Made by a program: the position numbers and the translations under genes. Source: an uncultured bacterium (lineage in GTDB: Bacteria > Actinomycetota > Acidimicrobiia > Spongiisociales > ZC4RG35). From it: a stretch of 64,000 bases of DNA. The notes under the pieces are model-generated. The model had not been told where the DNA came from. It searched no databases and saw only the letters and a program-made list of their open reading frames with translations. This document shows, piece after piece, positions 1-64,000 of the stretch (positions are counted from its first letter, which is position 1; the number at the start of each line of letters is the position of its first letter). Where the stretch lies: contig CAWGTX010000001.1 in assembly GCA_963825585.1 (NCBI GenBank), positions 669,613-733,612 on the forward strand. Direction: 5' to 3'.

Positions 1-1173
1 CGGCTGCGAGTGGCTCCGGGTGCCGGTTCGGTGCTCGATGGCCAAGAGACGCCGATCGACATCAGGGACATCGAGTTCCAGGACCTCCTTCCCCGGCCCG
101 AGATCGCCACCGACCTCGGCTCCGTCGAGGAACTGGTGCGGGGTCGTCGGGTGATGGTGACCGGTGCCGGCGGTTCGATCGGCTCTGAGATCGTGAACCA
201 GGTGCTCGCCTTCGAGCCGGCGGCGGTCATCGCCCTCGACAACGACGAGACCCACCTGCATGAGACCGTCCTCAGAGTGGGAGCCAAGGGAAGCCTGGTG
301 AAGTCGGTGCTCTGCGACATCCGCGACGCCGCCAAGCTCAACAAGGTGATGGCCGCCAACGCACCCGAGGTGGTGTTCCACGCTGCCGCCCTCAAACACG
401 TGCCCGTGCTCGAGCACTTCCCCGAAGAAGCAGTCTTCACCAACGTGCTCGGCACCAAGAACGTGATCGACGCCGTCTCCCGGGTGGGAGCCGACCGCTT
501 CGTGCTCATCTCGACCGACAAGGCAGTGGAGCCGTCCTCGGTGATGGGTGCAACCAAACGCATCGCCGAGATGCTCACCCAGGTCGCCAATCAGCGGCGC
601 GACGGATGCGTGTACACCTGCGTGCGGTTCGGCAACGTGTTGGGTTCCCGTGGCAGCGTGGTGCCGACCTTCGTGCACCAGATCCACTCCGGTGGTCCTG
701 TCACGATCACCGACCCGGCCATGACCCGGTTCTTCATGACGGTCCCCGAGGCGGTGCAGCTGGTGTTGCAGGCAGCCACCTTGGCGCAGGGCGGGGAAGT
801 CTTCGTGCTCGACATGGGTGAGCCCGTGAAGGTGATGGACCTTGCCCGTCGCATGATCCGGCTGGCGGGCCTGGTGCCCGGTCGTGACATCGAGGTCGCC
901 GTCACCGGCATCCGCCCCGGAGAGAAGCTCTACGAGATCCTCGCCGAGGTCCCGCTGCAGCCGAGCAGCCACCCCAAGATCAACCTCGCCCGGCCGCCGG
1001 CCCCGGGTGCGGTCTCGCTGCTCGATGCGATCCGCACGCTCGAGACGCTCGCCCGCAACGAGGCGTCCGAGGACCTGATCGGGATCGTGAAGGGTGTGGC
1101 CGCCATGACCACCGCCGACCAGGTCGTCGACCTACGCGAGCTCGACTCCGAAGAAGTCGTCACGTTGAAGTGA
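1..1173 (+). CDS. Polysaccharide biosynthesis protein, CapD/WbpM/PglF-like NAD-dependent nucleotide-sugar 4,6-dehydratase (C-terminal catalytic part; 5' end outside window)
   Basis: ORF 10..1173 has no upstream stop before the window edge. Rossmann motif VTGAGGSIGSE, SDR-type dehydratase body, and the acidic C-terminal tail typical of CapD-family proteins. Confidence 0.8.
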   Translation, partial: RLRVAPGAGSVLDGQETPIDIRDIEFQDLLPRPEIATDLGSVEELVRGRRVMVTGAGGSIGSEIVNQVLAFEPAAVIALDNDETHLHETVLRVGAKGSLVKSVLCDIRDAAKLNKVMAANAPEVVFHAAALKHVPVLEHFPEEAVFTNVLGTKNVIDAVSRVGADRFVLISTDKAVEPSSVMGATKRIAEMLTQVANQRRDGCVYTCVRFGNVLGSRGSVVPTFVHQIHSGGPVTITDPAMTRFFMTVPEAVQLVLQAATLAQGGEVFVLDMGEPVKVMDLARRMIRLAGLVPGRDIEVAVTGIRPGEKLYEILAEVPLQPSSHPKINLARPPAPGAVSLLDAIRTLETLARNEASEDLIGIVKGVAAMTTADQVVDLRELDSEEVVTLK

Positions 1174-1279
1174 TCGGTTGCGCCCGGGTCGTCCAGACCC
1201 GGGCACACCGCCGCTTGCGTGTTCTCCGCCAGCGGCTTCACTGTCCCGTGCACGTCCATCCTGCGAAGAGGCCGAACGT

Positions 1280-2074
1280 ATGAGCCTGCCCGCCACGATC
1301 GCCCGGAGATCGCTCAAGACCGCCTCGATGGTGTTCGACCGGTTCGGGCCTCCGCTGCGGGGGCCACGTCTTCTCATCTATCACCAGGTGGGTGCCGGTA
1401 ACGGCCAGGAGATGGATCTGGCGCTGGATGACTTCCGTCGGCAGATGACCTGGCTGGCGTCGACCGGTGGAGTTGTTTCGCTCGAGGATGCCCTCGTGAC
1501 CCCGGACGATCCCTCGGACCGCTACGTCATCACCTTCGACGACGGGTACGACGACATGTACCGCAACGGCTTTCCGATTCTCCGCGACCTGGGTCTGCCC
1601 TTCGTGCTGTATCTGACCACCCAACCGATCGAGAGCAGAGCGCCGCTCCGCGACGACGGGCTCTCCACTCCGTGCACCTGGGATCAGGTGGGCGACATGA
1701 TGGGCAGCGGTCTCGTGACCCTCGGAGCTCACACCCATTCCCATCCCGACTTCCGTCACATCTCCTCTGCTCACATCGAAGACGAGGTGGGAGTCTCGAA
1801 CCGTCTGATCACCGAACGGACCGGCCACGCTCCGCGTCACTTCACCTACACCTGGGGCTACTGGTCCGAGCAGGCCGACCCCATCGTGCGCGCCGCCTAC
1901 GACACGGCCACCGTTGCCGGCTGCAGGACGGCGCTGGGCGCTCCGGCCAACGCCATCCCACGCCTGCCGGTGCAGCTCACCGACGGGTTCGGCTTCTTCC
2001 GGGCCAGGATGCGGGGAGGGTTCCGTCTCGAGGACACGATCCGTCGTCGCCTCTCCGGGTACAACGGTCCCTGA
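1280..2074 (+). CDS. Polysaccharide deacetylase (NodB homology domain)
   Basis: ITFDDGY and HTHSH NodB motifs. ATG at 1280 (MSLPATIA) chosen over the longer Arg/Pro-rich ORF start at 1178. Confidence 0.75.
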   Translation: MSLPATIARRSLKTASMVFDRFGPPLRGPRLLIYHQVGAGNGQEMDLALDDFRRQMTWLASTGGVVSLEDALVTPDDPSDRYVITFDDGYDDMYRNGFPILRDLGLPFVLYLTTQPIESRAPLRDDGLSTPCTWDQVGDMMGSGLVTLGAHTHSHPDFRHISSAHIEDEVGVSNRLITERTGHAPRHFTYTWGYWSEQADPIVRAAYDTATVAGCRTALGAPANAIPRLPVQLTDGFGFFRARMRGGFRLEDTIRRRLSGYNGP

Positions 2075-2075
2075 C

Positions 2076-3236
2076 GTGGCGCACGTACTCCATGTGATCA
2101 ACCGTTTCGGTACGTCCGGCGGTGCCGAGAATCAGCTCTTCAACAATCTCCGGAGGTTCTCGCATCCGGACCTCACCCACAGCGTGGTTCATGTGTTCCG
2201 AGGTACCGGCGACGATCCGCTTCCCGAGATCCCCAAACACGCCCTGTTCGGTGTGGGGGAGTCCCCCGGCCGGCTGGCGATCATCCGGGCCCTCGACCGC
2301 TACGTGATGGACACCCGACCCGACATCCTGCACTGTTCGCTGGCGGACGCGGCCCTGGCCGCCCGCGTGGTCGGTCGGCGCAGACACATTCCGGTGGTCG
2401 AGAGCCTGGTCAACATCAGCCACGATCCGGTTCGCATCGTCGACAATCCCTCTGTGAGCCCGCTCAAGCTGGCCGGCCACCGGATGCTCGACCGCATCAC
2501 GATGCGGCATGTGACCCGCTTCCACGCCCTGACTCGGGCGGTGGCACGATCCTGGCAGGCGAACGTGGGTATCTCGGCCGACCGGACGGTGATCATCCCG
2601 CGTGGCATCGACGTCGAGGCCTTCGATCACCGTGCCGGCATCGATCGGGCCGCCCTGCGCCAGTCGATCGGCGTGGCGCCCGAGGTCCCGATGCTGCTGA
2701 ACGTCGCCCGACAGGAACCACAGAAAGGCCAGCGCTACCTGCTGGAGGCACTCCCCGCCATCATCGAGCGCCATCCGGAAGTCGTGGCCGTGTTCGCCGG
2801 CCGCGACGGCAACTCCTCACCGATGCTCCGCAAACTGGTGAGCGATCTGGGAATCGAGTCCCACATACGTTTCCTCGGCGTGCGGGACGACGTTCCGGCC
2901 CTGCTGATGGCGGCGGACGTGTTCGTGTTCCCGTCATTGTTCGAAGGGTTGGGGGTTTCGCTGCTGGAGGCGATGGCAGGCGGGGGTGCGGCCTGTGCGG
3001 TTTCGGACGCTCCGCCATTCGACGAGATCGTCGACCCGGGAACCACCGGGGTCATGTTCCGATCGGCAGACGCCAAGGCGTTGGCCGTCACCGTGTCGGC
3101 ACTGCTGGCCGACCCGGAGGCGAGGGCGAAGATGTCGGACGCGGCCCGAGCCGAGGTGATGGCCAACTACCGCATCGAGGCCGTCACCCGTCGACTCGAG
3201 GACATGTACCTGGGCGTGCTCGCCGAACGGCGCTGA
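2076..3236 (+). CDS. Glycosyltransferase family 4 (GT-B, group 1)
   Basis: HVINRFGTSGGAE N-terminus; C-terminal EGLGVSLLEAMAGG...D E-x7-E motif. GTG at 2076 sits 1 nt after the deacetylase stop, and the longer ORF start at 1914 overlaps the upstream gene. Confidence 0.8.
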   Translation: MAHVLHVINRFGTSGGAENQLFNNLRRFSHPDLTHSVVHVFRGTGDDPLPEIPKHALFGVGESPGRLAIIRALDRYVMDTRPDILHCSLADAALAARVVGRRRHIPVVESLVNISHDPVRIVDNPSVSPLKLAGHRMLDRITMRHVTRFHALTRAVARSWQANVGISADRTVIIPRGIDVEAFDHRAGIDRAALRQSIGVAPEVPMLLNVARQEPQKGQRYLLEALPAIIERHPEVVAVFAGRDGNSSPMLRKLVSDLGIESHIRFLGVRDDVPALLMAADVFVFPSLFEGLGVSLLEAMAGGGAACAVSDAPPFDEIVDPGTTGVMFRSADAKALAVTVSALLADPEARAKMSDAARAEVMANYRIEAVTRRLEDMYLGVLAERR

Positions 3237-3398
3237 ACCCGGATGTCTGTTGCCTTCCCGAGGGCGCCGCTGCCCTCGCACCGCCGGGATGGTGGCGGAC
3301 ATGACACATGTGAGCCGAACGTCCGAGGCTTCCACCGACACTCGCTTGCTTCGTGTTGCGGCTGCAGAGCACCACCTGGCTTGATGCGTCGTGCTGTT

Positions 3399-3908
3399 GG
3401 TCGATAGCAACGTCTGGCTGACTGCAGGGGATCGTCGTTCCCGAGACTTGTGCGGGATCGCTGCCTCCAGTCCGTCTGCCCTACCTGCTGCCTGTTTGTC
3501 GTGGCCGCTGAGTCGGGCGTCGCAACGTCCGGGCCCGGCGAGCGCTTCGGGAACGATGAGGTCGACTGGGATGATTTCGTCATGGCCGTCCACGATGATC
3601 GACGTCCCCCAGATTCCCGGACGATCGGGCTGGGTTCTCGCGAATCCGGCCGCGGTCATCAACTCGGCCTGATTCGGCTTATCGGCGAGGGTGGCAGGGT
3701 CGATGGCCAGGTCGGCATCTGTGGTGTAGCTGGCCGAGAACGACAGTGCGACCTCGTCGGTGCGCAGGTAAACGGCTTGTGCGCCCACCAGCACCAGCGA
3801 GCGGCGATGGTCGGCAAGAGCATCGAGCGCTTCCAGCAGGACCCGACGAGCCTCGACCATCAACCGAGGCGCGCTCGTCATGAGCAGGTACCCGAGGTGC
3901 GGCGCCAT
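3399..3908 (-). pseudogene. Possible Pol-beta/AbiEii-like nucleotidyltransferase remnant (N-terminal ~170 aa protein-like; remainder of ORF is antisense to the GT4 gene)
   Basis: ORF 2934..3908 has an N-terminus LVLVGAQAVYLRTDEVALSFSASYTTDADLAI resembling the G[SA]x9-13DxD nucleotidyltransferase motif. The region has lower GC than its flanks, and the ORF tail overlaps the GT4 gene on the other strand. Confidence 0.25.
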
Positions 3909-3984
3909 GCCGATGAGGCAGGGTTCACGGTCGATGGATTGCCGTTCGCCGGGAGGTCTCGGAGAAGGTGGGGCTGCGAGCGGT

Positions 3985-4833
3985 TCACGCCCAGTCAGCG
4001 ACCAGATCCCCGAAGCGTTCCTTCATGCGCTCGATTCGGGGCGCGTACATCGCTCTCAACTCGATTTCGAGTTCGGTTGGCATTGCGCTGCCACCGCCGC
4101 GGGATCCGACCAGGTCGGCGCCGGGTGCGCCGCGGTCGATCACGGTGTCGAGCGGGAAGGCATCCCAGTCGACATCGGTGCCGACGCCGAGGAAGTCGAA
4201 CAGCGAGATGAGCAGCGCCTTGGGGTCCGACACCATTCGGTCGTAGCTGTCGACCCACAGTCGCTCGGCCGGGTAGCGCTTCGTCCACCGGTCCACGATG
4301 CCCACGTAGTCGCCGCTGTCGAGGCTGTGGACCGAGCGGGCGTGGGCGATGTACTCGGACACCGGGACCGAGTCGACGGGGCGGTTGCGTTGGCGGGCCA
4401 CATTCATCTGGGCGTGTGACCAGGCACGGTCCACCGGGTGGCGGATCATCAGCAGCAGCCTGGCGTCGGGGAGCAGGTCGGCCACCACGTCGATCCGATC
4501 GGGGGTCAGCTCCGAGTAGTTCGGTGTGATCTCGCCGCGGAGGCGGTCCCTGGCGGCATCGAAGTGGGCGGCGTACCACCGCAACGAGTGGTGGTAGAAG
4601 TGGCAGAAGTAGTGCAGCTCCTTCTCGGGAGGAACGAACACGCCTGGATGTGCAGCCAGGCAATGGTGCAGCCAAGTGGAACCTGCCTTCGGGGCTCCCA
4701 GTCCGAGAAACTGCGGCAGCGCCAATTTGTCGCTGGACAGGACCCCCCGGCGTGTCAACGCCCGCTCCGGGGCCGAGATCGCGTACTCGGCCCTCTGCGC
4801 GGTCCGGACTACGCGCTTGACCGCCTGCTTCAT
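3985..4833 (-). CDS. PAPS-dependent sulfotransferase family protein
   Basis: 5'-PSB motif LGAPKAGSTWLHHCL (PKxGTTW-like). Start ATG (MKQAVKR) at 4833 is confirmed on the sequence and overlaps the stop of the upstream FemAB-like gene (ATGA). Confidence 0.8.
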   Translation of the reverse strand: MKQAVKRVVRTAQRAEYAISAPERALTRRGVLSSDKLALPQFLGLGAPKAGSTWLHHCLAAHPGVFVPPEKELHYFCHFYHHSLRWYAAHFDAARDRLRGEITPNYSELTPDRIDVVADLLPDARLLLMIRHPVDRAWSHAQMNVARQRNRPVDSVPVSEYIAHARSVHSLDSGDYVGIVDRWTKRYPAERLWVDSYDRMVSDPKALLISLFDFLGVGTDVDWDAFPLDTVIDRGAPGADLVGSRGGGSAMPTELEIELRAMYAPRIERMKERFGDLVADWA

Positions 4834-5879
4834 CGCACCCGTCCTTTCAACGCTTCGGCGGCTCTCCGTCGAAGTCCGACCGCCGCTCCCGCCATCCCAC
4901 GCTGCAACGACCAGGTGGTGTCGGCCGAGGGCACCGCCCCGAAGCGGCGTTTGTAGGCGTCGTCGCCACGCAGGAAGTCGAATGTGGTGGCGCCGGTCTC
5001 GGTGGCGTGGCGCATCGTCGTGCTCACCAACACCGACCCGAGGCTTTGTTTCACATAGTCCTGCGACCATCCGGTCTGGTAGTACGCGAACGTGGCGCCG
5101 AACCGAAACCCGTACAGCACCCCCACGATGTCGCCGTCGAGCCGCGCCACACACGCCATCGGCCCCCGGCCGTCCGAAGCCCCGTCGATGAGGTGTCGGT
5201 GGAACGCCTCGCGATCGCGGTCGAAGCTGGACCCCCATCCCATGCCCTCCGCCCGAACCGCATGCAGCTCGAGCAGACTACGGAAGACGGCCTCGTCGAT
5301 ACCGGAGGCCGGGACCATCGCAACGGAGATGCCGAGCTTGACGAGTTGCCGTTCGAAGTAGCGGAGTTTCTTGGCGAAATCCGCCGAACCGGGAAACCAT
5401 TCGTCGCCGGAACCGAGCGGAGCAACCAGGGTCGGGTTGTCCTCGATCTTGCTGAACCCGGCCTCGGCCAGGCCCTCGACGGACTCTGGCGCCATGTTGG
5501 ACAACACGATCGGGCCTGAGGTGGATTCGATCACCCAGCCTGCAACGTCCCGCCGCAAGCCCGGACGTGCCGGCCACCCGAGGTGGTCCCCGGCGCCGGC
5601 GCCACTGCCGGTGTTCACCCACATCCGTACCGCAGGTCCACCCGAGCGGAGGAGGGGCTGGTTCACGCGGGACACCGCGCAGACGGCCTCCAGAGCGCCC
5701 TCGGGGTCTCGCCACAGTCCGATCCGGGTCTCGGGGCGCCCCGCCAGACGGTCCCACCAGGCAACCGCCCAGGTCCCGGTCTGGAAGAACGAGCCGCCGG
5801 TGGACTCGGCGAGATCGTCCCATTCCGCCACCGGAAGCGCTTCGTCATCCGGTGCCACGACTGCGTCCGGACCTCTCAC
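4830..5879 (-). CDS. FemAB-like / BioF2-like GNAT acetyltransferase (Acetyltransf_6, CelD-like)
   Basis: 349-aa ORF with the FemAB/CelD-type architecture GSFFQTGTWA...VARLDGDIVGVLYGFRF...KRRFGA. Confidence 0.65.
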   Translation of the reverse strand: MRGPDAVVAPDDEALPVAEWDDLAESTGGSFFQTGTWAVAWWDRLAGRPETRIGLWRDPEGALEAVCAVSRVNQPLLRSGGPAVRMWVNTGSGAGAGDHLGWPARPGLRRDVAGWVIESTSGPIVLSNMAPESVEGLAEAGFSKIEDNPTLVAPLGSGDEWFPGSADFAKKLRYFERQLVKLGISVAMVPASGIDEAVFRSLLELHAVRAEGMGWGSSFDRDREAFHRHLIDGASDGRGPMACVARLDGDIVGVLYGFRFGATFAYYQTGWSQDYVKQSLGSVLVSTTMRHATETGATTFDFLRGDDAYKRRFGAVPSADTTWSLQRGMAGAAVGLRRRAAEALKGRVR

Positions 5880-5941
5880 GGAGCGAGTCCCGATGGATGG
5901 GTGGCGCTGGGAGGCATCGGCTCTATCCTGCTCGATCTCAC

Positions 5942-6460
5942 ATGGTCATCGGCCGCTATCACATCATCTCCTACGAGCGGGCTACCTCCATCGAGGGCTT
6001 CCGGGCGGACAAGGCGATCCGAATCGCGTCCGCCGCCGATCTCGATCTGCTCGCTCCGCTGCTGGCGCCGGGCGTGGATCACGCCGCCCGAATCGCCGCC
6101 GGCGGTGTCTGCGTGTGGGCGGCCACACCGGACGGTGCCCCGGCCGGGCTGCAGTGGGTCAACGTGTCCGGTCATCCCGACCGTCACTTCGGCGTCCTCA
6201 GCCGCCCCGGCAATGGCGTGGCCTACCTCAACCAGATCGTGGTGGACGACCGGTACCGGGTGCGGGGTTATGCCCCGCGGGTGATGATCGCTTCGATCGA
6301 GGCGGCCGGAAAGGCCGGATTCCCCAGGGTTCGGGGGTTGGTGGCGACCAGCAACACGACCATGCAGACGCTGGTGGAGGGGTTGGGGTTCGAACGGGTC
6401 GGGTCCCAGCGCGGCGTGCGGATCGGCCGCGACCTGACCGTCCGGGTGCCCGGGAACTGA
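5942..6460 (+). CDS. GNAT family N-acetyltransferase
   Basis: MVIGRYHII...; acetyl-CoA binding segment QIVVDDRYRVRGYAPRVMIASIEAAGKAGF. Start ATG at 5942 is in frame with ORF 5567..6460. Confidence 0.7.
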   Translation: MVIGRYHIISYERATSIEGFRADKAIRIASAADLDLLAPLLAPGVDHAARIAAGGVCVWAATPDGAPAGLQWVNVSGHPDRHFGVLSRPGNGVAYLNQIVVDDRYRVRGYAPRVMIASIEAAGKAGFPRVRGLVATSNTTMQTLVEGLGFERVGSQRGVRIGRDLTVRVPGN

Positions 6461-6732
6461 GCGACGCTCCGTGCCGGCCCGAGTATTGGTCTTGACCCAG
6501 GCCTGAATCAGCGCCCCGTGTTCGTAACTCCCCACCCGGAGCACTCTATTACCACCGGACCCGAGGGGAAGTAGGCCGCCCCAAAACCCAACGGGTTCAG
6601 TCCGAGACGGTTATCCAGCCCTTATCGCTCCGTTGGTGAATGTTGCCAAGCCCCTCCGGTAACGTCTCGAAGGCACCATCCTCTGGGTAACGGTGTTGCG
6701 TGGTGTGGGATCGCTGAGGCGAAGGTGGAAGC

Positions 6733-7389
6733 ATGAACAGGTTTTCGAGTACGTTCGAACGCCCGAAGCGGCGAAATCCGTCGGGTGCGGTCTTTTGGGT
6801 CTTCGTTTTCCTGGCGATTTCGATCCAGCCGCAGGTCCCGGCCTTCGCCCAGGTGTCGCCGTTCGACGACACCGCAGGATCGGTCCATGAGGCCGACATC
6901 GCCCTCCTCGCCGAGTGGGGGATCACCAAGGGTTGCACCGACTCCTCGTACTGCCCGGAGGTTTCGGTGACTCGAGGTCAGATGGCAGCATTCATGCGGC
7001 GATCGTTCGTGACACCCACCAGCCAATACGACTACTTCGGTGACGACGAAGACTCGGTGTTCGAAGCCGACATCAACTCGATCACGGGTGTGGGCATCAC
7101 CCAAGGATGCAATCCGCCCACCAGTTCGCAGTACTGCACCGACGACGTGCTCACCCGGGGTCAGATGGCTGCCTTCCTCCGTCGCACGCTGAGCCTCCCG
7201 GCAGGGCCCGACGTGTTCTCCGACGACGAGAACTCGGTGTTCGAGGCGGACATCAACGCTCTCGCCGCCGCCGGCATCGCCAAGGGGTGCTCCGATGGCC
7301 GGTTCTGCCCCGATGACGTGATCACGCGAGCACAGATGGCCAGCTTCCTGGTCAGGGCACTCGACCACCTCGGATGCCGGGGGGCATGA
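6733..7389 (+). CDS. Small secreted protein made of three SLH (S-layer homology)-like repeats
   Basis: Signal-like N-terminus. Three ~55-aa repeats F-DD--SVFEADI--L---GI--GC-----CP---VTRGQMAAFL-R-L match the SLH consensus (F.D....w...aI..L...GI..G.....F.P...iTRaE.A..L.ral), with an added conserved Cys pair. Confidence 0.7.
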   Translation: MNRFSSTFERPKRRNPSGAVFWVFVFLAISIQPQVPAFAQVSPFDDTAGSVHEADIALLAEWGITKGCTDSSYCPEVSVTRGQMAAFMRRSFVTPTSQYDYFGDDEDSVFEADINSITGVGITQGCNPPTSSQYCTDDVLTRGQMAAFLRRTLSLPAGPDVFSDDENSVFEADINALAAAGIAKGCSDGRFCPDDVITRAQMASFLVRALDHLGCRGA

Positions 7390-9077
7390 CCATGACAGAA
7401 CTCAACCGTCGACAGTTCCTCCGCCGCGCCGGGCTGGTGGCCGTCGCCACCGGAGTCCCTGCGGTGGCATCCGTCACCCGTCCGCAGGCCGCCCAGGCCG
7501 CCACGCTCACCACCGACACCACCGTGTCGACCCTCACCGTCGCAGCGGGCGAGGTGTACGAGTTCGACCCGAACCGATCGGTCACGCTCACCGTCACGGG
7601 CGGTGGCGACGCCGCGTTGATGGTGCTCGGCACGCTGCGGATGCGCCCGGCCAGCGCCGGCATCGTCCACAAGATCCGGTTCACCGGCGGCGGCGAGATC
7701 ATGGTGATGGACAATGGTCGTCTCGACATCCAAGGGACGACGAAACAGGCGTGGAACCGTACCGGCGACCATGCCACGTGGACCTCCCAGGATCAGCTGA
7801 TCGTCGCTCCCATCAACCCCGGCGACTACACGTTCCGCTCCTTCACCAAGGGTGGGACGGTTCAGCAGGTCAGCAACCGCCACGGTGTGTTCAAGGCCGA
7901 GGTGATGAACCTGACCCGCAACGTCGTGATCGAGGGCACCACCTCGGTTCCGATGCGGCGCATCATGCTCATGTCCAATGTCGCCCAGACCATCAACTAC
8001 GCCGAGGTCCGGTACGTGGGCGACCCCGACGAGATCGGCTTCTACCCGATCCACTTCCACCTGATGGGGGAGGGTGCCAGGGGGAGCGTGGTCGAGGGCA
8101 CCGTCGTGCACCACGCCTACCACCACGCGTTCGTCGTGCACGGCAGCCACGGCGTCACGCTGCGCGACTGTGTCGCCTACGACGTCGAGGCCGACGCCTA
8201 CTGGTGGGATCTGCCGCCCGAGAACGACTTCGACAACGACATCAACAACACCCACGACGTCGTGTACGAGAACTGCATCGCCGCCGACGTGCATCGGGCC
8301 GACCTCAACGATCCGGTTTCCCGGCCCAACGAGTTGTCCGGATTCCTCATGGGTGCGGGTGTCAACAACACGGTCCGTGGCTGCGTGGCCGTCGGGGTGG
8401 GCGGCGGGGTTCGGACATCCGGCTACCACTGGCCCTCGAAGGCGAACTCGCAGACCAGTCCCTGGGTGTTCGAGGACTGCATGACCCACAACAGCCGTGA
8501 GTACGGCATCTTCGTGTGGCAGAACACTGCATCCGAGCGTCACAACATCGATCGGTTCGTCTCGTTCAACAACGGGTTGGGACCGGTGAAGCACGGCGCA
8601 TACAACAACCGGGGATACCACTACCGCGACTGTGTGTTCTTCGGGAACGGCGGGGGCCTGGAACAGAACGCCCAGACCACCGTTCCCGAGAGCAACCAGA
8701 CCAAGGAGCGGCTGTCGTTCGAACGCACCGTTTTCGACGATGCGCCGGTTTCGCTGCTCATGGTCGACCACAACCTCGACCCGTCACAGCCAACGCTGTA
8801 CCTCGACTGTGAGTTCGCCGGACAGTTGGTCGTGAACAACGATCGCCGTCACGGCTGGTACGACTTCGTTCGGTGCAACGTCTCGGAGTCGGACTTCGAC
8901 CTCTCCGACATGAAGCCTGAGTCGATCATCCGGATCCAGGACGCCAACGGCGACGCCGTCGAGATCACCACGTCCGGCTCGCGATCGATCCCGGCGTTCT
9001 GGGACGGCTGGTCCTCGACGGTGCCCAAGCCCGGCCAGGAGTTCCCCGACTGGGATCCCTCCTGTGGTAATCGCTGA
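7383..9077 (+). CDS. Tat-signal secreted protein, probable right-handed beta-helix carbohydrate-active enzyme (function unknown)
   Basis: Twin-arginine motif NRRQFLRRAGLVAVATG...AQAA. Gly/Asn/Thr/Val-rich sequence with His clusters (IHFHLMGEG, HHAYHHAF). Its start overlaps the end of the SLH-repeat gene. Confidence 0.6.
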   Translation, partial: GMTMTELNRRQFLRRAGLVAVATGVPAVASVTRPQAAQAATLTTDTTVSTLTVAAGEVYEFDPNRSVTLTVTGGGDAALMVLGTLRMRPASAGIVHKIRFTGGGEIMVMDNGRLDIQGTTKQAWNRTGDHATWTSQDQLIVAPINPGDYTFRSFTKGGTVQQVSNRHGVFKAEVMNLTRNVVIEGTTSVPMRRIMLMSNVAQTINYAEVRYVGDPDEIGFYPIHFHLMGEGARGSVVEGTVVHHAYHHAFVVHGSHGVTLRDCVAYDVEADAYWWDLPPENDFDNDINNTHDVVYENCIAADVHRADLNDPVSRPNELSGFLMGAGVNNTVRGCVAVGVGGGVRTSGYHWPSKANSQTSPWVFEDCMTHNSREYGIFVWQNTASERHNIDRFVSFNNGLGPVKHGAYNNRGYHYRDCVFFGNGGGLEQNAQTTVPESNQTKERLSFERTVFDDAPVSLLMVDHNLDPSQPTLYLDCEFAGQLVVNNDRRHGWYDFVRCNVSESDFDLSDMKPESIIRIQDANGDAVEITTSGSRSIPAFWDGWSSTVPKPGQEFPDWDPSCGNR

Positions 9078-9210
9078 ACCCCATTGAGGCGACGGCCACC
9101 CGTGTTAGCCTGCTCAGCGGGGCGGCGGTAGAGCGCGGATTCCGGGACAAGTACCAATCGACGATCGGTGCGACGCGTTCCGGTTCTCCGCACCCGACAG
9201 GGGAAGGGCC

Positions 9211-10251
9211 ATGACGAGCGGAGATGTGATGACGGGTCCGGCGGTCGCCGGCAACGCAGAGACCAGGGGTGTGGTCGTTCGCGACGTCACCAAGGTCTAC
9301 AAGCCATCCTCGAAGGTGCTCAGCTTCCTGCTCCGTTCGCCCATCAAGAACGACGTTCACGCCCTCAACGGAATCAGCTTCTCGGTGCCCGCCGGGGAGA
9401 TCTGTGCTGTCGTCGGCCCCAACGGTGCCGGGAAGTCGACCACGTTCCGGATCCTGATCGGGCTGACCACCCCCACCACCGGCTCGGCCACCATCATGGG
9501 AATGAGCTGTGTGACCGAGTCGATGGAGGTCCGAAAGGTCATCGGATGGATGCCTTCGGAGGATCGAAGCCTGCTCATGCGCCTCAGCTGCGCCGACAAC
9601 CTGGTGTTCCACGGTCAGTTGCAGGGTCTCAACGGCAACAAGCTCAAGCAGCGCATCCAGGAGTCGCTCGATCTGGTGGGCATCGGGCACCGGGCCCGGG
9701 ACTCGGTGTTCTCGTTGTCATCCGGAATGCGGGCGCGGCTCCAGCTGGCCCGTTCGCTCCTGCATCAGCCCAAGGTGCTCATCCTCGACGAGCCCACCGC
9801 CACCGTCGACCCGATCGCCTCGTACGAACTCATCAACACCCTGCAGCGGGTTGCGGCTGAACGCAACATGTCGGTGCTCATCAGCTCGCACCGCCTCGAC
9901 GAGATCGAAGCGCTCAGCTCGCACGTGATCCTGCTCGACGGCGGCGCCATCAAGTACGACGGTGATCTCGAATCGCTCCGGGACCTGTGGACCCGGCCCA
10001 GGGTCGTCGCCGAGTTCCGGGATCCCGATGCGGCCCGGACCGCCGAGAAAGCCCTGTCGTCGGGTCAGGTGGTGGAAGTCGACACCACCGAGAGCATGGG
10101 AGTGGGCGGCCTTCTGGTCGCAGGGGCCACCATCGGAGACGTGGTGTCGTCGCTGCCGCCCGAATCCACTCGGGCGCTCATCACCATCCGGGAGGACCGA
10201 ATGCCCCTCCGTGACCTGCTCGCCGCCGTCTACCGGGGTGACCAGGTATGA
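9211..10251 (+). CDS. ABC transporter ATP-binding protein, ABC-2/Wzt/TagH-like polysaccharide exporter, with ~95-aa C-terminal extension
   Basis: Walker A GPNGAGKST, signature LSSGMRARL, Walker B LILDEPTATVD. Its stop overlaps the start of the downstream permease. Confidence 0.85.
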   Translation: MTSGDVMTGPAVAGNAETRGVVVRDVTKVYKPSSKVLSFLLRSPIKNDVHALNGISFSVPAGEICAVVGPNGAGKSTTFRILIGLTTPTTGSATIMGMSCVTESMEVRKVIGWMPSEDRSLLMRLSCADNLVFHGQLQGLNGNKLKQRIQESLDLVGIGHRARDSVFSLSSGMRARLQLARSLLHQPKVLILDEPTATVDPIASYELINTLQRVAAERNMSVLISSHRLDEIEALSSHVILLDGGAIKYDGDLESLRDLWTRPRVVAEFRDPDAARTAEKALSSGQVVEVDTTESMGVGGLLVAGATIGDVVSSLPPESTRALITIREDRMPLRDLLAAVYRGDQV

Positions 10252-11072
10252 AGCGCATCAAGGCGAAGCTGTGGAGGATGAAACAGACCTCTATGGCCTT
10301 CCTCCGTGCCGACATCGTCGAAGAGGCGAGTTATCCGATGTCGCTGGTGCTCGGCCAGGCCGGCATCGTTGTGCCGATCTTCGTGTCGTTCTTCATCGCC
10401 GACCTCGTCGGTGACTCCAGGGAGGTGGGTGGCGACTACCTCACGTTCGCCACCGTCGGGCTGGCCATGAGTGCCGCCCTCCAGGCCACCCTGCAGGGGT
10501 TCGGAACCCGGCTCCAACAGATCCAGGACCGCGGTCTGTTCGAGTCGATCCTGGTGGAGCCGATCAAATGGTTGTGGATGCCGGTCGCCATGAACCAGTG
10601 GAACATGTTCCGGGGGTTCATCAACGCCATCTTGTTGCTGCTCATCGGCAGTGCCCTCGGCGCCGACATCCGGCTGGCGGGCATCGGCGCCACTGTGGTG
10701 ATCGTGTTGGCGGGGATGGCGGCGGTCAGTTCGATCGGCATCCTTTCTGCCAGCCTGATGGTGCTCGCCAAACGTTCCCAGCCGGTGGTGGTGCTGTACG
10801 GCCTGGCCGCATCGATCTTCGGTGGCGCCCTGTTCTCGTTGTCGCAGCTGCCCACCTGGCTGCAACCGATCAGCTACCTCTTCCCGCACACCTACGTGCT
10901 CAACGGCGTCCGTTCGGCGTTGATGGACGATCCGGGCACCTTCGTGATGCCGGTTCCGGATGCGCTGCTCGGACTCGGCATCACAACCCTGGTGGTGGGC
11001 GGCATCGGGCTGTTCCTGTTCCAGAAGTCGTTGCAGACCGCCCGCGAACTCGGCCTGCTCAGCGGGTACTGA
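10248..11072 (+). CDS. ABC-2 type transporter permease (Wzm-like)
   Basis: Six-TM hydrophobic profile typical of ABC-2 permeases. ATGA overlap with the ATPase gene. Confidence 0.8.
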   Translation: MKRIKAKLWRMKQTSMAFLRADIVEEASYPMSLVLGQAGIVVPIFVSFFIADLVGDSREVGGDYLTFATVGLAMSAALQATLQGFGTRLQQIQDRGLFESILVEPIKWLWMPVAMNQWNMFRGFINAILLLLIGSALGADIRLAGIGATVVIVLAGMAAVSSIGILSASLMVLAKRSQPVVVLYGLAASIFGGALFSLSQLPTWLQPISYLFPHTYVLNGVRSALMDDPGTFVMPVPDALLGLGITTLVVGGIGLFLFQKSLQTARELGLLSGY

Positions 11073-11073
11073 C

Positions 11074-11940
11074 ATGACGGCCGTCAAGGAGCTCGCCCGC
11101 CAGAAGCTCTCGGTCAACGCCCGGCACCAGATCTCGCTCCTCCGGGTGAAATCACGGATGGCATGGCCGTCCATGGGCATGCTCCCGAACGTGCTCGTGA
11201 TCGGAGCCCAGCGGGCCGGCACGTCGTCGATCTACCGCTACCTCGGATCACATCCCGACGTGTTCGCCTCACTCCGCAAGGAGGTCGAGTACTTCTCGAC
11301 GCGGATGTCGATGGGGGAGCGCTGGTACCGGGCCCATTTCCCGTTGATCACCCGCCCCAAGCTGGCGTTCGAGGCAACCCCCGACTATCTGCTGCATCCA
11401 AGGGCGGCCGAACGTGCCGCCGCACGCATCCCCGACCTCAAAGCGGTGGCGCTCCTCCGAAGCCCCGTCACCCGGGCCTTCAGCCAGTACGGCCATCAGC
11501 GTCGTTTGAACAAGGAGCCGCTGAGCTTCATCGATGCGCTCCGGGCCGAGCCCGAGCGCATCGCCGGCGACCTGGATCGACTGGCCGCTGATCAGGACCA
11601 CCCCGGCATCGAAGTCCGCGTCCACGGCTACATGGAACGGGGCCGCTACGCCCCGCAACTCCAACGCTGGGTCGACGCCCTGGGACGCGAGCGCATCCAC
11701 GTGATCCGCACCGAAGACCTGTGGGCCGACCCGGCCGGCACGTACACCGGCCTGCTCGACTTCCTCGGCCTGCGCCACGTGATGCCCTCTTCCCTCGGCG
11801 AGAACTACAGCTACGTGAGGGACACCCCCAAACCCGAGAAGGCGATGCCGCCAGAAGCCGAGGCCCACCTCCGCCAGCAACTCCAGCCCGAGATCGAAGC
11901 GATCGAGGCGATGCTCGGGCGGCAGATGGGGTGGCTCTAG
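11074..11940 (+). CDS. PAPS-dependent sulfotransferase family protein
   Basis: LPNVLVIGAQRAGTSSIYRYL 5'-PSB motif. ATG at 11074 lies 2 nt after the permease stop. The longer ORF start at 10960 would overlap the permease. Confidence 0.8.
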   Translation: MTAVKELARQKLSVNARHQISLLRVKSRMAWPSMGMLPNVLVIGAQRAGTSSIYRYLGSHPDVFASLRKEVEYFSTRMSMGERWYRAHFPLITRPKLAFEATPDYLLHPRAAERAAARIPDLKAVALLRSPVTRAFSQYGHQRRLNKEPLSFIDALRAEPERIAGDLDRLAADQDHPGIEVRVHGYMERGRYAPQLQRWVDALGRERIHVIRTEDLWADPAGTYTGLLDFLGLRHVMPSSLGENYSYVRDTPKPEKAMPPEAEAHLRQQLQPEIEAIEAMLGRQMGWL

Positions 11941-11954
11941 TAGGCCGTTGACCC

Positions 11955-12194
11955 TTCACGGTTCACGGTTCGCCGTTCGGAGGTCACCGATCTGCGGCAC
12001 AACGTAGAACGTTCAACGTAGAACGTACGGGTCAGAGCGGTTCGGACGCCCAGCTACGAGTGATCGCCAGGCGGCGACTCCTCGGTTGACTTGGGCCAAG
12101 GCAGAACGTATCGACAATGCAGCGGATCAACAGGCCGACCTACCCGCCGGGCGGTCTCTTGCGTTTTGAGTTCAACGGTGAACGGTGAACGGTG
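11955..12194. repeat. Low-GC intergenic segment bracketed by imperfect inverted direct-repeat arrays (TTCACGGTTCACGGTT ... AACGGTGAACGGTGAA) with an internal AACGTAGAACGT x2 repeat
   Basis: Tandem heptamers at 11955-11980 and 12171-12194 are near reverse complements of each other. AACGTAGAACGTTCAACGTAGAACGT lies at 12001-12028. GC is clearly below the local average. Confidence 0.4.
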
Positions 12195-12195
12195 C

Positions 12196-12335
12196 TCAAC
12201 CCACCTTCCCGCTCGAGCATTGTGTCATCTTGGCGATGGACTCAAAGCTCTCGGGGACGAGCTCTGCGTCGTCGATCGCCAAGTCCGCCGAGCGAGAGCC
12301 GCCCTCGGCCAGGTCATCGAAAGGGCCACGGAGCA
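12196..12335 (-). pseudogene. Acyl carrier protein 3'-end fragment (paralogous to ACP gene at 17526..17771), lacks the Ser attachment site
   Basis: About 85 nt (12196-12285) are ~80% identical to the last codons of the ACP gene (17523-17610), translating DLAIDDAELVPESFESIAKMTQCSSGKVG versus DIEIDDEELVPENFESIAKITGLVSGKVG. No DSL motif upstream. It abuts the YciI gene. Confidence 0.5.
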
Positions 12336-12629
12336 CTAGCTGCGGGCGGCGAAGTCGCCGATGCCGAGGATCTGGTGGAGGTCCCAGTCGATCAGCTCGA
12401 AGCGGCATTCACCGCCGTCGGTGAACGGGTCGGCGGCTGCGATCCTGTGCGCCTCCTCCGCTGTGTCGGCCCTGATCAGGTAGAGGCTGACTGAGCGGTC
12501 TCGACTGGGACCCGACATCAGGACCGTGCCGGCCAGGTGCTGGTCTCTCATCCAGTCGAGATGCTCTTGCAGGGTCACCGTCCATTCGGAACGAGGGCGC
12601 AACGGACGACGCAGGCAAAGGAAGTACAC
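12336..12629 (-). CDS. YciI-like (YCII-related) domain protein
   Basis: 97-aa ORF with a typical YciI stretch, ...HLAGTVLMSGP...ADTAEEAHRIAAADPF... Confidence 0.65.
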   Translation of the reverse strand: MYFLCLRRPLRPRSEWTVTLQEHLDWMRDQHLAGTVLMSGPSRDRSVSLYLIRADTAEEAHRIAAADPFTDGGECRFELIDWDLHQILGIGDFAARS

Positions 12630-13155
12630 GGTCTCTCCATCCTCGTGGGCTAGCGATTGTTGCCGCTGTCGCCCGGTGGTGTCGGGAAACGGCGATGGCT
12701 GGGGAGCGAGGCACCGCAGTCAGCGGTGAGGTTCAGGAGAGCGGTCCGGGTGCCGGGGCGGCCTCGCCCAGCCAGATCGAAGGTCGCCGCCGCCGTCGAT
12801 CGAGAAGGTGTGATCCCGCTGTTGTCGGCAAGATGTTCGGCTCCGGCCTCGAGCTTCGTGCCTCGCCGAGCACGTACCAGCGGGAGATGCCCGGGTAGCG
12901 GCTGACCTCTCGAGGCAACACCCCGCTGGATCCTCCCCGGGCTCGAGCCGGATCGTCGCCTCCGCCCAGCCGCTGACCGACGGGAAGGGCGGTGAGCGCC
13001 CGTCGTACGAACCGCAGGACCTGCGTTCGAACGCGATCGGTCAACAAGGCTCAGGCGTGACCTCCCGTTCGCCTGCCGGCTCCCGACTCCCCGTCATGCC
13101 CGTGCTCACCGGGCGCAACAGTGCGTCTTCTCCCGGCGGTCTCGCCCCGTCGGGA

Positions 13156-13695
13156 TCACTGCCCGTCGTCCGGGCCGCTTGGGTCGGCCGATGTCGCCGG
13201 CAGGTCTCGAGCGTCGCCCGTCCGGTCGGCAAGGACGGGAGCAGTGAACGGGAGGGCGGGTGCCAGCGCGAGGCCGATCGGGGTGGCGAACCGGATGAGG
13301 GCGGCCACCACGACGACGGCGCCGAGTGCGAACCACAACCGACGCCCCACCGATGTGCCGGCATCCTCGCGGACGGTCACGGCCGCTCCCACGGCGTAGG
13401 CACCGATCAGTGCAGTGGCAGGGTCCGCCACCAGGAGGACACCGCCGATGCCGAGAGAGAGGACCAACGCCCACACGACGGCGCCCGCCGCACGGTCGTG
13501 ACCCGAGCCGAAAGCGGCAACCATGAACGCAGCCGGAATCAGTGCCAGCCCCAGCGCCCAGGCGGCAGCGATCGGCTCCTCGCTCGCGCCGGCCGCCACC
13601 CCTATGACGAGCGCCCAGAATGAGATCGTGACGACAGCTGTGGCGCCGGCGACACCGAGCAGAAGCCGACGCGGCGTCGTCGGATCGCCGAACAT
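13156..13695 (-). CDS. Hypothetical integral membrane protein
   Basis: 179-aa ORF with 4-5 hydrophobic helices, lying directly downstream of the ABC permease genes on the same strand. Confidence 0.45.
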   Translation of the reverse strand: MFGDPTTPRRLLLGVAGATAVVTISFWALVIGVAAGASEEPIAAAWALGLALIPAAFMVAAFGSGHDRAAGAVVWALVLSLGIGGVLLVADPATALIGAYAVGAAVTVREDAGTSVGRRLWFALGAVVVVAALIRFATPIGLALAPALPFTAPVLADRTGDARDLPATSADPSGPDDGQ

Positions 13696-13708
13696 CTCAG
13701 CCAGGTGA

Positions 13709-14653
13709 CTACCCCTTGACCGATCCGGCGGTGAGGCCCCTGACGAAGTATCGCTGCAACCCGAAGAACACCACGAGCGGCAGCGCCATGGTCAGGAATG
13801 CCCCGGCCGTCAGTAGGTGCCACGCCTCCCCACGCGAGCCGTTCAACTGGTTCAACGCGATCGTCAGGACCTCGACGTCGGCCGACGAGCCGAGGAACAC
13901 GAAGGCGACGAGGAAGTCGTTGAAGACCCAGAGGAACTGGAAGATGGCGAAGGCCGCCAAAGCCGGTACCGACAACGGGACGATCAGCCTCGTGAATATC
14001 GCAAAGTGATCGGCCCCGTCGATCTCCGCGGATTCGATCAGCGACGACGGCAGTGAACCGATGTAGTTCCTGAGGAGGTAGATCGCCAGGGGCAGCCCGA
14101 ACCCTGTGTGGGCGATCCAGACGCCGAGGAAGGTACCGTTCAGGTTCAGCGCCGGAAACAGCGTGAAGTCGCCGAACGAGATCCCGGACGTGTAGAGCCG
14201 GAGGATCGGGATGAGCGCCATCTGGAGCGGCACCACCAGCAACGCCACGACGACGACGAATATCGTCTGCCGACCCGGGAAATCCATCCAGGAGAACGCA
14301 TAGGCTGCGAACGCCGCGATCGTGATCGGGATCACCGTGGCGGGCACGGCCACCGTCACCGTGTTCACGAAAGCGTTCCCGAAGCCCTCGTCGAGGACGG
14401 TCCGATAGTTCGAGAGGGTCCACTGCGACGTGTCGGCGAACGTCGTGAACACGGTCCACCAACCCGTAGTGTTGATCGCTTGTGCCTCGCGGAACGAGCT
14501 CACGAGCAGTCCGAAGGTGGGAACCAACCAGATCAGCACCACCAGGGCGACGATGATGCGGATCAGCCACAGGCCACTCTCGGCTCCGACGTTCCCCTGT
14601 TCGCCGCGTGTTGGTGACGCCACTCTCTTTGCCGTTGCCGTGGTCGCCGTCAT
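13709..14653 (-). CDS. Carbohydrate ABC transporter permease (MalG-like)
   Basis: EAA-type loop [21 protein letters not shown] (MTATTATAK) confirmed at 14653, in an ATGA overlap with the upstream permease. The N-terminal 143 aa of track ORF 13709..15082 is an artefact. Confidence 0.85.
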
Positions 14654-15795
14654 CGCATCGCCTCCTCTGCCCGGAACCGTCTCACGTTGAGGATCATCAC
14701 CGGGATGACGGCCACGAACATGAACACGGCGACCGCAGCCCCTCGTCCGAAGTGTCTGAGTACGAAGAACTCGTCGATCATCTTCTGGGCGATGATCTCT
14801 GTGCCGAACTGTCCGCCTGTCATGACCCAGACGATGTCGAAGATCTTGAGGACATTGATCACCATCGTCGTGAGTACGACCACGATGGTCGACATGATGC
14901 TCGGCACGGTGACTCTCCAGAACACTGCCACCTCGGAGGCACCGTCGATCCGGGCCGCCTCGAGGATGTCGGTCGGGACGGCCTTGATGGCCGACGACAG
15001 GATCACCATGGCGAATCCGGTTTGCAGCCAGATCATGATGACCATCAGCAGCAGGTTGTTCCACGGCTGCTCCTGAAGCCACGGCACCGGGTCGGCGCCC
15101 ACACCGACCATGATGCCGTTGAACAGTCCGATCTGCTCACCGAACCCCTCCGGTCGGAAGTTGTAGACGAAGCGCCACACGATCGCCGCTCCGACGAACG
15201 AGATGGCCATCGGGAGGAAGATCATGGACTTCGAGATCGACTCAGCCCGCTTGAGCCTGTCGGCGAGCACCGCGAACCCGAGCCCGATCGCGGTGGCCAC
15301 CATCGGCACGACGATCACCCATCCGACGGTGTTGCGGATCGCCCGCAGCATCCGCTCGTTGGTGAACACGTATGCGTAGTTGTCGAGCCCGACGAAGGCG
15401 TCACCGGTGGGACCCGTGAAGCTCAGCCACAGGGTGTTGAACGCCGGATAGACGAGATAGATCGTGAGCACGACGATCGCCGGGCCCACGAAGGCAAACG
15501 GACGGACCTTCCGCCCGAGGCTGTCGGGCAGCAGCTTGATGAGCAGGTCCATGCCCCAGTAGAGGCCGAACACCCCGAACACGCCGACAACGAGCGCCAC
15601 CAGGATCACCATCGTGCGGGGAGCGTCCTGATTGCGAAGGAACAGGAACGACTGCCACAGCAGGATGAAAGCAACGATCGGGACCGCCAACGAGACGACG
15701 ATCCGCAGGACGCCGGCGGTCAGGCCGGCCTGTTCACGACTCGGAGAAGGCGGGGGCGGCGAGGCCGCGGGCTCTTGGATCGTGGGTGTGCTCAT
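14650..15795 (-). CDS. Carbohydrate ABC transporter permease (MalF-like)
   Basis: [21 protein letters not shown] loop with multiple TM segments. Start MSTPTIQEP at 15795. Confidence 0.85.
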
Positions 15796-15901
15796 CGCAG
15801 GTCTCTCCTCCTCCGGTCGGCTCCAATCGTGAGCCTCGGAGGGGGTGGCGGTGACCGCCACCCCCTCCGAGCATCTGGTTGTCCGGTGCTACCGGCTCAG
15901 C

Positions 15902-17131
15902 TCAGCCCGCCGGCCAAGCGGCATCGATCTCCTGCATCACCTGCTGGACGTTGTCGGGTCCACCGGTTGCGAAGTCGATCATGCCCTGCCACTCGGAACC
16001 GGATCCCACCTCGGGGGGCATCAGGTCCGAAGCGTCGAAGCGGGCCTCGCCACTGGCGATGGCGGCGATAAGTGTCTCGCTCGCCTGAGAGATCAACTCG
16101 TTGGTGTAGCAATCGGCGCCGACGTTGACGTTCGGCGAGATACGAGAGATCCCCTCGATCGAGCCCTGAGCACACTGCACATCGTCGGAGACGAATCGCT
16201 GCAGGAAATCCAGGACCTCCGGCCGATTGTTCAGCACGGCTGCCATCTCACCGGCGAACAACGCCCCCTCAGTACCGTCGATCGACGGGAACGGGAAGAA
16301 GTTGTAGTCCGTGATGGGGGTCAGGCCGTCCGGGAAGGCCTCGGGGTTCGCATCGAAGAAGTTCGTGATGAACGTCGCCTGCCGGTGCATGTAGCAGTTC
16401 GGCTTCTCGCGGTCACTGAACATGGGGTCCGGCGCATCGCGGAAGTCGATCGACGGAGTCTGACCCGCCCCGCCGAGCACGTAGCCCTCGCCGAACAGCA
16501 CCTCACCGAAGGTCTCGGCGGCTGCGATGATCTCGGGGCTGTCGAACTTGACCTCGTTGGTCACCCACTGGTCATAGACGTCGGTGCCGGCCTGGCGAAG
16601 GACGATGTCCTCCATCCAGTCGGTGGCCGGCCACCCGGTGGCGGCCTCCGAACCCAGTCCGATGCACCACGGGGTGCCACCGTCGGCGACGATCTGATCC
16701 GACAGCGCCAGCAATTCGTCCCAGGTCGTCGGCGGTGTGTAGCTGTTCGCCTCGAAGGCGTGGACGTTGTACCAGACCGCGCTCTTGAAGTTGACGTTGG
16801 TCGGGATCCCGTAGTGCTTCCCTTCCACCTCGCCCAGCGAGATGAGGTACTCACCGAAGACCGATTCGAGCTCGGCGATGTCGTACCCGAGATCCTCGAG
16901 CGCCACCAGGTTCCCCTGCTGGGCCTGGGACACCACCGCACCTGGCTGCGGCCAGATGGCGATGTCCGGCGGATCGCCGCCCTCGATGCGGATGACGATG
17001 TCCTGCTCGAAGCTGTCGGACCCCTCGAAGGTGGCGGTGTAGTCGACACCGTCGGCCCCGTTGATTCTCTCGTCGATCACCTGGCTGATGGCGGCGGCCT
17101 CGTCTCCGGTGGGTGCGCCGGTCACTTCCAC
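15902..17131 (-). CDS. Carbohydrate ABC transporter substrate-binding protein (family 1 SBP); no signal peptide in frame
   Basis: Homologous along its length to the lipoprotein SBP at 55332..56732. The track ORF starts at GTG 17131. The upstream in-frame stretch reads a GDADGGTDGGGSGENTGA linker but reaches a stop at about 17219 with no start codon or lipobox. Confidence 0.75.
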   Translation of the reverse strand: MEVTGAPTGDEAAAISQVIDERINGADGVDYTATFEGSDSFEQDIVIRIEGGDPPDIAIWPQPGAVVSQAQQGNLVALEDLGYDIAELESVFGEYLISLGEVEGKHYGIPTNVNFKSAVWYNVHAFEANSYTPPTTWDELLALSDQIVADGGTPWCIGLGSEAATGWPATDWMEDIVLRQAGTDVYDQWVTNEVKFDSPEIIAAAETFGEVLFGEGYVLGGAGQTPSIDFRDAPDPMFSDREKPNCYMHRQATFITNFFDANPEAFPDGLTPITDYNFFPFPSIDGTEGALFAGEMAAVLNNRPEVLDFLQRFVSDDVQCAQGSIEGISRISPNVNVGADCYTNELISQASETLIAAIASGEARFDASDLMPPEVGSGSEWQGMIDFATGGPDNVQQVMQEIDAAWPAG

Positions 17132-17201
17132 GGCCCCGGTGTTCTCGCCGGATCCTCCGCCATCGGTACCACCATCGGCGTCGCCTACTGGCGACCTGGG
17201 G

Positions 17202-17215
17202 TGTAAGCGCTTACA
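17202..17215. promoter_or_regulatory. Perfect 14-bp palindrome TGTAAGCGCTTACA (LacI-family operator-like, AGCGCT core) upstream of SBP gene
   Basis: Exact palindrome; shares the AGCGCT core with the CebR boxes at 56783 and 56884. Confidence 0.4.
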
Positions 17216-17525
17216 AGGCTAACCACAAGTCGATACGCACCGCAACCGATCGTTGGTCACTTTCTTGTGGGCCGATGGCCATCGAGATCGGGTGCGGACA
17301 ACGGGTGATCGGCGGGATCCGACCCGACCAACGATTCGGCCGACCTTCACCGACGGACTCTGGCGGTTGTCCTCGCCATGGTGACCCTCGCCGATACTTG
17401 GTCCCGTGTTCGGCTGGCCGGCCTCGAAGTGGTTTCCACTGCCGGCATTGGGGCGCGGTCGGTGCTCCTCGCCCTGTTCGGGTTGGTGTTCGGGGTCGCC
17501 CTGCTCGGGCGCGATTCCAACCGCG

Positions 17526-17771
17526 CTATCCGACCTTCCCGCTGACGAGTCCCGTGATCTTGGCGATGGATTCGAAGTTCTCGGGGACCAGCTCCTCATC
17601 GTCGATCTCGATGTCGTATTCGGTCTCGAGGAACGAGATGATTTTGAAGATGCCGAGGGAGTCCACCACTTCCTTCTCGAGGAGGGGATAGTCGGCGGTC
17701 AGGTCCTCGGGGGCGCCGTCCCAGCTCAGCTCGCCGGCGATGAAGTCACGGATCCCGATCTCGATGCTCAT
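17526..17771 (-). CDS. Acyl/peptidyl carrier protein (standalone)
   Basis: 81-aa ORF with the phosphopantetheine attachment motif VVDSLGIFKIISFLE. ATGA overlap with the upstream adenylation gene. Confidence 0.75.
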   Translation of the reverse strand: MSIEIGIRDFIAGELSWDGAPEDLTADYPLLEKEVVDSLGIFKIISFLETEYDIEIDDEELVPENFESIAKITGLVSGKVG

Positions 17772-19342
17772 AGGTGAACTCCTTCTGCTGATTGCTTCAG
17801 TTCTTGACGGTTGATCTTGCCGGTGGATGTCTTGGGGAGCACCTCGAGCAGTTCGAAGTGCTCGGGAATCATGTATGGCGGTACGGCTTCCTTGCAGTGG
17901 TGCAGCAGGTCGGCGACGGTGACGCCGTCCTTGACCGTAGCGAACCCGAACAGGCGATTCGTGACCAGATCGTCGGGTACCGCCACCACCGCGAACTCGA
18001 CCACTCCGGGGTGCCGGTACATCGCCGTTTCGATCTCGCCCAACTCGATGCGGTAGCCGCGGCTCTTGATCTGGTTGTCGCGGCGACCCAGGAAGGTGTA
18101 GTCGCCGTTCTCGTCTTCTCTGACCAGGTCGCCGGTCTTGTAGACCGGGTCGACGATCTCACCGGCGAACGGGTCGGGTGCGAGCCGTTCGGCCGTGCGG
18201 GCGGGGTCTCCCCAGTACCCGGCCATGACGGTGCCGGATCTGATCCACAGCTCACCAACCTCGCCCTTCGGCACCAAGGCCCCGTCTTCACTCACCACGT
18301 ACCCGTCGGTGTTGGGGATGGGACGACCGATGGGGATGTCGCCACCCTCCGGGTCCGGGATCGTCGGCACGTTGTAGAAGGTGCACACGTTGGTTTCGGT
18401 CGGCCCGTACAGATTCGAGAAATGCACGTGGGGGAGGAGGCTCATGAGCTGGCTCAGATACTTGGTGGGGAACACCTCGCCGGCGAACAGCATCCAACGC
18501 AAATCGGGGAAGGCGTCCTGCTCGAGCTTGCCCCGCTGCAACACCATCGACAGGATCGACGGCACCGAATACCACACCGTGATGCGGTGCTCTGAGATGA
18601 AGCGGTTGATCTTGACCGGGAACACCGACGCCATCGCCGGCACCAGGAACAGCGTCGCCCCGGCGTGGGCGCTCGAGTAGAGGTCGAGGATCGACAGATC
18701 GAAGTGGAAGGGGGCGTGGCTCGACAACCGATCGTCGTGGGTGATGCCGTACTCGTCGACGGTCCAGTTCACGAACACGAGGGCGTTCCGGTGCGTCAGC
18801 TTCACGCCCTTCGGTGCCCCGGTGGACCCCGACGTGTAGATGATGTAGGCGAGATCCTGATCGATCGCCCTGGCGTCGGGATCCTCGGAGGAGGCCGCCT
18901 CCACCTCTGATGACGCGACGAGTGTCAGACCGTCGATCGGGTCGGCCTCCCCGTCCATGACGATCACCGTCGCCAGCTGTGACGGCTCGGCGAGCTCGCT
19001 CCACGCGTCCCGGCGATCTGCGGCGCTGACGAGGACCTCGATACCGCAGTTGCCGACGATGTAGCCGGAGCGAGTGGTGGGGGCCTTCACGTCGATGGAC
19101 ACGTAGGCGGCGCCTGTCTTGAGGACGCCGTACACGCCGATGACGGCTTCGAGCGACTTGTCGAGGTAGAGCCCGACGCGGCTGCCACGGCTGACGCCGT
19201 GTGCCCGCAACGTGTTCGCCAGCCGGTTGGCGGCGGCGTTCAGCTCGGCGTACGTGAGCGATCGATCGCCGTCCACCACGGCGGGGTGGTCCGGATACAT
19301 CCGGGCCGATCGTTCGAGAAGTCCGTGCAGCGTGAAGCTCAT
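17768..19342 (-). CDS. Standalone amino-acid adenylation (A-domain) enzyme, DltA-like
   Basis: A-domain core motifs YTSGSTGAPKGV (A3), NLYGPTE (A5), YKTGDLVR (A7), LGRRDNQIKSRGYRIELGEIE (A8) and LPKTSTGKINR (A10). ATGA overlap with the upstream ACAD gene. Confidence 0.85.
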   Translation of the reverse strand: MSFTLHGLLERSARMYPDHPAVVDGDRSLTYAELNAAANRLANTLRAHGVSRGSRVGLYLDKSLEAVIGVYGVLKTGAAYVSIDVKAPTTRSGYIVGNCGIEVLVSAADRRDAWSELAEPSQLATVIVMDGEADPIDGLTLVASSEVEAASSEDPDARAIDQDLAYIIYTSGSTGAPKGVKLTHRNALVFVNWTVDEYGITHDDRLSSHAPFHFDLSILDLYSSAHAGATLFLVPAMASVFPVKINRFISEHRITVWYSVPSILSMVLQRGKLEQDAFPDLRWMLFAGEVFPTKYLSQLMSLLPHVHFSNLYGPTETNVCTFYNVPTIPDPEGGDIPIGRPIPNTDGYVVSEDGALVPKGEVGELWIRSGTVMAGYWGDPARTAERLAPDPFAGEIVDPVYKTGDLVREDENGDYTFLGRRDNQIKSRGYRIELGEIETAMYRHPGVVEFAVVAVPDDLVTNRLFGFATVKDGVTVADLLHHCKEAVPPYMIPEHFELLEVLPKTSTGKINRQELKQSAEGVHL

Positions 19343-20505
19343 GCGTCCACCGGTAGTCCCTGGAGTTTGGCGATCGTGTTGCGCATCGTCTCCGACGTTC
19401 CGGCCCAGATGGTGGCGGCCAGGCTGTCGCGGACGTGCTGTTGGATCTCGTGGTCATACAAGAAGCCGCGGACGCCGAACGGCTGCATGGCGTCGAGCAT
19501 GAACTGCTTGTACGTCTCTGTGACGAACAGCTTGGTGGCGGCTATGTCCTGCATCAGCGGCTGGGTCGATCCTCCCACCGACAGGCGTCCGGCGACGTCG
19601 TAGACGGCCATGCGAGCCATCTTGTGGCTGGTCACCAGGTCGGCGACCCGGGACGACACCTGCTGGAACGAACCGATCGGAGCGTCGTAGGCGTGACGGG
19701 TGCGGGTCCAGTCGGTGACGAGCCCAAGAACCCGCCGCATCGGGCCCAACAGGGCGGCCAGCACGGCGGATCGCTCCCAGCCAACCGATTCGGTGAGCAC
19801 GTTGAGACCGGCACCGGGCCGACCCACCACATGGCTCTTCGGGATCCTGACATCCTCGAAGATCAGCTCACCCATACGGACCGTACGGAAGCCGACCTTC
19901 TCGAAGTCCCGTCCGTACGAGGCTCCGGCACTTCTCATGTCCACCACGAAGGCACTCAGAGCGAACGGAGAGCGTCCTTCGCCGGTGAGGGCGAACACGA
20001 GGGCGACGTCGGCCATCGGGGCGTTGGTGATGTAGGCCTTGGCGCCGTTCAACACCCAGCCCTCGCCGTCTTTCACCGCCCGGGTCGAGGTCGAGTAGAT
20101 GTCGCTACCGGAGGCCTCTTCGGTGAAGGCGTAGGCGAGCGAGAGGTCGCCCCCGATCGCCGGCCGGACGACCGTCTCACGGACCTCTTCGGAAGCCATC
20201 ATCAGCAGGGGCATCTGCACTCCAAACACCTGCGATGCCATGGCGTAGAGCATGCCGCTGTCGGTGATGGCGGTCCCGATGCCCTCGAACGCGGCGACGG
20301 CGTGGGCCACGGACAGGCCACGGCCGCCCATCGTCTCGGGCATACACACTCCGAGGGCACCGGCGGAGGCGGCCGCCTTCCAGGTCTCGGGGTCGTATCC
20401 GCTGGGGTCGTCCCAGTTCTGGCGGGGTGCCGCCAGGCGAGCGGCGGCGACGCCCTCGAATTCGTCCCGGATCTCGTCGAGGGATGAGTCCTGCCAGGGT
20501 TGCAC
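19339..20505 (-). CDS. Acyl-CoA dehydrogenase family protein (ACAD-like, 2nd of pair)
   Basis: ACAD fold throughout (...GWVLNGAKAYITNA...). GTG at 20505 lies immediately after the upstream ACAD stop at 20508-20510. The longer track start at 20610 would overlap the upstream gene by ~100 nt. Confidence 0.8.
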   Translation of the reverse strand: MQPWQDSSLDEIRDEFEGVAAARLAAPRQNWDDPSGYDPETWKAAASAGALGVCMPETMGGRGLSVAHAVAAFEGIGTAITDSGMLYAMASQVFGVQMPLLMMASEEVRETVVRPAIGGDLSLAYAFTEEASGSDIYSTSTRAVKDGEGWVLNGAKAYITNAPMADVALVFALTGEGRSPFALSAFVVDMRSAGASYGRDFEKVGFRTVRMGELIFEDVRIPKSHVVGRPGAGLNVLTESVGWERSAVLAALLGPMRRVLGLVTDWTRTRHAYDAPIGSFQQVSSRVADLVTSHKMARMAVYDVAGRLSVGGSTQPLMQDIAATKLFVTETYKQFMLDAMQPFGVRGFLYDHEIQQHVRDSLAATIWAGTSETMRNTIAKLQGLPVDA

Positions 20506-20507
20506 GG

Positions 20508-21725
20508 CTACCAGTAACTCTCTTCGAGTTTGGTCACGTCGGTGCCGAGTGAGGCCTTGCCGACGTAGCGCAGGCAGTCGTCGCTCTTGGCCGGCATGAG
20601 ACCGCCACATCGGGCGTCGCGGTAGAGCCGTTCGAGCGGCATCCGTTTGGAGATGGTCGAGCCACCGCAGATGCGAATCGCCATCGAGGCCAGCTCCGGG
20701 GCGACCTCGCCCACCAGGTACTTGGCCCGGTGGATGGCGACGTTGGCTTCAGGTGTGCCGGGGCGTTCGGTCACGAGACGGGCCGCCTCGTAGGTGACGG
20801 CCCGGGCGGAGGCGAGCTTGATGTCCATCTCCCCGATCTGATACTGGACCACCGGGTCGTCGGCTCCCGTCTTGTCGGTGCCGGCGATGGTCTTCTTGGC
20901 GAGATAGTCGGTCGTGAACTCCATGATGGCCGTGGAGATCCCCAGATAGGCGCCGTTGTAGCCGCCCACCTGCCAGTGCGGCTGGCTGAGGAGCTTGTAG
21001 AAGGCCATGCCCTCACTGCCCATGAACAGCAGCTCCTTGGGAACGAACACATCCTGCAGATAGACGGTGTTCGACGTGGTACCCCGCATGCCCAGTACGT
21101 CCCACACCTCTTCGATGGTGATGCCGGCGGAATCCTTGGCGACGCAGAAGTACGAGAGCGTGGGGACCGATCCGGTGGTGTCATTGGCGGGTCGGGCGGC
21201 CACAACGTAGTAGTCGGCGAAGCCGGCCATCGACACGAACGACTTGACCCCGTTGAGAACGTATCCGTCGGGGGTTCGTTCATAGGTGGTCTTGAGCTGG
21301 CTGTACTTGGCCCCGACGCCGGGTTCGGTGGTGGCCGATGCGAACACCTTCCCGCCCTCGACCGCCTGGGCGAACAGCCAGTCGGCAAAGCCCCGCATTC
21401 GGTCGCCGTGGCGACCGGGGATCTCGGCCAGGTCGAGTTCGGCGACGCCACCCATCACGATGTTGTGCATGTTGTAGGTGAGGGCGGTGGCGGCGTGACC
21501 CTTGCCGATCTGTTCCAGCACCTTGGTGTAGGTCAGGAAGTCGGCGCCCATGCCACCTTTCGAGGCGGGGACCATGATGCCGAGCAGGCCGGCGGCTCTG
21601 AGGTCATCGAAGTCCTGGACCGGGAAGGAACCTTCCCGGTCGTGTTTCCCTGCTCGGGTCGCGAATACCTGACCCAGCTCTGAAGCGAGGTTGATAACGT
21701 GTCCCGGGTCAAGTGTCGTTTCCAT
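20508..21725 (-). CDS. Acyl-CoA dehydrogenase family protein (ACAD-like, 1st of pair)
   Basis: ACAD fold (YVLNGVKSFVSMAGFADYYVV..., C-terminal helical domain). ATG METTLDPG confirmed at 21725. Confidence 0.8.
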   Translation of the reverse strand: METTLDPGHVINLASELGQVFATRAGKHDREGSFPVQDFDDLRAAGLLGIMVPASKGGMGADFLTYTKVLEQIGKGHAATALTYNMHNIVMGGVAELDLAEIPGRHGDRMRGFADWLFAQAVEGGKVFASATTEPGVGAKYSQLKTTYERTPDGYVLNGVKSFVSMAGFADYYVVAARPANDTTGSVPTLSYFCVAKDSAGITIEEVWDVLGMRGTTSNTVYLQDVFVPKELLFMGSEGMAFYKLLSQPHWQVGGYNGAYLGISTAIMEFTTDYLAKKTIAGTDKTGADDPVVQYQIGEMDIKLASARAVTYEAARLVTERPGTPEANVAIHRAKYLVGEVAPELASMAIRICGGSTISKRMPLERLYRDARCGGLMPAKSDDCLRYVGKASLGTDVTKLEESYW

Positions 21726-21851
21726 GTGGACCTCCCCATCTACCGGTTGTCTGGTCCGCCCCCGAACCGTCCGCACCCATTCCTCACCCTGCCCGGCAGA
21801 CAGCGTAGTTGCTACCCGGTCGAGGCCAAGGGGGAAGGTTCCGACCGCGGG

Positions 21852-22769
21852 TCAGCGGTGTCGGATCGATGCGGTGACCCTGTCGATCCACTCGAACGAC
21901 AGGGAAAGGAACGCCTCCTGGCCGTCGACGGCCGGGAACCCGTGAATGGTGCCAGGGAGATCGCGAATGACCTCGACGGTGTCGCCGGCGCGGTCGAGGA
22001 TCGTTCCGAGCCGGCCTTCGGCGGCCCGATCGAACTCCCGAAGCAGGGGGTCGTCGAGTCCGTAGGCAACGAGCACCGGCACTCCACGGTCGACCATCTG
22101 GTCGAGTGGGTCGAGCAGCTGCTTGCTCACCCACCACAGCGGATCGCGTGCGCCAGCCGGCTTCACCCCGCCGGTGAGCTTGCGGGTGACCTGCTTCAGC
22201 TTGCTCCTGGCGAGCTTGACGTAGAAGGCCCGTCTGACCGGGTCCGTGAGGCCCTTGAAGGTCTTGGCCCTCAATGCGAGTGAGGCGTACTCACCGATCG
22301 AACGGTCCCGCGCCATCCGCTCCGCCACCGCTTCGGTGCGTTCGTAGCTACCCACAGGCGGCGTGGCCATCAGGACACCGACGACGTCGTCGAGGAGCGG
22401 CGCAGTGGACAGTGCCGTCCGTGAAGAGAAGCACGCACCGGCGAGCACGATCGGTCCGGCCCCGTGTTGGCGCAACACCTCGGCGGCGGCCACGGCGTCC
22501 TCGGTGAACGGGGCGCTCAGGCGAAGCTCGCCCACGGTACCGGTTGACTCGCCCAGCCCGTGGTAGTCGAATCTCAAACAGGTGTAGCCACGTGACGCCA
22601 GGTCTCGGGATATCCGAACCGCCAGTCGGTTACGTTGCAGCGAGACGTTGACTGTGTCGCCGCCCTGGATCACGAGCACGCCCACACCGTTGGACTGTTC
22701 GGGGTGCGAAATGATCCCGAACAGTCGCGCACCAACGGCGTCGAAGAAGACCGGCGTTTCGTTGATCAT
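21852..22769 (-). CDS. Alpha/beta-hydrolase fold protein (paralog 1; candidate Cys nucleophile in LAGACFSS elbow)
   Basis: VLVIQGGDTVN...RFDYHGLGESTG resembles the HGxGxS region of alpha/beta hydrolases. ATG MINETPVFF at 22769 is in an ATGA overlap with paralog 2. Confidence 0.55.
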   Translation of the reverse strand: MINETPVFFDAVGARLFGIISHPEQSNGVGVLVIQGGDTVNVSLQRNRLAVRISRDLASRGYTCLRFDYHGLGESTGTVGELRLSAPFTEDAVAAAEVLRQHGAGPIVLAGACFSSRTALSTAPLLDDVVGVLMATPPVGSYERTEAVAERMARDRSIGEYASLALRAKTFKGLTDPVRRAFYVKLARSKLKQVTRKLTGGVKPAGARDPLWWVSKQLLDPLDQMVDRGVPVLVAYGLDDPLLREFDRAAEGRLGTILDRAGDTVEVIRDLPGTIHGFPAVDGQEAFLSLSFEWIDRVTASIRHR

Positions 22770-23620
22770 GGGCGAACCTCCGCCAGCCATCCGGCGGTGA
22801 GATCGACGAGAGCGTCGTCGAGCAGTGCACCCTCCTCCGGTCTGAGCAGGTTGACGTCCTGGTGGAACCACCACGCCTCTTCGAACTCGAGAGGGTGGAC
22901 TGTGGCATCCCGTCCAGCTGCCTCGGCGACAGTCGTCGCGGCGGTGATGTCCTTGCGGATGTCCGTGGAGCGGCCGAGTTGTGCAATCAACACCGGGCCG
23001 GTTCCGGCGCCGACTTCCAGGGACCTGGTCAACGAACTATCGCGCAGTCCTTTTGTCACGGAGAATCCGGCGATGTCGAGGGAGCCGCCGGTGGAGAACT
23101 CATCCTCGAGATCGGCGGCTGTCCTGTTGCCCCCGTGTTTCACTCCGAGGATCAGCACCGCCCGGGTCAGCTCGCGGAAATAGCGTTTGCCTTCGTTGAC
23201 CGGCTCCCAGAACACGAGGCGCGACTCGGGAGCGGTGACCGGTGTGGTGGCGAGGGCAGCGAGGCGGGTGGCCACCACGTCGATGGTGCCGACCCCGGCC
23301 ACCTCGAGCAGGCGGTCGATGGCGGTTGACGCATCGGCGGCCATGGAGTCGATGGTGAGATCGGATGCCTCGCCTGAGCTGTTGCCGGTCCCGCGGTAGT
23401 GGAACCGTTGGGCGGCGAAACCCAGCGACGCCAGCCGCCGGCCGAGCATCACCTCCCGGCGGTTGTTCTTGAGGAACTCCGAGTGGAGCGGGGAGCAAAT
23501 GAGCACCCGGCCGATCGGATCCGATGCCGGAAGATGGGTGACGCCGAATAGATCACCGAAGAAGCCCACCTGTTCGGTGGTGCCGTCACCCAGCTCCAAT
23601 GTCGTCACTCGTGCCCCCAT
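22766..23620 (-). CDS. Alpha/beta-hydrolase fold protein (paralog 2; nucleophile position replaced, VATRLAA)
   Basis: Alignable with paralog 1 (VLICSPLHSEFLKNNRREVMLGRRLASLGFAAQRFHYRGTGNSSG versus VLVIQGGDTVNVSLQRNRLAVRISRDLASRGYTCLRFDYHGLGESTG), but lacks the G-x-Nu-x-G elbow. Confidence 0.5.
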   Translation of the reverse strand: MGARVTTLELGDGTTEQVGFFGDLFGVTHLPASDPIGRVLICSPLHSEFLKNNRREVMLGRRLASLGFAAQRFHYRGTGNSSGEASDLTIDSMAADASTAIDRLLEVAGVGTIDVVATRLAALATTPVTAPESRLVFWEPVNEGKRYFRELTRAVLILGVKHGGNRTAADLEDEFSTGGSLDIAGFSVTKGLRDSSLTRSLEVGAGTGPVLIAQLGRSTDIRKDITAATTVAEAAGRDATVHPLEFEEAWWFHQDVNLLRPEEGALLDDALVDLTAGWLAEVRP

Positions 23621-23818
23621 CGGTGAGCAGCATAGAGGTAGTGGGTCCTACGGGAAGTGGTTCCTCCGGGAGGAGACTTGGACTGGTCTTGGTGTTCGCT
23701 TCACCTTCCGACCCGCACAATGTTGGCTCCTCGGCCAGGGACGTGGGGGGACCACGATGAAGCCGGCGGGGAAGCCTTGGGTCACCGGGGTTGGGGCGAA
23801 CGCTCGACGGGAGATGCC

Positions 23819-25009
23819 ATGTGGAAGCGGTTTCGACGGTTCGGCGGCGCGGCGGGGATGGTGGGTCTCGCCGCTCTGGTGGTGCTCGGAGTGACGCCGG
23901 TTCCGGCCACGGCCGCACCGGGTGACGTCGGTGTGCTGGGTTGCTCGAACACTGCCATCGCTGCCATCGGGTACAACCAGGTCTCGGATGTCGGTCGGTT
24001 GTGGCCCGCGTCCACCGACGACAACCCCTTTGCCGATTACTGGGGCAACGACATCGTGAAGTGGGCTGACGTGAACGGTCAGGGTCGCAGCGCTTGGGCA
24101 GCGTTCGATGCCGAGCTCGGTGCCAACCCCTCCACAACCGCCGTGTGGTTCCAGGTGTGCGTCCGGGCCGAGACTCCGGGCTCGACCGTCACCGTCGACA
24201 CGATCGTCGCCGAGATCCGGCGACGGCTCCCGCAAGTCACCGTCTACGCCAGTCCTCTCGACGACACTCCCTCGTGCCTGATCGGTGATCCGGACCTTTC
24301 GCTCGAGTACGTGGACCATCTCGTGGACACCGGTCAGGCCTTGCGCGGTCCGACTTTGAGTCCTCTTCCGCCCGACCAGGTGAAGGGTTGCCACGCCTCC
24401 GGCGACGGCATCGACCTGCACGGTGCCGATCTGGCGGCCTTCTTCGACGATGGTGCACTACCCCAGCCCGGCCCTGAACCGAGCGGATTCGTCGACGTCG
24501 GATCGGACCACGTGTTCTCGGCCGATATCGCCTGGCTGGCCGCCCGGGGGATCACCGTTGGATGCAACCCCCCCTCCAACGACCGCTTCTGTCCGGAAGA
24601 ACCGGTGTCACGCGGCCAGATGGCGGCGTTCCTCGCACGTGCGCTCTCGCTGCCCCCATCCGAAGTCGACGCATTCGCAGACGACGCCGGCTCTGTGTTC
24701 GAAGCCGAGATCGACGCCCTCGCCGCAGCCGGCATCACGTCCGGATGCTCGTCGCAGGGCTTCTGTCCCGACGATCCGGTCACGCGGGCGCAGATGGCGA
24801 CGTTCCTCGTCAACGCCTTCGACCTGACCGGGGGCGAGGGGACCGACCTCTTCAGCGACGACAGCGGCGTCCACGAGTTGGACATCGACACGCTCGGAAC
24901 CTCGGGCGTGACCCAGGGCTGCAACCCGCCGCTCAACGATCGCTACTGCCCCGACGATCCCGTCACGAGAGGCCAGATGGCCGCATTCCTGCATCGCGCC
25001 GAGGGGTGA
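23819..25009 (+). CDS. Secreted protein with unknown ~200-aa N-terminal domain and four C-terminal SLH-like repeats
   Basis: Signal peptide MWKRFRRFGGAAGMVGLAALVVLGVTPVPATAAPGD, then four repeats of the type FVDVGSDHVFSADIAWLAARGITVGCNPPSNDRFCPEEPVSRGQMAAFLARAL. Confidence 0.7.
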   Translation: MWKRFRRFGGAAGMVGLAALVVLGVTPVPATAAPGDVGVLGCSNTAIAAIGYNQVSDVGRLWPASTDDNPFADYWGNDIVKWADVNGQGRSAWAAFDAELGANPSTTAVWFQVCVRAETPGSTVTVDTIVAEIRRRLPQVTVYASPLDDTPSCLIGDPDLSLEYVDHLVDTGQALRGPTLSPLPPDQVKGCHASGDGIDLHGADLAAFFDDGALPQPGPEPSGFVDVGSDHVFSADIAWLAARGITVGCNPPSNDRFCPEEPVSRGQMAAFLARALSLPPSEVDAFADDAGSVFEAEIDALAAAGITSGCSSQGFCPDDPVTRAQMATFLVNAFDLTGGEGTDLFSDDSGVHELDIDTLGTSGVTQGCNPPLNDRYCPDDPVTRGQMAAFLHRAEG

Positions 25010-25074
25010 CGCCGAAGGCAGAACGCTGAACGCCCAGAGGAGCGAGGGAGTGGCACGCTGCGAACACCTGCTCG

Positions 25075-25102
25075 CAGCCAGCAGCCAGCAGCCAGCAGCC
25101 AG
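25075..25102. repeat. (CAGCCAG)4 heptamer tandem array, member of dispersed GCTGGCT-repeat family
   Basis: Exact 4x heptamer in the convergent intergenic region. Confidence 0.6.
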
Positions 25103-25116
25103 ATCCTTCCCTGGCG

Positions 25117-25956
25117 CTACTCCGGCGCTATTCCCCGATCGGCCGAGACCGCCAGGATGGCTCCGGCCACTGCGAGAGCGATGAAGGACACGCCTGCCGC
25201 AGCCTGACCGGAGCCGGCTACTGCCACGATCTGGGTGCCGGCGCCCACCACGACCAGTTGGGCGATCAGCCAGGCCCCCATCGGCGCCTTGGAGAAACGG
25301 TCGATCCCGAGGACTGACATGAGCGCCAGTCCCGACCAGGCGCCGAACACCGACACCACTCGGGGGGATCCGCCGTCCAGCGTTGCCCAGGCGGCGAGAC
25401 CGGCGAACGCACCCAGGGCGGGGCCGGTGAAGATCGGCTTTTCGCCGACGACTGCGGCGAGTGACAAGACGAGTGTGGCTCCGAGGAGGGCCCTGGCGAT
25501 CTCGGTGTCGGGAACGCTCGCCCACACGGCGAAGGCGGCGCCGCCGATGACGACACCGACCGTTCTCGGATCGGCTCTCCCGAATCTCCGAGGTCCCCAA
25601 ATCGCGGCGGTGGTGAACAGGGTCGATACGGCCACCGGCCAAACCACGGCGGGCCGCCAGGAGGTGTCGGCGATCACGAACGAGATCGACGCCGTGGACA
25701 CCTCGGACAGGACGGGACGGGCGAGCAGACCCGTGGTCAGGGCGAGGCCGACCGAGGCCAGTACCGGCAACGGATCGAACCTGCCGACGATGAACGTGGA
25801 ACCGCCCACGCCGACCAGCAGCGCGGCAGCACCAGTCCAGCCGATCCTGATCCGCGCCACGAGACCCACCACCAGGCAACCGATCGCCAGACCGAGGCCG
25901 AAGAGGAACCACCTGTCCGACGTGAGCGAAAGGAGGGTTGCGACTTCGTCGCTCAC
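25117..25956 (-). CDS. Hypothetical polytopic membrane protein
   Basis: Only the C-terminal ~280 aa of track ORF 25117..26784 is hydrophobic and protein-like; the remainder is antisense to lpdA. Proposed GTG start at 25956 (VSDEVATLL). Confidence 0.45.
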   Translation of the reverse strand: MSDEVATLLSLTSDRWFLFGLGLAIGCLVVGLVARIRIGWTGAAALLVGVGGSTFIVGRFDPLPVLASVGLALTTGLLARPVLSEVSTASISFVIADTSWRPAVVWPVAVSTLFTTAAIWGPRRFGRADPRTVGVVIGGAAFAVWASVPDTEIARALLGATLVLSLAAVVGEKPIFTGPALGAFAGLAAWATLDGGSPRVVSVFGAWSGLALMSVLGIDRFSKAPMGAWLIAQLVVVGAGTQIVAVAGSGQAAAGVSFIALAVAGAILAVSADRGIAPE

Positions 25957-26196
25957 GAGAACCCGACCAGGAACCAGATGGCTCCGGCGGCGAGGATCAC
26001 CAACGCCACGGCCGCGGCGGCCATCAAAAGGTATCGCGTCTGCACGCCGGGAGGCTACACGTCGTCTGCACAGCAGCCAGGTATCGGCTGCGGAGAGTGG
26101 TCGCTGCATTCGATTGCAGCGTTCGGATGGAAGGGTCACGATCGGCCCGTGACCCACTACCCTCTGGTGGGTAGTTCCCGAAAGGACGGATCGAGG

Positions 26197-27567
26197 GTGT
26201 ACGACATCGTGGTCGTCGGAGGTGGCCCTGGCGGGTACGCCTCGGCGCTGTACGCGCACAATTTCGGCTTGTCGGTCGCCCTCGTCGATGAGGAGCGTCC
26301 CGGTGGCACCTGCCTCATCCGAGGATGTATCCCCGCCAAACAGTGGATTCAGATCGCCGAGGTGTTCGCAACGGTTCGGCATGCCTCCGACTTCGGGGTG
26401 ATCACCTCCGAGCCCCAACTCGACTGGGATGCTGCCATCGCCAGGAAGAACCAGACGGTCGAGGGGCTGCTCAAAGGTCTGTCCGGTCTGCTGAAGCAAC
26501 GCAAGGTGGACGTGATCGACGGGTTCGGTCGCCTCGACGGTCCCGGCAAGGTGGTCGTTTCCGGGGCCGAGGGCGAGCGGACCGTGGCGGGTCGGGCGAT
26601 CATCATGGCCACCGGTTCGCATGCCCGCTCGATCCCGCCATATCCGGTGGACGGCGTTCGGATCGTGACGTCCGATCACGCCCTCGACTGGCCGGCCCGA
26701 CCCGACCGGGTCGCCATCGTCGGCGGCGGTGTGATCGGGTGTGAGTTCGCCAGTCTGCTCACAGACCTCGGCTCCGAGGTCCACGTGTTCGAGGTGATGG
26801 ACCAGATCCTGCCCGGCGGTGACCCCGATGCTGCGAAGCAGCTCGAGCGCCAGCTCTCACGCCGCGGCGTGAAGTTCCACGTCGGGATCGGGGTCGGCGA
26901 ACCGAAGGTCGGCGCCGGAGCTGTGGTGGTGCCGTTCGGCGACTCCTCGGTGGAGGTCGATGTCGTCCTCATGGCGGTCGGGCGTGGCCCCAACACCGCC
27001 AACGTGGGCTTCGATACCACCAAGGCGGTTGTCGACCGTGGCTTCGTCGTCGTCGATCTGGCGACCATGCAGACCGCCGAGCCGGGCGTCTACGCGGTGG
27101 GCGACATCGTGGCCGGCTCGCCCCAGCTCGCCCACGTCGCCTTCGCGGAGGCCATCGCCGCCGTGACCCACATCGCCACCGGGCGGCTGGCGTCGGTCGA
27201 TTACCGGGCGATCCCCCGGGTCACCTACACCCATCCCGAAGTCGCGGAGGTGGGCCTCACCGAGGCGCAGGCGCGCGAGTCGGGTGTCGAGGTGGAGGTC
27301 ACCAAACATGCCTTCAACGGTGTGGGCAGGGCGATCATCATCGGACAGAACCAGGGCTTCGTGAAGGTCATTGCCGAGAAGGATGGACCGATTCTCGGTG
27401 CTGCGGTGGTCGGCCCCCAGGCGGGGGAGATGATCCACGAGCTGATGTACTCGGTCGGGTGGGAGGCCCTCCCCTCCGAGGCCGCGGCATTCATCCACGC
27501 TCATCCCACCCTCTCGGAGGCCGTGGGGGAGACACTCATGGGCGCGGCCGGCAGGGCCCTGCACTGA
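26197..27567 (+). CDS. lpdA: Dihydrolipoyl dehydrogenase (E3)
   Basis: FAD motif DIVVVGGGPGGYASAL, redox disulfide GGTCLIRGCIPAK, C-terminal HAHPTLSEA dimerisation motif. GTG at 26197 preceded by AAAGGACGGA. Confidence 0.85.
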   Translation: MYDIVVVGGGPGGYASALYAHNFGLSVALVDEERPGGTCLIRGCIPAKQWIQIAEVFATVRHASDFGVITSEPQLDWDAAIARKNQTVEGLLKGLSGLLKQRKVDVIDGFGRLDGPGKVVVSGAEGERTVAGRAIIMATGSHARSIPPYPVDGVRIVTSDHALDWPARPDRVAIVGGGVIGCEFASLLTDLGSEVHVFEVMDQILPGGDPDAAKQLERQLSRRGVKFHVGIGVGEPKVGAGAVVVPFGDSSVEVDVVLMAVGRGPNTANVGFDTTKAVVDRGFVVVDLATMQTAEPGVYAVGDIVAGSPQLAHVAFAEAIAAVTHIATGRLASVDYRAIPRVTYTHPEVAEVGLTEAQARESGVEVEVTKHAFNGVGRAIIIGQNQGFVKVIAEKDGPILGAAVVGPQAGEMIHELMYSVGWEALPSEAAAFIHAHPTLSEAVGETLMGAAGRALH

Positions 27568-27586
27568 TTTCCAGGAGAGGTAGGCG

Positions 27587-29502
27587 ATGGCGACAACGGT
27601 GAGCATGCCCCAGTTGGGTGAGACGGTGACCGAAGGGACGATCCTTCGGTGGGCGAAGCAGGTCGGCGACACGATTTCGGCCGACGAGGTGCTGGTGGAG
27701 ATCTCGACCGACAAGGTCGACACCGAGGTGCCTTCGCCGGCGTCCGGTGTGGTGTTGGAGATCCTGGTCGCCGAAGGTGACACGGTGGCTGTGGGCACTG
27801 CCCTCGCCCTGATCGGTGAGGCCTCCGATGCGACCGGTGGCTATCCGAGTCCTGAACCCGAGCCCGCGAAGGCGCCCGCCCCGGCAGAGTCCGCCGCCCA
27901 GCCTGCCCCCGATTCGGCAGCAGCCACCGCTGCCGAGCCGGCGGCGCCGGCCCCCGCCCCGGAACCCCAACCCGCCGCTCAACCGGCCGCCTCAGCCCCC
28001 GCCGCCACCGTGACGATGCCCCAGTTGGGTGAGACGGTGACCGAAGGGACGATCCTTCGGTGGGCGAAGCAGGTCGGCGACACGATTTCGGCCGACGAGG
28101 TGCTGGTGGAGATCTCGACCGACAAGGTCGACACCGAGGTGCCTTCGCCGGCGTCCGGTGTGGTGTTGGAGATCCTGGTCGCCGAAGGTGACACGGTGGC
28201 TGTGGGCACTGCCCTCGCCCTGATCGGAGAGGCCTCGGGCTCGACCGGAGCTGCCCCCCAGCCGGCGCCCCCTGCCCCTGAGACAGCCCCCCAGCCGGCC
28301 TCCGAGCCGGCTCCCCAGGAGGCAGGGCCGACGCCCCCGTTCAGGGGGAGGGCCAGTCGTCGTCCCAGGCGGCGCCGTCAACCGAACCCTCGCCCGCCCC
28401 CGCCGCCGCATCAGGGGAAGGATCCGCTCCTGGGGGCCGTCTGCTGTCGCCGGTTGTCCGCCGACTCGTTCGCGAGAACGGCCTCGACGTCGATCGCATC
28501 CCCGGAACCGGCGAGGGTGGTCGCATCACCCGGAAGGACGTCGAGTCCTTCGTCGCTGCCGCCGCTTCCGCACCGGCGGCCTCGGCACCGGCAACTCAGA
28601 CTCCCGCCGCCGAGACCACCCAGCCTCCACCGGCCGAGGCGCCGGCTGCTGCTCCCGCCGCTCCTGCCGCCGAGTCGACTCCGGCAGCCGCTCCCGTAGC
28701 CTCTGTGTCTGCCCCGGCCTCGGTGCCGGCTCCGACGCCGGCCGCTCGCCCCACCCCGCCCACACCGGTGGCCGCATCGGGTGGCGACGAGACGGTCGAG
28801 TTGGACAGACTCCGGGTGCGTATCGGCGAGAACATGATCCGGGCCAAGCAGACCGCGGCCCACGTGTGGACCTCGGTGGAAGTCGACTACGAGCGGGTCG
28901 AGCGAGTTCGGCAGCGTCACAAGGACGCGTTCAAGGCCGCCGAGGGCTTCTCGCTCACGTACCTCCCGTTCATCGCCCGGGCCACCGTCGACGCCCTTCA
29001 GGAGTTCCCGGTGGTCAACTCGTCGTTCTACCTCGAAGAACGCAAGGCCGTGTTCCACAGGGCCGTGAATCTCGGCATCGCCATCGACCTCAACCAGAAG
29101 GGCCTGGTGGTGGCCTCGGTCAGGTCGTCCGACGGTCTCCGGCTCGTCGGGATCGCCCGCCAGATTCGCGCTCTGGCCGACAAGGCACGGGACGGGAAGC
29201 TCGACCCCGACGATGTGTCCGGCTCCACCTTCACCATCACCAACCCGGGGCCGTTCGGATCGTTCATGTCGGCGCCGATCATCAACGTCCCCAACACCGG
29301 CATTCTGTCGACCGAGACGGTCACCAAGCGACCGGCGGTCGTGACGGGCGCAGACGGTGAGGACGTGATCGCCATCCGTCACATCGGCTACCTGGGCCTC
29401 ACCTGGGATCACCGGGCCTTCGACGGCTCCACCGCCGTCCTGTTCCTACAGCGCATCAAGCAGAACCTGGAGAGTTGGGACTGGGAGCAAGAACTCGCCT
29501 GA
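27587..29502 (+). CDS. 2-oxoacid dehydrogenase E2 acyltransferase (two lipoyl domains, PSBD, catalytic domain), reading frame interrupted near 28330
   Basis: Lipoyl domains ([11 protein letters not shown]) in the 27587 frame. PSBD ([39 protein letters not shown]) and catalytic domain (DHRAFDG) continue in the frame of ORF 28705..29502. The frame change sits at a C5 run (gacgcccccgtt) and is repaired by one extra C. Confidence 0.8.
27605..28227 (+). repeat. Perfect 212-nt tandem duplication (27605-27816 and 28016-28227) encoding identical lipoyl domains
   Basis: 100% nucleotide identity between the two copies, offset 411 nt. The mirrored antisense ORFs 26857..27798 and 27979..28209 share an identical N-terminal peptide. 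Confidence 0.85.
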
Positions 29503-30060
29503 TGGCGAAGAGCTCCTATGTGGCCGAGATCCGATCGTTGGTCGGATCTGGCCCCTCATGCTGTCGTCTGCGGCGGCAGTGGTGCTGGACGAGGCCGGTC
29601 GCATCCTGCTGAGCCGCCATGAGGTCGGTGACCGATGAGTGATCCCGGGCGGCATCATCGATCCCGAGGAGAATCCGGCGCAGGGCCATGGTGCGAGAGG
29701 TGAAGGAGGAGACCGGCCTGGACGTGGTACCAGTCCGGCTGGTGGGTGTGGGGCGGCACACCGGAGCAATGGTCAGCTCGAGGCGATTCCCAAGTCGATG
29801 GCGGTGATCGCAGTCGTACTCGACGGAACCATCATCACCGCCTGTGGATCAACGCCACCTACAACGCCATCTCCGACGCCGATGGCAAGCCGTACCAGGT
29901 CGTCAAGTTCGCCTCGATCGAGTCCGCCAGGGAGGGCGACGCCGGGCGGCCTCGACCGCTGCATCGGCGGTCGACGATTCCTCCCAGGACACGACGGCAG
30001 AGGGCGCCGAGTTGCGGGCGATGGCAGACTGACGCTGTCATCCGGAGCGCCCCCTCCTGC
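29502..30060 (+). pseudogene. NUDIX hydrolase pseudogene (at least 3 frameshifts)
   Basis: Nudix-box pieces spread across three frames: [17 protein letters not shown] / PLMLSSAAAVVLDEAGRILLSRHEVGDR / VIPGGIIDPEENPAQ / MVREVKEETGLDVVPVRLVGVWGG. The ATG overlaps the E2 stop (TGATG). Confidence 0.5.
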
Positions 30061-30194
30061 GACGTAGTACCCGCCCGGGTCCTGATGAGGTGTCGAGTTC
30101 CTGGGCTTCGCGTTCCCTGCTGAGACCGTCTGGGGTCCCGACCGACGATTGCACGCTGCCTTCCCATGTGACCGCAGTCGGGCATAGTGACGGG

Positions 30195-31559
30195 GTGCGC
30201 GTCGTTCTGGCTTCACTCACAGTGCTGTCGCTCATGTCCGTTGCAGGTCAGGCGGCCGCTGACGACTACCCGTCCGGCCGTTTCGATGATGACGACCGCC
30301 ACCCGGCCGAGGTGGCGATGAACGTCCTCGCCGACTGGGGCGTCGTCGACGGGTGCAACCCGCCGGCCAACACCCACTCGTGTCCGGACTCGTCGGTCAC
30401 CAGGGCCGAGGCGGCCAAGATCGTGGTCGAGATCGGTGAGTTCACCGGAGGGCTACTGGAGGGCGGTGGCGGCGAGACTGATCGTTTCGTCGACGACGGA
30501 GAGGCGCTCGGTGGCGGTGCGGAGCGATACTTCGAAACACTGGCCGGCATCGCTGCGCTCCATGGTTGCGATCCGCCCACCAACAGACGCGTCTGCCCCG
30601 ATCGAGGGGTCACACGGGGCCAGATCGCCAAGATTCTCGTCGCCGCCTACGGACTCGAAGCACCCGCCGACCACGACGCTCCCTGGGCCGACATCAACGG
30701 GGAGTTCTACGCCGATGCCGCTCGCATCGCCTCCTACCACGGGATGTGGGACGAGCGTTCCCGCTTCGACGGTCACCAGCGTGCGACCCGCGGCGAGCTG
30801 GCGACGGCAGCGCTCGAGGCCTCCGGGACGACGGTGTGCCGCCCAGACCCGTTCACCCAGGCCCACGTGGCCGAATTGGAGGATCGGTATCCGGGAAAGC
30901 TGATCACCGCCCACGTCTACGACACCAGGACCGGATGCCACTACCGGCTCTCGCACGACAATCGCCAGCGCACGGCATCGGTGTTCAAGGTGATGGTGAT
31001 GGCGGGCACGCTCCTGGAAGCACAGGACGACGGACGTGCCGTGTCCACCTGGGAGCTGAGCCAACTGGATCCCATGATCACCGAATCGGCCAACGGTCCG
31101 GTCCGCTCGCTTTGGTACTCGTTCGGTGCGGCACCCTGGTACCGCAATCAGGGTCGAATCTTCGGACTGGAGGACACCACGGTCCGCGGCGACGACGGCA
31201 GCGCCTGGGGCCTCACCACCACGTCGGCTGCCGATCAGGTCGACCTGATCCGGCAGGTTCTCCTCGGAGACTGGGGTCCTCTTTCCGCCGAGTCGCAGGC
31301 CCTTGCGATCGACCTCATGACCGACGTGGTGCCCAGCCAGACCTGGGGCGTGACCGCCGGAGTCCCAGACGGATGGACCGTCGCCCAGAAGAACGGCTTT
31401 GCGGGCATCACCATCAACTCGGTCGGCTGGGTCGACGAACCGGGGTCCAGCAACGGTTACGTGGTCGCCATCCTGAGCCAGGGATGGCCCGATCACCCCA
31501 GCGGCATCGCGGCTGTGGAGCGAGTCAACCGGTGGGTGGCGGAGGCGATGACGGAGTGA
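30195..31559 (+). CDS. Secreted protein: N-terminal SLH-like repeats fused to class A beta-lactamase-like / serine-hydrolase (PBP-like) domain
   Basis: Signal VRVVLASLTVLSLMSVAGQAAA (GTG 30195, uncertain). SLH-like repeats (GVVDGCNPPANTHSCPDSSVTRAEAAKIVV; ALHGCDPPTNRRVCPDRGVTRGQIAKILV). Serine-hydrolase motifs SVFK (SxxK), SAN (SxN) and KNG (KTG-like). Confidence 0.6.
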   Translation: MRVVLASLTVLSLMSVAGQAAADDYPSGRFDDDDRHPAEVAMNVLADWGVVDGCNPPANTHSCPDSSVTRAEAAKIVVEIGEFTGGLLEGGGGETDRFVDDGEALGGGAERYFETLAGIAALHGCDPPTNRRVCPDRGVTRGQIAKILVAAYGLEAPADHDAPWADINGEFYADAARIASYHGMWDERSRFDGHQRATRGELATAALEASGTTVCRPDPFTQAHVAELEDRYPGKLITAHVYDTRTGCHYRLSHDNRQRTASVFKVMVMAGTLLEAQDDGRAVSTWELSQLDPMITESANGPVRSLWYSFGAAPWYRNQGRIFGLEDTTVRGDDGSAWGLTTTSAADQVDLIRQVLLGDWGPLSAESQALAIDLMTDVVPSQTWGVTAGVPDGWTVAQKNGFAGITINSVGWVDEPGSSNGYVVAILSQGWPDHPSGIAAVERVNRWVAEAMTE

Positions 31560-31560
31560 A

Positions 31561-31679
31561 GCTGCTGGCTACTGGCTTCTAGCTGCTGGCCCGGACTCAC
31601 AACGAGAGAAGGTGCTCTAGCGGCCAGCTCGTCGCTCGTCGTGCAAAACCCAGGAGCCAGCAGCCAGCAGCCAGTAGCC
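31561..31679. repeat. Intergenic repeat element with inverted (GCTGGCT)n-type arms (GCTGCTGGCTACTGGCTTCTAGCTGCTGGC ... CCAGGAGCCAGCAGCCAGCAGCCAGTAGCC)
   Basis: The two arms are near reverse complements of each other, placed between the beta-lactamase-like gene and lipB. Confidence 0.5.
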
Positions 31680-31719
31680 GATTCGCCGCTATCTCTCGCA
31701 TCGTGGTACCAATCGGGCT

Positions 31720-33396
31720 GTGAGTACCACTCTGAGGGTTCGTTGGCTGGGTCGGCTTCCGTACAAGGAGGCGTGGGATCTCCAACGCGCCATTCACGAA
31801 GGGCGGGTAGGCGGCCGGACCGCTGACGACTACCTGCTACTGCTCGAACATCCGCATGTCTACACCATCGGGCGCAACGGCAACGGGTCGAACCTCCTGA
31901 TCGACGAGGCGGACCTTGGTGACATCGGCGCCGAGATCCACCGGGTGGATCGTGGGGGTGACATCACCTATCACGGTCCCGGTCAGCTGGTCGGATACCC
32001 GATCATCCAACTCGACAATCCGATGCAGGTGGTGCCGCACGTCCGGCGGCTGGAAGAGGTGCTGATCGCCACCCTGGCCGAGTGGGGGATAGCGGGCTGG
32101 CGGGAAGAGGGACTGACCGGAGTGTGGACCGAGCGTGGAAAGGTCGCCGCCATCGGCGTGCGCGTGGCCCGCCAGGTCACGATGCACGGGTTCGCGCTCA
32201 ACCTCGATCCCGACATGGCGTACTTCCAGCGGATGAACCCATGCGGGATCGCAGATCGACCCGTGACCTCCGTCGCGGAGCTGCTGGGGAGCCGGATCTC
32301 ACTCGAGGAGGCCACCGAGACGCTCATCCCGCAGTTCGCCCGGGTCTTCGGTGCCGGACAGCCCGAGGTCCAGAAGGCCGCGTTCGTACGCGGCCAGGGC
32401 CGCCAGCGTGAGTTCGAGGTCGACCGCCTCCTGGCCGACGGGACGTTCTCGCTCGAGAAGCGAACGGCCGAACCGGTGCTCATCAGCGGTCGGCTCCCGG
32501 GAGAGCCGGCGAGGCCGGATTGGATGAAGGTGACCGCCCGGATGGACGGCGACTATCTCGAGCTCAAGAAGATGATGCGGGGCATGGAGCTGCACACCGT
32601 CTGCGAGGAGGCGGGTTGTCCGAACATCTTCGAGTGCTGGGGGATGGGCACCGCCACGCTCATGATCCTCGGGGACAAGTGCACCCGGGCCTGTTCGTTC
32701 TGCAATGTCACCACGGGGCGGCCCACCGAACTCGACGTGATGGAGCCGTTCCGGGCCGCCGGTGCCGTCGCCTCGATGAACCTCAAACATGCCGTCATCA
32801 CCTCGGTCAACCGTGACGACCTCGACGACGGCGGTTCAGGCATCTTCGCCCAGACCATCGCAGAGAGTCGTCGGCGTTCTCCGGGAACCGACATCGAGGT
32901 CCTCATCCCCGACTTCAAGGGGGAAGTCGAGCCGCTCGAGACGTTGATGGCGGCCCGACCGGACGTCCTCAACCACAACACCGAGACGGTGTTGCGACTC
33001 CAGCGCGACATCCGGACGTCGGCCAACTATGGGCGATCGTTGGCGCTGCTGGCGAGGGCGCGCTGGCTCAATCCCGACGGCCTGACCAAGTCGGGGCTGA
33101 TCGTCGGGATGGGTGAAAGCGACGAGGAGGTCCTGGGGACTCTGGCCGATCTGAGGGCGGTGGGGGTCGACATCATCACCATCGGGCAGTACCTGCGGCC
33201 GACAGCACGTCACCGTCCCATCCACCGGTACGTCCACCCGGATCAGTTCGCCCGGTTCAAGGAGTACGGCGAGGCGATCGGTATTCCCCACGTCGAGTCG
33301 GGCCCATTGGTCCGGTCCAGTTATCACGCCAAGGACTCGGTCGAGCGGCTGACACCCGACCGACAATTCACACCAGTGACCATCGGAAGGCGCTGA
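31720..33396 (+). CDS. lipB-lipA: Octanoyltransferase LipB fused in-frame to lipoyl synthase LipA (single 558-aa ORF)
   Basis: The N-terminal ~220 aa is LipB (RVDRGGDITYHGPGQLVGYPI). The C-terminal ~320 aa is LipA (CEEAGCPNIFEC and radical-SAM CTRACSFC). About 50 aa of linker joins them, with no in-frame stop between. Confidence 0.75.
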   Translation: MSTTLRVRWLGRLPYKEAWDLQRAIHEGRVGGRTADDYLLLLEHPHVYTIGRNGNGSNLLIDEADLGDIGAEIHRVDRGGDITYHGPGQLVGYPIIQLDNPMQVVPHVRRLEEVLIATLAEWGIAGWREEGLTGVWTERGKVAAIGVRVARQVTMHGFALNLDPDMAYFQRMNPCGIADRPVTSVAELLGSRISLEEATETLIPQFARVFGAGQPEVQKAAFVRGQGRQREFEVDRLLADGTFSLEKRTAEPVLISGRLPGEPARPDWMKVTARMDGDYLELKKMMRGMELHTVCEEAGCPNIFECWGMGTATLMILGDKCTRACSFCNVTTGRPTELDVMEPFRAAGAVASMNLKHAVITSVNRDDLDDGGSGIFAQTIAESRRRSPGTDIEVLIPDFKGEVEPLETLMAARPDVLNHNTETVLRLQRDIRTSANYGRSLALLARARWLNPDGLTKSGLIVGMGESDEEVLGTLADLRAVGVDIITIGQYLRPTARHRPIHRYVHPDQFARFKEYGEAIGIPHVESGPLVRSSYHAKDSVERLTPDRQFTPVTIGRR

Positions 33397-33450
33397 TGGT
33401 TGACGATCCGGGCACACGATGAGGTGGCGAACAGTGGAAGGAGCGACAGA

Positions 33451-33480
33451 GGTCCTGTCGTCGGAGCGGTCGACAGGACC
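33451..33480 (+). terminator. Candidate stem-loop terminator downstream of lipB-lipA (10-bp perfect stem GGTCCTGTCG/CGACAGGACC)
   Basis: Perfect inverted repeat with a 10-nt loop, 55 nt after the lipA stop; no U-tract. Confidence 0.35.
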
Positions 33481-33716
33481 AGCAGGGGCAGGTCCGACAT
33501 CCCTGTCCGCTGAACCTCGATGAACAGGCGGTGACAGAGCGCACGGAATGATTCTCGGCGGACCGAAGGGCGTGGAACATCCGCCCATCGTGGATGTGTC
33601 GTATACGACGTATCGACCTATTGTCGAGCCGTCGCGGCGTCGCCTGGGTGGAGGGTTGGCACCAGGTTCTACCAGCGGTTTGAGGTCATTTGAGAAGGGG
33701 GAGAGGGGCTCATCGG

Positions 33717-34880
33717 ATGAGGGTGCTACACGTTGTGGACAGCCTGGCGGGGTCGGGGGGCGCAGAGCATGGGCTCGTGCGTGAGATCACCCGCTTCTCA
33801 CCGCATGTAGAGCAGCGTGTGGTCCGTCTGTACGAACGGGCCGAGCTGGAGCCACTCCTCACCGATGCCGGGATCGAGGTGACGGCGCTGGGGTTCGCCG
33901 CGACCTCCGGCTCGCGTACCTTTCCGCAGGCCGCACTGAAACTCCGGCCGATCGTGAAGGCGTACCGTCCGGAGGTCATCCACACCAGTCTGTTTCTCGG
34001 CAATCTGGTCGGCCAGATGGCGGCGAGGTCGACGGGAATTCCAGTGCTTTCGACGTTCGTGCTGTCGGGAGACCTGGCGTTGCTCAAGGCAACCCAGCCG
34101 GGAGCGGCGTCCCTGAAAGCAGCGGGTATCCGGCGGATCGCCGCACTGTCGGCCCGCCTCAGTGGCGCCAGTTTCCGCGCTCTGTCCAACGATGCCCGCA
34201 TCACCAACTGCCGGCTTCTCGGCGTGCCCTTCGACCGGGTCGAAGTGATTCCGCGGGGTGTCCCGGAACCGGTGGGCCAGCTCATGACGCGTGCCGATCT
34301 GGGCCTGCCCGACGATGTTCCACTCATCGTCAACGTGGCCCGCGTTGCCGCCCAGAAGGGGCAGGTCCATCTGCTCAGGAGCTTCGCTTCCCTGCGCCTG
34401 CAGCGGCCCGATGCCCATCTCGTCATCGTGGGCAGGGCGGGTGACGCCGAACGGAGCGTCGACGGCGAGATCGCCCGGCTCGGTCTGACGGGTCATGTGA
34501 CGATGCTCGGGTACACGCCGTACGCCCGTCACGTGGTCTCGCACGCCTCGGTGTTCGCCTTCAGTTCGCTGATGGAAGGTCTGGGCACCGCGGTGATCGA
34601 GGCACTGGTGGCGAAAGTGCCGGTGGTGGCGTTCGACATCCCCCCGGTTCGAGACGCGACCGACAACGGACGTGGGGCGAGGCTGGTGCCTCTGGGCGAT
34701 GAAGCGGGATTCACCGCCGGGCTCCTCGCCGGTCTTCAAGGTGAACTCGCCACGGTCGCCGATCACGGTGCGACCTTTGCGGCCGAGCACGGCAACCTCG
34801 ACGACATCTCTGCCCGGCTCGAGCGACTGCTGACATCGGTCGCCGCGCGCAAACCGGTGGGTGCGTCTCTGGACCACTGA
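33717..34880 (+). CDS. Glycosyltransferase family 4
   Basis: MRVLHVVDSLAGSGGAEHG N-terminus and EGLGTAVIEALVAKVPVVAFD E-x7-E region. ATG preceded by GAAGGGGGAGAGGGG. Confidence 0.8.
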   Translation: MRVLHVVDSLAGSGGAEHGLVREITRFSPHVEQRVVRLYERAELEPLLTDAGIEVTALGFAATSGSRTFPQAALKLRPIVKAYRPEVIHTSLFLGNLVGQMAARSTGIPVLSTFVLSGDLALLKATQPGAASLKAAGIRRIAALSARLSGASFRALSNDARITNCRLLGVPFDRVEVIPRGVPEPVGQLMTRADLGLPDDVPLIVNVARVAAQKGQVHLLRSFASLRLQRPDAHLVIVGRAGDAERSVDGEIARLGLTGHVTMLGYTPYARHVVSHASVFAFSSLMEGLGTAVIEALVAKVPVVAFDIPPVRDATDNGRGARLVPLGDEAGFTAGLLAGLQGELATVADHGATFAAEHGNLDDISARLERLLTSVAARKPVGASLDH

Positions 34881-35829
34881 CCTTCCGTTTGGGCGGTCTC
34901 CGGCTACATTCTTCGCCGTGGTGGGTAGCGGAAACGCCGGCAGTCCGGTTCGGGGTCCCCGAACAGAGGCCCTCTTCGATCGCGCCCTCGGTCTCGGAAT
35001 GGTGGGCCGGCTGGCTCGAATCACCGTCAACGCCCCGCTGCGGGTACTGGCCTATCACGACATCAAGGACGCGGATGGGTTCGCAGCGCAGATGGAACAC
35101 ATCGCAGAGCGATACCGACCCGTCTCGGTAGCCGATGTCGTCGAGTGGCTGGACGGTGGCACGTTGCCCCCGGCGGCGGTGTGGGTGACCTTCGATGACG
35201 CAGACCCCACCGTCGTGGAAGATGGATTGCCCGTGCTCGAGCACTACGACGTGCCCGCCACCATGTTCATCTGTCCGGGCGTGATCGACACCGACCGGCC
35301 GTACTGGTGGCAGATCGTGGAGCGGACTGCGCCCACCGAGGTGGGGGGATTGAAACTGGCGGAGGATGGCCGACGCCTGGAACGGGTGGCCGAACTCTCC
35401 GATACCTACGTCGAGCGCCATGGCGCCCGTCCCACCCACGAACAGCTGACTCGTATCCAGCTGGAACGCTGGCTCGAGTCGGGGAGAGACATCGGCAACC
35501 ACACGTGGGACCACCCGCTCCTCGACCGCTGTGACGACGCAGAGCAGGAGCGCCAGATCGTGATGGCGCACGACTGGATCCTCGATCGTTTCGCCCCCGA
35601 ACATCTGGTGTTCGCCTACCCCAACGGGAATCGGTCACCCCACGCAGAGGTGGTGCTGAACCGGCTCGGCTACCGGGTGAGCGTTCTGTTCGACCATCGT
35701 CTGACCTCGTTGGCCGCGAGCGGGAGGTTGTCCCGGCTCCGGACGAACGCCGACGGGGACCTTGCCCGCTTCCGCTCGATCGTGTCGGGTGTGCATCCCA
35801 CCATCCACCGCCTACGCGGCGGGCGATGA
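34861..35829 (+). CDS. Polysaccharide deacetylase (NodB homology)
   Basis: VTFDDADP and HTWDHP NodB motifs. GTG at 34861 overlaps the GT4 stop by 20 nt; alternative ATG at 34999. Confidence 0.75.
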   Translation: MRLWTTDLPFGRSPATFFAVVGSGNAGSPVRGPRTEALFDRALGLGMVGRLARITVNAPLRVLAYHDIKDADGFAAQMEHIAERYRPVSVADVVEWLDGGTLPPAAVWVTFDDADPTVVEDGLPVLEHYDVPATMFICPGVIDTDRPYWWQIVERTAPTEVGGLKLAEDGRRLERVAELSDTYVERHGARPTHEQLTRIQLERWLESGRDIGNHTWDHPLLDRCDDAEQERQIVMAHDWILDRFAPEHLVFAYPNGNRSPHAEVVLNRLGYRVSVLFDHRLTSLAASGRLSRLRTNADGDLARFRSIVSGVHPTIHRLRGGR

Positions 35830-35906
35830 TCGCGGTCGGGAGCCTGGTCGGCAGCCCCACAGATTCCCAGACGAGTCATCGTGCTCGGTCCACCTAGGAT
35901 CGAGGA

Positions 35907-36995
35907 ATGTTCGACTACCACCAGCGGATCCGGCGGGCCCGTGGAGTCATGGATCGACTGGGCATCGACTGCCTGCTCGTTTCCGTCGGGCCCGACCTCC
36001 CGTACCTGACCGGGTACGAGGCCATGGCTTCCGAACGCCTCACGATGCTCGTCGTGGGACGGGAGGACGAAGCGACCCTGGTGATACCCGAGCTCGAGGC
36101 TCCCCGGGTTGCACCAGGACCGTTCCGGATCAGGGCGTGGTCGGAGACCGACGACCCAACAGGCATCGTTGCGTCGCTCGCCGGCAGACCCGCGGTCGCC
36201 GCCGTGGGTGACCACATGAGGGCGGTGTTCCTGCTCGGTCTCCTGCCGCTGCTGCCGGCCACCACCTTCGTCCCGGCTTCGGTGCTCACCCGGGTGCTGA
36301 GGGAGGTGAAGGAGCCCGCCGAAGTCGAGGCTCTTCGGGCGGCGGCGCAGGCGGTCGACCGGATCGCCGGAAGCATCCCCAGCGAGGTGCGGTTCGGGGG
36401 ACGGAGCGAGCAGGCGGTGGCGCGTGACATCGTCGAGATGACGCTGGGCGAAGGCCACGAAACCGCTTCGTTCTGGATCGTGGCGACAGGACCCAACTCC
36501 GCTTCGCCGCACCACGAACCGGGAGACCGGGTCATCGCCCGGGGCGATTCGGTGGTGGTGGACTTCGGGGGGCGGATGAGCGGCTACTGCTCGGACATCA
36601 CCCGCACGTTCGTGGTGGGGGAGCCGTCGGCGGAGCTGTCCGAGGTGCATTCCGTGGTCGCGGCCGCCCAGGCGGCGGCCCGATCGCATGCTCGGACAGG
36701 TGTGACGGCTGCTTCGGTGGACGCCGCCGCGCGTGAGGTGATCACCGATGCCGGCTACGGCGCGTACTTCGTCCACCGACTGGGGCACGGTATCGGGTTG
36801 GAAGGGCACGAACATCCCTATCTGGTGGCGGGCAACCAGCAGATCCTCCAACCCGGCAATGCGTTCTCGATCGAACCGGGCATCTACCTACCGGATCGGT
36901 TCGGCGTGAGGATCGAGGACATCGCCGTGATCGCCTCGGACGGCAGTCTCGACGTCCTCAACCGGTCGGATCGGTCGCTGCGTACGGTGGATTGA
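35907..36995 (+). CDS. M24 family Xaa-Pro aminopeptidase / creatinase-fold metallopeptidase
   Basis: Metal-ligand pattern DFGGRMSGYCSDITRT ... HRLGHGIGLEGHE ... SIEPGIY ... RIEDIAV. Confidence 0.8.
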   Translation: MFDYHQRIRRARGVMDRLGIDCLLVSVGPDLPYLTGYEAMASERLTMLVVGREDEATLVIPELEAPRVAPGPFRIRAWSETDDPTGIVASLAGRPAVAAVGDHMRAVFLLGLLPLLPATTFVPASVLTRVLREVKEPAEVEALRAAAQAVDRIAGSIPSEVRFGGRSEQAVARDIVEMTLGEGHETASFWIVATGPNSASPHHEPGDRVIARGDSVVVDFGGRMSGYCSDITRTFVVGEPSAELSEVHSVVAAAQAAARSHARTGVTAASVDAAAREVITDAGYGAYFVHRLGHGIGLEGHEHPYLVAGNQQILQPGNAFSIEPGIYLPDRFGVRIEDIAVIASDGSLDVLNRSDRSLRTVD

Positions 36996-37007
36996 CGCCC
37001 TTGGCGT

Positions 37008-38000
37008 TCAGCTGATCGTGACCACGATGCGGGTTCGGCGAATCAGCACATCCTGGTGGTACCAGCGGCCCTCGATCGAGAAGCTACCCGACGCCGGCGT
37101 GACGACCGTGTGGTTCCAGTTTCTCGTCACAACGGCTCCTGTCGACGTCTCGACCGGGGCCGGTCTCGGCCGTTGGGTGCCGTCGATGAGCAGATCGAAA
37201 CGGGTCGTCGAGGATCGGAAAGCCCCTTCCTCGCCTCCGACGAACGGAAGGACGTGGTCCCATCCCTCCGCCACCGAGATGCGCCGGTTTGGTCCACTGG
37301 TGGCGCTCCCGGAGCATGCGGTGCCGTCTTTCGAGCAGAACCAGCCTCGCGCCAGGTCGACCAACGGGGGCCGTTGGGGAAGCGCCAGCGCGCGTGCGAG
37401 AAACGATGCCATCTGTTCCCGTGTGACCGAGTTGGATGGGCAGTAGCGATCGTTGTCTGGTGGATTGCAGCCGACCGTGATCCCCGCCGTGGCGAGTCGT
37501 TCGATGTCGGCCTCGAACACCGAGCCGTTGTCGTCGACGAAGTCCACGTCGCCGCGGTCGGTGAGATCGAGAGCCCGCACCAGAAACGACGCCATCTGGC
37601 CTCTCGTGACCGGGGCATTCGGGCAGAACAGGGTGTTGCCGGGCGGGTTGCATCCCCGCGAGATGCCGGTGGCTGCGAGCCACTCGATGTCCCCCTCGAA
37701 CACGGTCCCCGTCGCGTCCGAGAACGAGGCGTCAGGCCCGATTGCGACACTGCCCTCGAATCCGCGTCGGAGGAAGGCTGCCATCTGTCCCCTCGTGACC
37801 GTCGCCTGCGGACAGAACCTGTCGGAGGTGGGTGGATTGCAGCCGACCGTGACACCGGCCGCGGCGATCGCCTCGATTGCCGACTCGTGCACCGAGGTGT
37901 CGTCGTCGGTGAAGCGTCCGGACAGGCGAGCGGCGCCGGCCGGTGCCACCGACCAGAGGAGTGCACTCACGACCACCAACGCGAGAGTCCGGGACTTCAC
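37008..38000 (-). CDS. Secreted protein with three SLH-like repeats and ~110-aa C-terminal domain of unknown function
   Basis: GTG at 38000 (VKSRTLALVVVSALLWSVAPAGAA signal), in a GTGA overlap with the upstream gene. Repeats as in 6733..7389. The N-terminal 237 aa of track ORF 37008..38711 is Arg-rich artefact. Confidence 0.65.
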   Translation of the reverse strand: MKSRTLALVVVSALLWSVAPAGAARLSGRFTDDDTSVHESAIEAIAAAGVTVGCNPPTSDRFCPQATVTRGQMAAFLRRGFEGSVAIGPDASFSDATGTVFEGDIEWLAATGISRGCNPPGNTLFCPNAPVTRGQMASFLVRALDLTDRGDVDFVDDNGSVFEADIERLATAGITVGCNPPDNDRYCPSNSVTREQMASFLARALALPQRPPLVDLARGWFCSKDGTACSGSATSGPNRRISVAEGWDHVLPFVGGEEGAFRSSTTRFDLLIDGTQRPRPAPVETSTGAVVTRNWNHTVVTPASGSFSIEGRWYHQDVLIRRTRIVVTIS

Positions 38001-38452
38001 GGAGCGATCTCCAGTCCCGCCAGCACAGTGTTGATCTGGCCGATCACGTCGGCGCGGTCGACATGCGACCCGACCACGATGTAGAGGCAGAAGGCACGCC
38101 CGGCATGAGTGAAGAACCGTTGCACGCCCGACATACCGGTAACGCGTGTGTGGAGGACGTCGCGGTCGAAGTCGTCGGTCGACACGAACCGGGGAGCCCC
38201 CTCGGTTGCGAACAGGGCCGTGCCCACGCTCTCGGGCCCGTACTCGTAGAGCACGACGAGCGCGTCGCCGGGTTCCATCACCATGATGGCACCACCACCG
38301 AAATCGCCCCGCCCGGGGGGTAGCGGGAAGTTGGCCAGATGGGCCACCGTCGGTCTGACCGCACCGTCCTCGAGCAGGTTGAGGCCCTCGTCGAGCTGGC
38401 CCTCCCAGCCGGCAGGGAGGTCGGCGCCGATGCCGCGTCCGTTGAGTCTCAT
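37997..38452 (-). CDS. Hypothetical protein (152 aa)
   Basis: ATG MRLNGRG confirmed at 38452. 4-nt overlaps with both neighbours, so it is embedded in the operon. Confidence 0.4.
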   Translation of the reverse strand: MRLNGRGIGADLPAGWEGQLDEGLNLLEDGAVRPTVAHLANFPLPPGRGDFGGGAIMVMEPGDALVVLYEYGPESVGTALFATEGAPRFVSTDDFDRDVLHTRVTGMSGVQRFFTHAGRAFCLYIVVGSHVDRADVIGQINTVLAGLEIAP

Positions 38453-39021
38453 GATCCGACCAGCCCGATGACTGACCCGCCGGCGAGCAACGCAACCGCT
38501 GCCGTGAGTCGGGCGGGCGTGGTGAGACGGGCCATGGTCTCGTGGAATCGACCGAGGCGTGACGGTCGGTCGATCCAGCCGGCGGCGAGCAGTGGGATCG
38601 CCCGTCCTCCACCGAACAGCATCCCTGCGATCGCACCGACGATCGGGTCGCCCATGAGGGCAAGGGCAACCACGAGAGCCGGCACCGCCCACGTGACGAC
38701 ATAGGTCGCAAATCCGATCCCCAGTTGAGCGCCGAAGGAGATCCCGTACACCCAACCTCGGAAGGTGCCGATCCACCGCTCGTTGACCTGGCGATGGAGC
38801 CACGGAACGGGTACAGCGGCGAGGTCGGCGACCCCGGCGGCCACGACCACCGCGGCCACCCATACCGGTGACGGTCGTGTGGCCAGCACGGAACCTACGA
38901 GCGCGGAGGTGGTGCCAAGGACGGCACCGGAGGTCATCGAGCCGACCGTGAACGCCGTCACGGTGACCCACCATCGGTTGGAGCGTGCCCGCTCACCGAG
39001 CGGGTGGATGCTGGACAGCAT
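38449..39021 (-). CDS. Hypothetical integral membrane protein (operon member)
   Basis: 190-aa ORF with 4-5 TM helices and no CxxC. Confidence 0.45.
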   Translation of the reverse strand: MLSSIHPLGERARSNRWWVTVTAFTVGSMTSGAVLGTTSALVGSVLATRPSPVWVAAVVVAAGVADLAAVPVPWLHRQVNERWIGTFRGWVYGISFGAQLGIGFATYVVTWAVPALVVALALMGDPIVGAIAGMLFGGGRAIPLLAAGWIDRPSRLGRFHETMARLTTPARLTAAVALLAGGSVIGLVGS

Positions 39022-39089
39022 CGATTCTCCTCAGGGTGACCAGCTCGAGCGGAGTGCGGCGAAGACCGCTGCGATGTAGACGGCGGTGG

Positions 39090-39818
39090 TCATGTGACCT
39101 CACCGGTCGGGCGTTGGTACAACACGGGGTCCCCCGGGGCGATCCCGGCCCGACGGAGTTCTTCTTCGGAGTCGGCCAGCCGATCGGTCGTGGAGCGGTG
39201 CAGAGGAATGCTCTCGGCGACGTCGCCCAGAGCCCGGTCCACGAGGCCAACCAGTTGCTGCCAGCCGGCCGCCGCCCCGTCGCCCACCACGACACCGCGA
39301 TCGGAATCGACCAGTGCGAAGTAGGGCGTGAACGGCACCTTGAAGTCGTCCCACGCCTCCGACGACATGATGGTCAGCGGATCGGACGGAGCCAGGCGCC
39401 GAATGTCACCCAGCGACTCGTCCATCGCCGACTTGGTCACGATGACCGTCCGTACCCCGCCACGAGGGGACTCGTGTCCGTCCTTGGCGAACTCCGCCCA
39501 AAAGGTCTTGCAGGTGCTGCAGCCCGAGGAGAGGAAGGCGAGGAGCGTGTAGCCACGCGAACCCTGCAGCGCCACCGACACGGTTGCTCCCTGCGGGCTC
39601 ATCCCGGTGATTGCGGTCCCGGGTGCCTCCTGCAGGGCGCGTGGCCGGCGGGTGGGGGAGAGCGGAACGGCAGCGGGGGCGTGGGCCGACGTGTGGTCGT
39701 CTCCCGCCCCGAGCTCGTGAAGCCGGCGAAGGATCTCGGCGTGACTGCGCAGCAGTCCGGCGACCAGCACGGCGAGCAGGAGGATGACGACACCCTCGAT
39801 CACCACGATCGCCGTCAT
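39090..39818 (-). CDS. Membrane-anchored thioredoxin-like protein (TlpA/ResA/MauD-like, CxxC)
   Basis: ATG MTAIVVIEGVVILLLAVLVAGLL (TM anchor) confirmed at 39818. Thioredoxin-fold active site FLSSGCSTCKTFW. Confidence 0.7.
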   Translation of the reverse strand: MTAIVVIEGVVILLLAVLVAGLLRSHAEILRRLHELGAGDDHTSAHAPAAVPLSPTRRPRALQEAPGTAITGMSPQGATVSVALQGSRGYTLLAFLSSGCSTCKTFWAEFAKDGHESPRGGVRTVIVTKSAMDESLGDIRRLAPSDPLTIMSSEAWDDFKVPFTPYFALVDSDRGVVVGDGAAAGWQQLVGLVDRALGDVAESIPLHRSTTDRLADSEEELRRAGIAPGDPVLYQRPTGEVT

Positions 39819-41152
39819 TCGATCCTCCCCCACACGACCGGCGTGCCGGTTGCGTCGCCGAACGTGAAGCTCGAGTCCGCTCCACCAGTCGTCCAACTGT
39901 TGCGCAGCGACCACACGCCACCGGAGAACCATCCGGGCAGAGTCCGGCCCGAGCCCGTCCAGTCGCCGGCCACCGGGACACCGCCACCGCTGAAGGTGAT
40001 GTCGATCTCTGGAGAGCCACCGCTGTTGGTGTTGCGCAGCAGCCACCGCTCGCCGCGTACCATCCCGGGGGAGTCCACCCCGTCGCCGTTCCAGTCGCCG
40101 ACCACGGGAATGTCGCCGGCCTGCCCGAACGTGAACTCGATGTCGGCAGCGCCGGCGCTGTTCGAATTCCGCAACAGCCAGCGGTTGCCCCGCACCACGC
40201 CGATGGTCGCAACCCCGGTGCCGTTCCAGTCGCCCACAACGGGGATGTCGCCCAGGGTGCCGTAGCGAACGACGAGGTCGGGAAGACCCGACCCCGGAAC
40301 CTGGCGGATGTACCAGGTGAGGGTCTCGTCGCCATCGATGCCGAGGCGGGCGCCCCGTACCACCGCCGGGGTCTCCAAGCCGCTCCCCGAGAAGTCGGCC
40401 ATGAGTGGCACATCCCCCGGAAGGCCGTAGGTGAAGTCGGACTGGGAAGCGCCGCTGGTCAAACCGTCGCGCAACGCCCAGGCATTCGATGTCACCACAC
40501 CGGGCCGAGCCGGAACGGGAGGGTTGTCACCGGTGTCGAACGGATGCAGGCAAGCGGCGTCATGGGTGCGGGTGTTCTGGTCGACGGCGTCGGAGCGGGT
40601 GCAGGAGGAGTCCCATTCCCAGGGCGGTACGCAGGTGATGACCCGGCATTCGATCGGCCCCAGACACTCGATGTTCTGGTTGCACTGGCCGTACCTGAAT
40701 CGGGTGCAGCCGACCTTCCAGTTGCCGCAGTCGTTGTTGGCACAGCGACAGGAGGTGCCGGCACATTCGGGGCTGCACGTACCCGAACCCCCGCAGCCGC
40801 AACTCCCACAGGAGGACGAGTTGCAGTCCATGTAGTACCGGGACCCGCCACCGCAGTATCCCGACCCTTCGGCGCGCCACCAGCCGGCGATCATCGATCC
40901 GGGAGGACAGGTGTTGACGCCGGTCATCGTGCAGCAGAACTGGGTGTAGCCACCGTCGGCGCAACGGGTTCCACCCGGGCAGTTCGAGGGGGTGCGGACG
41001 ACCGCCGAATACGCCGAGCCGGGGCGGAGGATGTACACGGCGGGGGCGGTCGCCAGGGCCGAGCCGACGATGGCGCTCCGCCGCAGGAACCCCCGGCGAC
41101 TGGTGCGTTGCTCGAGGAAGCCCGCGGCCCTGTCGACGAACGATCCACTCAT
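39815..41152 (-). CDS. Tat-signal secreted protein: extremely Cys-rich N-terminal domain (about 26 Cys in about 150 aa) followed by FG-GAP-like beta-propeller repeats
   Basis: SRRGFLRRSAIVGSALATAPAVY twin-arginine signal. Cys-rich run CPGGTRCADGGYTQFCCTMTGVNTCPP...CGSCGCGGSGTCSPECAGTSCRCANNDCGNWKVGC. Repeats DIPVVGDWNGDGVDSPGMVRGERWLLRN x5. Confidence 0.65.
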   Translation of the reverse strand: MSGSFVDRAAGFLEQRTSRRGFLRRSAIVGSALATAPAVYILRPGSAYSAVVRTPSNCPGGTRCADGGYTQFCCTMTGVNTCPPGSMIAGWWRAEGSGYCGGGSRYYMDCNSSSCGSCGCGGSGTCSPECAGTSCRCANNDCGNWKVGCTRFRYGQCNQNIECLGPIECRVITCVPPWEWDSSCTRSDAVDQNTRTHDAACLHPFDTGDNPPVPARPGVVTSNAWALRDGLTSGASQSDFTYGLPGDVPLMADFSGSGLETPAVVRGARLGIDGDETLTWYIRQVPGSGLPDLVVRYGTLGDIPVVGDWNGTGVATIGVVRGNRWLLRNSNSAGAADIEFTFGQAGDIPVVGDWNGDGVDSPGMVRGERWLLRNTNSGGSPEIDITFSGGGVPVAGDWTGSGRTLPGWFSGGVWSLRNSWTTGGADSSFTFGDATGTPVVWGRIE

Positions 41153-41751
41153 GACCGCCCCGTCCGGGCTGCCGCAATCGTGGCGGGCATCTCGGCGAGG
41201 ATCAGATACAGGAGGTAGGTGGCCAACGCAGCGAAGACCATGACTCCGCCGGCTTCGAGGGCGTCGGAGCCGAAACGGTCGAACAGGCTGGCTCGGCCCG
41301 CCGCGCCGGCCGACCCGGCTGCAAGCGCGAGGTTCACGACGACATGGCTACGGGTGGGGGGCGTGTCCCGTTTCCCGAAGCACCCGCAGCTCTGGATCGG
41401 CAGGTCCCGACGAAGCGCCCAGGCGACGAAACCGGCGAACCCGACGTAGAGGGACGCCACCGCCAGGCCCGCCGCCGGATGTGGGGTGACCAGGGCCGAC
41501 GCGCCCGCCGCGATCTCGACGAGACCCAGCGCGGTGACAGCCGCGCGGTTCGCAGGCAGACGGGCAGCACGAAGCGCACCCGTGGTTGGGCCCCCGTCCG
41601 CCAGTTTGGCTCCCCCGCTCAGGATCAGCAGCAAGGCTGCGATCACGAGCATGCTTTCCAGCAGCATCGTGACGAGGCTAGTCCAAGCGGTGGGGGAAGC
41701 GACCACACGTTCAGAACGTCGCTGGGCGGTCGCTTCATCCTTCTGGCGCAT
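41149..41751 (-). CDS. MauE/DoxX-family redox-associated membrane protein (CGC motif)
   Basis: TM-rich protein with the SCGCFG motif. Candidate ATG starts at 41751, 41667 and 41652; the track start at 41955 is probably too long. Confidence 0.6.
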   Translation of the reverse strand: MRQKDEATAQRRSERVVASPTAWTSLVTMLLESMLVIAALLLILSGGAKLADGGPTTGALRAARLPANRAAVTALGLVEIAAGASALVTPHPAAGLAVASLYVGFAGFVAWALRRDLPIQSCGCFGKRDTPPTRSHVVVNLALAAGSAGAAGRASLFDRFGSDALEAGGVMVFAALATYLLYLILAEMPATIAAARTGRS

Positions 41752-41797
41752 CTCCGACGTTCGGATACTGTGTGGACCGGGAACAAGGGAGCGGATC

Positions 41798-42739
41798 ATG
41801 AAGACACTCGTCACCGGCGGCGCCGGTTTCATCGGATCGAACATCGCGCGCGCACTACTCGAACGGGGCGACGAGGTGCGGATCATCGACGACTTCGCCA
41901 CCGGGCGGCGCCAGAACGTCGAAGGGCTCGACGTCGAACTCATCGAGGCCACCATCGAGGACCCCGAGGCGGTGGCGCGAGCCGTCGAGGGAGTCGAGGT
42001 GGTGTTTCACCAGGCCGCCCTCCCCAGCGTGAAGCGAAGCGTGGACAACCCTGCTCGGACGCACTCGGTCAACGCCACCGGGTCGCTCAACGTCTTGAAC
42101 GCCGCCCGCATGGCCAACGTCAGGCGGGTCGTGTACGCCTCGTCATCGAGCGCATACGGCAACACCCCCACGCTCCCAAAGCACGAAGGTATGGTCACGG
42201 CCCCTCTCTCGCCGTACGCCGTCGCCAAGCTGGCAGGCGAGCAGTACTGCAAGGCATTCGCCCATGTCTACGATCTCGAGACGGTGGCTCTGCGCTACTT
42301 CAACGTGTTCGGGCCCCATCAGGACCCCACCAGCCACTATTCGGCGGTGATCCCGCTGTTCACCACCGCCCTCCTCGAGGGGCGAGCGCCAGTCATCCAC
42401 GGCGACGGCGAACAGACCCGCGACTTCACCTACGTCGACAACGTGATCCAGGCGAACTTGAAGGCGGCCGCCGCCGACTCCCGGTCCTCAGGCGAGGCAA
42501 TGAACATCGCCTGCGGTTACCGCGTCAGTCTCAACCAGCTGCTGGTGGCCATCGGCGAGACGCTCGGGAACACCGACTACCAGGTCACCCACACCGAGAC
42601 CCGTGCCGGCGACGTACGCGACTCACTCGCCGACATCTCCAAAGCCCGCGACCTCATCGGCTACGAACCCACCGTCCTGCTCGAAGAGGGTCTGAAGAAG
42701 ACGGTCGAGTGGTTCGTGGGAGCGGGCGCGAACGCGTAG
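41798..42739 (+). CDS. NAD-dependent nucleotide-sugar epimerase/dehydratase (UDP-GlcNAc/UDP-Glc 4-epimerase-like, extended SDR)
   Basis: MKTLVTGGAGFIGSNIA Rossmann motif and catalytic YAVAK (YxxxK). ATG at 41798 preceded by AAGGGA. Confidence 0.85.
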   Translation: MKTLVTGGAGFIGSNIARALLERGDEVRIIDDFATGRRQNVEGLDVELIEATIEDPEAVARAVEGVEVVFHQAALPSVKRSVDNPARTHSVNATGSLNVLNAARMANVRRVVYASSSSAYGNTPTLPKHEGMVTAPLSPYAVAKLAGEQYCKAFAHVYDLETVALRYFNVFGPHQDPTSHYSAVIPLFTTALLEGRAPVIHGDGEQTRDFTYVDNVIQANLKAAAADSRSSGEAMNIACGYRVSLNQLLVAIGETLGNTDYQVTHTETRAGDVRDSLADISKARDLIGYEPTVLLEEGLKKTVEWFVGAGANA

Positions 42740-42888
42740 TTGACCCAGGGGGGACGACCCCCCTGACCCCCCGCCGGTTGTGGTGGTGCGGCACTCGCGT
42801 GGTGGGCCGGGGTGTTCAACAGGCCGCGCATACGTTTGCCACGTGGAGCGACGAGCTGCGAGCTGCGAGCGAAACCTTGGCTGCTGGC

Positions 42889-43077
42889 TGCTGGCTGCTG
42901 GCTGCTGGCTGCTGGCTGCTGGCGAAGAGTCGTCCGAAGCAGCGCGAAAGGGGCTGGGTCGACCGCTCCGGCGTGAGGACCGCTGCCGCTCTGCCCCATC
43001 TGTCGCGGCTTCGCTGCGCTTCCGGGCGTTCTGCGTTCTGCGTCTGGCTGGCAGCTGGTAGCTGGTAGCTACCAGCT
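42889..43077. repeat. Intergenic repeat element: (CTGGCTG)4-5 array at 42889-42916 and 11-bp-stem palindrome AGCTGGTAGCT-GGT-AGCTACCAGCT at 43053-43077
   Basis: Exact heptamer array. Perfect hairpin overlapping the stop of the convergent CysQ gene. Confidence 0.6.
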
Positions 43078-43849
43078 ACTTCGTGATCTCCTGAACCGCT
43101 TCCATCAGCGCTCCATTCGTTGCGAGGAAGCCTGTCAGGAGTGGGTCGGGGCGGTTGAAGCGGGGTTGTGTTCCGTCGAGGAATCGCACCTGGCCGCCAC
43201 CGGCCACCACCAGGGCGGCACCGCCGACCACGTCCCACTCGTTCTTGGGGACCAGGGTCCAGGTGGCGTCGGCCAGGCCTGCAGCCACCAGGCCGAGTTT
43301 GTAGGCGACCGAGCCCATGTTGCGGACTGAGACCGGGGTACGGAAGAAGCGGTCCCACTCACCCCGCTTGACTTCGCTGCGGCTGGCGAGCACGAGTGCG
43401 CCGTCGATCGACCGGGTGGATGTGACGCCGGCCGGCTGACCGTTCAGCGTGACCCCGTGGCCAACCGCACCGAGGATGAGGTGGTTGGGCCCGGGCGCCA
43501 GGATGCCCCCGGCGACCGGGAGACCGTCCTCGACCAGCCCGATGGAGACGCACCACTCCGGGATGCCGTCGACGAACTCGCGGGTGCCGTCGAGCGGATC
43601 TACCACCCACACCCGGGAACACTCGAGGCGGCCCACGTCGTCGGCGGTCTCCTCGGAGAGCCATCCTTCTCCCGCCTCGAGCAGGGACTCCTTCATGATG
43701 GCGTCGATGAGGATGTCGGCCTCGGTCACCGGATCGCCCCCGGCCTTTGCGGAGGCGGCCACCGAACCCGCCGTGAACGACTGGAGGGCGGATCCGGCGC
43801 GCGTGAGCGCCGCCTCGATGCGGTCCAGATCCTTGGTGTACTTGCTCAT
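43076..43849 (-). CDS. cysQ: Inositol-monophosphatase family protein, probable 3'(2'),5'-bisphosphate nucleotidase (CysQ-like PAP phosphatase)
   Basis: WVVDPLDGT and WDVVGG motifs. Lies next to the cysDN-cysC genes and a sulfate-type transporter. Confidence 0.65.
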   Translation of the reverse strand: MSKYTKDLDRIEAALTRAGSALQSFTAGSVAASAKAGGDPVTEADILIDAIMKESLLEAGEGWLSEETADDVGRLECSRVWVVDPLDGTREFVDGIPEWCVSIGLVEDGLPVAGGILAPGPNHLILGAVGHGVTLNGQPAGVTSTRSIDGALVLASRSEVKRGEWDRFFRTPVSVRNMGSVAYKLGLVAAGLADATWTLVPKNEWDVVGGAALVVAGGGQVRFLDGTQPRFNRPDPLLTGFLATNGALMEAVQEITK

Positions 43850-43862
43850 CTCACTCCAGGTT

Positions 43863-45629
43863 TCACGAGGGCCAGAACAGTGGCACGGCCACCACGATCG
43901 TCGTGACCATCACGACGGTGAGTGGCGCGCCCAGACGGACGTAGTCGGAGAACCGGTAGCCGCCGGGGCCGTAGACCATCGTGTTGGTCTGGTACCCGAT
44001 CGGTGTGAGGAACGACGCAGATGCTGCCACGGCGACAGCGATGGCGGCGCCCCGTGCGTCCAGACCGGCCGGCCCCGCTGCCGCCATCGCAATGGGGAAC
44101 ATGAGGAGTGCGGCGGCGTTGTTGGTGACGAGCTCAGTGAGAACCACGGTCGCCAGCACCAACCCGAGCAGCACTCCGGTGGGACCGAGCGGATCGAAGA
44201 TCGACGTGAGGGCGCCGGCGAGCACCTCGGCCAAGCCCGACGATTCGACAGCGGCCGCCAACCCGAATGCGGCGGCGATGACGCCGATCACCTCGAGGTC
44301 GACGGCCCGTCGGGCCTCGTCGGGTGAGAGGATCCGGAGCGCGATCAGGAGCAGCGATGCCACCAACGAACCCTGCAGGATCGGGACGACCCCAAGCGCC
44401 GCCAGCGTCACGAGGCCCACGAGCAGCAGCCCCACGATCTTGGCGTTCCGCGACGTGATGGGAGGCGTGGCGTCCATCTCGGCAACCAGGATGAAGTCGA
44501 GACGGTGCCGCCACCGATCACGGAAACCCGGATCGGCGATCACGATGAGCGTATCACCCACGCGGAGTGGAACGGTGCCGAGCTTGGCGTCGACCAGTTG
44601 TCCGGATCGGGAGATGGCGAGCACCGCAGCCTGGTAGCGGCTCCGAAAACCGACGTCGACCAGTGTGCGTCCGACCAGGGGCGACTCGGCCCCGATCACC
44701 GCCTCGAAGTACCGCACCATCGGGTCGAGGCTGAGCACGTGTTTCTCCTCCGCCGAACGCAGCCCTTTCATCGACCGGAGGTCCAGCACTTCGTCGGCCC
44801 GACCCACGAATCTCAGGCGGTTCTCACCACGAAGAACCGTCTCCGGGCGGACCGGAGCGATGACCGTGTCGCCCCGGTCCACCGCGGCCAGGAACACTGC
44901 GTTCAGGTGGCGGAGTCCGGCTTCCTCGACGGTCGAGCCATCCATGGGGCCGCCGGTCTCGACGACCATTTCCACGGTGAAGCGGTTCGAGTCTTCGATC
45001 AGCCCCTCGCGCACCGAACGGCGGGGCGGAAGCACCCTCGGAGCCAGGGCAACAACGAGGATGGTCCCCACCACGGCCACGGGGAGACCGACCTTTCCGA
45101 TCTCGAAGAAACCGATCGGGTCGAGTCCGGCTGCATCCATCTGGCCGGAGATCACGAGGTTGGTGGAGGTGCCGATCACGGTCATGACCCCGCCGAGGAT
45201 GGCCGCGAACGACAGCGGCATGAGTAACTTCGACGGCGAGATACCGCGGCGTTCCGCCCACGCCGAAACCTGGGGCGCCAGCATCGCCACGATCGGCGTG
45301 TTGTTGAGGAATCCCGACACGAGAACCGTGGGTGTCAGCAGCCTGAGAAGCGGTCTCCGGAGCACGCCCCGCTCCCCGAGCGTCTTTCGCACGAGCGGTG
45401 ACAGGGCCCCGGTCTTGTCGACCGACGCGGCGAGCACGTAGAGAGCCGCCACCGTGATCGGCCCCGGATTCGAGAACCCCGAGAATGCCTGCCCGACATC
45501 GATGACTCCGATGACGAGCAATGTGACCGTGCCGGCGAAAACGGCCGTGGCGGGAGACGTCAGATCACGCACCAGTGCCACGAGCACGGCGGCGACGACG
45601 AGAAGGGTGAACCAGGCATCAGGAGTCAT
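43863..45629 (-). CDS. SLC13/DASS family anion transporter with two central TrkA-C (RCK_C) domains; putative sulfate permease
   Basis: 588-aa ORF with N- and C-terminal TM repeats flanking two RCK_C-like domains (...GRTLVDVGFRSRYQAAVLAISRSG...). Confidence 0.75.
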   Translation of the reverse strand: MTPDAWFTLLVVAAVLVALVRDLTSPATAVFAGTVTLLVIGVIDVGQAFSGFSNPGPITVAALYVLAASVDKTGALSPLVRKTLGERGVLRRPLLRLLTPTVLVSGFLNNTPIVAMLAPQVSAWAERRGISPSKLLMPLSFAAILGGVMTVIGTSTNLVISGQMDAAGLDPIGFFEIGKVGLPVAVVGTILVVALAPRVLPPRRSVREGLIEDSNRFTVEMVVETGGPMDGSTVEEAGLRHLNAVFLAAVDRGDTVIAPVRPETVLRGENRLRFVGRADEVLDLRSMKGLRSAEEKHVLSLDPMVRYFEAVIGAESPLVGRTLVDVGFRSRYQAAVLAISRSGQLVDAKLGTVPLRVGDTLIVIADPGFRDRWRHRLDFILVAEMDATPPITSRNAKIVGLLLVGLVTLAALGVVPILQGSLVASLLLIALRILSPDEARRAVDLEVIGVIAAAFGLAAAVESSGLAEVLAGALTSIFDPLGPTGVLLGLVLATVVLTELVTNNAAALLMFPIAMAAAGPAGLDARGAAIAVAVAASASFLTPIGYQTNTMVYGPGGYRFSDYVRLGAPLTVVMVTTIVVAVPLFWPS

Positions 45630-45683
45630 GAGACGAAGCTACGGTCTAGCAGCTCTCGCCATTTCGGATATCCTGTGCTGCTC

Positions 45684-46589
45684 ATGTCGTACCAGCTGGA
45701 CCACCTGCGCGCGCTCGAAGCCGAGTCGATCCACATCATCAGGGAAGCAGTGGCCGAGGGCGAACGCCCCGTGCTGCTGTTCTCCGGGGGCAAGGACTCG
45801 GCTGTCGTTCTGCGCCTCGCCGTCAAGGCGTTTCACCCTGCCCGCCTTCCGTTTCCGGTCATGCACGTCGATACCGGGCACAACTTCCCCGAGGTGATCG
45901 AGTTCCGCGACCGAACCGTCGCCGAGCTCGGCTGCACCCTCATCGTCGCCTCCGTACAGGAGTCGATCGATGCGGGTCGTGTCGTCGAGGAGACCGGCCC
46001 CCGGGCCAGTCGCAATCGACTCCAAACCGAGTCGCTGCTCTCGGCGATCGAGGAGAACCAGTTCGACGTCGTGTTCGGGGGTGCCCGGCGTGACGAGGAG
46101 AAGGCCCGTGCCAAGGAGCGGGTGTTCAGCTTCCGGGACGACTTCGGTCAGTGGGATCCGAAGAACCAGCGGCCCGAGCTTTGGAATCTCTACAACGCCC
46201 GCCATCGCAAGGGTGAGCATCTCCGGGTGTTCCCGATCTCGAACTGGACCGAGATGGACATCTACCAGTACATCCTCGACGAGCAGATCGACCTTCCGTC
46301 GGTGTACTTCTCCCACACCCGCCGTGTGTTCGAGCGGGACGGCATGCTCATGGCCGAGAACCCCCATCTCACCCTCATGGACAGCGAAGAGATCTTCGAG
46401 CGGGTGGTGCGGTTCCGCACGGTTGGCGACATGACCTGCACCGGCGCATTCGAATCGGTCGCCGCCAACATCGAGGACATCATCATCGAGGTGGCGGCCA
46501 GCCGTGTCACCGAACGTGGCGCCAGCCGGGCCGATGACAAGACGACCGAGGCCGCCATGGAGGATCGCAAGCGTGAGGGGTATTTCTAG
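45684..46589 (+). CDS. cysD: Sulfate adenylyltransferase subunit 2
   Basis: PAPS-reductase-fold PP-loop LFSGGKDSAVVL. Alternative GTG start at 45675. Confidence 0.9.
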   Translation: MSYQLDHLRALEAESIHIIREAVAEGERPVLLFSGGKDSAVVLRLAVKAFHPARLPFPVMHVDTGHNFPEVIEFRDRTVAELGCTLIVASVQESIDAGRVVEETGPRASRNRLQTESLLSAIEENQFDVVFGGARRDEEKARAKERVFSFRDDFGQWDPKNQRPELWNLYNARHRKGEHLRVFPISNWTEMDIYQYILDEQIDLPSVYFSHTRRVFERDGMLMAENPHLTLMDSEEIFERVVRFRTVGDMTCTGAFESVAANIEDIIIEVAASRVTERGASRADDKTTEAAMEDRKREGYF

Positions 46590-47870
46590 ATGACGCCCGA
46601 GATCTCCCAGCGGATGGAACTCGTCCGCCTCGCCACCACCGGCTCGGTGGACGACGGCAAGTCGACTCTCATCGGTCGACTGCTGTACGACACCAAACAG
46701 ATCTTCGAAGACCAGATGGAGGCGATCGAAGAGGCCTCCAGGCGACGGGGCACCGACTACGTCGACCTGGCGCTGCTCACCGACGGACTCCGGGCCGAAC
46801 GCGAACAGGGCATCACCATCGATGTCGCCTACCGGTACTTCGCCACGCCCAAACGGAAGTTCGTGCTGGCCGACACCCCCGGACACGTCCAGTACACCCG
46901 CAACATGGTGACGGGTGCATCGACGGCCGATATCGCCCTCATCCTCATCGACGCTCGCAAGGGCATCCTCGAGCAGACGCGTCGCCATTCGTTCATCGCC
47001 TCGCTCCTCCAGGTGCCCCACCTGGTGCTGTGCGTGAACAAGATGGACCTGGTCGATTACAGCGAGGAGCGGTACGACGAGTTGGTGGAGGAGTTCCGCC
47101 AGTTCGCCACCCGCCTCGACATCACCGACCTGCGTTTCGTGCCGGTGTCGGCGCTGGTGGGTGACAACATCGTCGACGAGAGCCTCAACACCCCGTGGTA
47201 CAAGGGCCCATCGGTCCTCCACCTTCTCGAGGACATCCACGTGGGTAGCGACCGAAACATGATCGACTGCCGGTTCCCGGTGCAATATGTGATCCGTCCC
47301 CACACGATGGAGCATCAGGACTACCGGGGCTATGCCGGGCAGATCCAGGGTGGGGTCTTCAAGAAGGGCGACGAGGTCATCGTGCTGCCCGCCGGATTCA
47401 CCACCAGGATCGCATCGATCGACACGTTCGACGGTCCTGTCGAAGAGGCGGCGCCGCCGGCCTCGGTGGTGATCCGGCTCGAGGACGAGATCGACATCAG
47501 CCGCGGCGACATGATCTGTCGCCCCCACAACCAGCCGCACGTCGGCCAGGATCTCGACGCCATGGTCTGCTGGCTGTCGGACACGGCAACGCTGCGTCCT
47601 GGCGCCAAGTACGCCATCAAGCACACGAGCCGTTGGGCCCGTGCGATGGTCAAGGACGTCCAGTACCGGCTGAACATCAACACGCTGCATCGCGACGAGG
47701 AGGCCGATTCGATCGGGCTCAACGAGATCGGCCGGATCCGTCTCCGGACCACCGTGCCGATGTTCTTCGACGAGTACCGCCGCAACCGTGACACCGGATC
47801 GTTCATCCTCGTCGACGAGGCCACCAACAACACGGTGGGAGCGGGCATGATCACCGGGCCAGCGGTCTGA
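46590..47870 (+). CDS. cysN: Sulfate adenylyltransferase subunit 1 (GTPase), not fused to APS kinase
   Basis: G1 GSVDDGKSTL, G3 DTPGH, G4 NKMD. Starts 1 nt after the cysD stop. Confidence 0.9.
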   Translation: MTPEISQRMELVRLATTGSVDDGKSTLIGRLLYDTKQIFEDQMEAIEEASRRRGTDYVDLALLTDGLRAEREQGITIDVAYRYFATPKRKFVLADTPGHVQYTRNMVTGASTADIALILIDARKGILEQTRRHSFIASLLQVPHLVLCVNKMDLVDYSEERYDELVEEFRQFATRLDITDLRFVPVSALVGDNIVDESLNTPWYKGPSVLHLLEDIHVGSDRNMIDCRFPVQYVIRPHTMEHQDYRGYAGQIQGGVFKKGDEVIVLPAGFTTRIASIDTFDGPVEEAAPPASVVIRLEDEIDISRGDMICRPHNQPHVGQDLDAMVCWLSDTATLRPGAKYAIKHTSRWARAMVKDVQYRLNINTLHRDEEADSIGLNEIGRIRLRTTVPMFFDEYRRNRDTGSFILVDEATNNTVGAGMITGPAV

Positions 47871-47878
47871 GAATGCAG

Positions 47879-47966
47879 GCTGCTAGCTGCTGGCTTCTGG
47901 CTGCTGGCTGGAAGCCAGGGGCGGCGAGCAGGAGCGTCTCTGGCTGGTAGCTGGTAGCCAGTAGCT
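47879..47966. repeat. Intergenic repeat element of the GCTGGCT family (arms GCTGCTAGCTGCTGGCTTCTGGCTGCTGGCTGG ... CTGGCTGGTAGCTGGTAGCCAGTAGC) between cysN and cysC
   Basis: Same motifs as the elements at 25075, 31561 and 42889. Confidence 0.5.
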
Positions 47967-47989
47967 CGCCGCTGAGTATTGGAGTCTTC

Positions 47990-48580
47990 ATGTCTGTGAC
48001 CGAGAACGTGGTTTGGCATCCGGGGGCGGTGTCGCGCGAGGAGCGGGCTGCCGTCACGGGTGGTCTGGGCGCCACGGTGTGGCTGACCGGGCTGTCGGGC
48101 TCGGGTAAGTCGACGATCGCCCACCGTACCGAGCAGGCGTTGGTGGCGATGGGGCGGGCCGCCTACGTGTTGGACGGCGACAACCTCCGTCACGGGCTCA
48201 ACGGCGATCTCGGGTTCACGTCGGGTGACCGAACAGAAAACGTACGACGGGTGGGCGAGGTGGCCCGGTTGATGGCCGACTCGGGTCTCGTGGTGCTGGT
48301 ACCGGTGATCAGCCCGTACCGGGCAGACCGGGACCGGGTTCGACGAATCCACCAGGTCGCCGACGTGCCGTTCCACGAGGCATTCGTCGACACGCCGATC
48401 GAGGTGTGCGAGCAGCGTGACCCCAAAGGCCTCTACAAGAAGGCCCGGGCAGGCGAGATCAAGGGTTTCACCGGGATCGACGATCCGTACGAGGCGCCGT
48501 TGCAGCCCGAGTTGGTGCTTCGCACTGCCGAGCTGAGCGTCGACGAAGCCGTCCGGGCGATCATCGACCATCTGGCATGA
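47990..48580 (+). CDS. cysC: Adenylylsulfate (APS) kinase
   Basis: Walker A LTGLSGSGKSTIA and the APS-kinase fold. Confidence 0.9.
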   Translation: MSVTENVVWHPGAVSREERAAVTGGLGATVWLTGLSGSGKSTIAHRTEQALVAMGRAAYVLDGDNLRHGLNGDLGFTSGDRTENVRRVGEVARLMADSGLVVLVPVISPYRADRDRVRRIHQVADVPFHEAFVDTPIEVCEQRDPKGLYKKARAGEIKGFTGIDDPYEAPLQPELVLRTAELSVDEAVRAIIDHLA

Positions 48581-48716
48581 CCTCCCGAATCGACAGGACT
48601 CCTTGACTCCCGCCGCGGTCGTGGGACAGTGTTCGGGCGGGTAGAGGCGGGGGCGTTTCACCATGACCGGTCGGTCGTACACTCACCCGTTCGAGTCGTG
48701 AGGATGGAAGGTCGAG

Positions 48717-50399
48717 ATGGGGAACACGCTTCAGTCGAGCATCTACGAACTGGCCCAGGCCGACCCGGATGCCAGGGCACTCGGGTTCTACGCGGCTGAC
48801 CGGACCTGTGATTGGATCAGTCGCGGTGAGCTGCTCTCCGGCGCCGAGGCTGCCGCCGCCCGGCTTTCGGAGATGGGTCTGGTCGAGGGCGCCGTCTGCG
48901 TCCAGGTGCCCTACAACGATCGGTTCGCCGCCGAAGTACTACTGGGCACGCTCGCACTGGGAGCGCTGCCCCTACTGGTGGCACCTCCGGCCATCCAGGG
49001 CCTGAACTCGAGCCTGCCCGACATCCTTCACGGCATCATCGAACGTACATCGGCACCCGTCGTGGTGGCGGCCGACACCGTCTCCGGGATGCGCGAAGAC
49101 CTCATGGCCCGGCACCCCGGCACCACGTTCGCGTTCGGAGCCGGCGAGTTCGATTCGGCCGGCGGCAGCGTCGACTGGGTGATGCGGGGTAGCGACGATC
49201 TGGCCGGCCTCCAGCTCACATCCGGCACCACCGGCTTCCCCCGGATCTGTATGTGGCGTCAGGAGAACGTGATGGCGGCCCTCGACGGGATGGCCACCGC
49301 CATGGACGTGAGCAGCGAGGACACCTACCTGAACTGGACCCCGCTCTATCACGACATGGGACTCATGAACAACTTCATGCTGTGCCTCACACGGGGTATC
49401 CCGCTGGTCATGATGAGCCCGTTCGACTTCGTCAAGCGTCCCGTCTCGTGGATGCGCGGTGTGTTCGACACCGGCGCCACCATCACCTGGTCGCCCAACT
49501 TCGGGTTCGCCCTGGCCGCCCAGCGGGTCCGGAGCGCCGAGATGGACGGCATCAGCCTCGACCACGTCCGTGGTTTCTGGAACGCCGCCGAGCGCATCCA
49601 CTACGAGACCATCGTCGCCTTCAAGGAGCGGTTCGCCCCGTTCGGACTTCGGCCCGACGCCGTGAAGACCAACTTCGGCTGCGCCGAGAATGTCGGTGGC
49701 GCCACTTTCACGCCACCGAACGAGGAGGTGCCGGTCGAGCACATCGACGCCAACACACTCCACGAGGATCAGGTGGCGAACGTGGTCGCCAAAGGCGAGT
49801 TCTCGGTGCCGACGGTCGGCTGTGGGAAGGCCCACCCCGGCATCACGATCCACATCCTCGACGACATCGGCAAAGACCTGCCCGACGGTCACGTGGGGTA
49901 CCTCGCCCTCGACACGGCCTCCCGGATGGAGGGCTACCTGCACGACCCCGAGGCCACCGCCGCCGCTTTCCACGGTGATCTGCTCAAGACCGGCGACCTC
50001 GGCTACCTCCGCGACGGAGAGTTCTTCTGGACGGGCCGGGCCAAGGAACGGATCGCCGTCCGAGGCCGCAAGATCGATCCCTCCGACTTCGAGGCGGCGC
50101 TCCTCAAGATCCCCGACCTCCGGACCGGCTCGTTCGCAGCGTTCGGGACCGACGACGCCAAGCTCGGTACACAGCGGGTCGTGATCATCAGCGAGGTGCG
50201 CGACGAACGCGAACAGACCGCAGACGAGATCAGGGCCGCCGTGAAGCAGGCCGTGTTCGAGCGTCTCGGTGTGGGTGTCGACGACGTCGTCCTCGTCGCG
50301 CAGGGAACACTGACCAAGACGTCTTCGGGCAAACGTCGTCACCGGCACTTCGCCGAGATGTACGAGCGTGGCGGACTGGCGGAGTACGAGATCGCCTGA
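48717..50399 (+). CDS. Fatty-acyl-AMP ligase (FAAL)-like adenylating enzyme
   Basis: LQLTSGTTGFPRICM, TGDLGY and GRAKERIAVRGRKID motifs, with the FAAL-type insertion region; 560 aa. Confidence 0.75.
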   Translation: MGNTLQSSIYELAQADPDARALGFYAADRTCDWISRGELLSGAEAAAARLSEMGLVEGAVCVQVPYNDRFAAEVLLGTLALGALPLLVAPPAIQGLNSSLPDILHGIIERTSAPVVVAADTVSGMREDLMARHPGTTFAFGAGEFDSAGGSVDWVMRGSDDLAGLQLTSGTTGFPRICMWRQENVMAALDGMATAMDVSSEDTYLNWTPLYHDMGLMNNFMLCLTRGIPLVMMSPFDFVKRPVSWMRGVFDTGATITWSPNFGFALAAQRVRSAEMDGISLDHVRGFWNAAERIHYETIVAFKERFAPFGLRPDAVKTNFGCAENVGGATFTPPNEEVPVEHIDANTLHEDQVANVVAKGEFSVPTVGCGKAHPGITIHILDDIGKDLPDGHVGYLALDTASRMEGYLHDPEATAAAFHGDLLKTGDLGYLRDGEFFWTGRAKERIAVRGRKIDPSDFEAALLKIPDLRTGSFAAFGTDDAKLGTQRVVIISEVRDEREQTADEIRAAVKQAVFERLGVGVDDVVLVAQGTLTKTSSGKRRHRHFAEMYERGGLAEYEIA

Positions 50400-50986
50400 T
50401 GGCTGCCTTCGACCCGGCTGATGGGCTGTTCGTGGCCCAGTTCGATCGGCCCTCCGATCTGGAGCCGGTGAATCTACGGGCACTTTCACCCATGCAGCGG
50501 GCGCTCATGGTCATCGACGGGACCGTCACCAAATTCCTCGAGGCGTACTGCATGGAGCCGATCGAGGTCACAACGCTCGGCCAGGCCGAGCAGACGCTCG
50601 AAGTCGGCCAGGAGTGGCTCGATGTGAAGGCGGGGCGCGAGGTGCTCGCTCGTCACGTGACGCTCACCGGCGGATACAGCGGTGACCTGTACGCCTATGC
50701 CATCTCGCTCACCAACCCCGCCGCCATCCCCCGCGACATTCGTGCCGCCATGGAGATCCAGGGGGGCAGCGTCGGACGCATCCTCCTGTCGTCGCGCGTG
50801 GAGCAGCGTCGAGAAGTGCTGTGGTACGGCAAGGAATCGGCCGACGGCCTTCCCGACGCGCTCCGTGACCAGTACGACGGCGACCTGCTGAGCCGGGCCT
50901 ACCGCATCATGATGGGTGGGCGGCCGGTGATCATGATCATCGAGAAGTTCCCGTTCCGGGCCGACACCGCCCCGAACCACGACTGA
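50399..50986 (+). CDS. Chorismate-lyase-like (UbiC/UTRA fold) protein
   Basis: 195-aa ORF. DGTVTKFLEAY resembles the UbiC DSMTKRFEQ motif, and RREVLWYG resembles its WLREILL region. TGATG overlap with the FAAL gene. Confidence 0.4.
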   Translation: MAAFDPADGLFVAQFDRPSDLEPVNLRALSPMQRALMVIDGTVTKFLEAYCMEPIEVTTLGQAEQTLEVGQEWLDVKAGREVLARHVTLTGGYSGDLYAYAISLTNPAAIPRDIRAAMEIQGGSVGRILLSSRVEQRREVLWYGKESADGLPDALRDQYDGDLLSRAYRIMMGGRPVIMIIEKFPFRADTAPNHD

Positions 50987-51000
50987 GAAGGAAGGCACAC

Positions 51001-52290
51001 GTGGACGCTCGCCAGATCGGCTCGCTCATGGAGACGTTGGGCCGGGACGCCCTCGGTCAACTGCAACTCCGCAAGTTCCAGCTGGTGCTCGATCAGATGC
51101 TCGGCACCAACGCCTTCTACGCCGCCAAGTTCGGCGCAGTCGGAGTCCACAACTCGCGCGACATCACCGGTTGGGAGGACTTCCGGCGGCTCCCCTTCAC
51201 CACGAAGAAGGAGCTGTCGGCTGACCAGGCGGACAACCCGCCGTACGGCTCGAACCTGAGCTTCCCCCGCGACGCCTACGTGAAGATCCACCAGACGTCC
51301 GGGACCACCGGTGAGCCGTTGCGATGCCTCGACACGGCCGAGTCGTGGGACTGGTGGGCCGAGTGCTGGGCGTCGGTGTTCCGCGCTGCCGGCGTGACGG
51401 CTTCGGATCGCGTGTTCTACGGGTTCTCGTTCGGGCCGTTCATCGGTTTCTGGAGCTCCTACGAGGGTGCACGGAAGGTGGGTGCGCTCGCCTTTCCCGG
51501 TGGGGGCATGTCGTCGTTTCAGCGGCTCAAGGCGATCCTGACCAACGAGATCACCGTGCTGGTGTGCACCCCCACCTACGCCCTGCACCTGGCCGAGGTG
51601 GCCGAACAGGAAGGCATCGACCTGTCGAAGTCATCGGTCACCACCACCATTCATGCCGGCGAGCCGGGGGCGGGCCTTCCCGCCACCCGTGCCCGCATCC
51701 AGAAGGCGTGGGGGGCGCGGACCTTCGATCACGCCGGTGCCACCGAGGTGGGGGCGTGGGGCTTCGAATGCATCGAACAGTCAGGCCTGCACGTCAACGA
51801 GGGTGAATTCATCGTCGAGATCATCGATCCGGCGACCGGAGACCCCGCCGAGGAAGGTGAGGTCGTGATCACGAACCTCGGCCGTCCCGGCTACCCCGTA
51901 TTCCGGTACCGCACCGGAGACCGCGCCAAGATCGACACCAGCCCATGCTCATGCGGTCGCACATACGCCCGCCTCGAAGGCGGCGTGATCGGTCGGGTCG
52001 ACGACGTGCTCATCGTCCGTGGCATCAACGTGTTCCCGTCGGCCATCGAGAACATCCTCCGTTCGATCCCGGAGATCGGCGAGTTCGCCGTCGACGTGTA
52101 CCGAACCCATGAGCTCGACGACATGGTGATCCGGGTCGAGGTCACCTCCGGCGACACCACCGAAGTGGTAGCCGCCGCCGACAACGCCATCCGCAACGCC
52201 CTCAGCCTGCGGGCCAGAGTCGAATCGGTCGAGTTCGGGACGTTGCCCCGCTTCGATCTCAAGGCCCGGCGGTTCACCGACCATCGGTGA
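51001..52290 (+). CDS. PaaK/CapK-family adenylate-forming enzyme (phenylacetate-CoA ligase / F390 synthetase-like)
   Basis: QTSGTTGEPL and YRTGD motifs with the PaaK-family C-terminal domain. Confidence 0.75.
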   Translation: MDARQIGSLMETLGRDALGQLQLRKFQLVLDQMLGTNAFYAAKFGAVGVHNSRDITGWEDFRRLPFTTKKELSADQADNPPYGSNLSFPRDAYVKIHQTSGTTGEPLRCLDTAESWDWWAECWASVFRAAGVTASDRVFYGFSFGPFIGFWSSYEGARKVGALAFPGGGMSSFQRLKAILTNEITVLVCTPTYALHLAEVAEQEGIDLSKSSVTTTIHAGEPGAGLPATRARIQKAWGARTFDHAGATEVGAWGFECIEQSGLHVNEGEFIVEIIDPATGDPAEEGEVVITNLGRPGYPVFRYRTGDRAKIDTSPCSCGRTYARLEGGVIGRVDDVLIVRGINVFPSAIENILRSIPEIGEFAVDVYRTHELDDMVIRVEVTSGDTTEVVAAADNAIRNALSLRARVESVEFGTLPRFDLKARRFTDHR

Positions 52291-52412
52291 CAGGTCCGTC
52301 GGAAGAGGGGACCCACACGCCCGCACCGGTTTGGTGGAACTGCATGGGCGGCTGGTGTGGATCGCCCCCGTCCCTCGGGGATCCCGTGGTCACGGGCGGG
52401 CGGCCAAGCAGC

Positions 52413-53378
52413 TCACGATCGCTGATACACCCTTACATAGTCGACGTACATGTGCTGGGGGAACTCGGTGTCGAGAGGGATCGGCCCTCCCAGGGTGCCG
52501 CCGAGGGCCAGGTTGAGAATGATGAAGAACGGTTGATCGAAGACCCATTCGCGGCCGCCCAACGACTCCGGGCCGAGGTCGTAGTACTCCTCGCCGTCGT
52601 AGAACCAGCGAATGCCTTCCTCGTCCCAGTCGATGGCGAAGGTGTGGAAGTCGTCACCGACGATGTAGTCCCGGCGGTTCCACCGGGTGAGCCCTCCGGC
52701 TCCGGCGTAGCCAGGTCCGTGCAGCGTGCCGAGCACCAGGTCCGGCTCCCGCCCCATGTACTCCATGATGTCGATCTCGCCGATGTCAGGCCAGTTGCTC
52801 TGAATCGGGTCGGCGGGGTCGCGCTCGAAGTCTGCCCCGAGCATCCAGAACGCCGGCCACGTGCCCACGCCGGTCGGCGGCTTGATGCGTGCCTCGATCC
52901 GCCCGTACTGGAACTCCCGCAGGTCCTGGGTGATGAGGCGGGCGGAGGTGTAATACGACTCCTCGAACCGTTCGAAACGCCCTTCGATCACCAGCAGACC
53001 GTTCTGGACCCGGGCGTTCTCCGGGCGGTCGGTGTAGTACTGAGCCTCGCCGTTGCCCCATCCCCAGCCGCCGATGTCGTAAGTCCAATTGGACGGATCG
53101 ATGGCGTCGCCATCGAACTCGTCGCTCCACACCAGCTCCATGCCCTCCGGTGGCTCGATCGGAATGGGCTCCGGTGCCGGGATCGTGGTGGTCGTCGTCT
53201 CCGGCACCGTCGTGGATGTCGTGGTCGGCTCGGGTGCCATCGTGGTGGTTGTCTCGACCTGGGGCGTCCCCATGGTCGTGGTGCCGGTACCTGCGGTCGA
53301 CTGGCAGGCGCCCATCGCCAGTAGAACGAACGCCATGACCAGGTACGCCGGTCGTCGAACCGTCGTCACTCGACCCAC
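52413..53378 (-). CDS. GH16 family beta-1,3(4)-glucanase lipoprotein with Thr/Pro-rich linker
   Basis: Lipobox LLAMGAC. GH16 catalytic motif EIDIME and the jelly-roll fold. Last gene of the ABC import operon. Confidence 0.8.
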   Translation of the reverse strand: MGRVTTVRRPAYLVMAFVLLAMGACQSTAGTGTTTMGTPQVETTTTMAPEPTTTSTTVPETTTTTIPAPEPIPIEPPEGMELVWSDEFDGDAIDPSNWTYDIGGWGWGNGEAQYYTDRPENARVQNGLLVIEGRFERFEESYYTSARLITQDLREFQYGRIEARIKPPTGVGTWPAFWMLGADFERDPADPIQSNWPDIGEIDIMEYMGREPDLVLGTLHGPGYAGAGGLTRWNRRDYIVGDDFHTFAIDWDEEGIRWFYDGEEYYDLGPESLGGREWVFDQPFFIILNLALGGTLGGPIPLDTEFPQHMYVDYVRVYQRS

Positions 53379-53397
53379 CTCTCGTGATTGCGGGGAC

Positions 53398-54297
53398 TCA
53401 GCCCTTGACGGCTCCTGCGGTGAGGCCGCCGATGATGTAGCGCTGCAGGAACATGAACAGAATGAGCATCGGGAGCATCAACATGAGCACCGCCGAGGCG
53501 ATACCCGGCCAGTTGCTCCCGTACACGCCCTCGAACACGATCAATCCCCTCGTGATCGGGAAGTAGTCCTGGTTCGTGAGGTAGATCGTTGGGAGAATCA
53601 GCTCGTTCCAGATACCGATCGCATGGAGCACGGTGACCGTCGCCACCGCCGGCCTGATCAACGGGAAGATCACCGTGAGCACATACCGGATGTAGCCCGA
53701 GCCATCGACAGCCGCCGATTCGTCGAGCTCGCGGGGAATCGACTTCATGTAGTTGACCAGGATGATCATGCCGATCGGGTTGATGAGGAACAACAGGATG
53801 TAGCCGGGACGAGTGTTGTACAGGCCCAGATTCAGGATCAACTGGAACTGTGGAATCAGTGCCGGGGGAAGGAACAGGGCCACGACGTACATGGTCAGGA
53901 TCGCACCGCTGCCCTTGAAGTACCCCCGGGCGATCGGAAACGCCACGAAGAGCGACGTCGCAATGAAGACGGCGGTGGCGATGGCGGTGTACAGGGCCGA
54001 GTTGAGCATGTACTGCGGGAAGTTGGCGAGCTCCCAGGCCTCGCCGAAGTTTGCCAGGCTCGGATCGGTCACGATGGCGGCCGGGTCCTTCAGGTACTGC
54101 GGCAGGGTCTTCAGCGCCGTGTTGACCAGCATGAAGAGCGGCCACAGGTAGAACACGGCAACCAGACCGAGCATGACATACGAGAAGATCTTCAGGAGCC
54201 GTGATCGCGCCGTGACGCTGGCCGGTTCCTTCTCGGTGAGATCCATCACCTGGTCGAGGGTCTTGGTGACCCCGTGTTGTTCGAGGGCGTCACTCAT
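53398..54297 (-). CDS. Carbohydrate ABC transporter permease (MalG-like)
   Basis: EAA loop AAVDGSGYIRYVLTVIFP with six TM segments. ATGA overlap with the upstream permease. Confidence 0.85.
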   Translation of the reverse strand: MSDALEQHGVTKTLDQVMDLTEKEPASVTARSRLLKIFSYVMLGLVAVFYLWPLFMLVNTALKTLPQYLKDPAAIVTDPSLANFGEAWELANFPQYMLNSALYTAIATAVFIATSLFVAFPIARGYFKGSGAILTMYVVALFLPPALIPQFQLILNLGLYNTRPGYILLFLINPIGMIILVNYMKSIPRELDESAAVDGSGYIRYVLTVIFPLIRPAVATVTVLHAIGIWNELILPTIYLTNQDYFPITRGLIVFEGVYGSNWPGIASAVLMLMLPMLILFMFLQRYIIGGLTAGAVKG

Positions 54298-55232
54298 CCC
54301 ATGTACCTCGCTTCTCTCCAGCTGACGTACTTGTTGGCCAAGAATCCGATGATCAGGACCAGGAAGAACAGCACGATTGACGCTGCGGCGGCGAAGCCCT
54401 GGCGGAACGCCGGGGAGTCACCTTGTCCGAAACCCTCCGCAAAGACCAGGTAGCCGAGCACCTGGGTTCCGGGCTTGTAGCCGATCAGCACCAGGAACAG
54501 CTGCCAGGCCTGCAGCGACCCGATGATGTTCAAGAGGAAGTTCGTGTTGATCGCCGGCGTGAGCTGTGGCCAAGTGATGCTGCGGAACAGCGACCATCCG
54601 CTCGCGCCGTCGATTCGAGCCGCCTCGTAGAGGTCGGTGTTGATGGTCTGCATGCCGGCCAGGAAGATGACCATGGTGACGCCGACATTGGCCCAGATCT
54701 GGACCACGATCACCCAGCCAAAGGCTTCACCGGGCTGCCCGCCCAGGAACTCAGAGGAAAGCCCGAACCAATCGAACATCATTGCCATGGGCCCTCCCCG
54801 CGGCTGGAGAAAGAGCTTCCACATGAGGCCCTGGATCACCACGCCGAGGATCACCGGCAGGAAGAAGAGGGTACGGAAGAACGTCCGACCCTTCAGCTTC
54901 TGGTTCACCAGGAGCGCCAGGATCAGACCAATGGTGAACTGAACGAAGGTGACGATCACGGAGAACTGGAGTGTTCTCAACGTGGCGTCGAGGTTGTCTC
55001 TGGAGGCAAGGCCCCGGAACAGGAACTCGTCGTAGTTGTCGAGTCCGATCCAGTTGACCGGCGCCCCCCTGAGTCCGCTTGCGTCGGTGAAGGAGTACCC
55101 CACCGTCGCCAGCGAGGGGCCGAGGGCGATCAGTACGTACAGGAGAACGCCGGGGATCAGGAGCATGAGGGGCGTGAAGCGCCGCCCCCTGCCGGCACTG
55201 CCGAACAGATAGTTCTTGTTCATGATCGCCAT
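54294..55232 (-). CDS. Carbohydrate ABC transporter permease (MalF-like)
   Basis: EAA loop [19 protein letters not shown] with TM segments. Confidence 0.85.
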   Translation of the reverse strand: MAIMNKNYLFGSAGRGRRFTPLMLLIPGVLLYVLIALGPSLATVGYSFTDASGLRGAPVNWIGLDNYDEFLFRGLASRDNLDATLRTLQFSVIVTFVQFTIGLILALLVNQKLKGRTFFRTLFFLPVILGVVIQGLMWKLFLQPRGGPMAMMFDWFGLSSEFLGGQPGEAFGWVIVVQIWANVGVTMVIFLAGMQTINTDLYEAARIDGASGWSLFRSITWPQLTPAINTNFLLNIIGSLQAWQLFLVLIGYKPGTQVLGYLVFAEGFGQGDSPAFRQGFAAAASIVLFFLVLIIGFLANKYVSWREARYMG

Positions 55233-55331
55233 CGAATCATGCCTCCCCGGTCTGTTGCCTCTTCCGGAGGGTCCTCGCCGCTGTGGCGAGGACCCTCCGT
55301 CGGAGGTGTGCTATTCGGTGTCTACTCGGTG

Positions 55332-56732
55332 CTACCCGGCGCTGAGGCCGGCCTCGAGGTCTGCTTGCGCCTGATCGGCGAGGGCTTTCGCATCGTCCCA
55401 CTCGTTGTACGGTGTGAACCACGACGCTCCCTGCCAGGCATTCGCCCACTGCCCGGCACCGGTCGGTGCGACCCAGATCTGCTCGAAGGCGGTGCGATAG
55501 TTGGCGAGAAGCGGCGCAACCGCGTCACCAACCGTGCTGTCGAGCGTCGCCGTGGGCTGCGTGGGAATGAAGCCCGTTGCGTCCACGAATGCCTGGTAGT
55601 TGTCGGGGTCCGAGATGGCTGCGAGATACGCCTTTGCCACATCCGGGTTCGGCGTGTCCTCGGCGATCATGAAGCTGAGGTCGTACTTGCCGAACAAGTA
55701 TTGGTTGTCGGCCGGATCATCGGATCCCGGGACGGGAACGTAGGTCCAGGCGAAGTCGGGCTCGAAGCCTTCGAGGTTGGCGCCCTGCCACGTGCCGGTG
55801 GGCAAGAAAGCCACATCGCCGGCCGCGTACCGGGCCGTGGCCTCGTCGTGGCTGAGACCTGTCACACCCGGTTCGAGCATGTCCTGAGCATACACCTGGA
55901 GCTTCTCCATGAGCTCGAGGCCCTCACCCTCGTTCCACTTGATCTCGCCGGTCCACAGGCCTTCGGACAGCGCGGCCTGGTCGGGGAACTGTGCCCCGAG
56001 AATGCCGTAGGAACCCACGAAGATCGGCCACACGTCGCCGCCGCCCTGCGTCATGCAGGCGTAGTCGGCAGCGATGATGGTCTCACATGCGGCGACCAGT
56101 TCGCTCCACGTCGTCGGGATCTCCACTCCGACCTCGGCCAACAGATCGGTGTTCGTGAACATACCGCTGAAGGCGCTGCGACCCATGTTGATGGCGTACA
56201 CGCTCCCATTGAACGAACCGGCATCCTGGATGGTCGGCTCGTCGAAGTTCTGGACGAATGGCTCATCGGTGATGTCCATGATCAGCCCGGCCTCGATCAG
56301 CTGCTGCCACGTTGGGGGGGAGCTGATGCCCGACATGTACGGCTGGATGCCGTTGGTGAACCCAGCACATGGCGCCACGCAGTAGTCGATCACATCGACG
56401 TCTGACGCCGAGAGCCGGGTCTGGATCGAGGTGGGCATGTCCTCGGGAGTCACGACCGACATGTCGACGGTGACCCCGGGGTTCGCGGCCTCGAAGTCGG
56501 CGTTGAACGAATCCATGTACTCGGTGAACGCCGGGTTCTGGTGGATCAGCACCCGCAGGGTGACATCCTCGCCGGGGCTCGCGGCACCTGTGGTGTCGGT
56601 GCCGGCGGAGGTCGTCGCCGTTTCCCCACCGGTGGCCGCGGTCGTGTCTGCGCTGTCGTCGCCACCACAGGCCGCGATGACCAGCGCTAGAACGACGAGA
56701 AGCGCTGTCGCCAGGCTTCGTCTTTTCCTCAT
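55332..56732 (-). CDS. Carbohydrate ABC transporter substrate-binding lipoprotein
   Basis: Lipoprotein signal LVVLALVIAAC+G followed by a low-complexity linker and the SBP family 1 fold. Confidence 0.85.
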   Translation of the reverse strand: MRKRRSLATALLVVLALVIAACGGDDSADTTAATGGETATTSAGTDTTGAASPGEDVTLRVLIHQNPAFTEYMDSFNADFEAANPGVTVDMSVVTPEDMPTSIQTRLSASDVDVIDYCVAPCAGFTNGIQPYMSGISSPPTWQQLIEAGLIMDITDEPFVQNFDEPTIQDAGSFNGSVYAINMGRSAFSGMFTNTDLLAEVGVEIPTTWSELVAACETIIAADYACMTQGGGDVWPIFVGSYGILGAQFPDQAALSEGLWTGEIKWNEGEGLELMEKLQVYAQDMLEPGVTGLSHDEATARYAAGDVAFLPTGTWQGANLEGFEPDFAWTYVPVPGSDDPADNQYLFGKYDLSFMIAEDTPNPDVAKAYLAAISDPDNYQAFVDATGFIPTQPTATLDSTVGDAVAPLLANYRTAFEQIWVAPTGAGQWANAWQGASWFTPYNEWDDAKALADQAQADLEAGLSAG

Positions 56733-56782
56733 GATCAGTCCTCCTCGTACGAATCCGGGTTGCGCCCTCTTCTGCGACGCTA

Positions 56783-56796
56783 TGGGAGCGCTCCCA
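56783..56796. promoter_or_regulatory. CebR/CelR-type LacI-family operator, perfect 14-bp palindrome TGGGAGCGCTCCCA
   Basis: Exact match to the CebR box known from Streptomyces/Thermobifida cellulolytic regulons. About 50 nt upstream of the SBP operon start. Confidence 0.6.
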
Positions 56797-56883
56797 TTCG
56801 ATGGGATCGCTGGTTCGACTATACGCTAGGCAAGCTATGAACGTCAAGGGATTGACCCGGCCGTCACAACTCGATAACTTCCC

Positions 56884-56897
56884 TGGGAGCGCTCCTA
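56884..56897. promoter_or_regulatory. Second CebR-type box TGGGAGCGCTCCTA (1 mismatch), upstream of LacI gene
   Basis: 13 of 14 positions match, in the divergent promoter region. A GGCAGAACGA x2 direct repeat lies nearby at 56955-56975. Confidence 0.5.
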
Positions 56898-57007
56898 CCG
56901 AAAGGGCTCCTCGAAGAGTGTCCTCTCCTCGAAGAGCGTTCTCATGGCGAACTAGGCAGAACGAGGCAGAACGAGATGGGAAGAGACCCGAGGACGAGGA
57001 AAGTGCG

Positions 57008-58135
57008 ATGAACCTCACGCTCGAAGACATCGGTCGACTGGCTGGGGTGTCGCGTTCGACCGTGTCTCGGGTCATCAACCACCATCCCAGCGTGAAGCCG
57101 TCGGTTCGCGAGCGGGTCGAGGAGGTGATTCGACGGACCGGTTACACGCCCAATGTGGCGGCGCGATCGCTCGTTTCCGGCCGCAGCGGCGTCATCGGCC
57201 TCGTCATCCCCAGTCGGGTGCACGCCCTCTTCGAAGATCCATACTTCTCTCGACTCATCCAAGGGATCAGCACCGCGTGCAACCAGGCGGGAAACACGCT
57301 GTCGCTGTTCCTGTTCCAGAACGAAGAGGAGGAGGGCGCCCTCTACCCGCGGGTGGTCACCTCCGGGTTCCTCGACGGTCTCATCATCACAGCCACCCGG
57401 ATGGCCGATCCTCTCCTGGCGAGGATGGCCGGGGGTGAGCTCCCGGTGGTGATGATCGGCCGTCCCGATGTGGGGGGGCTCAGCTATGTCGATGCCGACA
57501 ACCGTGGCGGTGCCCGGATGGCTGCGACGCATCTGATCGAACTCGGGTACGAGAGGATCGCTCTCCTCGGCGCCCCGGTTTCGACGACCGCCGGCGTCGA
57601 CCGGCTGAACGGCTTCATCGAAGGATTGGCGCTGCACGGACGAGCGCTCCACCCGAGCCTGCGAGTCGACGGCGACTATTCGGAGGCGAGCGGTTACCGG
57701 GGGATGTTGGAACTGATTCCCCGGAAGCCGAATGCCGTGTTCGTCGCCTCCGACACCATGGCGGTCGGCGCGCTCAGGGCGTTGCGCGAAGCGGCGGTAC
57801 GTGTCCCCGACGACATGGCGGTGGTGAGCTTCGATGGCCTTCCCGCATCGGAGAAGGCCGTGCCGCCACTCACCACCATCCGCCAGCCGGTCGCCGACAC
57901 CGGCGCCCGGGCGGTCGGAATGCTGAACAACCTCGTGATCGGGGCGGCCAGGGCGCCGATGGTCGAGATCATGCCGGTCGAACTGGTGATTCGGGAGTCC
58001 TCCGGAGGGACGAGATCGCCCGCCCAGCGCGAGGCCGGTGATCCGAGCCGGATGGACGGCGCGGGCGGCGAGCCGCTCCGGGATCCAGGAGATGTCGAAG
58101 GGGACGAAACGGACGAGGGAGAGAGGGAGCAATGA
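57008..58135 (+). CDS. LacI-family transcriptional regulator (CebR-like)
   Basis: HTH LEDIGRLAGVSRSTVSRVIN followed by a periplasmic-binding-protein-fold sugar-binding domain. ATG at 57008; acidic C-terminal tail. Confidence 0.85.
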   Translation: MNLTLEDIGRLAGVSRSTVSRVINHHPSVKPSVRERVEEVIRRTGYTPNVAARSLVSGRSGVIGLVIPSRVHALFEDPYFSRLIQGISTACNQAGNTLSLFLFQNEEEEGALYPRVVTSGFLDGLIITATRMADPLLARMAGGELPVVMIGRPDVGGLSYVDADNRGGARMAATHLIELGYERIALLGAPVSTTAGVDRLNGFIEGLALHGRALHPSLRVDGDYSEASGYRGMLELIPRKPNAVFVASDTMAVGALRALREAAVRVPDDMAVVSFDGLPASEKAVPPLTTIRQPVADTGARAVGMLNNLVIGAARAPMVEIMPVELVIRESSGGTRSPAQREAGDPSRMDGAGGEPLRDPGDVEGDETDEGEREQ

Positions 58136-61100
58136 TGAGCGGATCGATCTTCACGAAGAAACGGCGGGGCACGGCCGCCGTGGCGGTGCTGCTCGTGACG
58201 TCGCTGCTGGTGGCGGGGCCGGCGGTGCCGCCGGCAGCTCAGGCGGCCACCACCACGGTCGTCTTCGACGACATGGAGCACGGCGACCCCTTTGCAAACG
58301 GGTGGTTCAGCTTCGGCGGGGACGTCGGAGGGGGCGGCATCGCGGCCAACTCGACCGACCTGCCCCCCTTCGACGGCGGTGCGTTCTCGCTCGAGACCGG
58401 GTGGGGGTCGGGCGGTGTTCCGGGCTTCTACGGGGGATTCGGCCGAACCAGCCCGACCGATCTGACCGGGCTCGACCACCTGAACCTCTGGATCAACCCC
58501 GATCCCGGTCAGGACTACACCCTGGAGATCAATCTGCAGGACGACGACGACGCCGACACAGCCCCCGACGACGAGTTCCAGTACAACTGCGTCGTGGCGG
58601 CGGCGGGACCGTGCGCGATGGCTGGCGGCGGATGGCAGCTCGTCTCGATCCCCTTGGCAGACTTCCTCGACGACAACTCCTTCCTCACGGGCGGCAACGG
58701 TGTTCTCGGACCCGACCTGCTCAACGTGGTGATCGCCGTGATCGGCAACTCCGGGAGCGACGCCACGTTCCGCACCGACTACTGGGCGTTCTCGACCGGC
58801 CCCCTCTCGGGTGGGTCGACCGTCATCGACGACTTCGAGTCGCCCCTGACCGAAGGCTTCTTGACATTCAGCGACGGCAGCGCGATCTCGATCGCCCTGA
58901 CCGACGCCCCACCTGCTCCCGTTCCCGGATCGATCGCCGGCAACACCGTGCTCGACATGTCGGGTGACGTCGCCTCGTTCGCCGGGTTCGTTCACGCCTT
59001 CGACAGCGCCGATCCGGCCACCTGGGTCAGCCAGGACTGGAGCGGGTCGGAGGGCTTCCGGTTCTGGGTCTACGGGCAGAGCAGCGGGAACACCCTCTTC
59101 GTCGACATCCTCGACAATCGCAACCCGGGGTCGGCGGTCGACGACGCCGAGCGGTTCTCGGTCAGCTTCGTCGACGACTTCTCCGGATGGCAGCAACTCG
59201 AGTTCCCGTTCTCGGACTTCGTGCGCAAGGACATCGGCAACGGTGCTCCCAACGATGGCCTCACCCTCACCCAGGTCCACGGGTACGCCTTCGGCCTGCT
59301 CAACACGGGTGGGGCCCGGACCTACTACTTCGACGACGTCGAGCGGTACGGGGTAGCGGAGATCCCGCCGTTGGCCGTGACCTTCTCCAACGCCAACTTC
59401 GACGTGACGGAGGGCGACAGCGGATCGTTCACCATCAAGCTGAACCGGCCGATGAACGCCGACGACCCTGCCGAGGCGACGGTGCAGTACACGTCCGAGC
59501 CCTCCTCGGCGACGGCCGACCGCGACTACCTGCCGGTCGCAGGCAGCGTCACCTTCCTCAACGGTGGTCCGTCCGAGGTCGCCGTGGCGTTCACAACCAT
59601 CGAGGACAGCAAATGGGAGGGCAATGAGCGGGCGATCCTCCGGCTCTCCAACCCCCAGGGGGCCGAAGCCGGGTTCCTCATGCAGGCGGCGGCGACCGTC
59701 GTCGACGACGATCCGTACGAGCCGTTCCTGCTCGATGACTTCGAGCGGTCCCCCGACCTGTGGGACTCGACCGACAACGTCGAACTCAGCCGGATCGAAC
59801 TCGCCGCCGGCGACACCCTCGCCCGCCCCGGGCAGGACGACTTCGAGGGCGTCCTCCAGGTCGAGGGGCCGCTCGCGGTCGACATCCTGATCGAGGGCAA
59901 CCCCTGCTCCGCCGGCAACGGTGTGGTACCGGTGGCGCTGCTGAGCACCGCCGACTTCGACGCCACCACCGTCGACCACGCGACGGTGACCGTCGGCGAC
60001 GCCACCGAGACGCACACCAGCGGACGCAACAAGACCCCGACCCGCCACGAGGAGGACGTCAACGGTGACGGACTCACCGACCTCCTCTTCCACGTCCGCG
60101 CCAACGAGATCGGCGTCGAGTGCGGCGAGCCGATCCCGTTCAACGGCTGGACCTACGACGGCCGGCCGGTCACGGCGGGCGGGTCCGACGCCGGTCTCAT
60201 GCGGGACTTCCCGATCGGCCAGGACTGGACCGACGGCGAATCGCTGACCTTCTGGTACCACGGCACCGGAACCGGCGACACCGTCACCGTCCATCTCGCC
60301 GACAACCGCGCTCCCGATCCGGGGCCTGCGGGCTGGACGCTCGCCTGGGCCGATGAGTTCGGCGACCCCGCCGGCACGCCCCCGAGCGCCGCCAATTGGG
60401 GATATGAGATCGGCGACGGGACGGTGAACGGGATCCCCGGTTGGGGCAACGACGAGTTCCAGTACTACACCGACGATCCCGCCAACGCCTCGACCGACGG
60501 ATCGGGCAACCTGGTCATCACGCTCGACGAGGCGGACGGATCGCTCCTGTGCTACTACGGCGAGTGCTCGTACACCTCGGCGCGGCTGGTCACCAAGCAC
60601 AAGGCCGAGTTCGCCTACGGTCGGATCGAAGCCCGCATCCAGGTTCCCGACGGTGAGGCGGGTCTGTGGCCGGCCTTCTGGAGTCTCGGGACCGACATCG
60701 ACGTCGTCGACTGGCCCCAGACCGGTGAGATCGACTTCATGGAGTACGTGAGCCGTCTGCCGAACGAGATATTCGGCACCATCCACGGCCCGGGCTACGC
60801 AGGAGGCCAGAGCTTCGGCAACGTCTACGACTTCGACGGGCCGGTCGCCGACCAGTTCCACACCTTCACGATCGAATGGCAACCGGATCGGATCGACTGG
60901 TTCGTCGACGGCATCCAATACCACTCGGCGACCCCGACCGACGTCGCCCCCAATCAGTGGGTCTTCAACGACGCCGTCTACCTACTGCTCAACATGGCGA
61001 TCGGAGGCAACTTCGGAGGGACCATCAGCGAGGACCTGACGCTCCCGCAATCGATGAAGGTCGATTACGTGCGGGTGTACCAGGGCCCCGACACCGCCGA

Positions 61101-61446
61101 GCGGTTCGAGGCGAGCTTCGCCGACGACACCGAGGGTTGGCGTCTGGTCGAGGTGCCGTTCGATGCCTTCACCCGGTCCGCCGACCAGCCCGAGGGTGCG
61201 CCCAACGACGGTCTCGGACTGGACGAGGTGTGGGGCTACGGGTTCACCCTGCCCGACTCGGGTCTGCCCGAGGGTGTCACCTGGTTCGACCAGGTGCGCG
61301 TGAAGGAACTGCCTCCCCCCACCGAGCTGGTGGTGACCAGCCTCGCCAACGATGGCGCCGGCTCGCTGCGCGAGGCGGTGGCCCGGGTCGCCACCGGCGG
61401 AACCGTCACCTTCGATCCGGCGCTGGCCGGGGGAGGATCGAACTGA
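58132..61446 (+). CDS. Secreted multidomain GH16 beta-glucanase (signal peptide, CBM-like beta-sandwich modules, Calx-beta domain, GH16 catalytic domain EIDFME, C-terminal CBM-like module)
   Basis: Signal KKRRGTAAVAVLLVTSLLVAGPAVPPAAQAA. GH16 motif GEIDFMEY. Calx-beta-like segment VTFSNANFDVTEGDSGSFTIKLNRP. ATGA overlap with the LacI gene. Confidence 0.8.
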   Translation: MMSGSIFTKKRRGTAAVAVLLVTSLLVAGPAVPPAAQAATTTVVFDDMEHGDPFANGWFSFGGDVGGGGIAANSTDLPPFDGGAFSLETGWGSGGVPGFYGGFGRTSPTDLTGLDHLNLWINPDPGQDYTLEINLQDDDDADTAPDDEFQYNCVVAAAGPCAMAGGGWQLVSIPLADFLDDNSFLTGGNGVLGPDLLNVVIAVIGNSGSDATFRTDYWAFSTGPLSGGSTVIDDFESPLTEGFLTFSDGSAISIALTDAPPAPVPGSIAGNTVLDMSGDVASFAGFVHAFDSADPATWVSQDWSGSEGFRFWVYGQSSGNTLFVDILDNRNPGSAVDDAERFSVSFVDDFSGWQQLEFPFSDFVRKDIGNGAPNDGLTLTQVHGYAFGLLNTGGARTYYFDDVERYGVAEIPPLAVTFSNANFDVTEGDSGSFTIKLNRPMNADDPAEATVQYTSEPSSATADRDYLPVAGSVTFLNGGPSEVAVAFTTIEDSKWEGNERAILRLSNPQGAEAGFLMQAAATVVDDDPYEPFLLDDFERSPDLWDSTDNVELSRIELAAGDTLARPGQDDFEGVLQVEGPLAVDILIEGNPCSAGNGVVPVALLSTADFDATTVDHATVTVGDATETHTSGRNKTPTRHEEDVNGDGLTDLLFHVRANEIGVECGEPIPFNGWTYDGRPVTAGGSDAGLMRDFPIGQDWTDGESLTFWYHGTGTGDTVTVHLADNRAPDPGPAGWTLAWADEFGDPAGTPPSAANWGYEIGDGTVNGIPGWGNDEFQYYTDDPANASTDGSGNLVITLDEADGSLLCYYGECSYTSARLVTKHKAEFAYGRIEARIQVPDGEAGLWPAFWSLGTDIDVVDWPQTGEIDFMEYVSRLPNEIFGTIHGPGYAGGQSFGNVYDFDGPVADQFHTFTIEWQPDRIDWFVDGIQYHSATPTDVAPNQWVFNDAVYLLLNMAIGGNFGGTISEDLTLPQSMKVDYVRVYQGPDTAERFEASFADDTEGWRLVEVPFDAFTRSADQPEGAPNDGLGLDEVWGYGFTLPDSGLPEGVTWFDQVRVKELPPPTELVVTSLANDGAGSLREAVARVATGGTVTFDPALAGGGSN

Positions 61447-62399
61447 GCGGGCCGATCGTCGCCACCCGCGACATCACGGTCGACGCATCGAATGCTTCCG
61501 GCCTCACCCTCGACGGGCGGGGCATCGACCGGGTGCTCATTGTCGAAGCCGGGGCAACCGTGGCCGTGAGCCACCTCACGATGGCCGACGGCTACGGCTT
61601 CCAATTGGCGGGTTGCGTGCTCAACAACGGGGCGTTGACCCTCGACACGGTGACGGTCACCGACTGCGAGATGACGACCGACGCAGGCGACTTCTGGCAG
61701 GGTGGCGGCGGGATCTACAACGGTGAGAACTCGGCCCTGCACCTGATCGACAGCACCGTGTCGAACAACTCCAGCGGCTGGGCCGGAGGCGGCGTGTACT
61801 CCTTCTTCGGCTCGTCGACCACGCTCGAGCGGAGCACGATCAGCGGCAACACCGCCCAGGACGTCGGTGGTGGACTGCGGCTTCTCTCAGGCGCCACGGT
61901 CGTCAACTCGACGGTCAGCGGCAACACGTCGACCGGCTGGCACGGCGGGGCGATGTTCATCACCGACGGTGTGGTCGACATCACCAACGGCACCATCGCC
62001 GGCAACGGCGCCCCGGCCGGCACGGCCGGTGGCCTCTTCGTCGGCACGTTCGGCGCTTCGGCGGCGGCACTCAACCTGCAGAACACGATCGTCGCCGGCA
62101 ACGGCGACCTCGGATGTTTCCAGGGGTTCTTCGGCGCCGGCGCAGTGACGCTGACCTCGCTCGGGAACAACGTGTTCACCGACGGCACCTGCAACTCGGT
62201 GGCAAGCGATCAGGTGGTGGCGGATGTCGGGCTCGGGGTTCTCGCCGACAACGGCGGCCCGACTCGGACCCATTCACTGCTCGAAGCCAGCCCCGCCCTC
62301 GACGAAGCCGATGCCGCGGCCTGCCCCGTGACGGATCAACGGGGCGTGCCCCGTCCGCAACGGGCGGGGTGTGATGTCGGAGCGTTCGAGTTGGAGTGA
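61440..62399 (+). CDS. Right-handed parallel beta-helix repeat domain; probable out-of-frame C-terminal continuation of the GH16 protein
   Basis: Read in the frame of ORF 60876..62399, the sequence continues IELSGPIVATRDITVDASNASGLTLDGRG and then the beta-helix repeats. The upstream ORF ends ...TVTFDPALAGGGSN* at a GGGGG run. Confidence 0.5.
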   Translation, partial: ELSGPIVATRDITVDASNASGLTLDGRGIDRVLIVEAGATVAVSHLTMADGYGFQLAGCVLNNGALTLDTVTVTDCEMTTDAGDFWQGGGGIYNGENSALHLIDSTVSNNSSGWAGGGVYSFFGSSTTLERSTISGNTAQDVGGGLRLLSGATVVNSTVSGNTSTGWHGGAMFITDGVVDITNGTIAGNGAPAGTAGGLFVGTFGASAAALNLQNTIVAGNGDLGCFQGFFGAGAVTLTSLGNNVFTDGTCNSVASDQVVADVGLGVLADNGGPTRTHSLLEASPALDEADAAACPVTDQRGVPRPQRAGCDVGAFELE

Positions 62400-62415
62400 C
62401 AACCTCCCGATTCGT

Positions 62416-62439
62416 GGGTTCCGGCCTCGGCCGGAACCC
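62416..62439 (+). terminator. Candidate hairpin GGGTTCCGGCC-TCG-GCCGGAACCC between beta-helix ORF and GH3 gene
   Basis: Perfect 11-bp stem with a 3-nt loop; no U-tract. Confidence 0.4.
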
Positions 62440-62470
62440 ACGCACCCACCTACTCCAGGATCAACCACCA

Positions 62471-64000
62471 TGACCGCCAGCTCCGTGAACATCGATCTTC
62501 TCGTCGACGCGATGACCGTCGCCGAGAAGATCGGGCAGATGACACAGGTCTCCAACGACAGCATCACCCCGGCCGAGGTGGCCGACCATTTCATCGGGTC
62601 GGTGCTCAGCGGTGGGGAGGGCAACCCGACGCCGAACACTCCCGCGAACTGGGTCGACATGGTGGGCGGCTTCGTCGACGCCGCCGCCGGCAGCCGCCTG
62701 GGGGTTCCTCTCGTCTACGGGATCGACGCCGTGCATGGGCACAGCAACGTCCGGGGTGCCACGATCTTTCCCCACAACATCGGCCTTGGCTCGGTCGCCG
62801 ACCCGGACCTGGTCGAGCGGATCGGGCGGGCAACCGCCACCGAGATGCTGGCGACCGGCGTGCGGTGGGCCTTCGCTCCTACGGTGGCGGTACCTCAGGA
62901 CCTGCGCTGGGGCCGCACGTACGAGGGATATGGGAGAGACCCGGGGCTGGTGGCGACGCTGGGCGCCGCACTGGTCCGCGGGCTCCAGGGCTCGGAGATC
63001 GGCACGGCGAGAGTACTGGCATGTCCCAAGCACTTCGTGGCGGATGGAGCCACCTCATGGGATACCGCACCCCACTTCGACTGGACCGATTGGTGGGACG
63101 GTTGGGGGGATGGCTGGCGAATCGATCAGGGCGATGCACGGATCACCGAGGACGAGTTGCGTGCCGTTCACCTCCCGCCCTATCGGGCCGCCATCGATGC
63201 CGGCGCCATGACCGTGATGGCGTCGTACAGCTCCTGGAATGGTGTCAGGCTCCACGAGCATCAGCGGCTGCTCACCGATGTCCTCAAAGGCGAGTTGGGC
63301 TTCGGTGGATTCGTCGTGACCGACTGGATGGGAATCGACCAGATCGGGCCGAACTACGACGAGGCGGTGGTGAAGGCCATCAATGCCGGCATCGACATGG
63401 TCATGGTTCCGATCGACTACCAGCGCTTCCTGAACGCCATGAAGCGAGCAGTCGCCGACGGCGACATCGCCATGGGGCGGATCGACGATGCGGTGCGACG
63501 CATCCTCACGGCCAAGGCGGCCGCCGGACTGTTCGACCCAGTCCCCGATGCCCCACCGTTGAGCATGATCGGCTCAGCGGCACATCGAAGCCTCGCATCC
63601 GAGGCCGTGCGACGAAGCGCCACCCTGCTCAAGAACGACCGTGCCCTGCCCCTCGCCCCCACCACTCGAACGATCCGGGTGGCCGGGCCCGCCGCCGATG
63701 ACATCGGCCTCCAATGCGGAGGGTGGACCGTCGGTTGGCAGGGCGGAATCGGTTCGACGACCGAAGGCAGCACCCTGCTCGAGGGCCTGCGCAGCTCCGT
63801 CCCGTGCGAGGTGGCATACGACCCGTCCGGCGTCTTCCCCGATGGCGGTGGGGCCGACGTGGGTGTCCTCTGCATCGCCGAGCCGCCCTACGCCGAGGGC
63901 CCCGGCGACTGCGCCTCGCCCGAACCGAGCAGCGAGGATCGGGCGATCTTCTCCCGGATGCGAGCTTCGAGCCACATCCTCATCCTGGTGGTGTATTCGG
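62471..64000 (+). CDS. GH3 family beta-glucosidase (BglX-like), 3' end beyond window
   Basis: Manually translated open frame from the ATG at 62471 to the window end. It is absent from the ORF track because it has no stop. GH3 motifs KHFVADG and GFVVTDW (catalytic Asp). Confidence 0.85.

Follow-up and report, generated by a model that had tools for sequence, protein, structure and literature searches.

Two predicted glycan-class sulfotransferases encoded in a conserved envelope glycan locus from an uncultured member of the Acidimicrobiia

The first 12 kb of the window (the whole 64,000-nucleotide stretch of DNA analysed) are the right-hand half of a cell-envelope glycan locus of about 20 kb in an uncultured bacterium of the Acidimicrobiia (Actinomycetota). 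Only the C-terminal 390 of the 663 residues of the dehydratase at its left edge are encoded there, and the locus therefore extends upstream of the window. Two sulfotransferase genes, ST1 and ST2, are embedded in this conserved cluster, which has a tight operon structure with ATGA overlaps and a one-base spacer between genes.

1-1173, plus strand: PglF/CapD-like UDP-HexNAc 4,6-dehydratase, membrane-anchored, C-terminal 390 of 663 aa (Polysacc_synt_2, E 1.2e-108)
1280-2074, plus strand: CE4 (NodB-type) polysaccharide deacetylase, 264 aa (Polysacc_deac_1, E 3.8e-20; gene-called at 264 aa in the related locus L085)
2076-3236, plus strand: GT4 glycosyltransferase, 386 aa (Glycos_transf_1, E 3.7e-34, and Glyco_transf_4; gene-called at 386 aa in L085)
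3313-3984, no strand: junction in which no gene is convincing and homology to relatives stops, dividing a left from a right module
3985-4833, minus strand: ST1, predicted PAPS-dependent sulfotransferase of the heparan-sulfate 3-OST/NDST class, 282 aa (Pfam, PDB sequence matches, motifs)
4830-5879, minus strand: FemAB-like acyl or aminoacyl transferase (Acetyltransf_6, E 3.5e-24; collinear in L001-L004)
5942-6460, plus strand: small GNAT acetyltransferase, 172 aa (Acetyltransf_1, E 1.1e-6; gene-called in L086)
6733-7389, plus strand: secreted protein with signal peptide, three SLH repeats and TRGQ/TRAQ motifs (SLH, E 2.6e-13)
7374-9077, plus strand: Tat-exported right-handed beta-helix protein, CEMIP/TMEM2 hyaluronidase-like, likely start ATG at 7386 (CEMIP_beta-hel, E 1.6e-15)
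9211-10251, plus strand: ATPase of a type V (ABC-2) exporter, DrrA/ABCA/NosF class, likely start ATG at 9229, with a 90-residue alpha/beta C-terminal domain
10248-11072, plus strand: ABC-2 permease, DrrB-like, 274 aa (ABC2_membrane, E 1.2e-14; drrB, 4.9e-11)
11074-11940, plus strand: ST2, predicted PAPS-dependent sulfotransferase of the same class, 288 aa (Pfam, PDB profile matches, model)

Positions 1-3312 align with L085 at 92% nucleotide identity and positions 3985-11979 with L001 at 81%; the junction between the two blocks aligns with neither, has coding-type GC3 in no frame and gives no Pfam match. The dehydratase, whose full-length homologs have 640-665 residues, finds its best NCBIfam matches in PseB and FnlA. 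The deacetylase carries TFDDGY and HTHSH motifs, and since neither a signal peptide nor a hydrophobic N-terminus was found in it, it is probably cytoplasmic. A minus-strand open reading frame at 5876-6544, between the FemAB-like and SLH genes, was rejected in favour of the plus-strand GNAT gene: coding GC3 falls in the plus frame, whose conservation in L001-L004 is 84%, 68%, 66% and 69%, while the minus frame reaches 62% and 38-39%. The stop of the SLH gene and the start of the beta-helix gene overlap in an ATGA at 7386-7389. The beta-helix protein begins with a twin-arginine leader (RRQFLRR), and its best PDB match is 8C6I, a cell-surface hyaluronidase (4.1e-9).

Both sulfotransferases are, as the first-pass annotation had it, genuine PAPS-type enzymes by their sequences, with cofactor and catalytic motifs intact and activity predicted. 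Sulfotransfer_3 and Sulfotransfer_1 are matched by ST1 at E 1.8e-18 and 1.2e-10 and by ST2 at E 2.4e-13 and 2.6e-10, respectively; the two proteins are 29% identical to each other. The 5′-PSB motif is LGAPKAGSTW in ST1 and GAQRAGTSS in ST2, the catalytic-Glu motif EITPNY and EATPDY, and the 3′-PB motif RHPVDRAWS and RSPVTRAFS, respectively. Residues G44, Q46, R47, G49, T50, S51, E100, R129 and S137 of ST2 are invariant across its family. At the 5′-PSB position where PAPS sulfotransferases usually have Lys, ST2, whose activity is predicted, has Arg; NodH is likewise reported to have Arg there (PMC11625862).

Sequence and predicted fold place both in the glycan-acting heparan-sulfate 3-OST/NDST class. 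ST1 matches 3RNL (2.3e-14) and 3-OST-3 (1.9e-13) in PDB; the profile matches of ST2 are to 3RNL (1.9e-42), 3-OST-3 (1.4e-36) and NDST1 (2.1e-34), with Stf0 absent among them. For the ST2 model (pLDDT 92.4) the top Foldseek matches are 3RNL, 3-OST and NDST, at E 1e-10 to 1e-15, and the next classes, CurM, Stf9 and TPST, begin only at E 8e-6. Neither falls in a small-molecule or lipid sulfotransferase class, the assignment that the first-pass annotation had named as telling against its proposal.

The start of ST1 overlaps the stop of the FemAB-like gene in an ATGA, which bears out the coupling claimed earlier. ST2 does directly follow the permease, but the spacer, first put at 2 nt, is a single base, the permease TGA ending at 11072 and the ST2 ATG beginning at 11074. 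The permease start in turn overlaps the ATPase stop (ATGA).

The exporter is an ABC-2 system, though not the Wzm/Wzt-like one first envisaged: it is a type V system of the DrrAB/ABCA/NosFY branch, and Wzm/Wzt proper was rejected as its identity. Among named families, the ATPase comes nearest to DrrA, GldA and NodI and the permease nearest to DrrB, and there is relationship also to the ABCA lipid transporters. Known substrates of DrrAB and ABCA relatives are lipids. The extra C-terminal domain noticed earlier is present: residues 256-346, some 90 in all, follow the nucleotide-binding domain and form an alpha/beta domain typical of this branch. In structure superpositions the ATPase aligns with NosF over 291 of 298 residues and with ABCA4 over 311 residues, its C-terminal domain included, whereas with full-length Wzt (7k2t) the alignment covers only 234 residues, roughly the size of the nucleotide-binding domain, and the carbohydrate-binding domain of Wzt finds no counterpart. 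Wzt_C of Pfam was matched by no ATPase family member examined; a homolog at 52% identity matches DrrA1-3_C.

Eighty related loci, mostly from Acidimicrobiia, were compared. The co-occurring gene set is kept across them although its order is shuffled, and the commonest immediate neighbour of ST2 homologs is the cytoplasmic CE4 deacetylase. Among the 76 loci whose ST2 homolog is less than 60% identical, 23 have it directly before a CE4 deacetylase and only one directly after the permease; in 25 of them a beta-helix homolog co-occurs with it. In three close relatives (L085, L086 and L082), the stretch immediately before the part that corresponds to the window encodes a polyprenyl-phosphate HexNAc-1-P transferase of the WecA/TagO type and three further GT4 enzymes. 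Wzx and Wzy are absent from the locus and from these relatives. The earlier view of a glycan assembly and export locus is upheld.

A dedicated PAPS module, also correctly recognised before, lies at 43-48.6 kb of the window.

43076-43909, minus strand: CysQ-like PAP phosphatase (Pfam Inositol_P)
43863-45638, minus strand: sulfate permease (Pfam CitMHS/Na_sulph_symp/TrkA_C)
45402-46589: CysD (Pfam PAPS_reduct)
46590-47870: CysN (Pfam GTP_EFTU)
47951-48580: CysC, APS kinase (Pfam APS_kinase)

In one relative (L073) about 2 kb separate the same four cys genes from the ST2 cluster.

The explanation that we favour, and consider reasonably probable, is a polyprenyl-phosphate-primed, GT4-built hexosamine glycan that is sulfated in the cytoplasm and then leaves through a general-purpose type V ABC exporter. 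The chain, hexosamine-rich and of short or moderate length, would be assembled on polyprenyl phosphate at the cytoplasmic face, with a 6-deoxy-HexNAc-type sugar supplied by the PglF/CapD-like dehydratase. Selected N-acetyl groups would be taken off by the cytoplasmic CE4 enzyme and the free amines re-acylated by the GNAT and FemAB-like transferases. ST1 and ST2 would then place sulfate from PAPS on two different positions, CysDN and CysC providing the PAPS and the CysQ-like phosphatase recycling PAP. The ABC-2 exporter may carry the anionic lipid-linked product across the membrane; outside, the beta-helix protein would trim or process the glycan and the small SLH-only protein associate with the wall. 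Sulfate would decorate the polymer and confer its charge rather than mark the end of the chain, and ST2 would come after the permease as one more gene in the operon of a single pathway.

The first-pass annotation had proposed instead that sulfate ends the chain or licenses export. In this model ST2 would sulfate the non-reducing end, chain growth would stop there, and the ATPase C-terminal domain would read the cap and license export, much as the carbohydrate-binding domain of Wzt reads methyl, phosphomethyl or Kdo caps. Co-transcription of ST2 one base downstream of the permease fits such a cap, as does the extra domain itself, and the C-terminal domain of DrrA is required for PDIM export, with substrate binding proposed (PMC11539658). 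In seven of the 23 exporter-bearing loci, moreover, the gene right after the permease is a sulfotransferase, the occupants coming from three different lineages, and in 18 there is one within 2.2 kb; sulfotransferases are usually near the exporter. However, the homology of the domain to the NosF and ABCA4 type speaks against a glycan reader, and homology of this kind is what the first-pass annotation had itself named as telling against its proposal; exporter orthologs with the same extension occur in two loci free of sulfotransferases (L083 and L084). The adjacency is absent from most loci: of the 80, just five, the four closest relatives among them, have an ST2 gene immediately behind the permease. 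In 58 of the 80 loci there are between two and five sulfotransferase genes (four or five in 14), drawn from two families or more, which agrees with decoration at several sites and not with one cap at the chain end. The locus showed neither a WbdD-like terminator gene nor one for a coiled-coil ruler, and a literature search found no paper describing a sulfate cap. On our analysis the capping role is very improbable.

A sulfated glycolipid or lipo-oligosaccharide in place of a wall polymer, along the lines of Nod factors or sulfolipid-1, is a somewhat better candidate though still an unlikely one. A short GT4-built oligosaccharide would undergo NodB-like CE4 N-deacetylation, N-acylation through an AMP-binding enzyme and carrier protein, sulfation, and NodIJ/DrrAB-like export. 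The affinities of the exporter, the cytoplasmic CE4 and the acyltransferases of the cluster suit this, and the window has a possibly associated acyl module.

17526-23036, minus strand: acyl module as a whole (Pfam; carrier-protein ORF with DSLG)
about 17526-17771, minus strand: carrier protein (DSLG ORF)
17768-19453, minus strand: AMP-binding enzyme
19339-21851, minus strand: two acyl-CoA dehydrogenases
21852-23036, minus strand: alpha/beta hydrolase

Its orthologs directly follow ST2 in L002-L004 and adjoin the cluster in L026, L040, L044, L047, L063, L066, L073, L081 and L084, in several lineages; in the window, however, about 5.8 kb separate it from the cluster. The GT4 genes are all single-domain, one in the window cluster and about five counting the upstream genes of relatives, and no obvious polymerase gene is among them, so that the product could be an oligosaccharide or glycolipid and not a polymer. 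Against this, relatives have a WecA/TagO-type priming transferase within this cluster, a sign of assembly on a polyprenyl carrier, ST1 and ST2 belong to the glycosaminoglycan-acting class and do not group with Stf0 or other glycolipid enzymes, and a glycan-depolymerase-like secreted beta-helix protein and the SLH protein are co-transcribed with the exporter. It is scarcely to be expected that both enzymes act on an unrelated substrate (a secondary metabolite or protein) and owe their position to genome neighbourhood. Their function is a prediction, and halogenase, carrier-protein and luciferase-like genes adjoin the cluster in L081, but the co-transcription of ST2 with the exporter and of ST1 with the FemAB-like gene, the conserved gene set and the glycan-acting structural class all argue otherwise.

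Returning to the decorated hexosamine glycan, an acyl module travelling with the locus hints at an acyl part that lies outside this explanation, and the presence of non-orthologous sulfotransferases right behind the permease in seven loci may reflect more than shared transcription. Precedent exists in Cobetia marina and a Vibrio sp., where sulfated capsules go together with ABC export, PAPS genes and sulfotransferase genes inside the cluster (PMC11766843, PMC11641403). The sulfated product here is predicted from the genes. Sulfotransferases of the glycan-acting class, a glycan assembly and export locus and a PAPS module occur together in the window; therefore, in agreement with the first-pass annotation, the product of the locus in this organism is probably a sulfated surface or envelope glycan.

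The genes in the first 12 kb of the window probably direct the synthesis of a sulfate-decorated envelope glycan that would be linked to polyprenyl phosphate and exported by an ABC system; this is the best model for the locus. Because the window is 66% G+C, plain ORF lists for it are crowded with spurious frames; genes were called by third-position G+C, and the cluster reads as follows.

1-1173, plus strand: PglF/CapD-like dehydratase, the C-terminal 390 of 663 residues
1280-2074, plus strand: CE4 deacetylase
2076-3236, plus strand: GT4 glycosyltransferase
3313-3984: junction, no gene
3985-4833, minus strand: ST1, the first sulfotransferase
4830-5879, minus strand: FemAB-like transferase (Acetyltransf_6)
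5942-6460, plus strand: GNAT, with a coding G+C pattern and conservation in relatives
6733-7389, plus strand: secreted three-repeat SLH protein
7374-9077, plus strand: Tat-exported beta-helix protein with a CEMIP/TMEM2 match
9211-10251, plus strand: ATPase of the exporter
10248-11072, plus strand: ABC-2 permease of the exporter
11074-11940, plus strand: ST2, the second sulfotransferase

The start of ST1 and the stop of the Acetyltransf_6 (FemAB-like) gene overlap in an ATGA, as do the ATPase and permease genes and the SLH and beta-helix genes, and ST2 begins one base past the permease stop. The coupling of ST1 to the FemAB-like gene and the position of ST2 immediately after the permease, both described in the first-pass annotation, are thus as it had them. 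Two minus-strand frames were discarded. That at 5876-6544 is an artefact, since the plus-strand GNAT gene has coding G+C and is 66-84% conserved, against 38-62% for the minus frame; that at 2934-3908 has no Pfam match and is conserved only antisense to the GT4 gene. A scan of 3200-12700 for promoters and terminators gave nothing above chance, and the whole window had no Rfam match.

In close relatives the position upstream of the window start is occupied by two GT4 genes (one GNAT-fused) and a PF00953 priming transferase of the WecA/TagO type, with an Acetyltransf_9 gene and one more GT4 on the opposite strand. Neither the cluster nor these upstream genes in the relatives include Wzx or Wzy, so that assembly on polyprenyl phosphate followed by ABC export is a reasonable route. 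The cluster is mosaic in make-up: window 1-3312 has 92% DNA identity with one related locus (L085) and window 3985-11979 has 81% with another (L001); the 670 bases between the two modules match neither. L085 continues after its GT4 gene (14136 onward) with YD-shell (Rhs-type) genes, and L001 (1-2900) has no dehydratase, CE4 or GT4 genes before ST1. At window 3313-3984 two glycan modules may have been joined by recombination.

Both sulfotransferases match Sulfotransfer_3 and Sulfotransfer_1 of Pfam, well over the gathering scores. LGAPKAGSTW in ST1 and GAQRAGTSS in ST2 hold the 5'-phosphosulfate-binding (5'-PSB) loop (G-x-x-K/R-x-G-T/S-T/S; GAPKAGST and GAQRAGTS respectively). The 3'-phosphate-binding (3'-PB) motif (R-x-P-x-x-R-x-x-S) is RHPVDRAWS in ST1 and RSPVTRAFS in ST2, with R129 and S137 invariant, and an E-x-T-P-x-Y segment is present in both (EITPNY in ST1), with Glu as the predicted catalytic base where cytosolic SULTs have histidine. 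Among 27 ST2 homologs Q46, R47, G49, T50 and S51 are invariant, as is E100, which aligns with the Glu of 'EKTPSY' in 3-OST-3; Glu is the catalytic base in HS3ST1 and NST1 (PMC11625862). The ST2 loop has Arg where Lys is usual, the Arg being invariant across the family, and the same variant occurs in NodH (PMC11625862).

A profile of the 27 homologs searched against the PDB found 3RNL (1.9e-42), human heparan-sulfate 3-OST-3 (1.4e-36) and the N-sulfotransferase domain of NDST1 (2.1e-34); Stf0 was absent from the matches of this profile, and StaL, TPST and CurM were marginal. ST1 matches the same families with lower scores. The AlphaFold model of ST2 (pLDDT 92.4) retrieves 3RNL, 3-OST-1/-3/-5 and NDST1 in Foldseek at E 1e-10 to 5e-15, the next fold classes beginning at 8e-6; the modelled fold lies with 3-OST/NDST, apart from SULT, TPST and Stf. 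From sequence and modelled fold, ST1 and ST2 are predicted glycan-type enzymes of the heparan-sulfate 3-OST/NDST class, and the profile scores of ST2 for 3-OST-3 and NDST1 are nearly equal, so that the O- and N-sulfating classes are equally close. ST2 shares its fold with the animal 3-OST/NDST1 enzymes and the uncharacterised bacterial 3RNL (TMq 0.65-0.71), and the 5'-PSB, 3'-PB and E-x-T-P-x-Y segments align. Identity to the animal enzymes is, however, only 20-28%, Arg replaces the 5'-PSB Lys in ST2, and the deacetylase is a separate CE4 protein. An identical ST2 protein is encoded on a 1.06-Mb contig, and those of its relatives that have names are labelled Acidimicrobiia. Exact-sequence look-up of ST2 gave no more than two contigs of 2 kb and that of ST1 no match, the start codon recorded for ST1 probably being different.

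The PAPS module is complete at 43076-48580, with a CysQ-like PAP phosphatase, a sulfate permease, the ATP sulfurylase subunits CysD and CysN, and the APS kinase CysC (all by Pfam), 31 kb from the glycan cluster. In a related locus (L073, 11510-15590) the CysQ, CysC, CysN and CysD genes are about 2 kb from a cluster with an ST2 homolog, and this arrangement is a physical link of PAPS supply to the glycan locus. As PAPS is cytoplasmic and the CE4 deacetylase (metal-binding motifs kept) has no signal peptide, deacetylation and sulfation would come before export, on the lipid-linked intermediate; the polymer would be assembled on polyprenyl phosphate and only then handed to the ABC exporter. The co-transcribed beta-helix protein, whose sole significant PDB relative is TMEM2, a cell-surface hyaluronidase (4.1e-9), is exported by Tat and probably processes the polymer outside the cell.

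On these points the first-pass annotation has stood up well: there are two PAPS-type sulfotransferases with 5'-PSB motifs, to which the 3'-PB and E-x-T-P-x-Y segments can be added; the downstream PAPS module has all five genes within 43-48.6 kb; and the sulfated surface glycan deduced from them is sound as a genomic prediction. It had named a relationship to small-molecule or lipid sulfation families as a point that would count against such a glycan; since the closest sequences and folds are those of the 3-OST/NDST glycan class, that relationship is not what was found.

The exporter was described there as Wzm/Wzt-like, which is right in that it is a type V ABC-2 system and, as in the Wzm-Wzt setting, the ABC-2 permease and separate ATPase lie in a glycan locus without Wzx/Wzy. 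Its branch is another. The top NCBIfam models are drrA, GldA and NodI for the ATPase and drrB for the permease, though the scores are under the cut-offs (192 bits against 312 for drrA; for drrB, best but weak, 42.8 against 223); NodI models give the ATPase 116-128 bits. A 39-homolog ATPase profile finds ABCA3, ABCA4, ABCA7 and ABCA1 in the PDB, then TM_1403 (4YER) and NosF; structures of the Wzt family are not among the closest relatives, and the ATPase is not of the Wzt/KpsT/TagH subfamily. There are indeed, as had been noticed, about 90 residues past the nucleotide-binding domain. In the model (pLDDT 89.6) they form an alpha/beta domain of order b-a-b-b-a-a-b-a. The Wzt carbohydrate-binding domain is a beta-sandwich.

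The class of this domain was decided on fold, sequence alone being insufficient. Its sequence has no significant PDB match; Wzt_C of Pfam matches neither the window ATPase nor the C-terminal domains of 21 homologs, 3 of which match DrrA1-3_C weakly, and a 52%-identical homolog (P0228) reaches 27.7 bits for DrrA1-3_C against a gathering score of 27.4. Foldseek aligns 321-345 columns of the model to 4YER, ABCA and NosF chains, and the alignment goes past the nucleotide-binding domain (4YER 258-321, NosF 291, ABCA4 311, in residues or alignment columns). Full-length Wzt (7k2t) ranked 47th, with 234 residues aligned, approximately the length of the nucleotide-binding domain. According to the published analysis of DrrA, its C-terminal domain is not homologous to the binding domain of Wzt and is required for export, and TM_1403 is the structure nearest to DrrA (PMC11539658). 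By sequence and model the exporter is predicted to be a type V ABC-2 system of the DrrAB/ABCA/NosFY branch, of which the extra ATPase domain is a standard feature.

The Wzm-Wzt exporters (E. coli O9a; Aquifex aeolicus 7K2T, 8DKU) share with the window exporter the type V ABC-2 architecture of six-helix permease and separate ATPase, an ATPase signature of the S-S-G-M type (LSSGMRARLQLA) and a domain after the nucleotide-binding domain. They differ in that the appended domain of the window ATPase is alpha/beta and in that a capping enzyme of the WbdD type is lacking: Pfam results for the window cluster and the relatives' upstream genes contain neither a WbdD-like kinase/methyltransferase nor a Kdo transferase. 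The best sequence and fold matches to the ATPase, C-terminal domain included, are to DrrABC (mycobacterial PDIM export), 4YER, ABCA1/3/4/7 and NosFY, but there is a single permease gene in place of the DrrB and DrrC pair. The order beta-helix protein, ATPase, permease parallels nosD-nosF-nosY, and the fold of NosF matches that of the ATPase well. As the main reading this analogy was rejected: the beta-helix protein matches CEMIP/TMEM2 and not NosD, it accompanies ST2 homologs in many loci that have no exporter, and in other lineages its gene is divergent from the exporter.

Window proteins were mapped onto 80 genome loci encoding ST2 homologs. The nearest are from Acidimicrobiia MAGs, and the locus type recurs across Acidimicrobiia MAGs from varied samples, with a few Acidobacteriota also carrying it; genomes of Ilumatobacteraceae, Iamia sp. 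and Microthrixaceae are among the matches. Only the four closest loci (ST2 70-91% identical) are collinear with the window over the full 12 kb. Of the other 76, which are more distant, 19 have an exporter ortholog no more than 10 kb away, 23 have a CE4 deacetylase gene immediately following the ST2 homolog, 41 have one anywhere in the locus, 25 have the beta-helix protein and 14 the dehydratase. A third sulfotransferase family (GSGRSGTT loop, Sulfotransfer_3 only), not found in the window, is present in 45 of the 80 loci, in up to four copies each. In many cases a member of this family (examples are L081 13137-14096, minus strand; L010 16826-17743; L082 12920-13864) is the sulfotransferase closest to the exporter. 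When all families are counted together, 58 of the 80 loci have at least two sulfotransferase genes and 14 have four or five, a number and diversity that point to multi-site decoration. That the gene set is kept together while its order is shuffled argues for a single pathway. In L082, a related locus, the exporter is accompanied by genes for a WecA-like protein, GT4 enzymes, CE4, Acetyltransf_6 and a sulfotransferase. It is most improbable that the sulfotransferases act on unrelated substrates.

The first-pass annotation had gone further, suggesting that sulfate is a chain-terminating or export-licensing mark, to be read by the C-terminal domain of the ATPase. A sulfotransferase is directly downstream of the exporter on the same strand in 7 of 23 exporter-bearing loci and within 2.2 kb of it in 18, commonly in the order ATPase, permease, GT4, convergent sulfotransferase, and this speaks for such a role. 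The slot after the exporter is filled by ST2 orthologs, an ST2 paralog (L007) or an enzyme of the third family (L010). An ST2 homolog, however, directly follows the permease in the four closest loci and in just 1 of the 76 others, and synteny gives the idea no backing. Exporter orthologs 48-51% identical, with the same C-terminal extension, are in glycan loci of a Nitriliruptorales genome (L083) and another relative (L084) that have no sulfotransferase within 10 kb; the exporter family appears to work with or without sulfotransferases, and by these comparisons its extra domain is generic. The extension is of the DrrA1-3_C/NosF/ABCA type and not the Wzt type, the very finding that the annotation had said would tell against its proposal. 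A licensing function for sulfate is accordingly very unlikely. Less improbable, though still unlikely, is a sulfated lipo-oligosaccharide or glycolipid as the product: the known substrates of DrrABC and ABCA proteins are lipids (those of NosDFY copper/sulfur cargo), whereas the context in the window is glycan assembly. A sulfate-decorated, polyprenyl-linked glycan exported by the ABC system is the reading retained.

Three SLH-domain proteins are encoded in the window (6733-7389, 23642-25009 and 37008-38711, minus strand), and SLH-like similarity is also seen at 30282-30842, inside a beta-lactamase-family ORF (30033-31559). The usual SLH motif is TRAE; the repeats of the 6733-7389 protein have TRGQ or TRAQ. 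No scanned ORF of the window matches PS_pyruv_trans, as a CsaB pyruvyl transferase would, and a search for a sulfated SLH ligand found only papers that, by title and abstract, deal with pyruvylated polymers. The CE4 deacetylase is the commonest immediate neighbour of ST2-type sulfotransferases across Acidimicrobiia, and ST2 homologs are often directly before its gene, which recalls the deacetylase and sulfotransferase pairing of NDST. A speculative extension, for which the chances are low, is that the two are a split bacterial counterpart of NDST making N-sulfated hexosamine in a wall-linked glycosaminoglycan-like polymer, and that this polymer, not a pyruvylated one, is the anionic ligand of the TRGQ/TRAQ-type SLH proteins and is processed by the CEMIP/TMEM2-like enzyme. 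In the window CE4 and ST2 are 9 kb apart, and none of 120 homologs is a fusion.

Other parts of the window have features of their own. Relative to three of the closest loci (L002-L004), where AMP-binding and acyl-CoA dehydrogenase genes directly follow ST2, about 5.8 kb are inserted after ST2; window 12336-17218 encodes a YCII protein and, as components of a sugar ABC importer, two permeases with a binding protein. The minus strand at 17526-23647 bears a module for a carrier protein (DSLG), an AMP-binding enzyme, a pair of acyl-CoA dehydrogenases, an alpha/beta hydrolase and a conserved protein of 293 aa that Pfam does not match; the module recurs beside the glycan/exporter locus in L026, L040, L044, L047, L063, L066, L073, L081 and L084 and may supply an acyl or aminoacyl substituent. 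A second GT4 and CE4 pair (33684-35829) is 29% and 22% identical to the first, and its GT4 has relatives in 47 related loci. The 572-aa ORF at 31678-33396 has a LipB/LplA-type catalytic domain (29-220) and a lipoyl synthase radical-SAM domain (280-491), apparently as a LipB-LipA fusion; genes for 2-oxoacid dehydrogenase E3 and E2 adjoin it. Between an SLH protein gene and an epimerase gene, some 2.7 kb (38700-41400) have strong AT skew and long overlapping ORFs on both strands with no Pfam match. Window 52413-64000 is a beta-glucan utilisation region with a GH16 enzyme, a sugar ABC importer, a LacI regulator, a GH3 enzyme and a 1134-aa secreted CBM11/Calx-beta/GH16 protein.

KpsMT-exported sulfated capsules of Cobetia marina KMM 1449 and Vibrio sp. 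KMM 8419 have been described chemically, with sulfate as an in-chain decoration (PMC11766843, PMC11641403), so a sulfated ABC-dependent bacterial polysaccharide is not new in kind. Their loci, like that of the window, have glycosyltransferases, in-cluster sulfotransferases, a CysDN/CysC/CysQ/sulfate-permease module and an ABC exporter. Those organisms, diderm Proteobacteria, prime on a Kdo-lipid and use KpsM/KpsT plus KpsD/KpsE; the window, in contrast, is from Actinomycetota and has a DrrAB/ABCA-type exporter, WecA-like priming, heparan-sulfate-type sulfotransferases, SLH and beta-helix partners, and PAPS genes 31 kb away. In the Nod-factor pathway (NodB deacetylase, NodA acyltransferase, NodH sulfotransferase, NodPQ PAPS synthesis, NodIJ ABC-2 export) the activities are those of the window locus: a CE4 enzyme in the cytoplasm, acyl transfer, sulfation by an enzyme whose PSB loop has Arg, provision of PAPS, and export through a DrrAB/NodIJ-class system. 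The window locus differs from it in lacking a NodC-type GT2 chitin-oligomer synthase and a NodA homolog, in having GT4 enzymes and a WecA-like primer instead, and in its sulfotransferases, which are of another class than NodH. The cyanobacterial synechan (xss) locus, for a sulfated exopolysaccharide, also has several sulfotransferases (PMC8205485). Its host is a diderm phototroph and the sulfotransferase set is unlike that of the window. Synechan assembly is reportedly of the Wzx/Wzy type. Searches of the literature for an exporter, Wzt included, that recognises a sulfate cap, and for sulfotransferases in Acidimicrobiia, found nothing relevant. What distinguishes the present locus is its phylum, the branch of its exporter, its sulfotransferases of the heparan-sulfate type, the recurrent pairing of sulfotransferase and CE4, and the presence of SLH and beta-helix partners.

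Sulfated glycans have been studied extensively in animals and algae, but those of bacteria have rarely been characterised. With export licensing unsupported, the locus is of value as a well-founded genomic prediction and not as a new mechanism. N- and O-sulfated glycosaminoglycan-like polymers have been found chemically in sludge EPS, while the bacterial pathways for them are poorly known and reference sulfotransferases give few matches (PMC10483923); the split-NDST reading, if true, would name producers for this material. The prediction concerns a sulfated envelope glycan in an understudied class, Acidimicrobiia, and would have an exporter of the DrrAB/ABCA class serving glycan rather than lipid export. 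For a sulfated envelope polymer in Actinomycetota, the locus type, with up to five sulfotransferases, CE4, an ABC-2 exporter and a PAPS module, provides candidate genes and a pathway that can be tested.

Follow-up and report, generated by a model that had tools for sequence, protein, structure and literature searches.

What might a stand-alone adenylation enzyme (A), a carrier protein (ACP), two proteins of the acyl-CoA dehydrogenase fold (ACAD-A and ACAD-B) and a pair of alpha/beta-hydrolase-fold proteins (hyd1 and hyd2) make together, and to what would their product be handed? In an uncultured member of the Acidimicrobiia these proteins are encoded by six minus-strand genes at 17526-23620 of the 64,000-nt stretch of DNA analysed here (the window). 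ORF reading confirmed the genes with the coordinates and families that a previous sequence-only reading had assigned to them, and public gene calls agree for four of them, hyd1 (305 aa), ACAD-A (405 aa), A (524 aa) and ACP (81 aa). The answer that we favour, with somewhat more confidence than doubt, is that carrier-bound proline is converted into an N-hydroxypyrrole acyl group that a hyd2/hyd1 heteromer passes to an acceptor, most likely a sulfated envelope glycan; the setting would be the synthesis of a sulfated cell-surface sugar polymer, not of an antibiotic.

Table. Features of the window, in order of position.
Feature	Position	Strand	Characteristics or basis
Glycan-export/sulfation operon, convergent	7386..11940	+	Pfam, start codons
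TAT-signal CEMIP beta-helix protein	7386-9077	+	Pfam
ABC ATPase	9211-10251	+	Pfam
ABC-2 permease	10248-11072	+	Pfam
Sulfotransferase	11074-11940	+	Pfam
Acyl/peptidyl carrier protein (ACP)	17526..17771	-	81 aa; phosphopantetheine Ser38 in DSLG (read from translation)
Stand-alone adenylation enzyme (A)	17768..19342	-	524 aa; L-proline code DLLYLALVCK
ACAD-B, prolyl-carrier-protein dehydrogenase type	19339..20505	-	388 aa from GTG 20505; catalytic Glu in GWERS motif
ACAD-A, ACAD-fold flavoenzyme, putative prolyl-ACP N-oxygenase, ChmG homologue	20508..21725	-	405 aa; Gln252 at dehydrogenase catalytic-Glu position
Spacer between coupled blocks	21726..21851	-	126 nt; ends in GGGGAGG, the own Shine-Dalgarno of ACAD-A
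hyd1, alpha/beta hydrolase	21852..22769	-	305 aa; Cys113-Asp240-His276
hyd2, nucleophile-less alpha/beta-hydrolase-fold partner	22766..23620	-	284 aa; Arg119 at elbow (VATRLAA)
Secreted SLH protein, divergent to hyd2	23819..25009	+	Sec signal, unassigned ~200-aa N-terminal domain, three SLH repeats (Pfam SLH, translation)
PAPS supply module: CysQ-like phosphatase, sulfate/citrate-family permease, CysD, CysN, APS kinase	43076..48580		Pfam: Inositol_P, CitMHS/Na_sulph_symp, PAPS_reduct, GTP_EFTU, APS_kinase

The six genes had been described as a single tight operon, which holds for four of the five junctions. Stop and start overlap as ATGA, read from the sequence, between hyd2 and hyd1 (the hyd1 ATG overlapping the hyd2 stop), and the same overlap is found between ACAD-B and A and between A and ACP; ACAD-A and ACAD-B are separated by a 2-nt spacer (TAG-cc-GTG), the GTG at 20505 being the start of ACAD-B. 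The fifth junction, from the hyd1 stop (21852) to the ACAD-A ATG (21725), is not tight, and because these 126 nt split hyd1 from ACAD-A the genes form two translationally coupled blocks, hyd2-hyd1 and ACAD-A/ACAD-B/A/ACP, instead of one. The sequence of the spacer is kept in close relatives only; an Rfam search with it returned no match and no terminator-like site was found in it. The two modules look mosaic, since hyd2 and hyd1 resemble the SLH-linked pair of the related locus L009 (66 and 73% identity), whereas the cassette genes are closest to the cassette of locus L010 (80-87%).

The substrate of the cassette is indicated by its adenylation enzyme, which scores above the cut-off of the amino-acid adenylation model TIGR01733 (391.5 bits). 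PltF is its top single-domain match in the PDB with 345 bits, against about 204 bits for DltA, and the DltA-like label initially given to the enzyme was rejected on these scores. Extraction of the specificity code, which had been proposed as a check, returned proline (DLLYLALVC-K): the pocket segment aligns with that of PltF without gaps, with 9/9 selectivity residues identical and Asp235 present, and the code matches the published consensus of stand-alone proline codes, L(L/F)YLALVC (PMC3874040). Judged by these alignments, the enzyme is PltF-like and carries a stand-alone L-proline code, and the pattern DL[LF]YLALVCK recurs in 16/22 related A domains that adjoin hyd pairs. The carrier protein matches the NCBIfam ACP families AmcB and OlsHI-ACP, and reaches 18.4 bits with Pfam PP-binding, slightly under the gathering score. 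Neither a flavin reductase gene nor a phosphopantetheinyl transferase gene was found among the window ORFs scanned against Pfam.

The two ACADs had been taken together as oxidases; the folds are as claimed, but sequence and structure comparison supports two differing kinds, a ChmH/Bmp3-type dehydrogenase (ACAD-B) and a ChmG-homologous N-oxygenase type (ACAD-A). ACAD-B scores 269 bits with the NCBIfam model ProlPCPDhRedW and 259 bits with PigA, both under cut-off; its leading PDB matches are 6cxt_B (Bmp3), AnaB 4irn and 5zw0, and the WER and YSGTS motifs are common to ACAD-B and Bmp3. Below the top generic entries, the PDB matches of ACAD-A include KijD3, a nitrososynthase, DnmZ and DszC, and its PHWQVGGY motif is conserved. 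Against references machine-read from supplement DNA with frameshift errors, ACAD-A shares about 45% identity with LflChmG over 361 aa versus 27% with LflChmH, and ACAD-B about 38% with LflChmH versus 23% with ChmG; these matches are reciprocal, and the homology of ACAD-A to ChmG suggests an N-hydroxypyrrole product, a possibility absent from the sequence-only reading. ChmG was characterised in 2024 as a prolyl-ACP N-oxygenase, and the Met at its former-Glu position was singled out by its authors (Crooke et al., JACS 2024, PMC11177257). The catalytic Glu is present in ACAD-B and in all ACAD-B-like neighbours and is missing in all ACAD-A proteins. Since Gln252 of ACAD-A corresponds to a Met in ChmG, and since the nearest relatives of ACAD-A (52-61% identity, from Bacteroidota and others, with Leu at this position) are all uncharacterised, N-oxygenation by ACAD-A is an extrapolation from about 45% identity.

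That difference at the highlighted residue would suit another outcome, in which the product is a plain pyrrole-2-carboxyl or dehydroprolyl group and ACAD-A performs, for example, a C-hydroxylation or a first two-electron oxidation, or uses another substrate. Relatives with ACAD-A and no ACAD-B (L004, L011, L020) point the same way, and where a hyd pair occurs with a proline A domain, most loci carry an ACAD-B-type enzyme alone, so that pyrrolyl transfer would be the commoner version of the system. For the window we consider this outcome rather improbable, as no other characterised enzyme of the ACAD fold comes close to the near full-length 45% identity that ACAD-A has to a demonstrated prolyl-ACP N-oxygenase, the N-oxygenases KijD3, ORF36 and DnmZ belong to the same fold class, and the gene order ACAD-A, ACAD-B, (ACP), A is kept from Actinomycetota to Bacteroidota. 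A zwittermicin-type aminomalonyl-ACP cassette, or a FadD/FadE set for fatty-acyl activation and beta-oxidation, has a superficially similar domain make-up (A or ligase, ACP, ACAD-fold), and generic FadD/FadE-type profiles give sub-threshold matches. Both are contradicted by the data and retain a negligible probability: the A enzyme passes the amino-acid adenylation model and has a proline code with Asp235, the ACADs match prolyl-carrier dehydrogenase and ChmG types, and no fatty-acid degradation synteny was seen in the window neighbourhood or in the related loci. Of the two analogies offered by the sequence-only reading, zwittermicin is thus excluded because the proline code is identical to that of PltF, and the oxidation of prolyl-PCP to pyrrolyl-PCP was the right one.

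The predicted fate of the oxidised group depends on hyd1 and hyd2, which are distant paralogues (hhalign probability 99.1%, 23% identity). The Cys reported at the nucleophile elbow of hyd1 is borne out: Cys113 (GACFSS) is invariant in 35/35 homologues and aligns onto the Ser nucleophile of solved esterases. His276 is substituted in 9/35 family members, and the classical triad is therefore not universal in this family. The partner, hyd2, had been called catalytically dead; its nucleophile is indeed missing, but this is so throughout the hyd2 family, with Arg at the position, and in distant phyla, and the alignments indicate that the absence is a family-wide conserved design, not local decay. 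The division into a Cys protein and a nucleophile-less one is also seen in distant pairs, encoded in Acidobacteriota, Verrucomicrobiota and a Deltaproteobacteria MAG. No signal peptide is visible in either translation, and both proteins appear cytoplasmic. Natural hyd1+hyd2 fusions occur in both orders. A further fusion, A-PCP-hyd2, is encoded in a polysaccharide locus of Bacteroidota, next to the same four-gene cassette and ahead of a gene for a hyd1-like protein; these fusions support a heteromer that would work on the carrier. Some single loci (L002, L018, L032) contain 2 to 4 hyd pairs in tandem, which fits several acceptor specificities better than a single thioesterase.

The placement of the genes inside a glycan locus needs to be qualified. 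Glycan genes are present in the window, but at a distance of at least 5.6 kb and with housekeeping genes between, and the six genes are directly flanked by those of a sugar ABC importer and of the SLH protein, the latter followed by 2-oxoacid dehydrogenase E3/E2 genes. A YCII gene and the importer (12.3-17.2 kb) separate the glycan-export operon from ACP; in loci L010 and L022, where the six genes recur, the ACP gene is directly adjoined by convergent sulfotransferase, ABC-2 exporter and CEMIP genes, orthologues (69-78% identity) of those at 7.4-11.9 kb of the window. The tie of the PAPS supply module to the six-gene region is contextual. A de novo neighbour census of about 69 related loci found A domains in 31 and ACADs in 27, along with ABC ATPases (20), GT4 (16), UDP-sugar dehydrogenases (13), polysaccharide deacetylases (10), sulfotransferases (15 plus 8) and sulfatases (9), and also sugar-nucleotide genes and ABC-2 exporters; PKS appeared in one locus and NRPS in none. 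By profiles and census, then, the block lies outside fatty-acid degradation and NRPS/PKS contexts. The association with glycan genes spans the hyd family and other phyla, and this comparative context now gives stronger support to the acyltransferase role and glycan acceptor that we infer.

The same cassette could be served by a hyd2/hyd1 pair that is merely a dedicated thioesterase, functionally similar to ChmF, an alpha/beta hydrolase encoded beside chmGHIJ that specifically hydrolyses N-hydroxypyrrolyl-ChmI (PMC11177257) and is the one hydrolase of such a cassette to have been characterised. We think this less likely than transfer but a serious alternative, acknowledging that hyd1 has its closest structural matches among esterases and thioesterases (feruloyl esterases, DcsB, LuxD) and that two more AMP-binding genes lie at 48.7-52.3 kb of the window. 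An acceptor other than a glycan, whether a lipid or a protein (the divergent SLH cell-wall protein or some other), seems distinctly improbable. Beside the closest hyd2-hyd1 pairs the divergent SLH gene is conserved (L001/L009, L007, L008), also at L001/L009 and L008, which have no cassette next to the pair, and the N-terminal domain of its product fits no family and has no relative that could be found in the PDB; the SLH protein is secreted, though, whereas both hydrolases seem to stay in the cytoplasm, and only the closest relatives show the SLH link, in contrast to the family-wide glycan association.

The pathway that we favour, ending in acyl transfer to a glycan, would consist of two modules in series, ACAD-A, ACAD-B, A and ACP forming the first and hyd2 with hyd1 the second. 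In a thiotemplated proline oxidation of the ChmG/ChmH/ChmJ/ChmI type, L-proline would be adenylated by the A enzyme and loaded on Ser38 of the holo-carrier, its ring nitrogen hydroxylated by ACAD-A as a flavin-dependent N-oxygenase homologue, and the ring then dehydrogenated by ACAD-B via the conserved Glu, giving N-hydroxypyrrole-2-carboxyl-S-ACP, or at least a pyrrolyl or dehydroprolyl thioester. The second module would act as a cytoplasmic heteromer in which hyd2 docks the carrier and Cys113 of hyd1 receives the acyl group in thioester linkage before hyd1 gives it to the acceptor. The most probable acceptor is a hydroxyl or an amino function of a cell-envelope glycan, whose assembly and sulfation would take place in the cytoplasm before export via the neighbouring ABC-2 transporter. 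Against this pathway count the mosaic look of the two modules, the relatives that have ACAD-A and no ACAD-B, the substitutions of His276 in the hyd1 family, the distance of the glycan genes in the window, and the failure to find a flavin reductase or phosphopantetheinyl transferase gene among the ORFs scanned.

Several known systems resemble parts of this scheme. ChmG/ChmH/ChmI/ChmJ (with ChmF) of chalkophomycin and HrmK-N of hormaomycin form N-hydroxypyrrole-2-carboxylate by a thiotemplated route (Crooke et al., JACS 2024, PMC11177257). The Chm set shares with the window a stand-alone proline A enzyme (ChmJ code D-L-F-Y-A-A-I/L-V-C-K versus DLLYLALVCK) and carrier, one Glu-bearing ACAD, one Glu-less ACAD-fold enzyme and an adjoining alpha/beta-hydrolase-fold gene. 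In contrast to it, the window cassette has no NRPS/PKS, ChmK-type re-activating adenylase or N-nitrosation genes, its hydrolase is of the Cys type with an obligatory nucleophile-less paralogue instead of a single ChmF, Gln replaces Met at the former Glu, and the host is an uncultured member of the Acidimicrobiia with a sulfated glycan setting. The systems that build pyrrolyl-2-carboxyl-S-PCP (PltF/PltL/PltE, RedM/RedO/RedW, PigI/PigG/PigA, Bmp4/Bmp1/Bmp3, AnaC/AnaD/AnaB) include PltF, whose selectivity code is identical to that of the window A domain, and the nearest solved relatives of ACAD-B, with the same catalytic Glu (Bmp3, 6cxt; AnaB, 4irn; PigA-type, 5zw0); ACAD-B falls under their equivalog cut-offs (269 versus 650 bits for RedW), the window has a second, oxygenase-type ACAD, and its product would not pass to a PKS, NRPS or halogenase.

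The exosortase A (EpsH/PEP-CTERM) set likewise combines a ligase, an ACP and an adjacent diverged alpha/beta-hydrolase pair in an exopolysaccharide-type locus. The link proposed earlier survives as a best-match relation, hydr1_PEP (TIGR03100) being the top profile of hyd1 and hydr2_PEP (TIGR03101) that of hyd2, with ligase_PEP_1 (TIGR03098) second for the A domain; membership in the set fails because each of the three scores lies far short of its curated cut-off and no exosortase turned up; PEP-CTERM proteins and a PLP decarboxylase were not seen either. The window belongs, moreover, to an actinobacterium with SLH proteins, and its acyl group would be proline-derived and oxidised; a literature search for the chemistry of the exosortase-associated ligase/hydrolase set found no paper. 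DltABCD and AlmEFG also rely on a stand-alone A enzyme that charges a small carrier with an amino acid for the decoration of an envelope polymer (teichoic acid, lipid A), but the window has no MBOAT (DltB), DltD or AlmG homologue, and its amino acid would be oxidised before transfer. In clorobiocin and coumermycin biosynthesis (CloN1-N7/CouN1-N7), the alpha/beta-hydrolase-fold acyltransferase CloN7/CouN7 moves the pyrrolyl group from a carrier to a deoxysugar hydroxyl; CloN7 is a single Ser enzyme and works together with CloN1, a second carrier, and CloN2, a shuttle resembling KAS-III. The window has neither a CloN1-type carrier nor a CloN2-type shuttle, and in the Clo system a small-molecule antibiotic is acylated instead of a polymer, yet CloN7, likened here by description only, offers a precedent for placing a proline-derived pyrrolyl thioester onto a sugar via an acyl-enzyme intermediate.

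The six minus-strand genes that the sequence-only reading described as one tightly coupled operon comprise paired alpha/beta-hydrolase-fold genes (hyd2 and hyd1), two acyl-CoA-dehydrogenase-fold genes (ACAD-A and ACAD-B), a stand-alone adenylation enzyme (A) and a carrier protein (ACP). Their number and common orientation were borne out, and the coordinates of hyd1, ACAD-A, A and ACP match public gene calls for identical proteins; however, the genes form two coupled blocks rather than a single unit, since 126 nt part hyd1 from ACAD-A, which has its own GGGGAGG ribosome-binding site. Base-by-base reading revealed ATGA overlaps at the hyd2/hyd1, ACAD-B/A and A/ACP junctions and TAG-cc-GTG at ACAD-A/ACAD-B; the GTG at 20505 is the candidate start of ACAD-B, and GTA is found at 20511. 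Scans for promoters and terminators did not rise above chance, and the spacer, considered as a regulatory RNA, has no Rfam match and is conserved in close relatives only. The window has a G+C content of 63-69%, and its nearest public relatives are metagenome-assembled genomes (MAGs) of Acidimicrobiia. The window hyd2/hyd1 are 66/73% identical to an SLH-linked pair (locus L009) and 48/59% identical to a pair linked to the four-gene cassette of ACAD-A, ACAD-B, A and ACP (locus L010), and the window cassette, from ACAD-A to ACP, shares 80-87% identity with that of L010. Both loci lie in the same MAG, where the L009 pair stands alone and the L010 cassette has its own, different pair. Because hyd2/hyd1 are closest to L009 and the cassette is closest to L010, the present arrangement looks like a merger of two units, which may have been joined at the 126-nt spacer.

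Features of the window, in window coordinates
Feature	Position	Strand
CapD-like dehydratase, polysaccharide deacetylase, GT4	0-3.2 kb	
Sulfotransferase and Acetyltransf_6 (FemAB-like) gene	4-6 kb (Acetyltransf_6: 4830-5945)	
Short SLH-domain ORF	6718-7389	
Operon of TAT-signal CEMIP beta-helix protein, ABC-2 exporter, sulfotransferase	7.4-11.9 kb	
CEMIP protein	7386-9077	plus
YCII gene and sugar ABC importer	importer: 13.7-17.2 kb	
ACP	17526-17771	minus
A domain	17768-19342	minus
ACAD-B	19339-20505	minus
ACAD-A	20508-21725	minus
hyd1	21852-22769	minus
hyd2	22766-23620	minus
SLH protein	23819-25009	plus
E2 (dihydrolipoamide acyltransferase)	27584-29502	plus
Apparent LipB-LipA fusion	31678-33396	plus
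GT4 and deacetylase	33.7-35.8 kb	
Sulfate-activation (PAPS supply) module: CysQ-like phosphatase, CitMHS/Na-sulfate-type permease, CysD, CysN, APS kinase	43076-48580	
Two AMP-binding enzymes	48702-52290	plus
Second sugar ABC importer and GH16 gene	52413-61446	

The A protein passes the cut-off of the amino-acid adenylation model TIGR01733 (391.5 against 317.4 bits) and stays under that of every fatty-acyl ligase, DltA and exosortase-ligase model. Among solved structures, its best single-domain relative is PltF, the L-proline-[prolyl-carrier-protein] ligase (345 bits), other single A domains scoring at most 270 bits and DltA about 204 bits. The pocket segment (141 residues) aligns with PltF without gaps at 128.6 bits, followed by another proline ligase at 89 bits and all others at 69 bits or less. 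The selectivity code D-L-L-Y-L-A-L-V-C, with a terminal K, is the same as that of PltF at 9/9 aligned positions (position 278, in GrsA numbering from the ungapped PltF alignment, is Tyr); it is the stand-alone Pro consensus, the motif DL[LF]YLALVCK is present in 16/22 related A domains, and the code of ChmJ from chalkophomycin biosynthesis, D-L-F-Y-A-A-I/L-V-C-K, is close to it (preprint supplement of PMC11177257). Extraction of the code, which had been proposed as a check, thus corrected the amino acid to proline, and it supports A as a putative L-proline-specific stand-alone adenylation enzyme. The earlier description as DltA-like was not upheld, as the D-alanyl carrier protein ligase model TIGR01734 was missed (272.9 against a cut-off of 559.85 bits) and PltF is the best single-domain relative; no MBOAT (DltB) or DltD-like gene was found in the window. 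The analogy with aminomalonyl-ACP formation in zwittermicin (ZmaG/H/I/J) fails as well, since it needs a serine-activating A domain and the code here is that of proline. The ACP (81 aa) carries the DSLG serine at Ser38 and matches NCBIfam ACP families, with Pfam PP-binding at 18.4 bits, slightly under its gathering score. A stand-alone carrier with a phosphopantetheine serine and, as far as the code predicts, a stand-alone L-proline adenylation enzyme are shared with the N-hydroxypyrrole cassettes ChmGHIJ and HrmKLMN.

In the chalkophomycin pathway, proline is loaded on ChmI by ChmJ (Crooke et al. 2024, PMC11177257). The prolyl-ACP is N-oxygenated by ChmG, an ACAD-fold enzyme that resembles KijD3 and in which Met replaces Glu; ring dehydrogenation by ChmH, a Glu-bearing ACAD acting after ChmG, yields N-hydroxypyrrolyl-ACP, and the alpha/beta hydrolase ChmF releases the acid (PMC11177257). 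For ACAD-B, the best families are RedW (NF045652, 269.3 bits, cut-off 650) and PigA (NF053553, 259.2 bits, cut-off 500), and the top solved relatives are 6cxt_B, AnaB (4irn) and 5zw0, 6CXT being Bmp3 (PMC11177257). The catalytic Glu is kept, GWERS aligning with DWERC of Bmp3 and SWERG of ChmH. Since RedW and PigA are its best-scoring families and this Glu is conserved, ACAD-B probably works like a prolyl-carrier-protein dehydrogenase, without being a strict equivalog. ACAD-A has no Glu at the catalytic position (PHWQVGGY), Gln252 standing where ChmG has Met. Its solved relatives are two uncharacterised 'ACAD type 2' entries, followed by the N-oxygenases KijD3, ORF36 nitrososynthase and DnmZ and the monooxygenase DszC; its closest relatives overall are uncharacterised proteins, and the family has more than 2,000 detectable members, many of them in Bacteroidota glycan loci.

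Both proteins were compared with the assayed enzymes LflChmG and LflChmH, whose codon-optimised genes were taken from the preprint supplement as machine-read DNA with frameshifts. Proteins were aligned to this DNA by frameshift-aware dynamic programming; chaining of tblastn HSPs was dropped because the HSPs crossed frameshifts and gave meaningless identities. On the machine-read DNA, ACAD-A is 45% identical to LflChmG (361 positions, score 639) and 27% to LflChmH (score 110), and ACAD-B is 38% identical to LflChmH (328 positions, score 407) and 23% to LflChmG (score 72). For scale, ChmG shares only 22% identity with ChmH and 24% with RedW, and ChmH shares 31% with RedW (PMC11177257), so this reciprocal match is specific. 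A ChmH-type ACAD with Glu and a ChmG-type ACAD without it, as found in ChmGHIJ and HrmKLMN, are thus both predicted, ACAD-A being a ChmG-type N-oxygenase homologue and putative N-oxygenase, and the block of A, ACP and two ACADs is, on homology, of the logic of ChmJ/I/G/H and not of zwittermicin aminomalonyl-ACP. The sequence-only reading was right about the fold of its two ACAD-like oxidases but not in treating them as alike, ACAD-A being apparently of ChmG type and ACAD-B of the ChmH/prolyl-carrier dehydrogenase type.

The predicted structures of the two hydrolase-pair proteins are confident alpha/beta-hydrolase folds (pLDDT 88 and 91), and the neighbours they have in common among known structures are feruloyl esterases, PET46, GrgF, the thioesterase DcsB, LuxD and dienelactone hydrolases. 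By hhalign (probability 99.1%, 23% identity), the hyd1 and hyd2 families are distantly paralogous. In hyd1, Cys113 is invariant (35/35 homologues) and aligned with the nucleophilic Ser of solved esterases, residue 240 (Asp) is Asp or Glu in 35/35, and His276 is kept in only 26/35 and so is not universal. The elbow of hyd2 is Arg119, which is Arg in most of 69 homologues and Ser or Cys in none. This paralogue, previously called catalytically dead, does lack the nucleophile; it is better described as a conserved design across the hyd2 family and distant phyla, because very distant pairs from Acidobacteriota, Verrucomicrobiota and a Deltaproteobacteria MAG show the same split, one partner having G-x-C-x-G and a His and the other no nucleophile. 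Searched with a profile, 1.84 billion representative proteins yielded 1,247 clusters at E<=1e-30, with six proteins of about 600 residues among the top 150; P0191 (hyd2 then hyd1) and P0189 (hyd1 then hyd2) are natural fusions. In locus L086 (Cyclobacteriaceae, GCA_021604845.1; 4010-7835), a 995-aa fusion unites A, carrier and hyd2-like domains, the last with the elbow GIRMG; a hyd1-like gene (GLCSG) follows, and then an ACAD-A/ACAD-B/ACP/A cassette. Natural gene fusions of these three kinds suggest that hyd1, hyd2 and the carrier would act together. Tandem hyd2-hyd1 arrays occur within single glycan loci, with four pairs in L018, three in L032 and two in L002 and L012-L016. The L002-type loci contain an ACP and a sulfotransferase, with no A domain within 10 kb. 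In L005/L006 (GCA_964579415.1) the order is reversed, an ACP-hyd1-hyd2 trio being inserted between argS and lysA-hom, in an otherwise housekeeping actinobacterial gene string with no ligase nearby.

Since the TIGRFAM era, hydrolase 1 and hydrolase 2 have carried the annotation of hypothetical equivalogs next to exosortase EPS loci, and a literature search for the chemistry behind the ligase/ACP/hydrolase 1/2 set of these loci found no relevant paper. The HMM searches suggested by the sequence-only reading, which had noted a likeness to this set, gave hydr1_PEP (TIGR03100) as the best family of hyd1, hydr2_PEP (TIGR03101) as that of hyd2 and ligase_PEP_1 (TIGR03098) as the second-best of A. The gene arrangement likewise shows an adjacent, diverged hydrolase pair (4-nt hyd2/hyd1 overlap) with ligase and ACP in the same string. 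The relation holds at the level of best family but not of membership, since all three scores are far under their cut-offs (66.7 against 168.45, 71.9 against 202.75 and 330.1 against 592.35 bits, respectively) and no exosortase (EpsH), PEP-CTERM or PLP decarboxylase (TIGR03099) was found among the Pfam-scanned ORFs of the 64-kb window. On these scores, the window genes are placed as a sister branch of the exosortase-associated set and not as members. The distant hydrolase pairs of L075, L078, L079 and L082, considered as true exosortase-type members, were rejected, being also under the TIGR cut-offs.

The placement of the operon inside a glycan locus was correct in that glycan genes are present in the window; these are dispersed, however, and not adjacent, the operon being flanked downstream by the YCII gene and sugar ABC importer and upstream by a divergent secreted SLH protein, followed by 2-oxoacid dehydrogenase E3/E2, beta-lactamase-like and lipoate genes. 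No NRPS or PKS was found in the 64-kb window, as had been stated. The PAPS module is complete, and its clustering with glycan genes is consistent with heavy PAPS use by the three window sulfotransferases. Several neighbours have features of their own. The SLH protein carries a Sec signal and, at its C terminus, three SLH repeats; its N-terminal domain (about 200 aa) has no relative in Pfam or PDB. Among the closest relatives (L001/L009, L007, L008), the gene for this protein is conserved as the divergent neighbour of hyd2-hyd1. The CEMIP protein starts with a twin-arginine signal, MTMTELNRRQFLRR, and the short SLH-domain ORF lies immediately upstream of its gene in a different frame. E2 appears split over two overlapping frames, one with the lipoyl domains and the other with the E3-binding and catalytic domains, owing to either a frameshift or an assembly error. 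The apparent LipB-LipA fusion, a single ORF of 572 codons, joins the catalytic domain of an octanoyltransferase/lipoate ligase (LplA-B_cat) to a lipoyl synthase (LIAS_N and radical SAM). Right after APS kinase are two more AMP-binding enzymes, one of 565 aa and one PaaK-like with AMP-binding_C_2. The second sugar importer region also encodes a 1,134-aa protein in which CBM11, Calx-beta and GH16 domains are combined; it probably serves beta-glucan utilisation, independently of the operon.

Related Acidimicrobiia carry the six genes in L010 and L022, where orthologues (69-78% identity) of the sulfotransferase, ABC-2 permease, ABC ATPase and CEMIP genes follow directly and in convergent orientation; in the window, an insertion of about 5.5 kb parts the two groups of genes. 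More distant loci contain hyd2-hyd1, an ACAD-B-type gene, a proline A domain and ACP amid sulfotransferases, GT4s and CEMIP/G8 proteins. In the neighbourhood census called for earlier, the neighbours from 69 loci were clustered de novo. A domains occur in 31 of these loci and ACADs in 27; the counts are 20 for ABC ATPases, 16 for GT4, 15 plus 8 for sulfotransferases, 13 for UDP-sugar dehydrogenase, 10 for polysaccharide deacetylase, 9 for sulfatase and 7 apiece for KDO8P-synthase-like, NTP-transferase and CapD genes. Only one locus contains a PKS, and none contains an NRPS. On these comparative data, the predicted link of the operon to the window glycan genes is convincing. Polysaccharide loci of Bacteroidota likewise carry the four-gene cassette, with 58%, ~50%, ~42% and 47% identity to ACAD-A, ACAD-B, ACP and A, respectively; in L086 it lies, with the fusion and hyd1, among Bac_transf, WecG, sulfatase and heparinase II/III genes. 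L085 (Fulvivirgaceae bacterium BMA10; 8001-16653) has the cassette and no hydrolase pair nearby; an Acetyltransf_6 (FemAB-like) gene stands between ACP and A, followed downstream by DUF354, a 362-aa unknown and an Antibiotic_NAT-family gene, which may serve instead for transfer to an amino sugar. Neither the window nor the Actinomycetota loci gave a tblastn match to the Acetyltransf_6, Antibiotic_NAT and 362-aa proteins linked to the Bacteroidota cassettes, so the Acetyltransf_6 gene of the window cannot be tied to the operon in this way. ACAD-A is present in L004, L011, L018 and L020, ACAD-B is missing in L004, L011 and L020, and L004 and L011 have a large canonical ACAD transcribed divergently. 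The altered A-domain codes among these four (DLWYLALVCK; DMPYTAQVCK and DMAYSAQVCK) suggest a different amino acid or oxidation state. With relatives that have ACAD-A without ACAD-B and altered codes, the acyl product probably varies.

A pathway can be proposed in which A would load L-Pro onto ACP, as the selectivity code supports, and, by homology to assayed enzymes, ACAD-A would N-oxygenate the prolyl-ACP and ACAD-B aromatise the ring to N-hydroxypyrrole-2-carboxyl-S-ACP. A hyd2/hyd1 heteromer would then bind the carrier, the acyl group moving onto Cys113 of hyd1, from which the pair would pass it to an acceptor, probably a sulfated glycan acylated in the cytoplasm ahead of ABC-2 export. The main alternative is that hyd2/hyd1 only hydrolyse the thioester in the manner of ChmF, for which plain hydrolysis has been shown (PMC11177257); the reported structural neighbours of ChmF nevertheless differ from those of hyd1, which is weak evidence against orthology. 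The cytoplasmic location, the PAPS-dependent sulfotransferases, the ABC-2 exporter, the multiple hyd pairs and the glycan context point to cytoplasmic modification of a sulfated glycan. The earlier observation was therefore largely right and its interpretation right in outline, namely that a carrier-tethered aminoacyl group undergoes oxidation before a hydrolase-fold pair acts on it, in a glycan context; the corrections concern proline, the ChmG-type second ACAD and the standing of the genes as relatives, not members, of the exosortase set.

N-hydroxypyrrole-2-carboxyl is a hydroxamate-like metal chelator, to our knowledge limited to date to a handful of natural products that are small molecules, and a literature search for pyrrolyl-modified polysaccharides found nothing relevant. 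A tentative and somewhat improbable extension is that hyd2/hyd1 represent a previously unrecognised class of carrier-protein-dependent O-/N-acyltransferases for envelope polysaccharides, common to exosortase hydrolase 1/2, which puts this group on a sulfated surface glycan in Acidimicrobiia, with variants in Bacteroidota, the surface or exopolymer then binding copper or iron. If true, the recently discovered N-hydroxypyrrole chemistry would reach, apparently widely, beyond NRPS antibiotics and chalkophores to cell-surface polysaccharides; the hydrolase 1/2 genes could be tested with a concrete substrate, an acyl-ACP whose mass and UV signature are known, and for a concrete architecture in which a Cys enzyme pairs with an Arg-elbow partner that is sometimes fused to the carrier; and a new metal-binding glycan substituent would be predicted in abundant, uncultured soil Actinomycetota. 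The interest lies in a defined substrate for an uncharacterised, widespread enzyme pair and in a predicted glycan substituent that is unprecedented. In the ChmGHIJ and HrmKLMN systems the product goes into an NRPS/PKS line of the ChmK/ChmL type, whereas no NRPS or PKS was found in the 64-kb window. A precedent for transfer by hyd1/hyd2 is provided by CloN7/CouN7, which has the alpha/beta-hydrolase fold and transfers a carrier-bound pyrrolyl group onto a sugar; the nucleophile of acyltransferases of this type is Ser, whereas the corresponding position of hyd1 is occupied by Cys.

Follow-up and report, generated by a model that had tools for sequence, protein, structure and literature searches.

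Heptanucleotide tandem repeat arrays in intergenic spacers of an uncultured member of the Acidimicrobiia

Heptanucleotide repeats were first described in bacteria as the short tandemly repeated sequences (STRRs) of cyanobacteria, and an excess of 7-nt simple sequence repeats was later found in many bacteria. The original STRR work reportedly dealt with Calothrix PCC 7601 and with Nostoc/Anabaena heptanucleotides, including GGGGA(C/T)T arrays. Heptanucleotide tandem repeats have been documented in phyla other than the one studied here (PMC4692102, PMC4679880, PMC2700814, PMC3488679); the Calothrix report is known to us through its citation in PMC4692102. The GGGAATC repeats of Xanthomonas (Rehm et al. 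2015) are intergenic and transcribed, stay next to the same genes across related species, with differences in length and sequence, include 70-75 cases of paired convergent arrays able to form stem-loops, and have an unknown function (PMC4692102). The tRNA-Leu intron of Nostoc contains base-paired heptanucleotide hairpins with copy-number variation (PMC3488679). TAACTGA repeats occur in Beggiatoaceae, cyanobacteria and Bacteroidetes (PMC4679880), and a protein-binding role has been proposed for them, for the heptanucleotide elements of Geobacter and for Nostoc heptamers upstream of recF/recO (PMC4679880, PMC2700814, bioRxiv 10.1101/2022.06.06.494920).

We analysed a 64-kb stretch (the window) of the chromosome of an uncultured bacterium, known from a metagenome-assembled genome (MAG) of the Acidimicrobiia. 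Head-to-tail GCTGGCT/CAGCCAG arrays, together with the variant GCTGGTA, fill four spacers at about 25.1, 31.6, 42.9 and 47.9 kb (sites A to D, Table 1), and a fifth spacer near 12 kb (11941-12335) holds heptamer arrays of other units, TTCACGG, ACAACGT/AGAACGT and AACGGTG. The motifs lie where a sequence-only reading of this DNA had placed them: two consecutive units (GCTGGCTGCTGGCT), with at most two mismatches, match 17 times, always within the four spacers, against 0.52 ± 0.70 times in dinucleotide-preserving shuffles, none of which (0 of 100) reaches 17. The five sites listed in that reading are really four spacers, since the sequence around 42860 and the block at 42889-43077 belong to a single one. 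GCTGGCT shares its spacers with other heptamer arrays, of the units CGAGCTG, GCGTTCT and AGAACGC (Table 1) and GCTCGTC (31627-31641).

Table 1. Heptamer arrays and associated features of the five array spacers (window coordinates).
Feature	Position	Strand	Basis
Site A, (GCTGGCT)x4.1 array; plus strand reads CAGCCAG/GCAGCCA	25074-25102	-	Tandem Repeats Finder, 100% matches
Site A, two units AGAACGC/TGAACGC	25020-25033	+	Sequence; 18 nt at 94% identity to site C
Site B, left arm, GCTGCTG-type units x4.3	31561-31590	+	Tandem Repeats Finder
Site B, core of ~59 nt between the arms	31591-31649		Sequence
Site B, right arm, CCAGCAG units x4.3, inverted relative to left arm	31650-31679	-	Tandem Repeats Finder
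Site C, (CGAGCTG)x2.7	42852-42870	+	Tandem Repeats Finder
Site C, (GCTGGCT)x6.6 (Tandem Repeats Finder unit TGGCTGC)	42878-42923	+	100% matches
Site C, (GCGTTCT)x2.6	43026-43043	+	Tandem Repeats Finder
Site C, (GCTGGCA/GCTGGTA)x3.4	43047-43070	+	Tandem Repeats Finder
Site C, perfect 22-nt palindrome GTAGCTGGTAG/CTACCAGCTAC (11+11)	43058-43079		100% complementary
Site D, left array, TGCTGGC units x5.3	47874-47910	+	Tandem Repeats Finder
Site D, right array (GCTGGTA)x3.4, ending in CCAGTAGC	47943-47966	+	Tandem Repeats Finder
Fifth spacer, (TTCACGG)x2.4 then (ACAACGT/AGAACGT)x4.3	11955-12028	+	Tandem Repeats Finder
Fifth spacer, (AACGGTG)x3	12174-12194	+	Tandem Repeats Finder; imperfect reverse complement of TTCACGG array

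Tandem Repeats Finder detected 14 period-7 arrays in the window, and 13 of them are intergenic and fall in the five spacers, each at gene 3' ends, in agreement with the earlier description of a family that is scattered over intergenic sites and occurs in both orientations. Its convergent or 3' placement was also borne out: three array spacers are convergent (among them 25010-25116 and 42740-43075), two are co-directional and none is divergent, 31560-31719 and 47871-47989 being co-directional 3' spacers, as delimited by GC3 frame analysis and Pfam-supported genes. A codon-level Ala/Ser bias, which had been named as an observation that would undo the earlier interpretation, can be excluded as the origin of the arrays, because they lie outside the GC3- and Pfam-supported genes and because a 7-nt period cannot keep a reading frame. 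Among near-perfect arrays of at least three copies, six in the window have period 7 and none has period 6 or 8-12; another count gives 14 for period 7 versus 1, 3 and 3 for periods 8, 10 and 11. Lag-7 autocorrelation is 0.41-0.52 in the five array spacers versus 0.16-0.32 in 13 other spacers, and the peak at lags 7 and 14 is confined to the former. With their 7-nt head-to-tail units, about three copies or more, an excess of period 7, a mostly intergenic location and variation among relatives, these arrays are a new example of a known bacterial class, the heptanucleotide tandem repeats, here in Acidimicrobiia. That the sequence-only reading could put no name to the family is understandable for actinobacteria; the name existed for other phyla. 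In SARP-type sites the heptamers stand 11 nt apart in the promoter region (PMC5930380); the units described here are contiguous at a 7-nt period downstream of stop codons, and identity with SARP-type heptameric direct repeats was rejected. Run across other genomes, the proposed pattern search for (GCTGGCT)3 proved productive: no fewer than 118 stretches of genomes, spread over many phyla, contain it, and these loci also carry many other heptamer arrays.

The sites differ in architecture. Site A is a single array without an inverted partner, 14 nt beyond the stop codon of a minus-strand membrane-protein gene, and its AGAACGC/TGAACGC units belong, reversed, to the same unit family as the GCGTTCT array of site C. 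At site B the left arm begins 1 nt past the TGA of a beta-lactamase-like gene and includes the variants GCTACTG and GCTTCTA; the arms are 92% complementary over 24 nt (31567-31590 with 31656-31679), and the core holds (GCTCGTC)x2.1, matching the GAGCTGC-type region of site C over 13 nt at 100% identity. Site C contains the longest array of the window, (GCTGGCT)x6.6, and the head of its GCTGGTA array, TCTGGCTGGCAGCTGGTAGC (43043-43062), recurs at 47939-47958. Where palindromes had been described as a recurrent component of the family, the perfect one at site C was recovered, overlapping the TAG stop (43076-43078) of a minus-strand CysQ-like gene, but it is the only true GCTGGTAGC-type palindrome. 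Site D sits within a cysD-cysN-cysC operon, its left array beginning 4 nt past the cysN stop; this array has the variants GGCTTCT and CTAGCT in common with site B (30 nt at 90% identity to the left arm), and the GCTGGTA units of the right array yield only a short CTGG-TAG-CCAG hairpin. Genes of sulfate assimilation (cysQ, cysN/cysC and a sulfotransferase) flank several of the sites.

The orthologous spacers of relatives with 97-98% CysN identity carry other units (AGCTACG, AGCTTCG), other copy numbers or no array. The cysN-cysC spacer has GCTGGCT-type units x5.3 in the window, (AGCTACG)x11.4 in L120 and L122, and (AGCTTCG) x12.6 in L123 and x4.6 in L124, as read from metagenome assemblies, in which arrays may be collapsed or interrupted (one of them cuts off the contig of L121); the CysN proteins of L123 and L124 are identical despite this difference. 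The epimerase-cysQ spacer, 336 nt long in the window, measures 153 nt in L120-L122, where the sole array, (GAGCTRC)x4.9, is orthologous to the CGAGCTG array of site C; in L123 and L124 it contains a 104-nt inverted GCTGGCT pair, and in L119 it is 26 nt long with (ACGTAAT)x5.4. The right array of site D is orthologous to the CTAGCTAGTCGCTAGTAGCCAG array of L123 and L124, from which it differs by an identical G/A substitution in each of three consecutive units. Unit replacement among these relatives appears faster than in the Xanthomonas GGGAATC repeats. The array-bearing clade comprises the window, L119/L212, L120-L124 and L210/L211: arrays are present at 91% CysN identity and above and almost absent at 88% and below, and the relatives at 82-88%, whose cysN and cysC genes either share 4 nt or are separated by 11 nt, have only two weak arrays in 74 kb. 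Whatever favours period 7 would be specific to a lineage: the arrays occur in this genome's clade and are all but missing from its sister relatives.

Our best explanation, which we consider probable though well short of assured, is that the arrays are heptanucleotide tandem repeats of spacers, driven by slippage, with segments copied between spacers and inverted pairs that fold. They would occupy non-coding spacers whose start coincides with a stop codon or falls a few bases from it, and a 7-nt period could be tolerated there because there is no reading frame to keep. Slipped-strand mispairing in the course of replication or repair would lengthen, shorten and homogenise the arrays, a step suggested by the turnover of copy number and unit in near-identical relatives and by the same substitution in successive units. 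We infer slippage from copy numbers in metagenome assemblies, and the arrays are hypervariable and probably slippage-driven. Against local slippage alone, GCTGGCT fills four spacers here and other units fill the orthologous spacers of close relatives, variant units are common to arrays at different loci, and a composite of a CCGTTCA-type array and (ACAACGTAGAACGT)2 occurs both in the window (11944-12028) and in L210 (3760-3851) beside unrelated genes, without homology between the two sets of flanks. The shared variants indicate that arrays at different loci are in all likelihood related by copying, and ectopic recombination or template switching would probably have carried copies of segments from one spacer to another within a genome. 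Wherever a short core has a forward array on one side and a reverse array on the other, a long, imperfect hairpin is predicted for the transcript or for single-stranded DNA. We think that the unit sequence itself has no specific function, and the cell may tolerate the hairpins or draw a mild benefit from them as 3' barriers or processing sites, but not as canonical terminators.

It could instead be the hairpins that are selected, as RNA or single-stranded DNA structures past the stop codon that protect mRNA 3' ends, cause pausing or termination without a U-tract, or serve as RNase III sites, the heptamer arrays being this lineage's simplest route to making and tuning stems; we give this a small but real chance of being correct. 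Every site lies at a gene 3' end, and by a rough census ~21% of the convergent and co-directional spacers are occupied by arrays, versus 9% of divergent ones. Folding, proposed earlier as a check, supports part of the expected structure: the site B hairpin reaches -66.2 kcal/mol (z -3.88; none of 200 shuffles equals it), the whole site D spacer has z -2.86, the site C palindrome -2.4 on the plus and -3.1 on the minus strand, the inverted pair of L123 -5.67, and the (AGCTACG)n array of L120 self-folds (z -2.5). The earlier picture of inverted arms around a core holds for sites B and D, with a core of ~60 nt, but not for site A (25074-25102; z +0.6 and +0.1) or the left part of site C with its CGAGCTG and GCTGGCT arrays (42846-42995; z +0.27), which have no partner and fold no better than shuffles; inverted pairs are predicted to form long hairpins and GCTGGCT-type single arrays are not. 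The cysN-cysC spacers of L124 and L119 likewise fold no better than shuffles. The variant A that the left arm carries at site B, mirrored on the right by a T, and the hairpin-capable sequence kept past the epimerase stop (a G6/C6 hairpin in the window and L120, the inverted array pair in L123, the nearly self-complementary (ACGTAAT)n in L119), would also fit structural selection. However, no stem at any array site is followed by a T-run (at 47.9 kb as read in the sequence), so that sites B, D and the right end of C have stems alone; site D is internal to its operon, and the overlapping genes of relatives need no hairpin; the units are not enriched in self-complementarity or palindromic tetramers (0.406 observed vs 0.407 shuffled); and only 24 of 78 neighbouring array pairs in other genomes are inverted (median gap 53 nt; direct in only 2). 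The terminator role first suggested was not upheld, as no array site has a canonical intrinsic terminator and the two terminator-like matches in 24000-43999 both lie elsewhere. No promoter-like sites were found in 24000-43999, and no Rfam 15 family matched at gathering score in the whole window.

There is a slim chance that the arrays derive from a REPIN- or MITE-like non-autonomous element moved in trans, with an inverted pair plus core as its unit and single arrays as decayed remnants; the sequence-only reading had called the behaviour REP/MITE-like. The GCTGGCT unit does appear in four spacers within 23 kb and in both orientations, variant patterns are common to different loci, the composite is found both in the window and in L210, inverted arms ~50-70 nt apart resemble REPINs (PMC3116915) and recur across phyla, and site C has ~197 nt more in the window than in L120. 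Yet this extra sequence is bounded on either side by array sequence and shows neither a duplication nor a clean insertion boundary, and reading the flanks of the window sites, or comparing site C with relatives, revealed no target-site duplication and no terminal inverted repeat coupled to one. Comparison between spacers finds tandem arrays alone in common, with no unique or conserved non-repetitive core and with variable arm lengths and gaps, and a Pfam scan of 40 window ORFs turned up no transposase or RAYT gene, nor do the genes listed for the relatives' loci include a RAYT or Y1 transposase. REP/REPIN identity was rejected on the lack of a conserved palindromic unit at a fixed distance, MITE identity on the lack of a target-site duplication and of conserved internal sequence, and a discrete element on the gradual turnover of arm length and unit among close relatives, where presence or absence would be expected of such an element. 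Besides, in viral contigs composition-matched control heptamers form arrays in 32, 12 and 3 contigs versus 22 for GCTGGCT, and no single transposase specificity would explain arrays of arbitrary heptamers.

The slippage model names no determinant, and the sharp presence or absence of arrays between sister clades suggests a specific trans-acting one. As a long shot, the arrays might have been left by a dedicated activity that can be transferred horizontally and that makes 7-nt tandem duplications at spacer hairpins and copies them between loci; candidates would be a polymerase, a repair enzyme or one resembling a reverse transcriptase, working in 7-nt steps, or an unrecognised mobilisation system acting on inverted array pairs. 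If so, this clade of Acidimicrobiia would offer a natural on/off contrast in which to find the determinant by gene presence and absence. That the arrays are binding sites for a DNA- or RNA-binding protein (such as a global regulator, a nucleoid protein or an RNA chaperone) is very improbable: the fact that one unit is repeated exactly at several places in the genome, the neighbouring sulfate-assimilation genes and the regulatory roles suggested in the literature without an identified binding protein (PMC4679880, PMC2700814, bioRxiv 10.1101/2022.06.06.494920) favour it, but orthologous spacers at 97-98% CysN identity differ in unit or lack an array, copy number seems unconstrained (4.6 to 12.6), GCTGGCT shows no strand bias relative to flanking-gene direction (20:20 and 9:10), and the arrays occupy gene 3' ends, away from promoters and start codons.

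Among known systems, REPINs (PMC3116915) are likewise extragenic and dispersed, with two inverted arms and a short spacer that form a long hairpin and with singlets beside doublets, but their arms are conserved REPs with an invariant 16-mer at a fixed distance, mobilised by RAYTs, whereas ours consist of tandem arrays that vary in length and in unit. The TAACTGA repeats of Beggiatoaceae (MacGregor 2015, PMC4679880) and the Geobacter metallireducens elements (PMC2700814) place one 7-nt unit at many loci and in distant groups, and (GCTGGCT)3 likewise occurs in many phyla; TAACTGA arrays stand just upstream of start codons and are nearly all direct, whereas those described here follow stop codons in both orientations, and the Geobacter elements always consist of four copies and are found within genes as well, in contrast to the variable copy number of our arrays. 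The cyanobacterial STRRs, as far as PMC4692102 describes them, are like our arrays head-to-tail 7-nt units, mostly intergenic, in several unit families and with no known function, and they lie at many loci per genome; ours come from Acidimicrobiia, consist of GCTGGCT, GCTGGTA, GAGCTGC, AGAACGC and AACGGTG, do not form G-quadruplexes and are counted at the scale of the window. The Xanthomonas GGGAATC repeats share the intergenic location, the paired inverted arrays and the restricted taxon (one genus within its class there, one clade here), although they have one dominant G-rich unit with a demonstrated G-quadruplex (PMC4692102) and the window has several units, none quadruplex-capable. In the Nostoc tRNA-Leu intron, degenerate heptamers on both sides of a loop pair into a hairpin and strains differ in copy number and indels; that hairpin resides at a single locus within a group I intron, whereas our arrays are dispersed over 3' intergenic spacers, but its architecture is that of site B and of the L123 spacer.

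The dispersed repeats in these intergenic spacers are best supported as heptanucleotide tandem-repeat arrays of a known class. Across the 64-kb window, Tandem Repeats Finder detected 14 arrays of period 7, and the motifs that the sequence-only reading had noticed are present as it described them: two units, with at most two mismatches allowed, match 17 times, every time in one of four spacers (sites A to D), where 0.52 matches would be expected in the whole window by dinucleotide-preserving shuffling. The same four spacers contain other short heptamer arrays (CGAGCTG, GCGTTCT/AGAACGC and GCTCGTC), and a fifth carries a second heptamer family. The periodicity is specific to 7: strict arrays (at least three copies, near-perfect) occur six times with period 7 and never with periods 6 or 8 to 12, and lag-7 autocorrelation is 0.41-0.52 in the five array spacers versus 0.16-0.32 in 13 other spacers. 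Codon-level Ala/Ser low complexity is ruled out because the arrays sit outside coding frames, and CRISPR, iteron and SARP-site readings are ruled out by period and location; a Chi-like (GCTGG) reading was also considered. Elsewhere in the window, a period-11 repeat (GGTGTCTACTC, 3.2 copies, 55305-55339) extends from the 3' end of the gene for a sugar-ABC solute-binding protein into the adjoining spacer, and a period-10 repeat (GAACGAGGCA, 2.7 copies, 56949-56975) lies within the 5' part of a LacI-type regulator ORF as called here.

Heptamer arrays of the window, their spacers and predicted RNA folds (window positions)
Site	Spacer	Flanking genes	Array or feature	Unit and orientation	Copies	Predicted fold
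A	25010-25116	SLH protein / membrane protein, convergent	25074-25102	GCTGGCT family, CAGCCAG on + strand	4.1, perfect	z +0.6 and +0.1
B	31560-31719	beta-lactamase-like to LipB-LipA, co-directional	31561-31590 and 31650-31679	GCTGGCT family, opposite orientations, ~59-nt core between	4.3 each	inverted pair -66.2 kcal/mol, z -3.88
C	42740-43075	epimerase / CysQ-like, convergent	42878-42923	GCTGGCT family	6.6, perfect	left half of site, z +0.27
C			43047-43070	GCTGGTA variant
C			43058-43079	perfect 11+11 palindrome		palindrome region, z -2.4 (+ strand), -3.1 (- strand)
D	47871-47989	cysN to cysC, co-directional	47874-47910	GCTGGCT family	5.3	z -2.86
D			47943-47966	GCTGGTA variant
Fifth spacer	11941-12335	sulfotransferase / YciI-like, convergent	second family	TTCACGG; ACAACGT/AGAACGT; AACGGTG	2.4; 4.3; 3

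Each of the five spacers with arrays is at the 3' end of a gene, and none of the five is divergent. The distance from stop codon to array is 1-14 nt at sites A, B and D, and the stop codon of the cysQ-like gene falls inside the site C palindrome. The genes are ordinary chromosomal ones in DNA of 66% G+C, and the closest source-named homologues of CysN and LipB-LipA are Acidimicrobiia MAG proteins. Sulfate assimilation is represented by cysD-like, cysN, cysC and cysQ-like genes, a sulfate symporter and sulfotransferases, next to pyruvate/2-oxoacid dehydrogenase E3 and E2, a LipB-LipA fusion, S-layer-homology proteins, ABC transporters and glycoside hydrolases. The fusion is a single 558-aa ORF (31720-33396) joining an octanoyltransferase (LipB-type catalytic domain) to a lipoyl synthase (radical SAM), an arrangement that thousands of database proteins share, many of which are named as Acidimicrobiia. 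The E2 acyltransferase gene (27587-29502) apparently occupies two frames, one coding for the lipoyl domains (27587-28699) and the other for the catalytic domain (28705-29502); in the relative L212 it is one 611-aa gene (6152-7987). The Ala/Pro-rich linker contains 9- and 12-nt repeats of its own, and the split reflects a frameshift there or else an error of assembly. The symporter gene (CitMHS/Na_sulph_symp, 43863-45629) stands between the cysQ-like and PAPS-reductase-family (cysD-like) genes in the window and in relatives L119 and L127, and is missing from the closest relatives (L120-L124).

Comparison of orthologous spacers reveals extensive turnover, with one caution: the copy numbers are taken from metagenome assemblies, and such assemblies may collapse arrays or break within them. 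Between cysN and cysC, the window carries 5.3 GCTGGCT-type units, L120 and L122 (CysN 97% identical) carry 11.4 copies of AGCTACG, and AGCTTCG is present in 12.6 copies in L123 and 4.6 in L124, two relatives with identical CysN (98% identical to that of the window). The right-hand degenerate array of this spacer is orthologous in the window, L120/L122, L123 and L124, and between the window and L123 the same G/A change is found in three successive units, a case of concerted evolution within an array. The epimerase/cysQ spacer measures 336 nt in the window and 153 nt in L120-L122, where it holds only (GAGCTRC)x4.9. In L123 and L124 it contains a 104-nt inverted GCTGGCT/AGCCAGC pair around a 53-nt core (fold z -5.67), and in L119 (91% identity) the convergent spacer is reduced to 26 nt made of (ACGTAAT)x5.4. 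This last array (L119, 6433-6470) overlaps the last epimerase codons and provides the TAA stop, which shows that an array can extend into a coding sequence from its 3' side. Site B has no array in L212, which belongs to the same genome as L119, and in L210/L211 a GCTGGCA-type array adjoins GATTCGCCGCTATCTC, conserved also in the window, in the orientation opposite to that of the window's right arm. In L210 (4229-8155), IS21-family (IstA/IstB) and ISL3-family transposase genes adjoin heptamer-bearing spacers and stand in place of the window's gene upstream of LipB-LipA. The longest arrays seen in the clade, (TCCAGTC)x13.9 followed by (GACCCAA)x7.7, occupy the entire convergent spacer that separates the gene for a peptidase M24 from one for an SLH protein (L119 569-729, equivalent to L212 14947-15099).

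More distant relatives (L125-L128; CysN 88, 86 and 82% identical) hold only two weak period-7 arrays in 74 kb, and their cysN and cysC genes overlap by 4 nt or lie 11 nt apart. Together with the differences in unit and copy number among close relatives, this near-absence identifies the arrays as a clade-specific and very fast-turning addition to spacers. Contigs often stop inside heptamer arrays, both in a close relative (L121, 10640-10678) and in IMG/VR (L161, L166-L168, L171, L172 and L181), so that assemblies evidently break or collapse there and copy numbers from short-read assemblies are unreliable.

Arrays at different loci of the window appear, from the variants they share, to be related by copying. 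Sites B and D have the variant units GGCTTCT and CTAGCT in common in their left arms (30 nt, 90% identity), and TCTGGCTGG[C/T]AGCTGGTAGC is found at the right ends of both C and D (43043-43062 and 47939-47958). The L210 array has the same TCTGGCTGGCAGCTGGT at its start, and an AGAACGC pair is common to sites A and C. The second family behaves alike: a CCGTTCA-type array and, some 25 nt further on, (ACAACGTAGAACGT)2 (30 nt, 97% identity) stand together at 11944-12028 of the window and at 3760-3851 of L210, and the window has no homologue of the genes that flank the L210 copy. A metagenome scan for this family (CAACGTAGAACGTNCAACGTAGAACGT) gave one match, a contig (L213) of 64% G+C that is itself heptamer-rich; there the family forms an inverted pair (7506-7668) just upstream of a gene start.

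The sequence-only reading called the behaviour of the repeats REP/MITE-like. They are indeed dispersed and intergenic, some are predicted to form hairpins, and paired arrays resemble the inverted-pair architecture of REPINs (PMC3116915). However, what defines REPINs is a conserved REP sequence with a fixed spacing, together with a cognate RAYT gene. The window arrays have no such conserved, regularly spaced sequence, and no transposase, RAYT or reverse transcriptase was found among the 40 window ORFs scanned. All-against-all comparison found no unique core common to the five spacers, only the arrays being alike. At the array flanks, examined for target-site duplications as had been suggested, neither duplications nor clean insertion boundaries are visible, and array sequence lies at both ends of the 197 nt by which window and L120 differ at site C. 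A REPIN-like mobility has a low probability.

The other proposal, that the repeats act as terminator or mRNA-stabilising hairpins, finds partial support. Stable folds are predicted for sites B, D and the C palindrome, and at site B the variant A in the second left unit (GCTACTG) faces a T in the right arm (CAGTAGC), which makes the outer 11 nt of the stem perfectly complementary. Site A and the left half of site C fold no better than shuffled sequence, none of the array sites has a T-run after a stem, no canonical terminators or promoters were detected at array sites in a scan of 24000-43999, and Rfam gave no match over the whole window at gathering thresholds. Selection for hairpins has a low probability as the source of the arrays, and any effect at the RNA level is putative. 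The original observation is confirmed, and its REP/MITE and terminator interpretation is partly supported. A separate stem-loop (CAGGGGGG-ACGA-CCCCCCTG, 42746-42765), 7 nt past the epimerase stop, may be the real 3' hairpin of that gene; it is kept in L120-L122 and missing in L123/L124 and L119, whose heptamer arrays adjoin the epimerase stop instead.

Similar arrays are widespread. At least 118 genome stretches contain (GCTGGCT)3, coming from Streptomyces, Planctomycetota, Gemmatimonadota, Acidobacteriota, Bacteroidota, Chloroflexota, Cyanobacteria, Omnitrophota, Proteobacteria and others, and among the matches listed several MAGs supply many loci each. These loci also hold many heptamer arrays of unrelated sequence, and neighbouring arrays within 200 nt are inverted complements (at most one mismatch per unit) in 24 of 78 pairs, with a median gap of 53 nt, and direct repeats in two. 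By crude gene calls, convergent or co-directional spacers carry arrays at about twice the frequency of divergent ones, and a preferred GCTGGCT strand relative to transcription is ruled out across some 60 arrays (20:20 co-directional, 9:10 convergent). Units show no enrichment for 4-nt palindromes (0.406 versus 0.407 +/- 0.044 in shuffled units) or for self-complementarity (mean 3.58 versus 3.72). In IMG/VR, (GCTGGCT)3 arrays are found in 22 contigs and three composition-matched control heptamers in 32, 12 and 3; since control heptamers form arrays too, a uniquely favoured status of GCTGGCT is not supported, although arrays of heptamers as such are common. For two octamer controls the counts are 9 and 3 contigs, too small for a firm claim about period. 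Arrays of the control unit GGTCGCT reach 32 non-overlapping 21-nt matches (L154). Identical units recur across phyla, as do inverted pairs with a gap of about 53 nt; this recurrence and the boundary between rich and poor clades suggest a specific determinant. A dedicated activity as maker of the arrays has a low probability.

The best-supported reading places the arrays in the known heptanucleotide class, tolerated just past stop codons, where slipped-strand mispairing would expand, contract and homogenise them. Segments may now and then be copied between spacers, perhaps by inter-locus conversion, and a forward array facing a reverse one would form a hairpin. Period 7, the same unit across loci and phyla, the ~53-nt gap of inverted pairs and the rich and poor clades are unaccounted for by this scheme, which keeps mobility, selected hairpins and a dedicated activity alive as rivals of low probability. 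The sharp boundary between heptamer-rich and heptamer-poor relatives offers a concrete start for a comparative-genomic search for the determinant. For annotation and assembly, array spacers should be regarded as hypervariable and prone to break assemblies, and terminator, REP or MITE labels are inappropriate.

Arrays of this type will not surprise specialists in bacterial repeats. As recounted in PMC4692102, heptanucleotide arrays have been on record in bacteria since 1990, three tandemly repetitive heptanucleotides were described in Calothrix PCC 7601, and in 2007 heptameric repeats were found over-represented among bacterial SSRs, with polymerase slippage as the hypothesis; their origin, function and the reason for period 7 are not established (PMC4692102). 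We found no mechanistic explanation in the literature from 2016 onward. A preprint has speculated on regulatory roles for Nostoc heptamer repeats (10.1101/2022.06.06.494920). Known examples include the intergenic GGGAATC arrays of Xanthomonas, with 70-75 convergent, stem-loop-capable pairs per genome, the GGGGA(C/T)T arrays of Nostoc (PMC4692102), TAACTGA repeats common to Beggiatoaceae, cyanobacteria and Bacteroidetes (PMC4679880), the heptanucleotide elements of Geobacter metallireducens (PMC2700814), and, in the tRNA-Leu intron of Nostoc, a hairpin of base-paired heptanucleotides whose copy number differs among strains (PMC3488679). The window extends this class to an uncultured actinobacterial lineage (Acidimicrobiia) with new units, and records at orthologous spacers a very fast turnover in which units are replaced, copy numbers change and stop codons are supplied by the arrays themselves.
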